A DNA stretch of 64,000 nucleotides from Eledone cirrhosa (taxonomy: Eukaryota): the NCBI GenBank assembly GCA_964016885.1, contig OZ024743.1:187302001-187366000 (forward strand), given 5' to 3'. The notes beneath the pieces are model-generated. The model made no database searches. It was not told where the DNA came from and worked only from the letters and a program-made list of their open reading frames with translations. Position 1 is the first letter of the stretch. Every line of letters begins with the position of its first letter. The translations under genes and the position numbers were made by a program. Shown here in pieces: positions 1 through 64,000 of the stretch.

Positions 1-1752
1 CTTTCGGCATGGCGAAGCAGTTTCTCAGCAGAAAGAGAGCTGGGTGGCCGTCAATCAAGCCTAGTCGGCTCGTGAGAGTCTGGAGCTGTTGAAGCCTGGA
101 CCTGATGGTGGAGTGGATGGCCGGCGGGTGGATCATCCTCTTTGGGAGTCACCTGAACCTGGCGGATAATGGACCGCACGTCCAAGACGGAGGCTGCAAA
201 GCTCGCAGCATTGAGGCTAACGTTCACCACCTCTGACTTGGCCGAGTTGACCTGGAGGCCGATTCCCGCCAGGGCAGGAATCACCGATTGAAGGTCTTGG
301 TAGATCGTCCGTACGGGCCCGCCCAAAGTAGCATCATCCAGATACCAAACGTTGAGAGGGACCGTGATACTCAGGGCGATGTGGTCAATACCAAGTGCGA
401 ACAGGAGGGGTCCCAAAAGGTCGCCCTTTTGGACCCCAGTAGCGGAGGGTATGACCGTATCAGCAGCTAGGAGCATGCTCGGGGCTCCATATGACAGGTA
501 GGCCAGCCAGTATGCAGAGGGGCCTCGAGCAGATGATCCCGGATTAAAGAGTTAAAGGCATTCCGCATGTCAAGCTTGACAATGAGGTGCCTGGAGTCCC
601 TGGATGCCGGTACCAAAGGGCAGCTGCTGAAGAACTGCCTGATTGCATGAGAGGCTCCCTCACAGCCAGCAGACACACCGACACCCAGTTGGACTGGACT
701 AAACTCCTCACCCAGTTCGTGTGTGACGGACTTGCAGATCACCTTGGCAGCCAGCCTCCGGAAGACATTGCCCACAGCAATGGGGCATATTCCACCCTCT
801 TTCTTCCTGAGAGCGGTGAGGCTGGCTGAAAAAAAGAGACCTCGGGCGTAAGGGTCGAGGGCACCATGAACGAGCCTATTGGTGAGCGCTACAATTGCAC
901 TCAGAAGGCGGCGCCCGGCCTCAGCGGAGAGGGGGATGTCAACTCCTTGAGGTGGTCTGGTCGGAGACCATCAACACCTCCGCAGCTGCTAGCTGGGAAG
1001 GACTTGATGGCGGACATAATATCTGCATCAGTAGCCACAAGGAGCAGGTGGGGGTCGTTTGGGCGTATGGGTCTGAGATCAGTGGGTGGCTCAGAGTGTT
1101 TGAGCCGCAGAGCAGCCAGGTCCTCGGTGAGTTGGAGGACAGTGTCCTCTGAGGGAACAACTCTGACTGCGGCCGAGACATCACCCATGATAAGCTTTGC
1201 GTTTACCTGGTCACGTAAACGCTTGGCGGTGGCCTCGGGGGTGGGGGATAGGGGGTATCTGAGGGTGGGGTGTGTGGCGTCCTTGGACACGCTTGGAATG
1301 GGCGCTCGCACAAATGATGAGACATTGGCCTTGACAAAGGCTTCTGTTGACCGGCCGCCCCGGTCAGCGCCAGAGCTGGGGAGGCCGAGGGCGAGTGGGG
1401 CGAAATAGAACAGCCACTCCCAGTCACTGGCTCGATTGGAGTCCAGGGCGCTCTCAATCGAGGAAGTGAGGGCATCGGCTACCGGCACACCTGCCGCTCT
1501 CGGGATCCTGAGTGGGATCTTCCAGAGCCGCCTGAGCCGAGCGATGTTGACCAGCGAGACTCGGGCATCAGGCAAGCTCGCTGTCCCATCTGGTGGTGTA
1601 CCAGAAAGCCGTGGCTGGGAAGACGTGGGGAAGAGGCAGCTCCTGCACCTCTACACTGCGAGGGCATTGGAAGCTCAACGAGTCAAGCCAACGCAGGTGA
1701 GGTGGTGGAAGCAGTTGCATCCCAAACAGTTCCGGCCCCTCTTCCGTACACA
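1..1752 (-). mobile_element. CRE-clade non-LTR retrotransposon, disrupted, 5'-truncated, runs off the window start
   Basis: ORF pieces 901-1575, 467-775 and 51-476 give GVDGLRPDHLK, IAVGNVFRRL, QLGVGVSAGCEG, KLDMRNAFNSL, GVQKGDLLGPLLFAL and WYLDD, the RT motif set typical of CRE-like elements. GC-rich relative to the flank. Frameshifts and stops present. Confidence 0.85.
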
Positions 1753-2598
1753 TATGTATTCATTATATATATGTTTATATATAACTATAGCCTTATATAT
1801 AAATATCTACACATACACATACTTATTATTTTGAATCAATAGCCATACTAAATCTATTATAATACATACCTTAAATAAACCACCAACTGTTAATTACTTG
1901 CATTGATGAAAATATGAATGGGAAGATGTATTAGCAACAGAAACTGTATTTCTATTGCTATGTATTTCAGTGGTGGCATCACTGTACATTTAGTGTACTT
2001 GACTACCAGTCTAACGAAGTTTAATGAGCCAGACTGAGAGCATGTATGATGTTTTTGTACCTGCTAGCAGCCAAATCTTGCTTAAATGATATCCTAGCAT
2101 CATTAAAAAATGAACACATTAAAATGTGTAGTTCTAGATAATTCCCTAACATTTTAATAGTCACTGGCATAATACATTTGATTGTAGGTCTGTTCATTCA
2201 GGCTCAACAGCTTGGATCTAAACAACACCATAACAAGAGCCACAGCAGAAAAAACAATTACAACAATAACAAGATGAGAAATAATTGTAATGAGATGGCA
2301 AATATTATGAGAGTGATGATATGCTTCTATACAATTAACCAATCTTCCTTTAGCTTAGTAAATAACAGAAATGATATATAACTTTAACTATCAAGTAATA
2401 ATTCACTTCCCCAAGAATTAGGGTATACCTGTGTGATTAAGAATGTTATTTTGCAATTAGGCGTCTTTTGACCGAATCTCACAGTGTGAAACCTTGGGTA
2501 AATCTTTTCTATTATAGTTTATGTAAACCATGTTGAAACCCATCAAGTATGTATATAATATATATATATATATATACATATATATATGTATGTATGAT

Positions 2599-2635
<37 letters not shown>

Positions 2636-2638
<3 letters not shown>

Positions 2639-4325
2639 TCATCATCATCATCGTTTAACGTCCATGTTCCACGCTTGCATGGGTTTGGACGGGAGTTTTC
2701 CCACTTGAGGCAAGAGTGGTTGTCATTGCTCGCATAGGACTGTCTGGCGGGTTTTCTACAGCTGGATGCCCTTCCTAACACCAACCACATTTACAGTGTG
2801 GGGCTGGGAGGTTTTTACCGTGTTGCCTACACGGCCACATTACAGCGTGGACTGTGTGTTTTTTTGTCGTGACACCTACACGATCTCATTTGTTTCGGCC
2901 TGGATGTTGTGGCACCAACATAACTTTATATTGAAAGGGGCAGAGTGGATGGGGTGGTGGGTGGGACGGGGGTGTATTTTGTTAGAGATGCCTACTGACT
3001 GTAGTAGGTTTTACTTTGTATTTAGGTAAGGCGGGTCTTCTCTATTACTGAGTACCGCCAAAGGTCTCGGTCCAGTGACATTGTCTTGGAGAGGTGTAAG
3101 TGTGTGAGGTCCGAATTTATCAGCTCGTCCCAGGTTTTTCTAGGTCTGCCTACTCCGTGGCTACCGTCTATCTTTATTGCCCTGCACTTTGTTATACAGC
3201 TGTCGTCTTTCATGCGCATCACGTGACCATACCAACGTAGCCTTCTCTCGAGTAAACAACATCTGATCCCTCTTATTTCTAATTTTTTCCTTAGTTCGTT
3301 TATGCTTTGCCGGTCACGTATATTACTATTACACATCCAGAGGAGCATGCAAGCTTCGTTCCTCTCTAGTCTGCGTATATCCTCTGCACACAATGCCCAG
3401 GTCTCACTGCCATGCAACATTGCTGTTCGTATGCAGGCATCATACAACCTGCCTTTCATTTTTAGGGAGAACCCTTTAGCGGCTAATAGTAGTATAAGCT
3501 CTCTGAACTTTTTCCATCCAGTTCTGACTCTAGCTACTGTACTTTCAGAGCACCCTCCCCCACTGCTGATTTTGTCACCCAGGTAACGGAAGCTGTCCAC
3601 TGTTTCTATAGAACCCTCTGCGCAATTGAAAGAACTAGTATTTGTGGGCACTTGCTGCTACTTATTGCACCAGAGCACCGGCCACATGTAAAATCTATGT
3701 TCTTAGTTAGCTTACCTGTGATCCCATTACATCTTTTATGCACCCATACTTTGCATTTGGGACATAAAATGGAGTTTCTACCTACGCCTTTCCTACACAC
3801 TGAGCATGGCCACTTCTCGGAAGGGACCGCCGCCTTATTTTCTTTCTTACAAACTAGAACTTTAGTCTTAGCCAGGTTAATTCTAGGCCGTGCTTCCATG
3901 TTTGGAATTTCTTCTCTAGCTCGGCCATTGATTCAGCTATGAGCGTTAGATCATCTGCGTATAGGAGTTCCCATGGGCAGCCGGTCTTGAACTCCTCTGT
4001 TATAGCCTGAAGGGCAATAATAAATAGTAGGGTGCTAAGAACAGAGTCCTGATGGACACCAACTTTTACGCTAAACTCTTCACTATATTCGTTGTTAATT
4101 CTAACCTTGCTGACTGTTTCTTTATACATGGCTTGTATAGCTCTCACAAGCCATTCATCAACACCTAGTTTTCTAAGAGCCCACCAGATAATGGAACGGG
4201 GGACTCTGTCGAAGGCTTTCTCCAAGTCGACAAAAGCTAAGTATAGGGGGTTTACTTTTAGCTAGGTACTTCACCTGTAGTTGTCGTACAATGAAAAGAG
4301 CATTTCATCTAGATCAATTCTCTCT
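2636..4325 (-). mobile_element. RTE-clade LINE, 5'-truncated, with (GAT)n tail and a PHD-like insert
   Basis: DLEKAFDRVPR, GVHQDSVLSTLLF, LYADD, FRYLG and RLRWYGHVMR..GRPRKTW in ORFs 3854-4225, 3606-3899 and 3022-3651. 3' UTR contains the GGATGCCCTTCCT motif at ~2764. (CAT)n at 2636-2652. Confidence 0.9.
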
Positions 4326-4338
4326 GTGATTAGTTGCG

Positions 4339-4390
<52 letters not shown>

Positions 4391-4398
<8 letters not shown>

Positions 4399-4678
4399 AG
4401 ATCAAAAGATGGTTAAAAGAGTTCCATGTATTTTATTATGCGCATTTCAAAAGCAAATATCATTATGCAATAATATTTGTTTTCATCAGATAAAATAGGA
4501 AGACATGATATGAAGGTTAAAAAACACTTGTGAATAGTGCAGTTTTAAATCAACATATGTTGATTTAAAACTGCACTATGATGAAAACACAAATATTATT
4601 GCATGATGATATTTGTTTTTGAAATGTGCATAATAAAATACATGGAACTCTTTTAACCATCCTTTGATCTTTTATATT
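4391..4678. repeat. Fold-back inverted repeat (arms 4391-4487 and 4579-4678) with a perfect internal 46-bp palindrome (4534-4579); probable Penelope pLTR remnant between (TA)n tracts
   Basis: The arms are near reverse complements. atagtgcagttttaaatcaacat|atgttgatttaaaactgcactat is a perfect palindrome. Confidence 0.85.
4429..4497 (-). ncRNA. Minimal type I hammerhead ribozyme
   Basis: Minus strand reads tattttat CTGATGA [stem II aaacaaatattatt-gcat-aatgatatttgctttt] GAAA tgcgca TA ataaaata. Stem I is 8 bp, the core is intact, stem III is palindromic and the cleavage triplet is AUA. Confidence 0.8.
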
Positions 4679-4860
4679 ATGTATACTCCAGTCCTACAAA
4701 CTGTAGAGTGCTTCTTATCCGATATCTGCATTGCTTTATTGTACTACAATAAAACTCACCTCCTACATATATATATATATATATATATATTGAGTTAAGA
4801 ACTCAGAGTAGTTTCTTACAATTAAATAGCTCTAAGAAAAAAGCTTTTCTGAGCCGTACA

Positions 4861-5419
4861 ATATAATTGAATAAACAAGAGAGATTTACTTTAATATAAA
4901 CATACATGTGTTCGAATCGTAAGGACCAAATTTGCTAGAGTGAAAAAATACTAACTACAGCAATATGGTTTGTTATCCTTAACTTTAAATATTAAATTAA
5001 GAAAAATAACAGACCTATATTGGTAAAAATGCCTGGTAACAACTAAACAGTATTGGAGACTGTTTCGCAACATCTTATTAAGTGAAGTTCTCACGTTTCT
5101 CTGCTCCTCAGTAGTTGTTGAGAAATTAGTGATCCTTTCACTTCTAAAAATATTAGAGAATGAATTGTGTGCGATATGAATTATCGCACGTGTCATTCGG
5201 AATCCAGCTTATCTCGAAATTCCCTGCCGCTATAAATAGCAGCCTGGCTGACAGGACATTAAAAATTAGCTCTACATGATGGGGCCGACAAATATATATT
5301 CAGTTAAGAACCATATTGCTGTAGTAAGTATTTTTTCCCCCTAGCAAATTTGGTCCTTACGATTCGAACACATGTATGTTTATATTCAGTGTTCATCTCT
5401 CTTGTTTATTCAATTATAT
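4861..5419. repeat. Element with ~110-bp inverted repeats (4861-4970 and 5309-5419), flanked by (TA)n
   Basis: atataattgaataaacaagagag...cagcaatatggtt is the near reverse complement of aaccatattgctg...ctctcttgtttattcaattatat. Confidence 0.85.
5038..5119 (-). ncRNA. Type I hammerhead ribozyme with a complete stem III
   Basis: Minus strand reads aacaacta CTGAGGA gca...tgc GAAA cagt-ctccaat-actg TT tagttgtt. Stem I is 8 bp, stem III is 5 bp and the triplet is GUU. Confidence 0.8.
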
Positions 5420-5498
5420 ATATATAAATCTTAAAAAATAAAACTACTGTGTTATTTTTTCCTAGACAGTAATTTTGCGAACAAATATCGTCTGCACC

Positions 5499-5663
<165 letters not shown>

Positions 5664-5699
5664 TTTCTTGAAAATAGATGTAAAATAATGATGATGGTA

Positions 5700-6290
5700 A
5701 ATAAACGACAAAAAGCACCCAGCCTGTCAGTTGGTCATTTTGGGGCCACAATAAAAAGCATCCAGCCATGCTGTAAACATGTGGTTGGCATTATAAAGGA
5801 CATACAGCTGTAGAAACCTACCCAGAAACAGTTCTGTATGAGCAAAACATGGTCATCTGATCTGACTTGTCTGACAATGGGACAACTCATCTAACCCATG
5901 GTAGCATGGAAAATGGATGTTAAATAGTGATGATGATGTGGTATGGACATGTGATGCATATGAAGGATGACAGCTGTATAAAAAGGTGTAGGGAGCTCAA
6001 AGTTGATGGAAGGTGTAGTGCAGAAAGACCTAGAAAGACTTGGGATGAGGTGATAAAAGCTGACCTTGCACAATTGCACCTTGTTGACACAGGATCGAGA
6101 TCTCTGGTGTAATGCAGTAATACAGAACACATGCCTTTCCATATGAACGGGTTGAAGCATACATCTTGTATGCACTACCTCCCCTTCCTCTTCCATACAC
6201 CTCCACTTTCTTACACCCCTCACTCTGTCCACATGCTAACACTCCACCCATGCCTGAACACACTGCCCCTAGATCTACCTCCCCAATACA
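5700..6290 (+). mobile_element. Decayed RTE LINE fragments (3' UTR with (GAT)n, then an RT C-terminus)
   Basis: WYGHVMHMKDDSCIKRC..RPRKTWDEVI (5927-6112) resembles the C-terminus of 3022-3651. Upstream sequence resembles the RTE 3' UTR. Confidence 0.7.
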
Positions 6291-6302
6291 CACACACACA
6301 CG

Positions 6303-6343
<41 letters not shown>

Positions 6344-6510
6344 GTGTGTGTGTTCAGAAGATCCCGTTAAGGGTGAAAGCAGCGATTCTTTGCTTAAACT
6401 TTAATCTGTTATTTTAATAAATATTTGCTCTACGGTTCATATATATTTGATATATATTTATCCTTATCGAGCCCTCTTTGGATTTTAGTCTTCAAATTTA
6501 TTATTATTAC

Positions 6511-6541
<31 letters not shown>

Positions 6542-7539
6542 AATTAGGAACAGAAACTTTTGCAGTATTTTTTTTACTAAAGAAATTTTAGCCTGATAGT
6601 GGGGTTAACCCCACTGCGAAAGTTTCTGTTCCCTTTGAAAAAATGTACCTGAATGAGAATATTCCAGGGAACAAAACACCAGCCTTTCAAGAACAAAAAG
6701 AAGTGGGGAGCCTGAGATTGGGGTGAATTATCAAAACCTCCTTCCTATCTAAAATACAATACATTTTAAATGCACCATGGCTGACTTTTCCATCAGCAGG
6801 AAAGACTATTATATTCCTGTCTCTAAGTCTTTTCTATAATAGTAAATAGCAGATAAAAATATAGAAATCCTATTTTGAATTGAGTATGAAAGTGTAGCAC
6901 AGTATTGAATGATGTTGATGGATGGATGCTGTCTTTACTTAATTACTTGTTATAATTGTCAGGGAGCCATAATGGATGGATTGGATGACAGCCGTGGCCT
7001 TTTAGATGGCAGGCAGAACAAGTTTGAATAAAAGCCTTCTTTTGAATTGGTTTAATAAAAGCCTTCTTTAGAATTGGTTAAAACAGCGAACATGGAACAT
7101 TTTGGCATTATCTATAGTTTTCAGAAGGGTCATCTACATTCAAATAGTTTCTTGGATGAAGTAACATATTTTGGTGGGGAAATAAATCAGACAATGGAAG
7201 ACCACGAAAAACAGCCAGTAAAACTAAGAAGTGACCATAGGATAAACTCATCAATGTTGCCAGCATTGAGAGATCACACATAAAATTGACACAGGTGATG
7301 ATCTCTAGGAACTCTGACAACAAGCTGAGAATCCCATGATGGGGCATATTCACATCGTAATGCACATGCTCATATCAACAGACAGCCACTTGAAGTTGTT
7401 GGGTTGTATTGATCACCAAGTGATAGAAATACTTTAGTGTTCTTGTATTTGTGGATTATTTAAATAACTAAATTGTTGAACGAATTTTGTCATCTATTGT
7501 TTCTACTATTTTTTCTGTGTATTATACGATTTTTAAACA

Positions 7540-8920
7540 CCCCAATGTCTCCATTTAAGATCTGTCGCTAATAAAGCATTGATCATTTATCTTCTGGGTG
7601 TATCGTTTCTCCTCAGAGCAGTGAATTAACTATGTAACTTATGTGCAACCAAACATGTATCAACAAAAGCACAAAGCCTTCATGCTTACAGTATCATTTG
7701 TATTCTAAGCATGCTCACCAGAATGAAACTTTTTTGCATATTACTTACAATTTAAGACCTCATTCAAAAATCATAAAGCATTGATATTGAAATTTCAGAA
7801 AGTAACTACACAGCAAGATAACGGGATGATTGCATTGTACATTGCATTACTGGTCACTAATGCCAGTAAGGCCCACACTATAGGAGAAACTTTAATTCGA
7901 TCTGTTATTGAAGAAGTTCCCTTAGTTGTAATGCATAAAATGCCTGATACAATTATGAAGACAATTCCACTTAGTAATAACAACTTCTCAACTTATAGGC
8001 ATCAACTTATCCATAAACTCTGGAGTAATGAATTTTTCATTCAGTTGTAGGAAGTCAATGCTTTGTGATGGTGTTTGTTCATTTTTTTAATTGAATATAT
8101 TCAACTTTGTGATGAGATGCTGTTCTCTGATCAATTGTTGCTTGACTCAAAAGGTACATCTAATTTAGATTTATTGAAGTTATTTTTGAATGAGAATAAC
8201 ATCCCATTGAACAATATTGTTACTTCTGCATCTGATGGTGTGCCTGCTCTTCTCTCCTAAAACTTGAACTTTCACATCCTGTTTTAACAATTCACTGTGT
8301 GACTCACCGGCAGCATTTCTTAGCAAAATTATCAATGGCTGGCTTAGTGATACACTGCAGTTAGTTATTAAAGCTGTGAACTAGCTAAAATCAAATTCTT
8401 TGTTTAAATGTATTTCCATCAACAACGCCTTGATAATGATGATGACTATGAGAAACTTTTGTACCATCCTGAAGTACGCTGGTTGTCAAAAAAGAACAGT
8501 GATGTCCATTTTGTTGAGCTGTTTGATGCAATAATATTTTTTTCCAAAATTTTCCACTACCCACTTCTTTGATTACTTCAAAATGCGATATTTTTTCCCT
8601 AGCAACAAATTCGCTAGCCATAAAAATTAAATTATATCCTTTATAATCAAATTTAATAAAATACACTTTTAAATGGCCAAGTTTGCTTTCATTTGTTCTT
8701 TAATACGGAATTAGCATGAGCAGTAGTTACGAAGACAGCGTTATTTGTTACCTCCCTTTGGTATTTTTTACCACATCATAAAAGGTCAGTTTACAAACCA
8801 GTAACTAATTTTTATCAAACATTTTTGGTATGCTTTTGAATATTTACTATACAGGTTGGCAGTAGAAAAGTTTTCCATGTGAAGGTGGGCGATGATGTAA
8901 TAAAGATTGGGAACTCCTAT
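7540..8920 (+). pseudogene. Decayed hAT (Buster/Charlie, ZBED5/SCAND3-like) transposase
   Basis: KAHTIGETLI, TIPLSNN, FFIQL*E, NIPLNNIVTSASDGVPA, IHCVTHRQ (CxxH) at ~8290 and PEVRWLSK at ~8470. TIR-like ttgggaactcct at ~8907. Confidence 0.8.
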
Positions 8921-9029
8921 TCTTGATATATTTCACTCTTGATAGTTATATTCCAGCACATCCACAGTTCAATGTCTGAAACCAGTAAAACTAAAATATT
9001 TAAAAAGAAAATGTATATATATATAATAA

Positions 9030-9209
9030 TTGTTTCTACTTTTGGCAGAAGGCCAGCAATTATCCCAGTGTATTACTGGTACTTGATTTTATCGACCCCG
9101 TAAGGATGAAAGGCAAAGTTAACCTCGGTGGGATTTGAACTTAGACCATAAAGGGCCATAACTCTTTGATGCAAAGCAATGCGTCCGACCCTCTACCGAT
9201 ACTGCCAAT
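9030..9209 (-). mobile_element. tRNA-derived SINE, family 1
   Basis: Reverse complement of the copies at 9576, 49377 and 58855. Has Pol III A and B boxes and the GCCTTTCATCCTTACGGGGTCGATAAAAT core. Confidence 0.88.
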
Positions 9210-9575
9210 ATAATAATGATAATAATTGGCTGAAACCCTAGCAAAGGAAATTGAACCATATCATTTCTATGTATGTAGAATAAATTTCAAGTCATATATT
9301 CATAGAAAATTAGATCATTGCATAAATAGTGAACTAAATCCAACATTAAATTTTGACACAAATAAGGTGAAATTTGAATTTCAGGGAGAAAATTAACAAA
9401 TTTAACTGACAAAACATGGACAATCTTGAAGATGACTTCAGATGGCATGGCTGAATAGTTATGTAATGCTCAACATAAACATTTTGCCGTTAAAACTTCA
9501 CCAAGCTAGTTTCAGGAAAATTATCTCAAATCTATATGAAATCAGATGAAAAGACATTTAATTATTTATCATTGG

Positions 9576-9755
9576 ATTGGCAGTATCGGTAGAGAGTCGG
9601 ACACCATGCTTTCCAGCATAGTTACATCCCTTTACGATCTGAGTTCAAATCCCGCCGAGGTTGACTTTGCCTTTCATCCTTACGGGGTCGATAAAATAAA
9701 GTACCAGTAATGCACTGGGTAATTGCTGGCCTTGTGCCTCAAGTAGAAACAATTA
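9576..9755 (+). mobile_element. tRNA-derived SINE, family 1
   Basis: A box TGGCAGTATCGG, B box GAGTTCAAATCC, shared core and 3' end gtagaaacaattat. Confidence 0.9.
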
Positions 9756-11359
9756 TTTACTTATGTACTCACGTAATGATGGTAAATATATTTATCTTAT
9801 ACTTGTATAGAAAAGGAAAGTAAAATAAACTTAGATATATAGAAAACTGCTAATTTCTAAATACAGATTTTTTTATGTGAAGCAGTGAACCAAGGATAGG
9901 CTGGTGTTTTTCACATATGGCAATATAAAAAATGAACCACACTCTAGCATCTTTAAAAAATTGAAGGACATAATAAATAAGGCAGTCATGAATACAACAG
10001 GCTTAAAGTAAAACAAGTTATGTTAGTCACAACCAGAATACCTTTCATTATAAAGCTACTACTTCAGAGCAGATCTGTGACTAAACAGTAGCAGCAGCAA
10101 TGGCTTAATAAATATGACCAGCCTAGCCAACTATTCTCAATTTAGAACTAAATATCATTATTTCCCTTAATGATGAAATCTGCCAAATTATGACAAAATT
10201 GTGTGGTGCAAAATTACACTAATGGCAAAAACATAACCTTTGGAAAGAAACAAAAAAAAAAAGGAAAGAAAAAAGCAAAGGAAAAGATGTGAAAAAAACC
10301 CTTTAAAAAGGGTGGGAGTATAATAGAAATAGTAATAACAAACTTTTCATCCTTGATTTTTATTCTAATATATTTTTTTAATTCAGTATTGATACTGAAA
10401 TAGGTTAATGGTAAAAACTTGTGAATCATTCAGAGATAAAAGCAATAAAGACTAAGGGTTATTAATTCTGTTTAAGCTGTATAAAATTAGAAGCCATGCA
10501 ATGAAGAAACAAAATAGAACTAATATTCTAGTTTCTAAGCAAAGATATTTATTGATTCAGAGTAGGCAATGTACATGTCTCTCTGTGTGTATGTGTATGG
10601 GTGGGAGAATAAATGAAACTAGCATTTTATATCAATATATATGTATAGGGTAAATATAATAGCGAAAGAGAGAAGGAGGGGCAACAGGATAACTAATTTA
10701 GAACAATAAATGTATGACAGTGTAGTTTATAAAATACCAATGAGATACAAAATTAAAAAAAAACAAAAAACAAATACAAGACAATACATTAACAACAACA
10801 AATTACCAGAGAATTTATATAAACCAATAAATAGTGAAAAAGTCAATGTAAATGGGTGATCATAGGTGTGCTAATGTTTTGCAACACTTTTAGGATGCCA
10901 TTTGTTTTGGTCCAGTGTGATTGTAGTAATTTACTAAAGCAATTCACTCTGGCTTTAAAGGTTGATCTAAAAGTCTTAATTTCTTATTTATTGATCTCTG
11001 CTAGTGTTGTTGCTGTTATATGCTACTTTATTCATTGCCTACTATTATAGTTATAGCTCTCATAGTTTACTGTTCCCATTGTAGTAGTTATAGTTCCAAT
11101 TAGTGACCAAATTTATACTGCCTATAGTCTCCTTGGCTGACCAACATATATACAAACTATTGATTTATTTATTGACCACTTCAGTATTTTGTCGCCGTTG
11201 CCATCATCATCATCAGCAGCAGCTACAGAAGCAGCAGAAGTAGCATTGTTAAGAACATCAATTTCTTCACCATCTGTTCCACTTCAACATGGTAGCTTTC
11301 TTCTTCCTATCTCCATCTGTGTCTATGCTGTACCACCATCGGTTCTGATGGTGAGTGTT

Positions 11360-11650
11360 CCAGTTGTTTGAACAATGGAACAGCCTTCTCATGAAATTAA
11401 TGTGCAAGTGACTAAACATTCCATATATAAATACCTTAAAGGTAGTTCTCAGGGAAATTCAGCATGACACTGTGTGTGTGTGAGAAGGCTGGCTCTTTGA
11501 ATTACAGATACAAATCATTTTTGTCAGCCGAGTGGACTGGAGCAACGTGAAATAAAATTTCTTGCTGAAGGATACAGCACACCATTGGTGATTGAACTAA
11601 TGGTCTTAAGACCCCGAATGAAACAACCTAATGACTAAACCATGTCCATT
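11360..11650 (-). mobile_element. Decayed second SINE family (CORE/V-like central domain); a related + strand copy lies at ~12755-12990
   Basis: tRNA-like head on - strand (ggtttagtc...agttcaatc) followed by a tcc..agcaaga..tttatttcac central motif. Confidence 0.5.
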
Positions 11651-12089
11651 GACTAATGGATTCCAAGATTGATGTTCAGTGTCCCTTTTTGGTAATGCAT
11701 TTGTTGTTTACAAATATTTTGTAAATTTCATATAAGTGCATTGTTGGTTTGTATTTAGTTGTTCTTTTGATATCATAGTAAAAGAACTTTTAAATATTTT
11801 CTGCTGGTTTTGGTTAACCTCAGGTCATCTGATTGAGCAAACTTAACATATCTGTCATGGTCTTTCTTACTGTTGTCTTTTGCATATATACTATACTGCA
11901 GATTAAACTATTCGATATATTTTCCCTTTTTAATATTACAATGTGTGATTTGAGGGAATTGGGTTGCTACTTCTTGCAGGCTGATTGAACATTTAAAGCA
12001 GAGGTAAGTAACCTCCTTCTCACAAGTGAAATTTCACCCACATACAAAATTGAAACTATTCACTAATAAAGTCCTAATGATATCCTTTT

Positions 12090-12470
12090 TTTTCTATCAT
12101 TGGCACGAAACTGGAAATTTGGAAGAAGGGGAAAATCGGTTATAATGACCCCAGTTCTTAACTGGTACTTTGACCCCGGAAGGATAAAAGGCAAAGTTGA
12201 TCTCAGCAGGATTTGAACTCAAAACATAGAAAGCCATAACAAAATAATTGTTTCTACATTTGCCACAAGGCTAGCAATTTGAAGGAAAAGAGAAAGTCAA
12301 TTAAATTGACCGTAATGCATTTACTGGCACTATATTTTAATCAAACCTGTAAGGATGAAAGGCAAAGCTAACCTTGGTTGAATTTGAACTCAGAATGTAA
12401 AAGGCCTAAAATTATATGCTACAAAGCATGTTGTTTGATGCTGTACCAATACTACCAACCCACTACCCTT
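12090..12470 (-). mobile_element. Two tandem decayed SINE family 1 relatives; further remnants at ~14780-15000 and ~15630-15740
   Basis: Repeated ggat(g/a)aaaggcaaag..atttgaactc motif. Confidence 0.7.
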
Positions 12471-15400
12471 CGATAGAAACACATTAACAAAATGGTTTAA
12501 GCCTTAAGACCAAAACAGAAATTTAATATAAATTACAGATCTATCAATTTGTAAAATTAAAATGTTGTTATTTTACTCAGTACTGGCATAGGAACTTGTT
12601 ATTCACATCTAATATTAAAATGTTCTGCATCACTGACATCTCTTATTGGGTTAACTTTATTTAGTAACAATAAGAAACAAACTAACAGCTCTTTGCAGAT
12701 CTACAAAGATTCCTCATCATTTTGTATCAGGAAGTGTTCAGTTGAACGAAAGTGTATGGTTTAGTGACAAGGACATTGGACTCATGATGGTAAGGTCATG
12801 GGTTCAATTCCCAGATTGGGGGGCAGTAGGTCTACGACCAAGGACCTTCATTTCATATTGTAATAATCAACTGGAAAGGTGAGTTCCAGTAGCATCAACA
12901 GCTGAGGATTAATCTTGTGATGGCTAACTGGCCTTTCCAGTCTGTCACAAAATCCCTTACCTCTTAATGAAACTGTGATAAGCTCTGGCCTGATAAACAT
13001 TTAGGTTTGAGATATCATCATCATCATTGTTTAATGTCCATTTTCTACTCTAGCATATTTATTCAACTGAATCACCAAAAATTTGTTTCACTCAAGTCAC
13101 ATCCTCTTTCTCATCATCTATTTAATAAATGCTTCATTGTAGAAGCTAGTAAGAGGTGCTTATAATCCTAATAAAATCTAATTTTTCTAAGTCATTACAT
13201 AAAATAACCTATCACATTGTTTTTTTTTCTTTCAAATGTAGGCTGCATAACTTCTCTATACATTTTGTTAGAATTCTGGTTTGATGTGGAGAGTTGTATA
13301 TTGCTCCCAAGCTATTGGCTACAATCCATTACCACTGTTCTCTTAGGAAAAGTGAAAAGTGAATCTAGCTTTCACTTTTTCTACTTGTTTGGCTTAATGT
13401 TTTAAAGCTAGTGTTGCAGATAAATGATCATTGCATTCCAGTTTACCATAATAGATAGAAAGGGGTGGCTTTTGAAGTGGGAGTCTATGGCCATTCTTTG
13501 TGGCAATGCCTTTTTGCCATTTTGTCCATGGGGCACATCTGAAACATTGCTCAGACTGGAGTGTAGTGTCTGTTTCTCCCCCTTTCCCTTTCTTTCATTG
13601 CTTAATTCTTTTTTTATTTTTCTTCATTTCATTTCCTTTTTTTGTTCCCTTTAATAGGGTTTGTTTTTATATAAACAGCGTCGTAAAAGAAAATAGTGGA
13701 CATTTTCCAAAAAGAAAAGAAAAAAGAAAACCGATAGAAAGGTAAAATAGACATAAAAACTAGAAAATTCTACCAATATAGAATGCTAATGGCCAAATTA
13801 ACATGGTATTTGATGATGATCAGCTAATAGATTTATAGGTGATAACTGAGTGGTGCATTTAATCCCTGAAAACACCAGGGTATCAAACTGTCAAGCACAT
13901 GGGGTAGTATATTTGATAGATATGCATCTAATCAAAATACTGGTTGAAATGCTCTCTCTCATTCTTTTAATACCATGACACCATATCTAAGCCCCTAGAG
14001 CTTCATTTAGTGACTGCTTTGAAATTTCTAGTTTTATTTAATAACTGCTGTAAAAGCTATAGTTTCAATTACTCTAGTCTGAAAGGGATTGAAACTAAAA
14101 TTTGATAACCAAATCAATGATAACAAACAAAATCAATATTTTAGCAGCTCATAAAAATTAATGACTGGCTGGTCTTTATCTTTCTTGAATCTGCATATGC
14201 AATTTTGTAACTGTTTCTATAGTTTCCTCTGAATCAAGTCCCATGTCAATTGCTTGTCTCCTCTCCACATCTTCTCTCAAAAGTACTGCAATAGAAAGCT
14301 ATTAAATATACCAAAGGCAAAGAGTCATCAAGTTATTTAATAATGAATCCTTTCATGGCATTTTACATTAATTGAAACATTAGTGATACATTCAGTGATA
14401 TGATGATAGCAATAATAACCTTTCCTGCCATTTGGTGATTTCTTATTCAAATGATTTACAACACTTCTCTCCCTTAATGTTGTCCTTTTTCAGAAATCCT
14501 CTTTTTGCAGGAACTTTTAAATGCTTTCTAGTTGATGCTTTAATTTGTTTCTCATTTTGGTATTAATCTGCTTCCAATCACTAAAATGCCTATTTCCGTG
14601 AGTGTATTTTTCCATTAAGCATTAACACCAAGCTACTTATATCTCACATTCAATACAGCAGTGATTTAATGTTTTGTGCATTGAAAGAAGAAGGATCCTT
14701 AATGAACAGCTTTAATTTCAGATTTTAACATGTTTAGCATATTTTGTTTATAATTCTTCTTTCTCAAATCTTCACAGAGTATTGGCAGAAGCATTGGAGC
14801 ATTGGATGATAAAATACCTTGCAGTATCTATTCCAGCTTCTTGTTTTCTGAGTTAAAATCCTGTCAATGGTAACTTTGCTTTACATCCTTTCATAGTCAA
14901 TAATCAAAGCAATGGACTTTCAGAATTGTTAGAGCATCAAATGAGGGACCTTGTGGTGTTTAATCCAGTTCTTCGGGTTCAGTGTTCAAGTATCACCATG
15001 GTCTGTTTAGATAGCAGACTCAATTTGTCACCCAGTTGAATATGATCACCCAATACTTTGGTGTCTTTTCTAGAGTCCACTCTATTGCAGGGGTATTTGG
15101 GGTCATATCTCCAATTTGAGGATTCCTTTTCTTCTCTCCCCTACCAGTCCTAGAGGTGCTGAAAAGTACCAGGAGGACTGTTTGCTTCTGACTAATCAAC
15201 GAAAACAGAAAAAAAGTTAAAACAGGTACTAGTAAAGAAAAAGACTAATTAGGTTTGAAATTAAACCACCAGATGTATTCAAATCATTTCCAGGCTTGCC
15301 ATTTTGTTATCTTTCACCAAAGAACCCTTTATTCTACATGCATCTATTTAAATAATTGTTGAAAATAGTTACCAAATTTATTTTCTATCTATTTAAGTAC

Positions 15401-16696
15401 TAAAGAAATGAAAGTTAAATATTGGTCTTATGGAAACTTTAAACGCATTAATTGCTGAATTGTATAATATGGTATATATGCACCCATAACTCCTGGTGGA
15501 GTTGTAGAGGTGCTGTGGTGACATACATGTCTTGAGCATTTTAAACCTGGTGGAGCCCATCCCCTCTTCAGGTCAGAACACAACTGATTTCTTCCAGAGA
15601 GAGAGAGGAAATGTGAAAGAGATATAGAAAAAGAATTGACCCTTGTACATTACTGGTACTGTTTTTTATTGACCTCAAAAGAATGAAATGCAAAGTTAAC
15701 CATGACAGGTTTTGAACTCAGAGTGCAGAGAGCTGGGACAAATACCAGAAATCATTCTATTCAATATTCAAATAACCTTGCCAATTCCCCACCTCAGTTG
15801 TATATTAGGATGCCAATATCTTATTCCTAGATCACAAGGTCTATATGATTTTATGAAGAGTGATAGACTGCAGTGAATGAACTTCAATAGATATCCAATA
15901 CTTGTTCTATTGAAAACTACAGTTTTACTTGGACGACTATAGCATTCAGACTGACACAACATGTTTCTGACAATTTCTACCTGAGCATATTAATATATAT
16001 AGTAAAAGTAACATACATCATCATTGTACTGTTTTGTTCTCCTGTATTGTTTCTCCTTGTTGACCTTTCTCATGTATAAAGTTATTAGCTCTTTCTCTAG
16101 TAACATACGCACACACACACACATGCATGCCTGCATACACACACACGCATATATATATTCTTTTAATCTTATATTGGTTTCAATCATTGGACTGAGGCTT
16201 TCTTGGGGCACTACCTGCAAAAGTTTATAGTTGATCATATTGACTCCAGCACTTTTCTCCTAAGTGTGGTACTTATTGTATCAAACTCTATTTGTCGAAC
16301 CACTAAGTCATAGGGTATATAAACAAACAGCAACGTAAGCACACACATTGCTATACAGAACCACATTCATGTAAACATTGTACTGTTAAGGAAAGATATT
16401 GACGAATCAGTAAGAAATATTTATTAAACCATATATACTTATCTCTTATATATAGACATGATGAATTTCATGAGGAATTAGATACATCAATGTAAATAAA
16501 CTAATCAAACTATTTATTCAATAGTTCTAACCCCACAGGAAGATACATTTCTCAACCTCTCAGAAAATACACTTTGCCTAGACCTAATTACAGTTTCAAC
16601 ATCATTACCAGGTTCCACTTACAATTGAAATATATCCAAAATAGACAAAAGTTAAAAACAAACCCTAAAAATCTTTAAAATAAACATTTTATAAAG

Positions 16697-17081
16697 ACCT
16701 ATTCCATGTGTCTAACACCCATAGGTGTACCTACAAAGTCAGAAAAGAGCCCAGCTCCCATGACATTTGGAAGCATCTTTTCACACTCAGAGTTGCTGAA
16801 GCATAGAACAAACTACCTGCGTCGGTTGTTAAGTGTCGGGACACTGCATCCATCAAAACTTCCATGCTTCCCGAAATTCGCCAACACTGCACCTGATATT
16901 CCAGCTCCATACACACGCATGTATGTGTCTGTGTGTATATAATGACTCATACACTGTTCACTTTCCTGACATTTGTACATTATTCTATGTACTCTACATG
17001 CACCTTTGATGAGTTGTAGTGCACCTGAGCGTTATACACAATTATTTCATTATTATTATTATTTTTATTTTTATTATTATT
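16697..17081 (+). mobile_element. 3' fragment of a CR1/L2-type LINE ending in (ATT)n
   Basis: Frame not in the ORF track: KHLFTLRVAEA*NKLPASVVKCRDTASIKTS, matching the CR1 C-terminal FFxxRVxxxWNxLPxxVV motif. A short 3' UTR and ATT repeats follow. Confidence 0.75.
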
Positions 17082-20000
17082 GGTCTGATCGGACGTCTTT
17101 TTGCTCGCTCTCGTAAGTCTCTTTATTTACCTATCATAAATTATTTATTGTTAAATTTTTGTTGTTGTGTAAGGGATATAGGCCCTTGGACTTTGCCTTG
17201 TGAGGGGGAAAGTATAATATTTGGGCCTTTTGGTCCAAATATTTGAACTTTTTACATTTAAAAATTATCGAAAAAAAAACCAAAACATGGCTGAGCCATG
17301 CCCCCCAGTGATATCTCTGCTGTTACAACGACCTAAAAGTTGAGAAGAGGGTTACGGTGAACACAGAAATCGATACAACAAACACCACCACAAACAACGT
17401 GAACAAAGACAGCATTGACAACAACACTGAGAAAACTAATTTTGAAAAAAATGACCACACCAACCACAACAGTAACCGCGACAACAAAAATACAGACGAC
17501 AGAAAAAATGACAACAAATGCAACAACAATATTAACACCACTAACATGAAAACAAATAGCGACAACACCAACAGCAAGAGAACAACAACAACAGCGGCAC
17601 CAAAGACACAACCAACGGCAACAGTGATAACAGCAACAACATCAACAACAACATTTGTAGTAGTAGCAACAGCACCAACAACAAGACCCGTAGCAGTAGT
17701 AGCAGCGGCAATAATGATGCCACTGAAAAAGGGACCAACGTAGAAACAGTCCTGATCACAGAGGAGGAGTTGGCGGTCACCAGACACATTCTAACAAGAA
17801 ATGAATTTTCAGTGTCCTTGAAACCACCAACCGACTTCCTGGAGGTACAAGAGCCACACAGTGTCATACCGCATGATTGCCACGAAAACGCGTCGTGTGG
17901 AGAGAGCCTCGGAGGCCCAAGTCCAGAAGGCCTTGGGAACTGTGTGGGCACGAAAAACCCACATCACCCGTGGGAAGAAATATGCTACCGTCGACGTCCT
18001 TTTTGCTACCACCCAGGAAGCAAAATCGCAATAACTGAGGACCCCATGGAGTGATGACATAATATTAGTCCTGTTTTACTGCGGGAAAAAAATTGCAAAG
18101 GTCAGGGTAACCCAGATCCCAACCTACGTACCCGTGCCTTGGCTGGTCATGTCTGTTCTTGCGGGCATCGAGGTCCGATATTGGAATGGAGATGCTCATC
18201 CAAACTGATTAGGACTGCATCAGCGCTATTCCCGACGTAATAAAACTCGGGAATGGCTCCCAACTTCCCATATCTGTGGGAGGAAGGCGTCCAAAGTGTT
18301 TCAACTGTGGATCGAGGTCTTACCTCGGGGCTTTCTGCCGACAGAAAATAACAAAGGCGAAGGTCCGCCTCCTTCCAACGCCGGAACCGCTGCTATCAGA
18401 AACAGAGCAGTCAGCGAAAAAGTCAGGAGCTTCTACAGAGAGTAGGAGGACAACGTCCGTGGCGCCCACACCAAGGCCACGGACAACAAAAACAGCGGCG
18501 GAAACTGCAGCAACAGAAACAGTTGCACTAGCTGCACCTGTGCCAAGAACGACAGACCAAGTTCCACCACCACCACCACCAACAACAACAAAGACAAATG
18601 AGAGGGTAGAACTCATACCCCTCCCCGACCTCTCACAGTCAGACATGGAGTATGAGGTGGCTGAGGAGTGGAAAACGGTTGTCAACAAAAGAAAAAAAAC
18701 AAACGCAAAAACACCACAGCTTCTCCCCCCAAAAGCGAAGGCAAAGAAAGAGCGGTAAAGGCTGCAAAGAGACTTGCAGCAACACCACCACCATCACCAC
18801 CACCACCACCACAAGCAACACCATCAACAACTACCACACTCCCACCAGCATCACCAAAAACACCAACATCACAAGCACAACAAAGCACCCCACAACCAAA
18901 AGCAACAACAGGAAAACAGCAACAAAATCAACACCACCTTCCCCAAAAAATGTACACAGCCATAAATATCACACACAAAGGATTAATGGAACATATAAAA
19001 CAACACACAGACATTACAGACATAAATTATCACACCCCACCAACACCAAGAACATTACCAAAAAATATTAACATTGTAGAAATGAAACTCGAAGATTACA
19101 AACAATTAAAACAAAAATTCCCCAAGGCAGTTGGGGATTTCAGGGAGTCACTCTCCAAAAGAATCTATGCAGATATCATCTTGGAGACACCCATGACCAG
19201 ATAAAGGGACGGTTCTACTGTCCCTTCCCCACACGATCAAGGTAAATAATCCTTTATCACTTACCCCGTTCCTCACCCAGCATGGCCGTACTCAGAATAG
19301 GCAGTGTAAATGTACGTGGAAGCAGAGTCACCGGCTCAACGACCTCAGGTCCCTAAACATAGATGTGGTGACCATCAGTGAGACCAGAATCTCCGAAGCA
19401 TGAGCCTTTGCACCAATCTTCGGTGGCTACGATGAATACGCATCTCCCAGCCGTCCGGGATCGGGGGGGGGGGGGGGGAAGTTGCTGTGCTTTTTCTGAG
19501 AGGCTTGGATCTCGCCATACGCGCCATCTTCCTGGACCCAGAAGGTAAGTCGGTGGTGCCGGAAGTGACCGGCAGCAAAGGCAATGCTTTCAGGCTAATA
19601 GCTGTCTACGCCCAACTGGGGCTGGACGGCCAGATTTCTTCAGACGTCTAGAGACCTTTCTTGGAACGTCTCGCTCTTTAGTGTTAGTGGATGACTGGAA
19701 GGGTATCTTAGATGCACGCTGGGATTATGTGGGGCTAGTAGACTGGGGAGGAGGGTGTTAAAGCCTCAACAACCTGCTCAAATGTTTTGAAGTGTCTGAC
19801 AGGTATAGACTGGATTATCCGAATGTGCCAATGTGGACATGGGCAAACCGCATCGGGTCACCCAGATCGTATTTAGATAGGGTATTTTGTAGGGAAACAG
19901 ATAAGGCTAGTGTAGGTTGTCCACAATTTAAAGTAGTCGACTACACCGACCACAAATTTGTGATCTGTGAAGTTGAATTAGATAGACTTATTGGAAGCTG

Positions 20001-22810
20001 AACGCCTTGTTCCTGGCCCTTACAGAGACCAGATTAGGGAATTAGTTAAGTGTGCGTTGGCGGGTGCGAACGTCAACAACAGGTGGTGGTTTACCCTGAA
20101 AAGGGCTATCAGAGTAGAATTGATAAGGTTCAGCAAAGGAGTAGTGATAGAGGAAAATAGAATAGAGGGAGAGTTAGTTAGAAAGCTAGAAGAGGTGTTT
20201 AGGGCAGGCATCGCAACCGACGTGCTTGCGGCGAAATTGGCACTTGACTAATTCTTCAACTGCGTTGTCAGAGCTAGAGCGCGTGCTCTAAGACACGAGG
20301 GGACGAAAGCCGTTCAATGGGCCCGGATGGTGGAGGCGCGACGTGGCAACAAGTCCACAATTCGATCTTTGCCTGATCAAAACGGGTGCATGTTGCTAGA
20401 ACCCGAGCAGACGTGTGCGGCTTTTCTATATCACTTTGCTCAATTGTTCGGGAGTGGCGGCGGGCCGGATCAGAGTATGGACTTTGGTGCATAACTCGAC
20501 GGACATTCACGAACTCCACGACTGCAGCGCAGTGCTGCGAAAAGCCGATAACAGTAAGTGAAATACGGGAAGCGATGTCTGACTGCATGAGGGGTAAATC
20601 GCCAGGTTTGGATGGTCTGCCCTACGAGCTTTATGCGTACATGCCAGATATGTTTGGCGACTTCTTGGTAGATGTCTACTGCAACTGGCAGCAAAAGAAA
20701 AGCATTCCCAGTTTTGTGAGCCGCGAAGTGGTGGCGCTGCTGAGAAAACACCCGAACAAGGGGGACGTTATAGACAACTTCAGGCCCATAACTCTGCTAA
20801 ACGCAGAGTTTAAGATTTTGGTCAAGGTTATAGAAAAGAGATTGGCGCTTGTCATCGGTGAACTGGTGGGAAAGGTGAAGACATGCGCCATTCCGGACAG
20901 ATCCATCCACGACAACCTCCATCTCATGCGATACATCATAGAGAGTGTAGTTAAGGAACCTGGCACGGGTGGGGCCTTGATCATCTTGGATCAATCTAAA
21001 GCATTTGATAGGGTCAACCATCGGTACCTGGCTGCGGTCCTTGAGGCCACCGGTATCGGGCCCGTTTTTAGGGGCTCGATCGCTGCGATACACAGCGACA
21101 TCAGCTCGATTGTGAGGGTGAATGGTCACCTGTCGCAGCCATTCAGCATCATGCGTTCAGTCCGCCAGGGATGTCCCCTCTCATCCCTCTTGTATGTTAC
21201 TGCACAAATTGGAGACAATGATGGGGGTCTCACGCGAGCTGGGATGCGGGAGATCCGTGTCAGCACGTGTCCAGATGCTCGGTACCACTCTCAAGGAATA
21301 CGAAGCGGTGACAGGAGCAAAGATATATCAGGAAAAGTCGGTGGGCTTCCAACTTGGCACTTGGAGAGGCAAGCCCATGCCGTCCGACAGCGTCATGGGC
21401 GCTGGACGGAAGGACTGGTTAAATTGCTCGGGTTCTGGTTCGGTGCGGACCTCCAGATGGAGAAAAGTGGAGTGGGGTGACGAGCAGGGTGGCCTCTCTC
21501 ACCCAGAAATGAGGTGGCGAATGCGTACATTGCGTCCGTCATCTGCAACCGCCTGACCGTCGTACCTTGCCCTCGTCCAACTCTGACCAAAATGGAATGC
21601 CTTTTCTTTCGCTTTTTGTGGAAAAGACGTGCTCCCATGGTCAGACGTTCCATCTGTTGTCAACACCCGTAGCATGGAGAACTAGGCATGCCGTTGCTGA
21701 TGTGCGCAAAGATGCGCTGAAGCTGCGACATCTCTGGTGCTTCCTTGATGGTGAACAGGTGTGGTCACCGTTTGCCAGACGTGCTTTTCCCCAGCTCGTC
21801 TCCTTGACGGAGCTGCAGTCCTGGATCAGGAAAAGACCGAGGGATAGCGCTTGGAAGCTGGAATGTCTCCAAGCGCTCACCGCCCTCTACCAGCTGGGTA
21901 CTAGTAACGGTGGAACATCCACCTCGGCTTTCTATAGAGGGCTAGTGGAGGGGAAGAGCGACGACATTCTCGGGGAGACTCTGGGCATCGAAGACGATCA
22001 GCTGTTCGCTCTCTTCAAGAGAACTTTCAGCCCGCGGCCTATGGACAACTTCCAGAAAACCTTGGCCTGGCAGTGCTACCGGGGAGCGTTCCCGCTTCGA
22101 CATTGGCTCTACAGCACGGAAGTGCCGTCAGCCGAACCTGTCTAAGATGCGCACAGAGTGACGAAACAGTTGTGCAGGCACGCGTTCAGTGTCCGAGCAT
22201 TGCTGACTTGTGGAGCTATGCTGAACATTTGCTGTCATGTGTAGGACGGATCCCGTTATCGACTGAGTTCATTTTGCAGATAACCCGCCGTCCTCCTTTA
22301 AGGAGGAGGAAGGGCAGGCAGTTTTCATCTGCCTGGTGGCCATGGCGAAGGGGGGATTGTGTGGTGGACAAGATTGAAAGGGTTGAAGCGGACACTTTCC
22401 TCTCCGGCCAATCCCTGATTAACTTTTTCAAGTTACACTTGAAGAGGAAAATCAGGGTGGAGAGGCAAGTGCTGTCTTCTAGTAAGTTTTCTGAGAGGTG
22501 GGTGAAAGTGGCGAGTCTGGTCCGAGTGAACGGGTCCGCTCTGAGACTGAGGAGTGGGAAAAGTGAGAGAGGGTGCTTGCCCTGGTGATCAGGGTGGCCG
22601 TGGTCTTTTATGTGGTTTTCACCACGAGTGACCCTCGGAGGTTTCCCCCTTCTTGGGGAATTTTTGTTGTTTGAATTTTTTTGGATTTCTAGCCCGATTT
22701 TGTTATAACCTGTTTACACGACCAAAACCCACTTTGTATGGTCCTGTACTGTTCTGTGCCGTCTCTAATGTTTTTCTCCGTGTCAGCCCTTGTGGCCAAT
22801 AAAGAAACCA
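17082..22810 (+). mobile_element. Tx1/L1-clade LINE copy 1, near full length, decayed
   Basis: ORF1 pieces (17357-19204) include a zinc knuckle RRPKCFNCGSRSYLGAFC. ORF2 from ~19282 has APE (SYLDR, TDHK), RT (KSPGLDGLPYE, FRPITLLN, DQSKAFDRV, RQGCPLS) and a C-terminal CLRC..C. AATAAA at 22798. (ATT)n on both sides. Confidence 0.92.
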
Positions 22811-22829
22811 TATTATTATTATTATTATT

Positions 22830-24227
22830 GTTCTTTGAGTCTCAGTCATTGATGTTATTTAACTGGAAAGTTTGTTGAAATGAATATCAAGCCACTACCT
22901 ACAGCCTCAGATATCCAAGACGTATCGTAGGGTTCTTGCTGTTCCCAGCAAGCATGCCTTTTGAAGTGTTCCAAAAAGCGGGACGGGACCAATTTTCTTT
23001 AACCATCCTTGGAAACACTTTGAGATAGTAGCTAGTGCGCCTATCACAATTGGGACCACTTTGACCTCATGGCAGTCCCAAATCCTTTTTACCTCCCACT
23101 TTAAGTCCTGGTATCGGTTAATTTTCTCCCTCTCCTTCTCTTGCACTCTCGTGTCAAATGGGCAGGCCACACCCACAATCAGGCACGATCTTTTTCCCTT
23201 GTCCAAAACCACCAGGTCAGGTCTGTTGTGTTCCAGTTTCTTGTCCGTCTGTATCCTAAAATCCCACAGTACCTTCACCTGATCGTTTTCTATCACCGAC
23301 TCTGGCTTATGCTCATCAGCCTCCAGAACGCCCAAATACTTGTATCGTTCTTCAGAGTCAATTTCCTTTATCATCTCACCTGTTGGTTCCTGGATTCCGT
23401 TGCTTCTGCTCAATTTACCCCTCTTCATCACAAGGACTCAACACTTACTAATACCAAATTGCATACGTATATCATTGCTGAAAATACGGACAGTGTCAAC
23501 AAGCACACCCAACACCTTCTCACTCTTTCCACAGAGCTTAAGATCATCCATGAAGAGGAGGTGATTGATGGTAAGCTCTCCCTTTCCCAACTTGTATCCT
23601 GCTCTCACTTTTCGCAGTATAATGGTCAGGGGGATCAGGGCAAGGACAAACAACAGAGGGGACAAACTATCTCCCTGGAAGATACCTCTCTTGATCTTCA
23701 CGCCTCCCAAGGATTCTCCAGTTGATGTCAACTCTGTCTCCCAGGACCCCATACTCCTGCCCAGCAACTGTCTGATGTTATCTGCCACCTTGAAGATCTC
23801 TAGGCTTTTGGTTATCCAAGAATGAGGTACCATGTCGAATGCCTTTTTGTAGTCTATGCATCCCATGGCAAGAGCAGTGTGTCTCCTCCAGCAATTCTTC
23901 ATTACCATCTTATCATAAGTAACTGGTCTTTTGTACCACGGGACTTCTTTCGGCATCCTTTCTCTTCGTCCGGTAACAAGTTGTTTATGTGGAGGTGATG
24001 GTAGATTTCCTCAGACACAATGCTTGTTAACAGTTTCCACATTAAGGACAGATATGTGATAGGTCTATAGTTGGTAACATCATTACCCTTGGTTCGGTCT
24101 TTCATTACCAAAACTGTGGTACCTTTTGTCAACCACTCTGGTACCTCACCTGACATCAAGCAGTCATTGAACATGGTTGTCAGTTTCGGGTGGAAGGATG
24201 TTATATTTTTAATCAAATACCCCTGCA
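22830..24227 (-). mobile_element. R4/Dong-type RLE retrotransposon, family A, copy 0; 5'-truncated with an internal deletion
   Basis: RT ([26 protein letters not shown]) is fused directly to the RLE domain (RPDLVV..RYQDL). Flanked by (ATT)n. Confidence 0.92.
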
Positions 24228-24251
24228 ATTATTATTATTATTATTATTATT

Positions 24252-27200
24252 CCTTGAATCTCAGTCATTGATATTGGTTAACTGGAAAGTCCGTTGGAAT
24301 GAATATCAAGCCATTACCTGCAGCCTCAGATATTCAGGACGTATCGGAGGGTTCTTGCTGTTCCCAGCAAGCATGCCTTTTGAAGCGTTCCAAAAAGCGT
24401 GAGGGGCCGATTTTCTTTAACCATCCCTGGAAACTTTTGGAGATAGTCCCCAGTGCGCCTATGACAATCGGGATCACTTTGACTTCATGGCATTTCCAAA
24501 TCCTTTTTACCTCCCACTTTAAGTCCTGGTATCGGTTAATTTTCTCCCTCTCCTTCTCTTGCACTCTCGTGTCGAATGGGAAGGCCACATCCACAATCAG
24601 ACACGATCTTTTTTCTTTGTCCACAACCACCAGTTCAGGTCTATTGTGTTCCAGTTTCTTGTCCGTCTGTATCCTAAAATCCCACAGCACCTTCACCTGA
24701 TCGTTTTCTATCACCGACTCTGGCTTATGCTCATACCATTTCTCAGAATGTGGTAAATTGTTTACTTTGCACAGGTGCCAGTGGATCACCCTGCCCATCA
24801 CATCATGTCTCCAGCCCTTATAGTGGGTCTGGGCTAGGTGTTTACACTCGGATACAATGTGAGCCACAGTCTCCTCTCTCTCTCCACAGATCCTGCACAG
24901 TGGGCTAGCCTCCTCCTTGTAAATATGGTGTTTCAACCACTTCGTTTTGAGGGCCTGCTCCTGCGCAGCCATTAACATTCCTTCTGTAGCCTTTTTGAGG
25001 TCTCCTCTTCTCAACCTGTTCCATGTCTGTGGATCTCTAAATTCAGTTTTCTCAAAGAAGGTACTATGAAGGGATTTTCCCCGAAGGCTGCTCTTTCTCC
25101 TTGATGTTATTTCCTCCTTGGACATCCCCTGGCCTATTGTCCCCTACTTCAGTACAGTTCTGAGCATTGGCTCCTTACTATCAGTCACGTATTTGTATAG
25201 GTTGTTTTTCTCCATCTGATCTCCTTAGGTAGAGTCTATCGACATCACTCCTCTTGTGGAACATGTTGTAGATAGTCAATAGCTTCCTAGTCTTCCTATC
25301 CATTTCTTTTTGTTCAGCAACATTCCATCTCAGAATTCCCGCACTGTACCTAATAATAGACACAGCTCGGGAATTTACTGCACTTATGGCATTTCTGCTG
25401 TTCAGATGTGACTTCAATATGCTCCTTAGTCTCCGAATGTATTCAGTTCTTAACAATTCCTTCATTTTTTTGTTCTTTATGCCATCAGCCTCCAGAACGC
25501 CCAAATACTTGTATCCTTCCTCAGAGTCAATTTCCTTTATCACCTCACCTGTTGGTATCTGGATTCCGTTACTTCTGCTCAACTTACCCCTCCTCATCAC
25601 AATGACTCCACACTTACTAATACCAAACTGCATACATATATCACTGCTGAAAATACGGACAGTGTCTACAAGCACATCCAACTCCTTCTCACTCTTCCCG
25701 AAGAGCTTAAGATCGTCCACGAAGAGGAGGTGATTGATGGTAAGCTCTCCCTTTCCCAACTTGTATCCTGCTCTCACTTTTCGCAGCATATTGGTCAAGG
25801 GCATCAGGGCAAGGACAAACAACAGAGGGGACAGGCTATCTCCCTGGAAGATACCTCTCTTGATCTTCACGCTTCCCAAGGATTCTCCAGTTGATGTCAA
25901 CTCTGTCTCCCAGGACCCCATACTCCTGCCCAGCAACTGTCTGATGTTATCTGCCACCTTGAAGATCTCCAGGCTTTTGGTGATCCAAGAATGAGGCACC
26001 ATGTCAAATGCCTTTCTGTAGTCTATCCATCCCATGGCAAGATCAGTGCGTCTCCTCCTGCAATTCCCCATTACCATCTTATCAATAAGTAACTGGTCCT
26101 TTGTACCACGTGACTTCTTTCGGCATCCTTTCTGTTCGTCCGGTAACAAGTTGTTTGTGTGGAGGTGATGGTAGATTTCCTCAGACACAATGCTCGTCAA
26201 CAGTTTCTACATTATGGACAGACATGTGATAGGTCTATAGTTGGTAACATCATTACCCTTGATTCGGTTTTTCATTATCAGAACTGTGGTACCTTTTGTC
26301 AACCACTCTGGCACCTCACCCGACACCAAGCAGTCATTGAATATGGCTGTCAGTTTCGGGTGGAGGGATGTTAAATGTTTAATCCAATACCCCTGCACAC
26401 CATCTGGGCCTGGTGATTTCCAGTTGGTTAGTTTTTTGGCCTGCCCCTTAAGAGTTTCAACTGTGATACTCAAATCAGTTTGTTGGTGTGCCTGCTCACC
26501 GATCTCCCTCTGTACTGTCTCAATCCACCCTGCCTGGTCATTATGTCTAACATCCTGCTCCCATATTCCTCTCCAGAATGTTTTAGTTTGTTCCGCCTCA
26601 GGGATCAAGTCGTTGCCTCTTTCTTTCCCCTGAAGCTGTCCAAACAGCATCTTCTGGTTGTTGTCGAACATGCGGTTCTGTTTATACTGACTGACTCTGT
26701 TCTCGTATCGCCTGATTTTTGCACTCTTTGCTACAATGCGTTGCTTCAGTTCCTCTATGATAATATTTAGCCTTTTCCTCCTAGTTTTGTACTTTATTTC
26801 CAGTCTATTTTTAGTGCCTATGTTTTTTAGTGTCCCATTCAGTAGTGACTCAAGCTTTCCTATGTCATTTCTCATTTCCTTGATTTGACCACTCAATCGT
26901 TTCTTCCACCAAGGCTCTGCTCTTTCTTGTCTGTTGTTTCCTCTCGCTTTTATACCAAGTAGTTTCCTCACCGTATTTGCTGTTGCTTTGAGGATATTGT
27001 TGCACTGGTGAAGGCTCCTCGCCTCAAGGTATGGGATGACTTTGTTTACCTTAGCTGTTGTTTCTTTTAACTTTTTCCTGTCTACAAATCTTAGGTTCAT
27101 AGGTCTCCCACTATCATTGTTCAATTCATCTACCACTAAATTTAGGATGTCAACCGAATCTTGTCCTAGCCCGTCAGCATTCATCTCCTCAGTGGCCGTA

Positions 27201-29750
27201 TCTCTGTTCCAGGTATTATTTATCTCAGTATTCACATCATTGTCTGCTTCGGGTGGTTCTTCTGTTCTCTCGACCTCTTCACCTTCATTTCCCACTGGCT
27301 CGTTTGTCTGGCATACTACACCCTCCATCTCCAAGCTATTCTCTCTGCTCAGTTCCTCCAGTTCCAGCTCGCTTATCCACCCATTATTTCTTATTACCCG
27401 AGCCTGCCCGGCCAGTTTTTGTTCATCTAATTTAAATGGACCAATCTCGTTCCAGATGTTATGCATCCTTTTCCTATAGCCTTTCTCCTTGGGGTTACTC
27501 TTCAGGTAACATTGCATAACAGTTCTATTCAATTCTTTCGTCCAGTTGGTTCTGGCCCCTTTCCTTCTTCTTCTTCCTCCGACACCAGCCGTATTTGGTT
27601 GACAGCCAGGTCCCTGCTGCTGAGCCAGGGCGCACCTGTTGGGTGAGAGTCTGTCACATGACATTCTAGTCTCCATTTCACCGTTATTCGAACTGTTTAG
27701 GTTCGACATTTAAACACTCTTATCGAGGATTGGCGAATGTATGGTTACATAACCACCGGTGAATTACTTGTCTCCGGTGGTTTCGTCACTCCACGTGACT
27801 TTTGTGTGGCATTATCACGCTGCAGACGAACCCAAATAAACAAACAAACAAACAGGCAGAAAAAACCCCAAAAATGAATAAGCATAAGTTTCATTGTAAT
27901 GTAGTGTTTGAATGTCTGACTTAGTTTTTCCCTTCCCTTCTCTGTCCGTCCGTTTGTTTTTTTCTTTATTTTTATTTCCTTTACGTTTTTCGTTGTTGCT
28001 GTGCTGCTTTGATTTTTATTTTTTTTTTTTTTTATTTTGACCGGGTCATCAATTCAGTCTATTTATATATTTTGATGCCTTCCTCTTTTAGTGAGAATTC
28101 TACAATGTAGTAGGGGCTAGCGAGAGAGAATAGTGGCGGTAGTGACAATGAGGCAGCGGCGGCGGCGGCGGTGGCGGTGCTGTGCCAGCAGCAACTAGCA
28201 GAAGGTAGTGGGAGAGAATAGTGGCGGTAGCGATAATGAGGCAGCGGCCGTGGCGATGTGGTCGTAATTACTGTAGCGATGGTGTTGAAGATGGAGTAGA
28301 AATTTGAGTCGGCTTGACCAGAGTTTTCATCGTGGCAGTGGTGGTGGCACTGGTGGTGAAATTATCTTTAGTGAAATTATCATTAGTCGCGTATATGTGT
28401 TGACATATTATCTTAATATTTGAATTAAACATTTTGTTAAAACTAAAACTTGATTTTTATTTTTTTTTTTTTTTAATTTTGACCGGGTCATCAATTCAGT
28501 CTATTTATATATTTTGATGTCTTCCTCTTTTAGTGAGAATTCTACAATGTAGCAGGGGCTAGAGGGAGAGAATAGTGGCGGTAGTGATAATGAGGCAGCG
28601 GCGGCGGCGGTGGCGGCGGTGCTGTGCTAGCAGCAACTAGCAGGAGGTAGTGGGAGTGAGTATTGGCGGTAGCGATAATGAGGCAGTGGTGGTGGTGATG
28701 TGGTCGTATTACTGAAGTGATGGTGTTGAAGTTGGAGTCGAAATTTGAGTCGACTTGATCAGAATTTTCATCGTGGTAGTGGTGGTGGTATTGGTGGTGA
28801 AATTATCTTTAGTGAAATTATCATTAGTCGCCTATATGTGTTGACATATAACCTTAATATTGGAATTAAACATTTTGTTAAAACTAAAACTTGATTTTTA
28901 TTTATTTATTTTTTTTTATTTTGACCGGGTCATCAATTCAGTCTATTCACATATTTTGATGTTTTCCTCTTTTAGTGGGAATTCTACAATGTAGCAGGGG
29001 GTAGTGGGAGAGAATAGCGGCGGTTGTGATATTGAGGCAGCGGTGGCGGTGGTGGTGGCGGTGCTGTGCTAGCAGCAACTAGCAGGAGGTAGTGGGAGAG
29101 AATAGCGGCGGTAGCGATAATGAGGCAGCGGTGGTGGTGATGTGGTCGTATTACTGTAGTGATGGTGTTGAAGTTGGAGTAGAAATTTGAGTCGACTTGA
29201 CCAGAGTTTTCATCGTGGTAGTGGTGGTGGTATTGGTGGTGAAGTTATCTTTAGTGAAATTATCGTTAGTCGCGTATATGTGTTGACATATTTTCTTAAT
29301 ATTGGAACTAAACATTTTGTTAAAACTAAAACTTGAGGCAATAGCAATAGTAATTATTATTATTATGCTGAGATTGGTGGTGGTGGTGGTGAAATTGCCG
29401 TTATCTGGCTGTTGTGTTTAGTGTACACAGAGAGGTGATGGGGTAGGTGGTGTATCTAGTTTCTGATGTTGGTGAAATTGCTGTTATTTGGCTGTTCTAT
29501 ATAGCGTAGACAGAGGGGGTTTTCTTCCATTTATAACCATTTTCTTTTTTGAATATAAAATGTATAATACAAAATTGAATATTTGAGCGATACAACAATA
29601 TATTATGGATCCGAATTTTTTGAGACTCAAGCCGGATGTTTTATGCAACATTTGTACTAAGAATTGTTATTTCACAATTGATTTAAATATGTTAAAAAAT
29701 CAAAACTCACGGGAGCGATTTCTCGACCTTCTATCCACCATGTGTGTCTT
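24252..29750 (-). mobile_element. R4/Dong-type family A, copy 1; full length, two frameshifts
   Basis: Pieces 26207-27709 (Myb-like WTKELN..GYRKRMHNIW), 25181-26200 (RT) and 24334-25125 (CRICG..H..C knuckle, RHD, RLE). ~2 kb 5' UTR. (ATT)n at both ends. Confidence 0.95.
28009..29336. repeat. Three ~441-bp tandem monomers in the Dong 5' UTR
   Basis: Units start ttgattttt.. at 28009, 28450 and 28891, each ending gttaaaactaaaac. Confidence 0.92.
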
Positions 29751-29792
29751 ATTATTATTATTATTATGATTATTATTATTGTTATTGTTATT

Positions 29793-32700
29793 CCTTGAAT
29801 CTCAGTCATTGATGTTGGTTAACTGGAAAGTCCGTTGGATTGAATATCAAGCCACTACCTGCAGCCTCAGATATTCAGGACGTATCGGAGGGTTCTTGCT
29901 GTTCCAAGCAAGCATGCCTTTTGAAGCGTTCCAAAAAGCGTGAAGGGGCCGATTTTCTTCAACCATCCCTGGAAACCTTTGGAGATAGTCCCCAGTGCGC
30001 CTATGACAATCGGGATCACTTTGACTTCATGGCAGTTCCAAATCCTTTTCACCTCCCACTTTAGGTCCTGGTATCGTTTAATTTTCTCCCTCTCCTTCTC
30101 TTGCACTCTCGTGTCGAACGGGCAGGCCACATCCACAATCAGGCACGATCTTTTTTCTTTGTCCACAACCACCAGGTCAGGTCTATTGTGCTCCAGTTTT
30201 TTGTCCGTCTGTATGCTAAAATCCCACAGCACCTTCACCTGACTGTTCTCCATCACCGCCTCTGGCCTATGCTCATACCATTTCTCAGAATGTGGTAGAT
30301 TGTTTACTTTGCACAGGTGCCAGTGGATCACCCTGCCCATCACATCGTGTCTCCAGCCCTTATAGTGGGTCTGGGCTAGGTGTTTACACTCGGACACAAT
30401 GTGAGCCACAGTCTCCTCTCTCTCTCCACAGATCCTGCACAGTGGGCTAGCCTCCTCCTTGTAGATATTGTGCTTCAACCACTTCGTTTTGAGGGCCTGC
30501 TCCTGCGCAGCCATTAGCATTCCTTCTGTAGCCTTTTTGAGGTCTCCTCTTCTCAACCAGTTCCATGTCTGTGGATCTCTAAATTCAGTTTTCTCAAAGA
30601 AGGTACTATGAAGGGATTTTCCCTTAAGGCTGCTCTTCCTCCTTGATGTTATTTCCTCCTTGGACATCCCCTGGCCTACTGTTCCCTCCTTCAGTACAGT
30701 TCTGAGCATTGGCTCCTTACTATAGGCACGTATTTGTATAGGTTGTTTTTCTCCATCTGAACACAGTCCTCTATGCTGATAAGACCTCTTCCACCCTCAG
30801 ATCTCCTTAGGTAGAGTCTATCGACATCACTCCTCTTGTGGAACATGTTGTAGATAGTCAATAGCTTCCTAGTCTTCCTATCCATTTCTTTTTGTTCAGC
30901 AACATTCCATCTCAGAATTCCCGCACTGTACCTAATAATAGACACAGCTCGGGAATTTACTGCGCTTATGGCATTTCTGCTGTTCAGATGTGACTTCAAT
31001 ACGCTCCTTACTCTCCGAATGTATTCAGTTTTTAACAATTCCTTCATTTTTTTGTTCTTTATGCCATCAGCCTCCAGAACGCCCAAATACTTGTATCCTT
31101 CCTCAGAGTCAATTTCCTTTATCATCTCATCTGTTGGTATCTGGATCCCGTTACTTCTGCTCAACCTACCCCTCCTCATCACAATGACTCCACATTTACC
31201 AATACCAAACTGCATACATATATCACTGCTGAAAATACGGACAGTGTCAACAAGCACATCCAACTCCTTCTCACTTTTCCCGAAGAGCTTAAGATCGTCC
31301 ATGAAGAGGAGGTGATTGATGGTAAGCTCTCCCCTTCCCAACTTGTATCCTGCTCTCACTTTTCGCAGCATAATGGTCAAGGGCATCAGGGCAAGGACAA
31401 ACAACAGAGGGGACAGGCTATCTCCCTGGAAGATACCTCTCTTGATCTTCACGCTTCCCAAGGATTCTCCAGTTGATGTCAACTCTGTCTCCCAGGACCC
31501 CATACTCCTGCCCAGCAACTGTCTGATGTTATCTGCCACCCTGAAGATCTCCAGGCTTTTGGTGATCCAGGAATGAGGCACCATGTCAAATGCCTTTCTG
31601 TAGTCTATCCATCCCATGGCAAGATCAGTGTGTCTCCTCCTGCAATTCCCCATTACCATCTTATCAATAAGCAACTGGTCCTTTGTACCACGTGACTTCT
31701 TTCGGCATCCTTTCTGTTCGTCCGGTAACAAGTTGTTTGTGTGGAGGTGATGGTAGATTTCCTCAGACACAATGCTCGTCAACAGTTTCCACATTACGGG
31801 CAGACATGTGATAGGTCTATAGTTGGTAACATCATTACCCTTGATTCGGTCTTTCATTATCAGAACTGTGGTACCCTTTGTCAACCACTCTGGCACCTCA
31901 CCCGACACCAAGCAGTCATTGAACATGGCCGTCAGCTTCGGGTGGAGGGATGTTAAATGTTTAATCCAAACCCCTGCACACCATCTGGGCCTGGTGATTT
32001 CCAGTTGGTTAGTTTTTTGGCTTGCCCCTTAAGAGTTTCAACTGTGATACTCAAATCAGTCTGTTGTTGTGCCTGCTCACCGATCTCCCTCTGTACTGTC
32101 TCAATCCACCCTGCCTGGGCATTGTGTCTAACATCCTGCTCCCATATTCCTCTCCAGAATGTTTTAGCTTGTTCCGCCCCAGGGATCAAGTCGTTGCCTC
32201 TTTCTTTCCCCTCAAGCTGTCCAAACAGCATCTTCTGGTTGTTGTCGAACATGCGGTTCTGTTTATACTGACTGACTCTGTTCTCGTATCGCCTGATTTT
32301 TGCACTCTTTGCTACAATGCGTTGCTTCAATTCCTCTATGATAATATTTAGCTTTTTACTCCTAGTTTTGTATTTTATTTCCAGTCTATTTTTAGTGCCT
32401 ATGTTTTTTAGTGTCCCATTCAGTAGTGACTCAAGCTTTCCTATGTCATTTCTCATTTCCCCGATTTGCCCACTCAGTCGCTTCTTCCACCACGGCTCTG
32501 CTCTTTCTTGTCTGTTGTTTCCTCTCGCTTTTATACCAAGTAGTTTCCTCACCGTATTTGCTGTTGCTTTGAGGATATTGTTGCACTGGTGAAGGCTCCT
32601 CGCCTCAAGGTATGGGATGACTTTGTTTACCTTAGCTGTTGTTTCTTTTAACTTTTTCCTGTCTACAAATCTTAGGTTCATAGGTCTCCCACTATCATTG

Positions 32701-34336
32701 TTCAATTCATCTACCACTAAATTTAGGATGTCAACCGAATCTTGTCCTAGCCCGTCAGCATTCATCTCCTCAGTGGCCGTATCTCTGTTCCAGGTATTAT
32801 TTATCTCAGTATTCAGATCATTGTCTGCTTCGGGTGGTTCCTCCGTTCTCAGGACCTCCTCACCTTCATTTCCCACCGGCTCGCTTGTCTGGCATACTAC
32901 ACACGCCATCTCCAAGCCATTCTCTCTGCTCAGTTCCTCCAGTTCCAGCTCGCTTATCCACCCATTAGTTCTTATTACCCGAGCCGGCCCGGCCAATTTT
33001 TGTTCATCTAATTTAAATAAACCAATCTCGTTCCAGATGTTATGCATCCGTCTCCTGTAGCCCCTCTCCTTGGGGTTACTTTTCAGGTAGCATTGCATAA
33101 CAGTTCTATTCAATTCTTTCGTCCAGTTGGTTCTGGCCCCTTTCCTTCTTCTTCTTCCTCCAACATCAGCAGTATTTGGTTGACAGTCAGGTTCCTGCTG
33201 CTGAGCCAGGGGGCACCTGTTGGGTGAGAGTCTGTCACATGACGTTCTAGTCTCCATTTCACCGTTATTCGAACTGTTTATGTTCGATATTTAAACACTC
33301 TTATCGAGGATTGGCGAATGTATAGTTACATAGCCATCTGTGGATCCGCCATCCCACTTGGCCCTTGTGTGGCATTATCGCCACACTGTATACGAACACA
33401 CATAAACAAACAAACACACAGGCAGAAAGGGCCCCAAAAATGAATAAGCATAAGTTTCATTGTAATGTAGTATTCGAATGTCTGACTTAGTTTTTGTTTT
33501 TTAAGTTTTACTTTTTCCCCCCTCTTCTCTGTCCGTCCGTCTGCTTCTTTCTTCATTCTTATTTTCTTTACATTTTGGGGGTTTCTTTTTTTGTTTTTGT
33601 TTTTCTCTGTTTGTTTTTCTCGTTTTTGCTGTTGTTGCTGTGCTGCTTTGGTTTTGTTGTTTGTTTTTTCTTTTTTCTTTTGAGTCTATCTATATATTTT
33701 GATGCCTTCCTCTTTGTTAGTAGTAGGAATTCTATAATGTGGAAGTAGCAGCCAGCAGGGGGAAGTGGGAGACTGGCGGCGGTAGCGATACTGAGACAGT
33801 GGTGGTGGTGATGTCGATACCGAGGCAGTGGTGGCGGTGATGTGACCGTATTACTGTAGTGATGGTGCTGTAGCGGTGGCAGTAGTGAAGGAGTCAAGGG
33901 GTGGTGGCGGCGGTGATGGGATAGTGGTGGTAATGATGGCCGTAGTGAGCGGTGGCGGTGAAGGTGAAAATGTCGTTATCTGGCTGTTGTGTTTAGTGTA
34001 CACAGATGATGGGGTGGGTGGTGTATCTAGTTTCTGGTGTTGGTGAGTTTAGCTGTCCTATATAGTGTAGCCAGAGGAGAGGAGGGGGGTTCTTCTTCTT
34101 CCATTTATAGCCATTTTCTTTTTTGGATATACAGTGTACAATACAAAGTTGAATATTTGAATATTTGAGCCTTATAACAATATATTTTGGGTCCGAATTT
34201 TTTGGGGCTCAAGCCGGGTGCTTTACGCAGCATTTGTACTAAGAGTTGTTATTTCACAAATGATTTAAATATGTTAAAAATTCAAAACTTACGGGAGCGA
34301 TTTCATGACCTCCGTCACCTCGTGCGTCTTCTTCCC
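29793..34336 (-). mobile_element. R4/Dong-type family A, copy 2; full length, two frameshifts
   Basis: Pieces 31953-33257, 30691-31926 and 29867-30709 are highly similar to copy 1. The 5' end (acgggagcgatttc..) is homologous to 29710-29750. (ATT)n flanks. Confidence 0.95.
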
Positions 34337-34343
34337 TATTATG

Positions 34344-34390
<47 letters not shown>

Positions 34391-36948
34391 AGTTGCATTT
34401 ATCTTGCTTTATGTTCATACGAGTTATCACCAAGTCACAACCAGTGACCTCAAGAGACAACAAGGTCCGCCATGTTAAAAAAAGAACATACATACTCACA
34501 CATGCATCTTTAGTGTTGAGACTTGTGATGTACTTATATTGACAGAATCTTCCTTAGTATATGGGCAGTTCCCATTAGTACTATCTTTTGTATTTCTCCT
34601 ATACGCGGGTTTCCTGGGATTTGCGATAAGTAATCATTAGACCCCTTAGGTATCATTCCCAGAGCGCCTACAACCACTGGTATTGTTTTAGTTCTCAATT
34701 TCCACATTTTTCCAATTTCTATCTCCAGGTCCTTATACTTGCTCAATTTTTCAAATGTTTTTATAGATACATTCTTGTCTATTGGAACAGACATATCAAT
34801 TAGCAGGCATACCCTCTTTTTAAAGTCCTTCAATATTATATCAGGTCTATTTGCATCTATTTTTCGGTTTGTTTGGATGCTAAAGTTCCACAAGATTGAG
34901 ATGTGATGTTTTTCAAGTATGGGAGGTAGTTGATGCTCCCACCAATTCTTTTGATGGGGCAGGTCAAAATGCTTACACATTATCCAATGTATGTATTTTG
35001 CAGCTCTGTCATGCCTGTTTAGGTATTCGGTTGGAGCTATAGGACTGCATATTGAAATTATATGGTCAATGGCCTCTGGTTGTTTTTTGCATACACAGCA
35101 TAATGGGCTGCATCCATTTTTTATTATGTTGGCTTGGTAATTTTTTGTTGGCAGACACTGATCTTGTGCTGATATAATCAGTTCTTCAGTCTCCGATTTC
35201 AGTCCAGAGGGTGCCAACCACTGATCGGTTAAAGTTTTGTCAACATCAGGATTGTTAGCTCGCTCTGGGTATTTTCCATACAGAGGCTATTCTTGCCATT
35301 TCTTAGCCAGTTTCTGTAGCAGTTCTTTCTTTGCAGTTACTTTTACCTGCTTTGCTTTTTCTGTGTTTTCCATTTCAGCAGTAAATGGGACTTCTGAAAT
35401 TTATAGTCTATTACTGTATCTTTGTGCATCTTTTGTAATGGAATATGATCTTTTGATGCTTTCGTGTTTCTAAACGAGTTTGATCATCCAATCATGTGAT
35501 TCCCTTAGATATGTAGATAATCCAATTGTTGCAGTTTTCAATGCAATGTCTAACTGGATTAACCCACGTCCCCCTTCTTTCCTAGGGAGATATATTCTAT
35601 CTATATCTGCCTTAGGGTGATGCATTCTGTGCATGGTTAAGAATTTTCTAATTTTTGTATCGAGCCTACGGATCTCTGTGCTTGACCAGTTGATGACATT
35701 GTAACTGTAGGTTACTACTGGTATGGCAAGCGTGTTTATGGCATCGATCCTATTCCTTGCATTCAATTCCGTTCTTAAGATTGCTCTTACTCTGCGGTAA
35801 CATTCCTTCCTTATCCTTTCCCTCATTGTCGAGTGCTTGATTCCGTCTCCTTCACAAACACCTAGATATTTGTAAGTTTTTTCTTGATCAAGTTCCCTTA
35901 TCACGTTCCCCCCCCCCCCCCCATCAAGATTAATGTCTGAACTCTTCAGCAGCTTTCCTCTGGTGAACGTTGCTTTGGCGCATGTATCTAGTCGAAACTC
36001 CATTTTAATGTCATCACTGAACTGCTCCACAGTGGATAATAGCCCTTGCAATTGTTCATCATTTTTTTGCAAATAGTTTCAGGTCACCCATGTAGAACAA
36101 GTGATTAATGGTTTTGTCATAGACTTTATATCCATTTTTTGTTTTATTGAGCATTTTACTTAATGGTATAAGTGCGATGCAGAATAAAAGCGGTGATAAA
36201 GAGTCACCCTGAAAAATCCCACAATTAATATTAACTTCTCCAGCTTCCAGTGATTTTGTTTCACTATTCAAAAGGAGTGTTGTTTTCAATGTCTTCATAC
36301 TGAATGACAAGAACCTCCTGACAACGGGGGATATTTTGAAAATCTTTAAACATTTTTCAATCCAACTGTGTGGCAAACTATCGAATGCTTTTTTATAATC
36401 TATCCAAGCAATCGATACATTTTTGTGTTTATTATGACAATCTTCCAGTATCATTTTGTTAACGAAAAGCTGATCCTTACAGCCATATGAGCCTCGTTTA
36501 CACCCTTTCTGCTCAATGGGAAATAGGTCATTTGTTATCAGGTGGTCATATGTGTATTCAGTTAGGACTGATGTTAAAATATTACACATTGTGGTCAAGC
36601 AAGTTATCGGTCTGTAATTTTGGGGATTGTTTGTCTCATCATTCTTCGGAAGCAGGAATGTAATGCCGTTAACTAGCCATGATGGTATCTTTTTTGGCTC
36701 CTTAACTATTTCATTGTAAAGTTGGGTTAACAGCTCATGAGACTCTGTGAAGGCATTTATCCAAAAATTTTGTATTTTGTCTTTTCCTAGGGATTTCCAT
36801 TTGCTGGTTTTTCTTAGAGCCAAGCGCAACTGTTCAACTGTTATATTTTCCCATATTTGTTCCTCAAGGTGAGCTGTATCTTTCATTTGTCTGTCTATCC
36901 ATGGGGCATGTATGTTATGAACTTTTTCTTCGGCCCAGATATTTTCCC
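34391..36948 (-). mobile_element. R4/Dong-type family B, copy 1; 5'-truncated
   Basis: [47 protein letters not shown] and RPDII..KYKDL in 36059-36886, 35470-36072 and 34534-35217. Confidence 0.93.
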
Positions 36949-36971
36949 TTATTATTATTATTATTATTATT

Positions 36972-39900
36972 GGCGACCTACGTAGTAAATCGTATCATCG
37001 TGAGCTCCGCAAAGGTTTGTTATTTCCGTTTGTTAAAAATTGCCATTTATGGAAAATGTTATTGTTAACTTTTTATAACCACACATACATTGTTTTCCGA
37101 AAAGGACACCCAAAAAGATTGCGGCCTTGTGCCCAAAATTTTAACTTTTATTATTATCCAAAAATTTCTTTGAAAAAAAATGGCTAATTCCCCTCTGCAC
37201 GAAGCAGCTGAAAGCCTTCCTCACAAAATAACACCTCACACAGACACCACCATTGTAAATGTTACTACGTTTGCCAACACAAAAAAAATATAAGCAGTAG
37301 CAATATTTTAAATTTGTCTCAGGCAGACATTCATTTCCCGCCATTACCAATGACTGCAGGTGTTAAAGCCTCCACCACCACCACCACCGCGACAACCACC
37401 ACCCCCACCACCACCGCGACAACAGAAACAAAAGAAGAAAAAAATAAATTAACTCGTGATGTCGAAATGAAATCAAGCAAAATGGACTCTTCCGCACCAA
37501 AGACGACTGACGTCACCACCACCACAACTGAAACTAAAATTAAGATTAACACAAATAACGATAGCAACAACAACAACAATGACATTATAACCCCCCCCCC
37601 CCCTCAGTTTCGCCATCGTAGCAAAACAATTCGAAGCATTCACGGTAACTCAAGAGGATTTAGAAAATGCCAAACAAATGGTAAAGAAAGATGGGTACAG
37701 GGTCAGCCTCACCCCCCCCACATAATAAAATGGAGCATCGGCGCCTATGCACCGTGTCGTATAGAACAATAAATGTAAAATCGCGCCGAGTGGAACGGGC
37801 ATCCGAGTCCCAAATCCAAAAAGCTTTGGGACATGTGTGGGCAAGAAAAACCCACATCAGACGTGGGCAAAAGTATGGAACCGTGGATATGTTCTTTGAA
37901 ACACCAGAGGAGGCTAGAGAACACTCCATGGCCCCATTAAAAAGTGACGACTTCACACTCGTCCCAAGCTATTGTGGCCAGAGACTCGTAAAGATCAGGG
38001 TGACCCACGTTCCACCGGCCATCGAAATTCCCTGGCTAATAGCGGCTGTCCTCGCCGGCATCGTAGCCAACACGAAAATAATAGCAATAGCAAAAGAAAA
38101 GCAGGAAAACTGGTCCGGATCTGGGATGGAGCTCCTGATCCAAGCGGACCAAAAAAGCATTGACGAGATCCCAGAGGTAATAGACCTCACTGACGGCAGC
38201 CACCTCACGGTAATTGTCGAGGGCAGAAGACCTAGGTGTGTTGTTTGTGGTGAAGGAACCCACCTAAGGGCTTTCTGCCATCAGGCTAAAAGGTTGAGGC
38301 CACCTCTCCTACCCACCCCAGTGACACAACCATCAACACCACCAGTAGCAGAGATGGCAGCAACAACTGTAGCAGCAACAACAGAAGCAACTATAACAGC
38401 AACAACCCCAGCAACAGTAGCAAAACCAACACCACCACCACCACCAGCAAAACCAACACCACCACCACCCAACGCTTCAGAACTAGCACCAGCGCCTACA
38501 CCATCCACCACGCCACAACCAAAAGTAACGGCTGTGGAGGATTTTGCACTCCCCGGCCTATCACAACTGGAGACAGATTGTGACGACGCGGAGTGGGAAA
38601 CGATATCCGGAAAAAAAAAAGAAACCAAAAAAGAAAAAATTCTCTTCCTTCCCCCTCCAAAAACAAACTGGAGACGTTGAGGGTGGTCCCGCGAGAACTA
38701 GGATGCGGAAGATCTGTGTCAGCATATGCCGACGATGTCACCGTAGTGGTGTCGAACGCCAAACACATCGAGGCGATCGGCACTACACTAAGAGAATACG
38801 AAGCGGTGACAGGAGCAATGATCAACCAGGAAAAGTCAGTGGGCCTGCAGCTCGGCACCTGGAGAGGCAGGTCCATGGCGTCCAACAGCGTCGTCGGGCG
38901 CTGGACGGACGGACCGGTTAAATTGCTAGGGGTCTGGTTCGGTCCAGACCTCCAGACGGACAAAAACTGGGACGAGGTGACGAGCAGGGTGGCTTCTCTC
39001 ACCCAGAAATGGGCCGAGAGGAAGCTATCCCTGAAAGGTCGAGCGGAGGTGGCTAACGCGTACATCGCGTCCGTCATCTACTACCGCTACCGCCTGACCG
39101 TCGTACTTTGTCCTAAGCCCCGCCTGACTGCGCTGGAGCGTTTGCTCTTTCGCTTCTTGTGGAAGGGACGCGCTCCGATGGTCAGGCGGTCCATCTGCTG
39201 TCAACACCCGCTACGTGGAGGGCTGGGCATGCCGTGGCTGATGATGCGCAGACACGCGCTCAGGCTACGACATCTCCACCTCTTCCTCGACGGTGATCAG
39301 GTGTGGTCGCCGTTTGCTAGACACGTTTTTCCCCAGCTCGTCTCCTTGACGGAGCTGCAGTCCTGGGTCAAGCGAAGACCGAGAGGGAGCGCTTGGAGAC
39401 TGGAATGTCTTCAGGCGCTCACAGCCCTCGACCAATCGGGCAATGTGATCGGTGGAAACTCCACCTTGGCGTTCTATAGGGGATTAGTGGAGGGGAAGAG
39501 CGACGACGTACTTGGAGAAACTCTAGGCGTCGACGAAAATCAACTAGCCAATCTCTTCGGAAGGACTTTCGGGCCGGGGCCTATGGACAACTTCCAGAAA
39601 TCCCTGGCCTGGCAGTGCTACCGAGGAGTTTTGCCAGTTCGGGATAAACTCTACAGGCATGGAGGTGCCGTCAGCCGGGCATGTCCGAGATGCGCGCAGG
39701 GCGACGAAACCGTCCTGCACGCACTCGTCCAGTGTCCGAGCATTGCTGACTTGTGGGTTTATGTCGAACACCTGCTGTCACGTGTAGGACGGATCCAGCT
39801 ATCAGCTGAGTCCATCGTGAGGATTGCCCCGCCCCCTACCTTTAGCCGGGAAGGGCAGGCAGTTTTTATCTGTCTGGTGGCCATGGCGAAAGAGATAGTA

Positions 39901-42900
39901 TGGTGGACACGTTTGAAAGGGCTGAAGACGAGCACTTTCCTCTTCGGTGATGCCCTGATTAACTTTTTCAAATTTCAACACCATCAACACCACCAGTAGC
40001 AGAGATGGCAGCAACAACTGTAGCAGCAACAACAGAAGCAACTATAACAGCAACAACACCAGCAACAGTAGCAAAACCAACACCACCACCAGCAAAACCA
40101 ACACCACCACCACCCAACGCTTCAGAACTAGCACCAGCGCCTACACCATCCCCCACGCCACAACCAAAACTAACGCCTGTGGAGGATTTTCCACTCCCCG
40201 GCCTATCACAACTGGAGACAGATTGTGACGACGAGGAGTGGGAAACGATATACGGAAAAAAAAGAAACCAAAAAAGAAAAAATTCTCTTCCTTCCCCCTC
40301 CAAAAACAAAATACAGAGGGAAACAAATAAACTAAGCAACAAAAAAGTTAGGACAGATATGCCACCATCCACACCAGCATCACCAACCCCATCAACCCAA
40401 ACACCAACACCATCACCATCATTAACTCCAACACCACCATCACCTACACCACAAAAGTCACCAAAATGCGAAACAGAAACAAACCCACAACAAACGCAAA
40501 CAAAACAAAACAACCAAAACGATACACTCTACACAGCATTACATTTGAACAACAAGCAATTATTACACTACATCCAACACAACACCAGCATCACAGAAAA
40601 AGACTACACAACAACCCCAAAATTCACACCACCTCCACACATACAAATCACTCGCATCACACAGAAAACGTACATGACACTAAAACAAAAATTCCCCAAA
40701 GACATCGGAGACTTCCGACAAGCACTCTCCAGGAGGATTTATAAGGACATCCTTCCTGAGGAGGCCACAAGCAGTGAAAAGGATGGAAAAACCGTCCTTC
40801 CCCTACGAGAAGTAAGGTAAGTGGTCTTTCCCATCTTTTCCACTCCTTTTCAACATGACCTCACTCAGAATAGGCAGCATAAATGCGCGTGGCTTGGGGT
40901 CGTCATGGAAGCAGGGCCACCTGCTCAACGACCTCAGGTCACTAAACATAGATGTAGTGGCCATCAGCGAGACCAGAATCTCCGAAGCACAGGCTTTCGC
41001 ACCGATCTTCGGTGGCTACGATGTCTACGCATCTCCCAGCCGTCCGGGATCGGGGGGAGGAGTTGCTGTGCTTTTTCGGAGAGGTTTGGATCTTGCCATA
41101 CGAGCCATCTTCCTGGACCCAGAAGGTAAGTTGGTGGTGCTGGACGTGACCAGCGGAGACGGGCAAGCTTTCAGGTTAGTGGCCGTCTATGCCCCGACAG
41201 GAGCAGGGCGGCCTGATTTCTTCCGGCGTCTGGAGACCTTTCTTGGAACGTCCCGCTCTTTAGTGTTAGTGGGCGATTGGAACGGGATCTTAGATGCACG
41301 CTGGGATTGTGTGGGATTAGTGGATAGGGAAGGAGGGTGCAAGAGTCTCACCAACCTGCTCAGACGTTTTGAACTGTCTGACAGGTACCGAATGGATTTC
41401 CCGAATGTACCAATGTGGACTTGGACAAATCGCATAGGGTCATCCAGATCATATCTAGATAGAGTATTTTGTAGGGAAATAGATAGGACTAGCATAGGCT
41501 GTCCACAATTTAAGATAGTCAGCTACACGGACCACAAATTTGTGATCTGTGTGCTTGACTTAGATAGGCTTCATAGGCGAGGACCCGGCTACTGGAAGCT
41601 AAACGCGTCCTTACCAGCGCGCAAGGCCTACAGAGACCGGATTAGCGAACTAGTTAAGCGGGCCTTGACGGGGGCCATCGTCAACAACAAGTGGTGGTTT
41701 GCTCTGAAAAGAGCAATTAGAATAGAGTCCATTATGTTTAGTAAGACTTTAGCAATAGAGAAAAATAGAGCAGAGGGAGAACTAGTTAGAAAATTAGATG
41801 AGGCGCTTAGCAAAGGCATCGCGACCGACGTACTTGCGGCGAAATTGGCCCTTGACAAATTCTTCAATGCAAAACACGAAGGTTGCGTTGTCAGAGCTAG
41901 GGTGCGTGCTCTCAGACACGAGGGGACGAAAGCCGTTCAATGGGCCCGAGTGGCGGACGCGCGTCGTGGCAACAAAACCACGATCCGGCCTTTGGTGAAC
42001 CACGACGGGCGCATGCTACTCGATCCCGGGCAAATGTGTGAAGCTTTTCAGCGACACTTCGCTCAACTGTTCGGGGGCAGTGGCGGGCCGGATCGAGGGA
42101 TGGACTTTAGTGTCTACCTCGACGGACTGCCGCGGCTGTCGGCCACTGAGGCGGAGTGTTGCGAAAAGCCGATAACAGCCGCTGAAGTACGGGAGGCAAT
42201 GACTGGTTGCACAAGGGGTAAATCGCCTGGTTTGGATGGTCTGCCCTATGAACTTTACGTACAAATGCCAAACTTGTTCGGAGGCCTCTTGGCGGACGTC
42301 TACTGCAACTGGCAACAGAACGGGAGAATTCCCAGCTCTGTGGGCAGAGGAGCGGTGGCGCTGCTGAGAAAGGATCCGAACAAGGGGGATAACATAGATA
42401 ATTTTAGGCCCATAACTCTGCTAAACACAGAGTTCAAGATTTTGGCCAAGGTGCTAGCAAAGACGTTGGCGCTTGTCGTTGGTGGTCTGGTGGGAGAGGC
42501 ACAGACATGCGCCATTCCCGACAGATCCATCCACGACAACCTCCACCTCATGCGATACATCGTAGAGAGGGTAGCTAGGGAACCTGGGACGGGTGGGTCT
42601 TTGATCATTTTAGATCAGTCGAAAGCCTTCGATACGGTCGACCATCGTTGCCTAGAGGCAGTCCTGAGGGCGGCTGGCTTTGGGCCCGTCTTCAGAGGCT
42701 GGATCGCTGCCATGCACAGCAACATCTGCTCTGTAGTGAGAGTGAACGGTCACCTTTCGGAACCGTTCAACATCATGCGCTCGGTCCGCCAAGGATGTCC
42801 CCTTTCGTCCCTATTGTACGTATTGACTCTCGAGCCATTACTGCACAAACTGGAGACGTTGAGGGGGATCCCGCGCGAACTAGGATGCGGAAGATCCGTG

Positions 42901-43819
42901 TCAGCATATGCCGACGATGTCACCGTAGTGGTGTCGAACGCCAAACACATCGAGGCGATCGGCACTACACTAAGAGAATACGAAGCGGTGACAGGAGCAA
43001 TGATCAACCAGGAAAAGTCAGTGGGCCTGCAGCTCAGCACCTGGAGAGGCAGGTCCATGCCGTCTAACAGCGTCGTCGGGCGCTGGACAGACGGACCGGT
43101 TAAATTGCTAGGGGTCTGGTTCGGTCCAGACCTCCAGACGGACAAAAACTGGGACGAGGTGACGAGCAGGGTGGCTTCTCTCACCCAGAAATGGGCCGAG
43201 AGAAAGCAATCCCTGAAAGGTCGAGCGGAGGTGGCTAACGCGTACATCGCGTCCGTCATCTACTACCGCTACCGCCTGACCGTCGTACCTTGTCCTAAGC
43301 CCCGCCTGACTGCGCTGGAGCGTTTGCTCTTTCGCTTCTTGTGGATGGGACGCGCTCCGATGGTCAGGCGGTCCATCTGCTGTCAACACCCGCTACGTGG
43401 AGGGCTGGGCATGCCGTGGCTGATGGTGCGCAGACACGCGCTCAGGCTACGACATCTCCACCTCTTCCTCGACGGTGATCAGGTGTGGTCGCCGTTTGCT
43501 AGACACGTTTTTCCCCAGCTCGTCTCCTTGACGGAGCTGCAGTCCTGGGTCAAGCGAAGACCGAGAGGGAGCGCTTGGAGACTGGAATGTCTTCAGGCGC
43601 TCACAGCCCTCGACCAATCGGGCAATGTGATCGGTGGAAACTCCACCTTGGCGTTCTATAGGGGATTAGTGGAGGGGAAGAGCGACGACGTACTTGGAGA
43701 AACTCTAGGCGTCGACGAAAATCAACTAGCCAATCTCTTCGGAAGGACTTTCGGGCCGGGGCCTATGGACAACTTCCAGAAATCCCTGGCCTGGCAGTGC
43801 TACCGGGGTGCTTTGCCAG
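36972..43819 (+). mobile_element. Tx1/L1-clade LINE copy 2, internally duplicated and deleted, 3' end lost
   Basis: Starts right after (ATT)n. ORF1 with RRPRCVVCGEGTHLRAFC (CCHC). Duplicated segments 38329-38667 / 39980-40310 and 38668-39637 / 42850-43819. Confidence 0.92.
37691..38680 (+). CDS. Tx1 ORF1 (gag-like) central part: RRM-like region, CCHC knuckle, Pro/Thr linker. The C-terminus is in 40005-40820
   Basis: ORF track and homology to the ORF1 fragments of copy 1. Confidence 0.75.
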   Translation: MGTGSASPPPHNKMEHRRLCTVSYRTINVKSRRVERASESQIQKALGHVWARKTHIRRGQKYGTVDMFFETPEEAREHSMAPLKSDDFTLVPSYCGQRLVKIRVTHVPPAIEIPWLIAAVLAGIVANTKIIAIAKEKQENWSGSGMELLIQADQKSIDEIPEVIDLTDGSHLTVIVEGRRPRCVVCGEGTHLRAFCHQAKRLRPPLLPTPVTQPSTPPVAEMAATTVAATTEATITATTPATVAKPTPPPPPAKPTPPPPNASELAPAPTPSTTPQPKVTAVEDFALPGLSQLETDCDDAEWETISGKKKETKKEKILFLPPPKTNWRR

Positions 43820-43890
43820 GCGTCTTCGGCCAGGCGCATTCGCCTGGCAACCCTAACATGGTCTCTTGCGAGCTAACTTCAAAACGGTAA
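40855..43890 (+). CDS. Tx1 ORF2 (APE endonuclease + reverse transcriptase), 1011 aa open; the last ~23 aa come from the adjoining LTR
   Basis: SINARGL, ISET, VYAP, GDWN, SYLDR, TDHK, KSPGLDG, DQSKAFD, RQGCPLS, AYADD. Homology to Tx1 stops at 43819. Confidence 0.9.
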   Translation: MTSLRIGSINARGLGSSWKQGHLLNDLRSLNIDVVAISETRISEAQAFAPIFGGYDVYASPSRPGSGGGVAVLFRRGLDLAIRAIFLDPEGKLVVLDVTSGDGQAFRLVAVYAPTGAGRPDFFRRLETFLGTSRSLVLVGDWNGILDARWDCVGLVDREGGCKSLTNLLRRFELSDRYRMDFPNVPMWTWTNRIGSSRSYLDRVFCREIDRTSIGCPQFKIVSYTDHKFVICVLDLDRLHRRGPGYWKLNASLPARKAYRDRISELVKRALTGAIVNNKWWFALKRAIRIESIMFSKTLAIEKNRAEGELVRKLDEALSKGIATDVLAAKLALDKFFNAKHEGCVVRARVRALRHEGTKAVQWARVADARRGNKTTIRPLVNHDGRMLLDPGQMCEAFQRHFAQLFGGSGGPDRGMDFSVYLDGLPRLSATEAECCEKPITAAEVREAMTGCTRGKSPGLDGLPYELYVQMPNLFGGLLADVYCNWQQNGRIPSSVGRGAVALLRKDPNKGDNIDNFRPITLLNTEFKILAKVLAKTLALVVGGLVGEAQTCAIPDRSIHDNLHLMRYIVERVAREPGTGGSLIILDQSKAFDTVDHRCLEAVLRAAGFGPVFRGWIAAMHSNICSVVRVNGHLSEPFNIMRSVRQGCPLSSLLYVLTLEPLLHKLETLRGIPRELGCGRSVSAYADDVTVVVSNAKHIEAIGTTLREYEAVTGAMINQEKSVGLQLSTWRGRSMPSNSVVGRWTDGPVKLLGVWFGPDLQTDKNWDEVTSRVASLTQKWAERKQSLKGRAEVANAYIASVIYYRYRLTVVPCPKPRLTALERLLFRFLWMGRAPMVRRSICCQHPLRGGLGMPWLMVRRHALRLRHLHLFLDGDQVWSPFARHVFPQLVSLTELQSWVKRRPRGSAWRLECLQALTALDQSGNVIGGNSTLAFYRGLVEGKSDDVLGETLGVDENQLANLFGRTFGPGPMDNFQKSLAWQCYRGALPGVFGQAHSPGNPNMVSCELTSKR

Positions 43891-45776
43891 CAAATAACTT
43901 TACTTCATTCTTTCATCTACTCATGGACATGTCAACTATACTATTCTACATAACTTCAACTTGTTAATTAAACTTTAAACACACAACTGAGTCTTTTGTT
44001 ATATTCATACACACCAGTATTTTGTTATAAGTAGTGACCCCGAAAAAAAAAAAAAAAATAACAGGTTCTGGTGTTGTGTGAGTATGGAAAAAAGAAAATT
44101 AATTAGCAGTACCCCATTTTCGTTGGAATGCGTCGACTAAAATTTCGAATACACAGCAAACTTTATTAACAAACTAGGAAAAATTCGCTGACACAGAAAC
44201 GAACACACGCACATGTGAAATTCTCGTTCAGACAGATTCTTTTTCAACATGAACATTTATTTTTGCTGAATCTCAACTATTGCTTATTCTTTCCACCAAG
44301 TTTTTTTCATCGTTCACAAAAAATTGAACTCGCCATATTTGTTATACCAAGTGAAGCCTTTCTGTCTTTTTCATCATATCACGTTCACATACAAATTTTT
44401 CAAAATGGCTGCCAACGACCTGTTGCACTATCATTTTCGCGCGATTTTCTCGCGCAAAGAAATATATTTTTTTTTCAACTTGACTTTAACCTTGTTTCGG
44501 CACCTGTGGGGAGCACACATCTCGACTCACTGAGATAACCCACGCCATAGATAATGTTTCTTGCCAAGGTCTCTCCAGCCTTAAGATATATTCTCCTATT
44601 TGCCGGTTTAAAAATTTACCACGTAAATTTGTCGTTGAAAATTGCGCATTTATTCAGAATGCTTATTTCATTGGTCGCTGGCCTCTTGACCCTTCCAGGC
44701 CAACGCATTCTCAACATCGACCATCAACTTTGGCTGTTATTTCTAGCACTTTGCACAACTCATTTTTTCTGAGAAAATTTTTACTGTGAATTTAAACAAC
44801 ATCGAATACGCTCACTCCGCGAGACAACAACTCATTTTTTCTAACTTTTTACTGTGATTTGAAACAACTTTGAAAGAGTTATCTCACTCCGCGAGACAAC
44901 ATCAACAACCAGCTTCATCTTTGCTTTAGACAACAGCAACAACCAAAACCAGCAGAACAAGACAGAGAATTTATTTTTGCAGCACTCCTGTGAGAAAATC
45001 CCTTCGGAGGTTGGGAATTTCACGTTATACCACAGACCAGAAACCACCTGCATACGTTCTCTGGAACACACTTTCTTTCCTGCTGTCATGTGATTGCACC
45101 TCTGTGAACTGTATTTTGAACATTTGAACTTTGACCTCTTCTTTTACTTTGATTACATTGTATCTTTGAGTGATGGATAGATAGATGTCCAGTCGTTCTC
45201 TGGCCAAGAGCGGTTGGCTGCTTGATATCTATCATTGATTTTTGCATGCATATATTTTGCTGTTTTCCTTTTATTGCAAACATTATTTTTTTCATAATTT
45301 TCATGCCTGGACTTTGGTGTTACATGCTCGCCATCTTACTCCATACATGGTTCATTCGATTTTTATATTTTAAAAATCTGGCGGAAGATAATGTAGCAAG
45401 AGTTACCTCCCTTATGACAATCACATCACCGCTCTCTAGACAGGAAGTAGCTGGAGTTACTTCCTGTTGGGGTGGCAGAACCCCTTTTGTCACTTCCGTC
45501 TTGAGACCCTATAAAAGGGAAACTCAGAGCGATCTCTCTCTCATTTTGCCCTCTTCTCACCTGCCTGGCCCTTCGGCCAGGCGCATTCGCCTGGCAACCC
45601 TAACATGGTCTCTTGCGAGCTAACTTCAAAACGATAACAAATAACTTTACTTCATTCTTTCATCTACTCATGGACATGTCAACTATACTATTCTACATAA
45701 CTTCAATTTGTTAATTAAACTTTAAACACACAACTGAGTCTTTTGTTATATTCATACACACCAGTATTTTGTTATA
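43824..45776 (+). mobile_element. Non-autonomous Gypsy-like LTR element: truncated 5' LTR 43824-44029, complete 3' LTR 45392-45776
   Basis: 206-bp direct repeat with 2 differences seen. PBS-like tagtgaccccga at 44032-44043 (cf. TGGTGACCCCGA, tRNA-Trp). Purine tract ggcggaagataa before TGTAGCAA. TATAAAA at 45510. No pol ORF. Confidence 0.82.
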
Positions 45777-48678
45777 GATGTGATCTTTTTCAAGTATGGG
45801 AGGTGGTTGATGCTCCCACCAATTCTTTTGATGGGGCAGGTCAAAATGCTTACACATTATCCAATGTATGTATTGTGCAGCTCTGTCATGCCTGTTTAGG
45901 TATTTGGTTGGAGCTATAGTACTGCACATTGAAATTATATGATCAATGGTCTCTGGTTGTTTTTTACATACACGGCATAATGGGTTGCATCCATTTTGTA
46001 TTATGTTGGCTTGGTAATTTTGTGTTGGCAGACACTGATCTTGTGCTGATATAATCAGTCCTTCAGTCTCCGATTTCAGTCCAGAGGATGCCAACCACTG
46101 ATCGGTTAAAGTTTTGTCAACATCAGGATTGTTAGGTCTTTCTGGGTATTTTCCATGCAGAGGCTTTTCTTGCCATTTCTTAGCCAGTTTCTGTAGCAGT
46201 TCTTTCTTTTCAGTTACTTTTACCTGCTTTGCTTTTTCTGTGTTTTCCATTTCAGCAGTAAATGGGACTTCTGAAATTTGTAGTCCATTTCTGTATCTTT
46301 GTGCATCTTTTGTAATGGAGTATGATCTTTTGATGCATTCGTGTTTCAAAACGAGTTTGATCATCCAATCATGTCCCTTAGATATGTAGATAATCCAATT
46401 GTTGGAGTTTTCAACGCAATATCTAACTGGATTAACCCACGTCCTCCTTCTTTCCTAGGGAGATATATTCTATCTGTATCTGCCTTAGGGTGATGCATTC
46501 TGTGCATGGTTAAGAATTTTCTAATTTTTGTATCGAGCCTACGGATCTATGTGCTTGACCAGTTGATGACATTGTAATTGTAGGTTACTACTGGTATGGC
46601 AAGCGTGTTTATTGCATCGATCCTATTCCTTGCATTCAATTCCGTTCTTAAGATTGCTCTTACTCTGCGGTAACATTCCTTCCTTATCCTTTCCCTCATT
46701 GTCGAGTGCTTGATTCCGTCTCCTTCACAAACACCTAGATATTTGTAAGTTTCCTCTTGATCAGGTTCTCTTATCACATTCCCCCGATTAATACTAATGT
46801 CTGAACTTTTCAGCAGCTTTCCTCTGGTGAACGTTGCTTTGGCGCATGTATCTAGTCGAAACTCCATTTTAATGTCATCACTGAACTGCTCCACAGTGGA
46901 TAATAGCCCTTGCAATTGTTCATCATTTTTTGCAAATAGTTTCAGGTCACCCATGTAGAACAAGTGATTAATGGTTTTGTCATAGACTTTATATCCATGT
47001 TTTGTTTCATTGAGCATTTTACTTAATGGTATAAGTGCGATGCAGAATAAAAGCGGTGATAAAGAGTCACCCTGAAAAATCCCACAATTAATATTAACTT
47101 CTCCAGCTTCCAGTGATGTTGTTTCACTATTCAAAAGGAGTGTTGTTTTCCATGTCTTCATACTGAATGACAAGAACCTCCTGACAACGGGGGATATTTT
47201 GAAAATCTCTAAACATTTTTCAATCCAACTGTGTGGCAAACTATCGAATGCTTTTTTATAATCTATCCAAGCAATTGATAGATTTTTGTGTCTATTATGA
47301 CAATCTTCTAGTATCATTTTGTTAACCAAAATCTGATCCTTACAGCCATATGAGCCTCGTTTACACCCTTTCTGCTCATTGGGAAATGGGTCATTTGTTA
47401 TCAGGTTGTCATATGTATATTCAGTTAGGACTGATGTTAAAATTTTATACATTGTGGTCAAGCAAGTTATCGGTCTGTAATTTTTGGTATTGTTTGTCTC
47501 ATCATTCTTCGGAAGCAGGAATGTAATGCCGTTAACTAGCCATGATGGTATCTTTTCTGGCTCCTTAACTATTTCATTGTAAAGTTGGGCTAACAGCTCA
47601 TGAGACTCTGTGAAGGCATTTATCCAAACATTTAATATTTTGTCTTTTCCTGGGGATTTCCATTTGCTGGTTTTTCTAAGAGCCAAACGCAACTGTTCAA
47701 CTGTTATATTTTCCCATATTTATTCCTCAAGGTGAGCTGTATCTTTCATTTGTCTGTCTATCCATGGGGCATGTATATAATGAACTTTTTCTTCGGCCCA
47801 GATCTTTTCCCAGAATTCTTGCACTTCCTCCTTGGGTGGTATTGATTTAGCAGTTATTGTTGACTTTCCAATTTTTCTGTAGAAGTTTCTTTGGTTGTTT
47901 TTGAACATATTATTTTCCTTATAGAACCTAGATCGTTTTCCAAAGCGCCTTATACGAGCAGCTTTGGCCGACACTTTTTGCTTGATTATTTCTATCAGCA
48001 TGTCTATGTCACTTGTTGATTTTATACTGTATTTTCTTTTCAATTTTCTAAGTTTAGTTTGTTTAACATGTTCACCTACTTTGTAGTTTGTTAAAATTTC
48101 TATGTCAGATCGGAGAAGGTTTATTTGGCGATTGATGTTCTCTTGCCAAGTAGATTTCTTGTGGGAATTCATTTGTTTTTTTCATTTTCACTCCACATAA
48201 GTGAGTGGTGACTTTAGCCGATGCATAATAAAGATTATTTAAATCAGTAATGTTTAGTTTGTTTGTGATGATAATGTTTTTTAGAATTATGTTAGTCTTG
48301 TGTATTATCTTTTGGTTCTGTTTGGAGTTCTGGATCTTAGGGAGGGTTTCTCATTCCCCATGTCAGATTCTTTCATTTTCATCCATTCGATCATAATTTC
48401 ATCCTTCAAGTTGGCAAGTTCATTCTCATTCATTTCTTTATCATTTACGATCTCATTGTTTTCATTTTGAGTTTCATCTTGAGCATGCACTCCCTCCACT
48501 TTTTCGATCATTTCGTTAATTTGTTCTGTTGTCAGTGATTCCGCCCCAACCCTGGGATTCGAAGTGTTACAATTTACCTCGTTTTCACTGACACATGTTT
48601 CATTTTCCCTTCGCTGACTTTGTGCTAATAGCTTGATCTGATCAATTTCTATATCAGTTAGTAACTTTTTTTTAACAA
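45777..48678 (-). mobile_element. R4/Dong-type family B, copy 2; 5'-truncated, 3' end replaced by the LTR element
   Basis: Pieces 47720-48172, 46547-47692 and 45711-46364 closely match 34899-36948. (ATT)n at 48678-48713. Confidence 0.93.
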
Positions 48679-48710
<32 letters not shown>

Positions 48711-49376
48711 TTATAAAATTTGATGTTTATGCAACAATATAAAATTATTCAGCATAAAACATAAACAAGCTCTACATAATTTAAAAGATAAAGTCTGTGT
48801 GAAATAATGTAAGAGTGGAAAAAGCACTGTATTTCTAATCATGTCTAAAGACAAATATGCTGCAAACAAATTATCAATTTAATCAATGATATAAACAAGT
48901 TTATAAGGATTCAGTGACAATCATACAAATAAGAGCCCCTTTTATTTTCCCAACATTAAAGAATTCCCCCTGCTGTAAAAACAGTACAAATATGCAAACA
49001 AAATGGCCATCAGAAGACCATAATTTCTTTAATAAATACACTAAATAATTAGAAAACATTGCACACAATGTAATTGGAAAAGTTCCAAGAGATCTGAGAA
49101 AACCCACTACAGTAGGCAACATCTCCACCTTAGACAGAGTGGCTATTTATCAAATTTCTTGTATCAGAAACAAGTGCAAACATATTAAGTAATGTAGAGA
49201 AACACACATGAGTACCATGATGCCAGCTAATATACTAAAGGAATTATTAGTGTGCTGTACAACAGAAATACCCTTTCACTGTCTACAAGCACGAGTGGCC
49301 ATGAGCTTTTCCTTAGGCTCAGTTTCGTGCCATTCTATGTGATCATTATAGAAAATAAAGTGGCATTATGACATGA

Positions 49377-49558
49377 ATTGGCAGTACCAGTAGAGGGTCG
49401 GACGCCATGCTTTGACACATAGAGTTACGGCCCTTGTCATTCTGAGTTCAAATCCCGCCGAAGTTAACTTTGCCTTTCATCCTCACGGGGTCGATAAAAT
49501 AAAGTACCAGTAATCTACTGGGTTATTGCTGGCCTTGTGCCAATAGTAGAAACAATTA
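49377..49558 (+). mobile_element. tRNA-derived SINE, family 1
   Basis: Same A box, B box and core as 9576-9755. Confidence 0.9.
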
Positions 49559-50117
49559 TGACATAAACATAATATTTGTTAGGTATATAGATGGTACACT
49601 TGCTGTAATGTTCAAACTAATGTTCAACAAAATATTTCGGTATAAACATTTAGAAAATATATTTTGTTCATTCACAACAAAGGAACCAAACATATAAATA
49701 TACATACTTAGACAGATAGAGAAAATGTCCACACATACAAAATGTCAGTGATAAATTCCCTACTCAGAAAAGCATTTACTTTCTTCCATGCAAATGAAGC
49801 ACCTAATAAAAATAGCCTCATAGTAAAACAAATACTAATCAACAATGGGTAGTCTAACAAGTTAATAGATTAAACCGTAGAACGATGCAATAAATACATC
49901 AGATACCAAACACATTAAAATTACACCAACACATAGAATCTATTAAGTGTATTGAAAACGTACTAACTATAGAATAGAATACTTTATCACAACTCTCCTA
50001 AAATAGAACAAAAATCCTTTATATCAAACCATAAACTAGCACTCTTAAAGTACACTAAAATTGAAAACCTTCTTATCAATATCAAACTGCAAACCATACT
50101 CTCTACACTCTGAAAAT

Positions 50118-50380
50118 TAGTTGGTGATAGGAAGGGCATTCAGCTGTAGAAAATCTGCTAAACAAAGAGTTTGGAAGGCTATTTAGCTGTGTCAAAAACA
50201 TGACAACAACCCTAGAGTTGGTGCCACATAAAATGCACCTGGTAGAGTGTGGGATCATATGTAAGATGTAGGTCACAGGCCTATATGAGAGGTCAGTAGC
50301 TCCACTTGATACTGATTTGGTCTGCGAAGACCTGTCAAACCCTTGTTAGCAAGGCAGACAGATGTCAAATGATGATGATG
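50118..50380 (+). mobile_element. RTE 3' UTR-like remnant ending in (GAT)n
   Basis: aggaagggcattcagctgtagaaa is the reverse complement of the motif at ~2755-2780. Ends in a gatgatgatg tail. Confidence 0.6.
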
Positions 50381-51287
50381 AAACTTGTAAACCTAAAAAA
50401 AAATTATAAATGACTTATGAATTTAGTTGGAAACAAAAATTCTAAGATAATATATTAGCTATAATAAAAAACACTTTGCATCTGGATCACTATCTACTTA
50501 AAATGAAGAACAATTGCAATGCTTTACACCAAAAGTTCTCAACCCATTTCAGCCAAACCCCTTTTGCCCCTCGAAATCACGAAACGCCCCCTACCCTATT
50601 TTTCCATTTTTCAATATACTACTGATTTTGATATCAGTAGATTACTGGGCCAAATCAAGTTATGTTAGAATCTTTGAAAAATACTCGTACGAATTAAATA
50701 CAAAAAGTTTCAGTCCAAAACAAAGGCAAACTATTTAAAATTATATATTTTTGAAAAATAGACGTGAATGTTCTCAACGATTTGATCTCAGTCGAATAAG
50801 CTTTGTTTTTAAATTCTATATTTCACTGTTAGCTGTTGTAATATTTTGAGTGGATAGACAATTCTATAATTCAAACTGTAAAGTCAAAATACAAAAGATG
50901 CAAAATATGAAGAATTTCTCACCTTTCTCTGAAATCACAAACTCAAGGGAAAAATAATACCTTGCAAAATAAAATACCTCGTAGCAAAATGAAATACTTA
51001 GTAGCAACGAATGAATTGAGAAGCTTGATGACAGTGAGAAAGCAATATCTGTATTCCTTATATATATATAAAGATAGATAGATACACACACACATAAACA
51101 CGCATGCACACACACACACACAGACACACACACACATACACACACACAATACACACACAAACACACACATACATACACACACACAAACTTGTGTGTGTGT
51201 GTGCCTTTGGTACAGAAAGAATTTTGTCTCTAGTTTTTATTGCCAGGTCAAAGGCCACGGCTCTTTTCAACAACGCCAAATAGCAAC

Positions 51288-51360
<73 letters not shown>

Positions 51361-51362
<2 letters not shown>

Positions 51363-51790
51363 ACTCGTTCTTCCTCACTTTTCGTTGCTTCACCATCTTT
51401 GTTTGTTTACACTCTCGTGTCACCTTTATTTACGTGCCCCAACGACTCATTTTAGCCGTTGCTCGCACCAACCGGAGGTATATGGTCTTTAAAGCGATGA
51501 AATACCAATGATGGTTGGAAGATCACTGATGAAGGACTAACTTTATTCATATGTAACCCATTTGCAACCACGCAGCACGTTTATTCTCATATTTACACAA
51601 AGCTGTGACCCGTCTATTTCGTTCTTACTGCTTCCTCTTTCTCTGTATCTTTACCCTCTCTAACAGTCACTCTCTCTGTTAGCCTCTTCCTCACCCTTCA
51701 CTCACTCACTCTCTGTTACTACCACTCCTCCTCCTCCTTCTTCCCGTTTGACCTGTGCGTAATTCCTTTCTTTCGCACGCTTGGTGAGGC
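51361..51790 (+). repeat. Unclassified (TA)n-associated interspersed repeat; second copy at 59060-59445
   Basis: 51361-51585 aligns by eye with 59218-59443, and 51745-51780 with 59107-59142. Confidence 0.75.
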
Positions 51791-51853
51791 TTGTTCGCCT
51801 TTTTTCATGAATATGTATATTATTATTGTTGTTGTCATTATTATTATTATTGC

Positions 51854-51922
<69 letters not shown>

Positions 51923-52052
51923 ATGTGTGTGTATATGTGTGAGTGTATGTGTATGTATGTGTGTATGTATATATGTATGTATATATATATATATATATAT
52001 ATTTCTTTTATCTTTTCTTTTCTTTTTTTCTTTTTTTTTCTTTCTTTTTTTA

Positions 52053-52087
<35 letters not shown>

Positions 52088-52192
52088 TTTTTTTTTTTAT
52101 TTATTTATTTTTTTTTTTTTCTTCTCGTGCAATGGCCATACTCGATAACGAGGGGGCAGCCATCATGTATGTACCTATATATGTACGTATTC

Positions 52193-52325
52193 AAAGGAAT
52201 TGACACCAAAAAGAAGCAATGGTGGTGAAGGGTGTGGGTACATACGAACATACACACTGTGTGTGTATGTTCGTATGTACCCACACCCTTCACCACCATT
52301 GCTTCATTTTTGTGTCAATTCCTTT
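52193..52325. repeat. Near-perfect 133-bp palindrome
   Basis: aaaggaattgacac...catacacac-tgt-gtgtgtatg...gtgtcaattccttt, with about 2 mismatches. Confidence 0.92.
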
Positions 52326-52989
52326 AAAGTTGTTCTTGTAACTGTTGTAAAATTGACGTCCTTATTTTCATTTTCTTTGATTTCTTTTGTTTTTCTTTTA
52401 TCTCCCTAGTGAATTCGTTGAAAAGCTTCTTTTATTTATTTTCTTCATTTTCTTCATTCAAATGCATTCACACTGGCTATCGAAGAGATGTACAAATATG
52501 ACTTATAAAAATTACCAAACTAAAGGGGCTACCAGCGCCCCTATAGCTCCCCTCCCCTTAGCTTAAAACGCCCGCCCAAAACTCCCCCGGGAGCTCCGAA
52601 ACGCTCCATATGCCCCCCCCCCCCCGTTGGGAACCTTTGCTTAACACCATACTAATCAAGACAAATTAGATAGAAAATATTACTATACAGATGTCTTCAC
52701 AAAGTTATATGATTAATGAATGGAAAAATATTCATGGTACCTCATAATTCTAGAGTAAAAACAAACAACATACACAATCATAAACACAAACAAAAAATCT
52801 AAATGATAACATAAATCCAATAATCAAAATTCCAATTCCTGTGTTAATGACCACTACCACCAACAGAAGCCCTGCCTAATATATTGAAGCAGAATCACCT
52901 GTAAACATCACAATATTATGGAACTGAGACAAAGGAGTGCTAGAAACATTGATGATGGATTTATGAACTTTATTGATCCAAATATATGG

Positions 52990-53215
52990 CTAGGGACTCA
53001 TCAAAAACTTCTTCTTCACGACCAAATTCTTGAGAGGGTTGTGGGGACAGGGTCCTCAAACACTCCTTCCATTGGGTCCTGTCAGAAGCAACCATCTTCA
53101 ACTGATTTGGCTGGATCCTCAAGCATAACCAGCCAAGCTCATGGATGTTATCCAACCATCTTGTTTGTGGTCTACTCCTGGGTGTCCTGTTTCTTGGTTT
53201 TGCCAAGAAGAATCT
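52990..53215 (-). mobile_element. RTE-clade (Rex3/Expander-like) C-terminal fragment
   Basis: RSRPQTRWLDNIHELGWLCLRIQPNQLKMVASDRTQWKECLRTLSPQP. Confidence 0.65.
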
Positions 53216-53249
53216 TGGTAAAAAATCATAAAAATATAAGACAGCCATG

Positions 53250-53285
<36 letters not shown>

Positions 53286-53304
53286 TATCTCTCTCTATCT
53301 CTCC

Positions 53305-53425
<121 letters not shown>

Positions 53426-54282
53426 TTATTTTATTTTCGTCGTTTTGGAAGCCTCAACAATGCAGATGGGTAATTCTCCAGGTAACAGGATCCGGTGGTG
53501 AAGAGAGAGCTGTAAGGGAATGTAGAATGAGGTCTATAGTGTGTAGAAGAACGTAGGAAAGAGCGTAACAAATAAAAATAATAACACGAGATAGAGTTAC
53601 CTTGGGGGAGATTTAATTGTCCCTATATTTCGGATTCGCATGCATTTTCCGGGAGAGGGGTTTATCTGTCCGAGAGGAACGGTACGTGTCCTCTGCTGTT
53701 CGCTGTTTGTGACTAACTGAGGTATTCTGCAGAGCGCACGTGCGCATGGATTAAGTGCAGTCAAGCAAAGGTCGACGATCGAAGCAGTTCTTTTAATTGT
53801 GGGAGTGGGATGCCGTTAGCTGTCAATCCATTGTACTATTTATTTGTGGTGGTTTTTGGTACTAGCAGTGTAGTATATTCGTATGGTAGTAGTCTGCCTG
53901 GTCGGTGGATGGTGGCAGTGCTACACACACAATAACAATCGTTAGAATGCTACTATGTGTGCGTGCGTGTGTTGTCTCGTTTGTTTACACCAACCACCTC
54001 ATTTCGCTTCTCTCGGATCGGTTATTTATTTGTGGCCCTAGGCGTTTGATCCAAAGTGCTTCCTTGATTCGTAACGTGCCGACGTTACGTTCTGTCGCTA
54101 GTCACTATGCAAATATCTTAATCACACAGCTATTGTGCCTTGCAAATTGTATAACTATGACAATTTCCTCCATTTACTTTTAACTTTCTAGCTGCTGAAA
54201 TCAATAGCTCAAGTTTCATCTCAAAATGCTGAGCTATCTGATTCTTTCATTATCCTATCAGAGCATGATATAATAAAATATC

Positions 54283-54725
54283 ATCATTTTACATCTGTTG
54301 TTCCATGCTTTCATGGGTTACACGGGTCCTTCTCAGTACAGCATTTCTCCGCTTTTCACATTTCTTTGTCATCTCCCCCATGAGCTTTAGCAATCTGAAA
54401 TTAGCTCTCACCATTTCCATCCAGGTCTTCCTTGGTCTACCTCTACTGCAGCCTACTTCAACTGGCATTACTTGGCATTTCTTCACCCACTGATCATCAT
54501 CCATGCACATCACATGTCCATATCAATGCAGTCTACTCTCTGGTACATTACTTCTGATTCCTCTTAAACCAAGTTTCTCCCTCAGTTCATCCATGCTTTG
54601 TCATTCTTGCACATTAACATTTCATATCCATGGGACCATGCTTGCCTCATTTCTCTCCCGCCTCCACATGTCCTCTGTGTTCATTGCCCACGTCGCAATA
54701 CCATGCAACATTGCACTTCACACGG
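54283..54725 (-). mobile_element. RTE LINE 3' fragment
   Basis: WVKKCQVMPVEVGCSRGRPRKTW, colinear with 3022-3450. Confidence 0.75.
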
Positions 54726-55161
54726 ATGTAACAGTACAACACATAAAAATAAATAAATGTATCTATTCTTATCCAGTTTTCAACCAATATATGTAACATA
54801 ATTAATTCATTACAAATCCCGTTATTGATATTGATAATAAATTCCATAACTAAAACTTTAGTATAAACTTTCCATAAATTAAAATCACGAAAAAGATTGA
54901 AGACTACACTTTTAAAATGCAACACTATACACTGTTTGTTATTATTGTGTTTTAGAGAAAGAATTATTCAAACAAAAATGATAGATCACCAGCCAAATTA
55001 TCTATTTCTCTTTCTAAATATTTCATTGGAATTCATGAGATGATTAATGATTTCCTGTTCATTATAAGTGTAAATTAGATTCCAAGTCATTTCTTGGACT
55101 CAGCTTGATACCATGAAAGACTTTTCAGTTTGTAGTTTATATTGTATGCTTAGTAAAACCA

Positions 55162-55238
<77 letters not shown>

Positions 55239-55242
<4 letters not shown>

Positions 55243-58200
55243 TACTTGGGGAGTATCACATTTGTGTAATATTGCCAGAATTAATAACAGAACACACTCA
55301 CTGTTTGGTTGGTTTTCGCTTTTCGCTTCTGTGTCTTTTATATCGGTAATCTAATTTATTCGGTCCTCAATGTTGCCATTGACTGACCAACGGTCAAAAA
55401 TAATACAGATACAATATAGACACAAACACATATATATAGTTTATCAAAGTTCTTTCGTTGCACATCTGCAACATCGTCAGTGGAGCTATTGTTTCTTCCC
55501 GTTGCATTGTATTTTCTACGCCATCTTTATTTAGTCTGTTTATATATTTATTTATTTGTTTATTTTAGTTTGTCTTCTTTGCGCATGCGTTTGCGTATGT
55601 GTATAGTGTTATGCTTGATGTGTGTTCGTGATTGGGTGACTGTGTATTGGTTAATGTATTCTATCTTTACTAGTGTGTGTTTATATGTGTTTGTTGTTAT
55701 TGTGCTTGTGTATGTATTTATTTATTTATTTATCTATTTATTTATTTATTTATTTATTTATACTTCTCTTAGGTCAGTGTTGTTTGTTTGGGTGTTGTTG
55801 TTATTCCATTCATTTTTTCTGTTTAGCCTTGGCCTTCTAAGTTCTATTTCACTGGCCTCTCTGATTTGCCTATCTGCTGGGTCATTTCTATATTTAGATA
55901 TTATTCTAATTTCTATGTTGTCTATGTTACCGTCGTGTTGTTGTCTGGCATGTTCGTATAGTACTGAACCATTTTTTCGTCCTTTTAGTTCCCCCCAGTG
56001 TTGGTCTACCCTTTCACCTATGCTACGAGCTGTCTCGCCTATGTATGTTGTTGTCATGTTTCTGCAAGTACCTTCTGTACATCTTATGCTATAGACTACG
56101 TTTCTAGTTTTACAGTTTATCCGGGGGTTTACCTTACATATGATACATTTCCTATTGGTACAGTGGGTTTTCTTAAAAAGGTTAGGTTTTGCTGATCAGG
56201 GATTTTATGGTGGTTCCTGGCTTTTCTACAACCTTAATCTTTAAGTGGGTCTTTCTCAGGGCCTTTCTACACTGGTTAGCTAATTTCTCTCCAGGGGTAG
56301 CGTCCACAAACATGACACTCTGGTATCTCTGGTTGTTGTACCATGAGGTGGCTTTCCTTATCTTATGTCTAGCCCTATCTAAGCTATTCCATGATTTGCT
56401 CCTGTATAATGGGCAAATTCCTTTCATGTCTAGTTCTATGAGGGTCTTATACTTCTCCGTGGCTCCTTTGTATACTCTAATTCTGTCTCTTTGGTTGTAG
56501 CCAGAGAACTGCATGCGGTTGATGAAGTGTTGGATGTGTCTTTCCATTTCTGTTGGGTCGCACATGTGGGACACGTTCTTCATCATTCGTACCAAGTCTG
56601 CGATCAGAATATTAAACTTAGCACTACGGGACATTGCTGCGTTTTTGAGTATCAGGTATTTGGAGGCCATGGGTTTAGCATAGTGTGAGTGGAGAATTTG
56701 GGCTCTCTCGTCTATAGTGTTAATCCAGAGTTCCGTGTCTAATACAGGTAGTCTATTGTTAGGGTGTTTGGAAAGGTAGTCGATAGTTACAGTTATACTC
56801 TGGTGTATGGAATTAGCTATCTGCTGGATGCTTTCCATTGTGCTACGTTCTAAATCAAACTTGTTAGTGCTCTCTGTGGGGATGTTCTTATAACTGATAT
56901 CGTCTACGTAACGAGAGTACATGATGAGGTCTATGGAGCTCTCATTAAGGAGATCTTTAAGTCTCCTTTGCCACCATACCATAAAAAGGTTAGCAACGTC
57001 ACCAGCTATGCTGACCCCAATGGCTGCTCCTTCATTTTGGGTGTAGATCTTCTCGTTGAACTTGAATATGTGGCCCTTTAGGGTAGTTTTGATACTAGCC
57101 CTTATTGCATGTGCGACCATTTTTCTTACCTGATCATTGTTTTGGGGGATCCGTATAGCTTTGGTCCACCCAATCCACCTTCCCATGGGAGTCTTTTTAG
57201 CCATTGAGGTTATGGTGGGGGTTTACCTCTTATGGGTATACTAGGGCAGAAACGTCTAAGGTCATGGCTGTCTAGGTAGACAGTGTCGTAGGTAAGTTTA
57301 AGTAGGAGGCCCAGTTCGTCTGTGTCGACGTCGCAGAAATCCACCTCACTCTCAATGATCATTTCCACACATTTTTCCACAGCAAAATCAATGTTAATGG
57401 ATGGGTACAGTGATAGCACATCCATGCTGCCTATTATGCAGTTGGATAGGTTCCTGTTTTTGTTGCACTCACTGATTCTGCTGAGGAGGTCCTCTGTACT
57501 GTCACATACATCTGGGGACATCTTGATTATGGGGCGTATAAGCATTGAGAGGAAGTAGGAGATCCTGTAGTTGCTAGCTATATTTGCTCCGCATACGGGT
57601 CTTGTTGCTGGTCCTGTTGTCGGGTTGTCGAATGTCTTGTGGTCTTTGCTGAGCCCATACAAGGGTGGTATGCCATTGTTAGACGACTGGAAGTTGTTGG
57701 CAGTGCGTCTGCTTGGCTTTAGGATGTCGGTCCACATCATCATGTGAGCGTTGAATATTTTCTATCTCCCATCATGTATTTGCTGTGCAATTTCGCTCGT
57801 GTTGGTGATGTGGGGTTGCATAGCATTGATGTAATTCGGCTATCTATTGACATCCTACCAGACTTATCCGTGGGTAGACATACTACCTCAGCATCCCTTA
57901 TGCGCTGCTTGAGGCTAACCAAGCCTTCTACAGGTTTCCTCCCAAGTTGTTGGGCCTCTGGTCTGCTCTGTCTCTTAGTATACCGGTCTACTATTTGTCT
58001 AAACTTATTTCTAGCTATGGTGAACTGTGCCTCTGTCTCGTCATCTATTTGTTGTGGTATGCAAACTCTTTTATTAAAGGGTAACCTCGTAGGATAGATA
58101 TTACCCATCTTATATGTTTTGTCAGCTGGGTTGAAGAATAGTTTCTCTAAGGGGTTGTCATTATATCTATCGTTATAATGGTTTGTGTTGCTATTATTGT

Positions 58201-58650
58201 TATTATGGTGGTTGTTGTTGTTCCTATCATTAGCATTATTATTATTGTTATGATTGCTAGATGTATTGTTGCAGTGTTTGTTAGATGTATTGTTATGATT
58301 GCCAGATGTATTGTTGCTGTGATTGTTGTTTTCTTCACCGTTACTGTTATTTCTACTATTGTGGTTGTTACTTTTATTATGTTTCTTGTTTTTGTTGTGT
58401 CTATCATTAATGTTGCTACATGTATTATTTCTATTATTACCACTGTGGTTGTTGTTGTTGTTATTCGTATTGTTACCGTTATTACTACTGTGGTCGCTGC
58501 TGCTGTGTCTGTAGTTAATGTTTCTATTATTATTATTATTATGGTTGTTGTTGTGTGTTCTGTTATTAATTCTGTCAATATTACACAAATATGACCCTCC
58601 CCAAGTATAACAATATTTGTTTCGACACACGATTTCATATCAAAAACCTC
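55239..58650 (-). mobile_element. Penelope-like element (Neptune-type): RT + Cys-rich linker + GIY-YIG, frameshifted, inside (TA)n
   Basis: TDKSGR, LYGLSKDHK, RPVCG, SMDVLSLYPSI, GAAIG, RYVDD and LPVLD. Linker frame 56058-56187 reads HCTNRKCIICKVNPRINCKTRNVVYSIRC, followed by YIGETARSIGER..IREA..LN. 59-bp terminal inverted repeats. Confidence 0.92.
55444..55484 (-). ncRNA. Minimal hammerhead-like motif in the Penelope 3' pLTR, partly degenerate
   Basis: tcca CTGACGA t gttgca-gatg-tgcaac GAAA gaacttt ga. Core and stem II are good; stem I is weak. Confidence 0.55.
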
Positions 58651-58853
<203 letters not shown>

Positions 58854-58854
58854 G

Positions 58855-59045
58855 GCGGTGGATTGGCAGTATCGGTAGAGGGTCGGACTCCATGCTTTGA
58901 CGCATAAAGTTACGGCCCTTGCCATTCTGAGTTCAAATCTTGCCGAGGTTAACTTTACCATTCATCCTTGCGGGGTCGATAAAATAAAAGTACCAGTAAT
59001 GAACTGGGTTATTGCTGGCCTTGTGCCAAAAGTAGAAACAGTTAT
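58855..59045 (+). mobile_element. tRNA-derived SINE, family 1
   Basis: Same A box, B box and core as the other copies. Confidence 0.9.
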
Positions 59046-59443
59046 ATATATATATATACAGAACTTATGTTTACCGAATTCGCAGACTAGACCCCTTCTT
59101 CCTCCGGTTAGACCTGTGCGAAATTCCTTCCTTGCTCACATTTCAACCAGGTTTGATGGTCTTTATTCTCTCTCGTTCACGATTCACCGAACTTATATTC
59201 ATAGAAATGTTTGGACTTGACTCGCTCTTCCTCACTTTTCGTTGCTTCACCATCTTTGTTTGTTTACACTCTCGCTGTTCCCTTTATTTACATGTCCCAA
59301 CGACTTTCTTTAGCCGTTGCTCGCACCAACCGGAGGTATATGGTCTTTAAAGCGAAGAAATACCGATGATGGTTGGAAGATCACTGATGAAGGACCACTT
59401 TATTCATATGTAACCCATTTGCAACCCCGCAGCACGTTTATTT

Positions 59444-59534
<91 letters not shown>

Positions 59535-59541
59535 CACACAC

Positions 59542-59579
<38 letters not shown>

Positions 59580-59597
59580 ATATACATATATCTGTGC

Positions 59598-59626
<29 letters not shown>

Positions 59627-59631
<5 letters not shown>

Positions 59632-60141
59632 CGAAGGAGTTGTGGTAAGGAACCAGATGGACCATAACGCACCAGAGTATTCAATACTTAGGGTAGAGCT
59701 CAAGCTATTTCGACGGCTATTTCTCTCCAGAAATAGCCGTCGAAATGGCTTGAGCTCTGCTGTCGGGGTCATACATTTTCCTATATATATATATATTTAT
59801 ATAAGTTATTCCGGGTTGAATCGAGGGTAACCACAGTAAGTAAGGTACTCAATACCTAGCAGAGTATAAATGTTTTAATATAGAAAAGCTTCTACAGGGC
59901 TAGAACTGTTTAATTCGTGAGAAATCATCATGAGATTCCTGATGATTTCTCACAAATGAAACAGTTCTAGTCCTGTAGAAGGTTTCTATATTAATATATA
60001 TATATATATATATAACGAAGGAAATGTGGTAAGGAACCAAGTGGACCATAACGCACCAAAGTACTCAATACTTAGGGTAGTAGAGTAGGTAATATATTAA
60101 TATAGAAAAGCTTCTACAGGACTAGAACTGTTTCATTTGTG
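59627..60141. repeat. Mosaic of direct and inverted repeats with two long hairpins; probable Penelope pLTR debris
   Basis: Direct repeat 59627-59697 / 60010-60080. Hairpin 59693-59760. Palindrome 59876-59993 containing CTGATGA..GAAAC..GTC. 60095-60141 repeats the palindrome arm. Confidence 0.75.
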
Positions 60142-60295
60142 ATATATATATAGACAATATGCCCCCACACCCTTCTACTGCAAAGCGGTCCTGGAGGTGC
60201 CATGGTAAAAAAGCACGCAGCCCACACTGTCAAATGAACGTGTAGGTGCCACAGAAAAAAGCACCCAGCATTCACTGTAAATGAGGTTGTGTATA

Positions 60296-62398
60296 TATTA
60301 AATATTTAAACATTATTTAAAATTAAAAATCAAAATTAAAGATTAAAATTTACTTTAATATTAAAAATTTAATTTAATATTAATATTAAAATTAAAAATT
60401 TAAAAATTAAATATTTAAAAGTATTATTTAAAATTAAAAATCAAAATTAAAATTTACTTTAATATTAAAAATTTAATTTAATATTAATATTAAATTAAAA
60501 GTTACGAATATTGGTAAACAATCTTCAACTTCTCTATCCAACTTATTATGGAACCTAAAATCCAAGAATATTAACTATTCTTTATCTTGGGAAATTATCT
60601 CCGTAGCTCCATCATACACAGCTCTATCCAAATTTGGCTCCCTTTGCGTGGAAGAAATATTCTTTATACTAAAATGTAAGAACTCTATTAATTTGCGTAA
60701 AAATGTATTTAGTTCTTGTAAACATCGTTTAAACTCAACTTTTAGATATATATATAAAATGTAATATATGGTTAATCTCCTTTACATAACGTTTTCTATA
60801 TCCAACCACCTACAACTTCATCCCTCAGATTGTATCTATATATGATTCATATATATATAATTTACTTTCTATTATCTCTACTTCATAAATATACTTTATA
60901 TTATTACACTTATCAATAGATTATAACCTTTTTATATGACTACATGAAATTCTTTTAAGAAAAATTCTAAAAAATTTTCCTTGAAAGACTTTCTGAAGGT
61001 TTTAGATAATTCTTGGTAAAACCTTTGAAAGTTCCTTTGAAAGATATGGAAAAACCATTATTTTCATATCTTCCAATATTTTATATCTTCAAACATTTTA
61101 AATATATATCCAAATATTTATATATATGAGGAATAACGTATGGTTTTTATATATATGTGGAATAACCTATGGTTTATGTTTTAATTATACTCTTAAGATA
61201 AATTTTTTAACTTTATAACATTTATGACTTCTCATTAAAATAAAAAAAGATAAAATATAAAAAATTTTTTTAAAGGTTTTTTTATGTATCCTTGGTATTT
61301 GAGTTCTTAAAAAATCACTTCTAACTTCCTTTATACTTCCTTACTGTTTTTATAATATAATTAAGTAGTTATTCCTTTGTAAACTCTCGTAAATTTTCAT
61401 AAATTTGAATTATTTGGATGTTTAAGTTTTGACTTACAACTATTAATAAATATAATTTTGCCAAACTTACTTTAATCTAATAAACTATACTAGATTTTCT
61501 CCAATGTAAAATACTATACATTTAAATAATTCATAATCCATAACATACACATCTAAACCAATATATTATTACTAATACATCTTAATATAATATAAATACT
61601 TCTGTTTTAATTTTAATTTTCAATTTTTAATTTTTTAATTTTTAATTTTAATATTAATATTAAATTAAATTTTTAATATTAAAGTAAATTTTAATCTTTA
61701 ATTTTGATTTTTAATTTTAAATAGTATTTTCAAATATTGATAAATATTTAATTTTCAATAAATATTGTAATCACAACATAATGAACCCTACATTATGATT
61801 ATTATTCTTCCACATTAATCTTATTACATCTTTTACTTCTTCTTTCACTTAGGTATATTTACGTTCTGAATATTCTTCCATTAATATTTATTTCCTCGTT
61901 CACTTTGATTATCTTCACTATCACTATGTATAATCATTCTTTCTTTCTTCTTCTCTCTTTCTCCTTCCTTTTCTTCTCTCTTTCTCCTTCCTTTTCTTCT
62001 CTCTCCCTTACATATCCTCTTCTTCCAACAGTTTAATTTAAATAAACCGTTATCTTTTCAATTTTTCGGACACTCATTTGCATACTCACTCATAACTTTA
62101 TATTACCCTCAATAAAATATTATCTCCACTATCCAGGAAGCTCCAACCGTTAAGGTTGTCTTTTTTCCGTGTATGTCAATATTTATTTATAAAACAAATC
62201 TGTATTTTATCTGATGAAAGCGCACCATAATTTGCCTCGGTTGCCCTTGAAATATATATAATAAAATAAATATGGTTTTATAAATATAGTTTCCATTTAT
62301 TAATATATTGTGAATTTAATCCACTAACCAGTTGAGTGCTTTATATCAGTTATAAAAATGTTTAAGCTTGTTGAATCCCAACAAATTAAATATAACCT

Positions 62399-62400
<2 letters not shown>
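60296..62400 (+). mobile_element. 5'-truncated Penelope-like element (Naiad-like endonuclease C-terminus, long AT-rich 3' region, hammerhead, inverted 5' segment)
   Basis: Open frame 60501-60764 without ATG: STSLSNLLWNLKSKNINYSLSWEIISVAPSY..KFGSLCVEEIFFIL..INLRKNVFSSCKHR*. 60301-60410 is inverted at ~61627-61738. Ends at (CA)n/(TA)n. Confidence 0.75.
62203..62268 (+). ncRNA. Minimal type I hammerhead ribozyme
   Basis: tattttat CTGATGA aagcgcacc..ggttgccctt GAAA tatata TA ataaaata. Stem I is 8 bp, stem III is palindromic and the triplet is AUA. Confidence 0.8.
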
Positions 62401-62467
<67 letters not shown>

Positions 62468-62794
62468 CAGTATATACATTTAAATTGAAGAAGCCAAGGT
62501 TTTTAAATGAAATCCATCTTTAATCTCTACAAATGTTTCTATACAGATGAGAGACACGTATATACATGCAAACAATGAACCAATCTGTTACAATTAATAA
62601 TCATTCACATATATCTTTAAATGCATATCTTCAGCAGTGTGAAAGAAAGAGTTAATTCATCACAACAAGCAGCAAATAATGAAAGAATGCAGAAAACCGA
62701 TGTAAGCAAATAAATGGCAAATAGACCGAAATAATATTTTGGGACATATGAAGCATGTAGCCATATAGATCTTTTGTGTGAGCTTTAGATATAT

Positions 62795-62975
62795 AATTGT
62801 TTCTACTATTGGAACAAGGCCAGCAATTACCCAGTACATTACTAGTACTTTATTTTATCGACCACGTAAGGATGAAAGGCAAAGTTAACCTCGGCGGGAT
62901 TTGAACTCAGAATGGCAGGGCCGTAACTCTATGCGCCAAAGCATGGCATCCGACCCTCTACCGATACTGCCAATT
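62795..62975 (-). mobile_element. tRNA-derived SINE, family 1
   Basis: Reverse complement of the family sequence. Confidence 0.9.
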
Positions 62976-63132
62976 CCCCCATTATAGCTTTAGATATATA
63001 ATGGTATAGGAGCAGTATCATTCTGTAAAACAGAGAGAAACGAATATTAGACTATCGAAAATCAAAGAAGGCGCTCTAGAATGTAAAGTTAATAAGCTCA
63101 GCATGAAGACATATGCAAAATGTAGGCTCATT

Positions 63133-63301
63133 AGATTGGCAGTGTCGCTTGAGCGTCAAACACCATGCTTTGCAGCCTAGAGTTGTGGCCCTTCATGCCG
63201 AGATTAACTTTGCCTTTCATCCTTACGGGGTTGATAAAATAAAGTACCAGTAATGCACTAGGGTAATTGCTGGCCTTATGTCAAAAGTAGAAAAAATTAT
63301 T
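63133..63301 (+). mobile_element. tRNA-derived SINE, family 1, B box deleted
   Basis: Head and core are present; the segment containing gagttcaaatc is missing. Confidence 0.85.
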
Positions 63302-64000
63302 ATTGCTTAATCATGTTACTCACTTGGGCATAAACAAAAGTCTGAAGCAAAAATCAATCTCCCCATGATAGAGCCAGCATTTGTTATTATACCAGCATGG
63401 GAAGAAAAAATTTGGTGATTTGATTTAGAAACCTTCGTTTCTTCAGTTTAGATATGTATGCTCTACTGCCCTCACCATCTTTAACAGCAAGTATCCTAAC
63501 CTTTGGAATACACTTTCGATTGCATTTGAATTCCTAATTATTGTCAACCTCAAGTGTGCATTGAGCTTTTCACACCTTACCAAAATTAATAGTGGACTCC
63601 TCCACTATAATTACTCAAATGCACACACACACACATGTAATAAAAGACTAATACATTTTGGTACAATGCAGTAGAAAAATACAAAGGGCAAATGATGACA
63701 AATAAAACAAAACAAAGTAATAAAGGAAACTTAAGAATCAAAGAGGCCATTATCATCAACCAGAAAAAACACAGATAAATAATAGGTTGTAAATGCATGA
63801 AGCAGACTGGTTGGTCTAACAATTTCGCACATGCGTATTTCAGACATGTAAACCAGTTAAGGAAGAACATATTGATCGTTCATTTTGTTTTGCTCTGTTT
63901 CAGCTCCACATTTGAAAAGAGGGCAATAGCCCTGAGATATCAAGGTTGGCTCCTTGAATTGCAGGTGCACCTCATTTTTGCCAGTTGAATGAACTAGAGC

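Follow-up and report, generated by a model that had tools for sequence, protein, structure and literature searches.

The window analysed here is a 64-kb stretch of DNA, within which all positions are given; the assembly it comes from comprises 3.0 Gb. Between positions 17,082 and 48,678 the window contains eight LINE copies and one small LTR element (Table 1). Five of the LINEs are Dong/R4-type elements of two families (DongA and DongB), all on the minus strand, and three are Tx1-type copies, also of two families (Tx1A and Tx1B), all on the plus strand. Self-comparison, Pfam matches and translation give the left-to-right order CR1-type fragment, Tx1A, DongA1, DongA2, DongA3, DongB1, Tx1B material, a 2-kb insert and DongB2. 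The original prediction described seven LINEs separated by seven (ATT)n tracts, the first being the tail of a CR1-like fragment. All seven tracts are present, at most 1–2 nt from where they had been placed, and ATT does follow directly on a CR1-type 3' fragment. The count of LINEs has to be revised: seven tracts delimit only six intervals, and the stretch 36,972–48,678 contains two Tx1B copies, the LTR element and DongB2. The opposite orientation of RLE and APE elements is as described, with five RLE copies on the minus strand, and the APE copies on the plus strand number three rather than two. Direct contact of 5'-truncated copies with ATT holds for the three Dong copies concerned (24,227/24,228, 36,948/36,949 and 48,678/48,679) and fails for the Tx1B copy that begins at 39,980.

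Table 1. Elements and ATT tracts of the array, in window positions.
Feature	Position	Strand	Remarks
CR1-type LINE 3' fragment	16701..17048	+	tail is ATT tract 1; likely seed
ATT tract 1, interrupted	17049..17081	+
Tx1A, full-length, decayed	17082..22810	+	ORF1, APE-RT ORF2, AATAAA just before ATT tail; RVT_1 match
ATT tract 2	22811..22829	+
DongA1, 5'-truncated	22830..24227	-	internal deletion near 23307-23316
ATT tract 3	24228..24251	+
DongA2, full-length	24252..29748	-	stops break ORF; 5' UTR with 3 x 442-bp tandem repeat (28009-29336)
ATT tract 4, interrupted	29749..29792	+	right part is the tail variant fixed in the DongA3 subfamily
DongA3, full-length, youngest copy	29793..34336	-	ORF distributed over three frames, with RT, CCHC knuckle and RLE
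ATT tract 5	34337..34389	+
DongB1, second Dong family, 5'-truncated	34390..36948	-
ATT tract 6	36949..36971	+
Tx1B copy a	36972..39977	+	covers 1-1690 and 4225-5533 of the complete 5.9-kb element; internally deleted, without 3' end and tail
Tx1B copy b	39980..43819	+	covers 1352-5193; 1024-aa APE-RT frame without stops as far as the junction; ATT on neither side
Small non-coding LTR element inside DongB2	43814..45776	+	cut 5' LTR 43814-44029, then PBS-like stretch; 3' LTR 45392-45776
DongB2, 5'-truncated	45777..48678	-	about 510 bp of 3' end and tail lost; 95.6% to DongB1
ATT tract 7	48679..48714	+	single-copy flank beyond

The right part of the array appears to have been altered by deletion. 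ATT is absent at the junctions 39,977/39,980, 43,814 and 45,776, and the tracts expected after Tx1B copies a and b were probably lost by deletion. Over the 975 bases that both copies contain, 16 differ, a number within the range of 14–25 found against ten other family members; the two are therefore likely independent insertions that were fused by deletion. The LTR element was recognised by a 216-bp direct repeat in the self-comparison, and paired LTR matches 1.0–2.05 kb apart occur at several other loci. It sits within DongB2, whose 3' end is gone, and its 5' LTR at 43,814 is without about 170 bp. Elsewhere in the window there is an unoccupied long ATT tract at 51,818–51,918. TA microsatellites are abundant, and one weak homologue bears the name of Octopus sinensis, from which we take the DNA to be putatively that of an octopod.

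None of the LINE copies in the window is intact; copies of Dong and Tx1 with open frames occur at other loci. The 1141-aa frame of DongA and the 1184-aa frame of DongB contain RVT_1 and the motifs CxxC..H..C, (R)HD/RRD and RPD..D..K, which we take to mark a CCHC knuckle and an RLE, and have no Exo_endo_phos match. Both thus have a single-frame order of RT, CCHC knuckle and PD-(D/E)xK-type RLE, without APE, and their nearest solved structures are R2 proteins. Open DongA frames of 1140–1141 aa are found in five relatives (L231, L234, L235, L239 and L243). (TAA)n lies on the sense strand at both ends of Dong copies. The two families share only 35% amino-acid identity, and despite this they have a common 5' UTR head of 78–90% identity. 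Rfam gave no match to an HDV-like ribozyme and only two chance-level matches overall, and a strict descriptor, run without a positive control, found no such ribozyme in five UTRs.

Tx1A and Tx1B are 76% identical. ORF2 of Tx1B matches Exo_endo_phos, RVT_1 and zf-RVT in Pfam, that is, an N-terminal APE with its catalytic motifs, an RT and a C-terminal zinc finger, and its best solved relative is human L1 ORF2p (E = 6e-52, compared with 6.5e-20 for R2). ORF1 of Tx1B carries a CCHC knuckle (CxxCxxxxHxxxxC) and has no significant Pfam match; its Atlas neighbours are CCHC/ZCCHC3-type clusters (0.91–0.93), which we treat as a lead only. One Tx1 ORF2 was found with two different 5'/ORF1 halves. The closest matches of the Dong and Tx1 proteins in homologue searches bear no clade names, and the assignments to Dong/R4 and Tx1 are putative, drawn from architecture, target and motifs.

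The relationship between these elements and the ATT repeat was examined across the genome with flank-free queries and by reading the 5' junctions, because a 3' tail alone proves nothing. A first query that included the ATT tract gave 30 of 30 and was set aside as biased, as the tract was part of the query. For each query the best 36–41 copies were scored and 30 taken, excluding the window's own copy; because only the best-matching copies enter, the samples favour young elements. A junction was scored when at least 10 of 12 positions matched the repeat in the polarity of the family, a level reached by 1.3% (AAT) and 1.5% (ATT) of 4,893 control positions. Among these best-matching copies, DongA 5' junctions lie in AAT in 27 of 29 cases, with one miss and one unresolved, and DongB junctions lie at the repeat in 24 of 29; on reading, one DongB miss (L088) has a tract at its boundary and another (L071) stops at a SINE within the element. 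Tx1B junctions lie in ATT in 25 of 30 best-matching copies, with one unresolved and four misses, one of which is a SINE within the element. Four of the scored DongB copies and two of the Tx1B copies had also served as references, with the start set after the tract. No junction of opposite polarity was scored for DongA, DongB or Tx1B. A CR1 family with an ATT tail, used as a control, has random 5' flanks, with 0 of 29 5' junctions in ATT.

Truncated and full-length copies were also considered separately. All 21 truncated DongA copies end at the repeat, two of them (L044 and L055) being units of one tandem duplication, and only 4 of 7 truncated Tx1B copies do so. A separate head query, read by eye, placed a multi-unit AAT tract upstream of 29 of 30 full-length DongA heads, and an AAT tract was seen by eye within about 50 nt upstream of 26 of 30 DongB heads. 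For Tx1A, 20 of 29 copies were extended; the full-length start, at one and the same base, was reached in 13, all of them preceded by ATT, and only one of the other seven abuts a tract, which is degenerate. Targeting by Tx1 may be looser, or later deletions may have blurred the junctions. The 5' junction of Tx1B has the single phase ATTATT/GG in all 70 listed occurrences, a list in which some loci recur and singleton variants are left out. The original prediction is thus borne out in its genome-wide form, since 5' flanks and orientation agree with it in both Dong and both Tx1 families and the CR1 control, as expected, does not.

A SINE with an ATT tail was also considered as a strict ATT-targeter and rejected: ATT precedes 7 of the 25 copies that lie outside arrays, and ordinary target duplications are present. 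The loci in this sample were partly chosen beside CR1 tails, and two of its rows are one copy.

The polarity of the tracts was surveyed in 80 long loci, at element ends beside tracts of at least 4 units, focal copies included. AAT is found at 152 of 154 Dong ends and ATT at 122 of 122 Tx1 ends. One of the two Dong exceptions is a flip of the tract strand just after the tail; the other, at L267, is a true exception at the 5' end. In the array loci the ATT-tailed SINE has the Tx1 polarity at 50 of 50 ends. The next downstream element is Dong or Tx1 in 70 of 117 copies (DongA 19/29, DongB 20/29, Tx1A 17/29, Tx1B 14/30), compared with 1 of 29 CR1 copies, and 65 of these 70 neighbours keep the polarity rule. 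When ten preselected array-like loci were extended to about 28 kb, four contained 23–26 kb of Dong and Tx1, and comparable arrays are present on many contigs. The array in the window, first viewed as a local curiosity, instead reflects how these families are normally arranged in the genome. The four end queries gave 1,160–1,554 first-look candidates, figures that are not copy numbers.

Both ends of the copies, including the random 5' truncations of Dong, thus touch the repeat genome-wide with a polarity fixed for each family. We consider it highly probable that the locus combines two kinds of microsatellite-associated LINEs in one array, Dong, with its RLE, occupying the repeat as (AAT)n and Tx1, with its APE, as (ATT)n, and that each likely nicks its own strand and primes by its tail. 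Target-primed reverse transcription is an established process. In the proposed scheme the two endonucleases would each nick a different strand of the tract, and reverse transcription would be primed at the nick by the matching RNA tail: AUU of Tx1 RNA on the nicked AAT strand, UAA of Dong RNA on the nicked TTA strand. The tract would be split by every insertion and would receive the tail of the new element as well, so that one target is gained per insertion and the array grows from inside. As every insertion splits a tract in two, targets would accumulate where elements already are. The convergence of two unrelated endonuclease classes on one repeat with opposite polarity, as originally predicted, is supported by the genome-wide junctions and orientation; the nicking specificity for opposite strands of the ATT repeat we infer from sequence.

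The ages of the copies are informative about growth. Divergence was measured to the nearest sampled relative, which makes the values sampling-dependent upper bounds. They are 8.1% for CR1, 7.9–8.7% for Tx1A, 5.2–6.3% for DongA1, 2.4% for DongA2 and 0.6% for DongA3 in the left part, and 2.0% for DongB1, 0.9–1.7% for Tx1B and 3.3% for DongB2 in the right part. The most diverged parts are at the CR1 end and the youngest copy is inside the array, an order that fits serial insertion into the array's own tracts. The median number of tail units is 8 in DongA, 8 in DongB, 4 in Tx1A and 13 in Tx1B, compared with 2 in CR1, and tract material has therefore been added, be it through tails, target duplication or slippage. 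The CR1 tail is the likely seed. Longer relatives of the fragment (L178, L172 and L196), which do not cover the APE region, have YADDTKLY and C-terminal motifs that we take to be hallmarks of the CR1 clade. Arrays that start at a CR1 tail occur also at L160 and L290, and most CR1 tails start none. This array would have started in the CR1 tail, grown over a long time (0.6–8% divergence) and later been trimmed by deletion and entered by the LTR element.

A simpler explanation would dispense with a sequence-specific endonuclease: RNAs with AUU or UAA tails could prime at any nick or break in an ATT tract, with polarity fixed by pairing alone. Pairing of the tails does predict the polarity, and the ATT-tailed SINE follows that of Tx1 at all 50 ends in array loci. 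However, the ATT-tailed CR1 family has none of its 29 5' junctions in ATT, and the SINE, which has ordinary target duplications, is preceded by ATT in just 7 of the 25 copies located away from arrays. These two controls indicate that an ATT tail is insufficient and point to endonuclease specificity. The single junction phase of Tx1B is likewise difficult to reconcile with priming at arbitrary breaks, and we regard this explanation as decidedly unlikely.

Other alternatives concern the history of the locus. That the 31 kb go back to one original target is likely; they could nevertheless represent two targets joined by the deletion at 43,814, the second an array or a lone DongB2, and the seed could have been a plain microsatellite. 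Missing at the 43,814 junction are the ends of Tx1B and DongB2, a tract and some 170 bp of LTR. Dong or Tx1 adjoins only 1 of 29 other CR1 tails, and no convincing target duplication links 16,700 with 48,714; a 7-nt AT-rich match near 16,690 and 48,712 was rejected as too weak to be a duplication around the CR1 fragment and the array. Nevertheless, the same tract strand is found on either side of 43,814, few parts of the array are as old as the CR1 fragment, and the arrays at L160 and L290 also begin at CR1 tails, so that a history of this kind appears unlikely. The right flank is single-copy, with no second (empty) copy in the assembly. We find it scarcely credible that the array is an assembly artefact or came about through tandem duplication or unequal crossing-over instead of serial insertion. 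The L246 array does carry a near-identical 2.5-kb unit twice, and in the window the left junction is spanned by none of the listed public contigs: when contigs of four public runs were compared with 15,600–17,400, repeat copies dominated, and the unique left flank matched with 0–1 differences, the matches ending inside the CR1 fragment. Against this, the copies differ by 1.6% (Tx1B a and b) to 65% of amino acids (DongA and DongB), their truncation points differ, the flank on the right is single-copy and many contigs bear comparable arrays.

Several known elements bear comparison with those described here. Dong on TAA repeats is published, including the snail element DongBg (PMC3812793), and Dong of Bombyx mori, DongAg and DongBg have a single ORF with RT, CCHC and RLE and a TAA repeat at both ends (PMC3812793, PMC3774820). 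The elements described here are alike in these respects and differ in that two families with 35% amino-acid identity use a common target, have a 5' UTR head in common and build up long mixed arrays. The HDV-like ribozyme shown at the 5' end of B. mori Dong (PMC3774820) and of R4 had no counterpart in the Rfam and descriptor searches given above. Insertion in microsatellites is described for Kibi on (TC)n and Koshi on (TTC)n (PMC3812793) and for crocodilian Tx1 on (TTCC)n/(TTTC)n (PMC4494074), and the telomeric Tx1-1_ACar is counted among repeat-targeting Tx1 (PMC4494074, PMC10088271). Such Tx1 elements resemble ours in having two ORFs, an ORF2 with APE, RT and zinc finger and insertion in a simple repeat, and their RNA-binding/CCHC ORF1 has a putative counterpart here (PMC4494074, PMC10088271). 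As far as these texts go, (ATT)n, the target here, is not among theirs, and it is common to an RLE element in opposite polarity.

APE and RLE lineages meet in 28S rDNA in the form of R1 and R2. A comparable convergence on one multicopy target is seen at U2 snRNA genes, targeted by Keno (PMC4494074) and Utopia (PMC4640811), but the host-gene targets of both pairs are destroyed, whereas the trinucleotide repeat here would be renewed by the elements' own tails. TRAS and SART form arrays in opposite orientations on the telomeric repeats of Bombyx (PMC10088271), and are likewise two families on one repeat; both are telomeric and of the R1-clade APE type, whereas here RLE and APE elements are partners in interstitial, dispersed arrays. 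Our literature search, which for most papers covered titles and the beginnings of abstracts, found no ATT-targeting Tx1 and no mixed Dong/Tx1 arrays; an earlier account of such a cephalopod Tx1 may exist in Kojima and Fujiwara 2004 or Repbase Reports, and further Tx1 targets may be given in the supplements of PMC4494074. The association of a Tx1 lineage with ATT, on a target shared with Dong, is well supported in the genome analysed here.

These results lead us to speculate, with somewhat less than even confidence, that a cephalopod Tx1 with an evolved (ATT)n specificity and two ancient Dong lineages occupy a self-renewing shared niche of perhaps thousands of arrays ordered by polarity, where the tail of one family would serve the other as landing site and neighbours would exchange modules, as the common 5' UTR head of DongA and DongB and the two 5'/ORF1 halves of one Tx1 ORF2 may illustrate. 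Dong-R4 and L1-Tx1 families have been recently active in Octopus vulgaris, where transposon hotspots are unexplained (PMC13282606), and if the shared niche exists, part of the hotspots in octopus genomes could be due to such arrays. In the 3-Gb genome these LINE families are to a large extent packed into arrays of their own making, with a bearing on transposon hotspots, insertion-site calling and repeat-targeted gene insertion tools. The APE and RLE are unrelated endonucleases that occur naturally as a pair, each predicted to recognise a different strand of the same 3-bp repeat. The mechanism of microsatellite targeting has been described as not well understood (PMC3812793), and since young copies with open frames exist for both classes, the question is directly testable. 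Very few non-reference Dong insertions were reported in O. bimaculoides from short reads (PMC9115989); mapping insertions that lie within arrays would be difficult, which may be relevant to that count.

The head of the 5' UTR of DongA also opens most of the full-length copies of DongB, the second Dong/R4-type family, at loci elsewhere in the same genome (L308–L337). In comparisons with the 5' regions of the two full-length DongA copies (window 28890–29748 and 33290–34336), these DongB heads are about 85–91% identical to DongA2 and 75–79% identical to DongA3. A DongA3-like head, at 86–88%, is present in three of the DongB copies. The proteins of the two families are only 35% identical despite this common head, and the DongB UTR at locus L252 includes an apparent SINE 3' fragment. 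These observations suggest that the 5' UTR has been swapped between the DongA and DongB lineages. The DongA2 5' UTR also contains an internal tandem repeat, listed with other features of the window below.

Additional features of the window
Feature	Position	Strand	Remarks
Decayed RT-like region	1-1850		Left end; weak RVT_1 match
Abundant SINE	9012-9209; 49374-49559; 58856-59042		Also in array loci
Three 442-bp tandem copies	28009-29336		92%; inside DongA2 5' UTR
Long ATT tracts free of Dong and Tx1	51818-51918; 52059-52087		3 kb from array
Broken RT-like frames	56182-58639	minus	
Very AT-rich TTAAAA-type repeat region	60300-62000		Right side

The 3' terminus of the abundant SINE is a stretch of roughly 25 nt similar to Tx1 3' ends, and the SINE may be mobilised by Tx1. 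In the array loci, all 50 of the 50 SINE ends have the Tx1 polarity, with the repeat read as ATT; outside these loci, 7 of 25 SINEs lie in tracts and most do not.

The long ATT tracts close to the array are unoccupied, and targets are therefore not saturated. Tandem duplication also contributes to some arrays, since a 2.5-kb unit consisting of two truncated DongA copies is present twice in near-identical form at L246 (contig G000:C1, 117.85 Mb). A satellite-like region of tandem units, which match parts of Tx1 ORF1 at 67–81%, adjoins an array at L343 and L258.

The broken RT-like frames have ATT-rich low-complexity sequence on their 5' side. A Pfam search of this minus-strand region yielded no significant match; we take its motifs to be of the Penelope type. 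Related sequence adjoins a Tx1B copy at L029. A Tx1 variant found at four loci (L163, L247, L244 and L285) matches Tx1B at 93–96% in ORF2 and the 3' UTR, from about base 2150 on, and differs from it in the 5' half; the starts of the L163 and L247 copies are likewise preceded by ATT. Internal deletions are frequent in young Tx1B copies (L152, L155, L158, L159, L161, L168, L267 and L269), and at L159 two Tx1B copies are joined without ATT, as is the Tx1B pair in the window.
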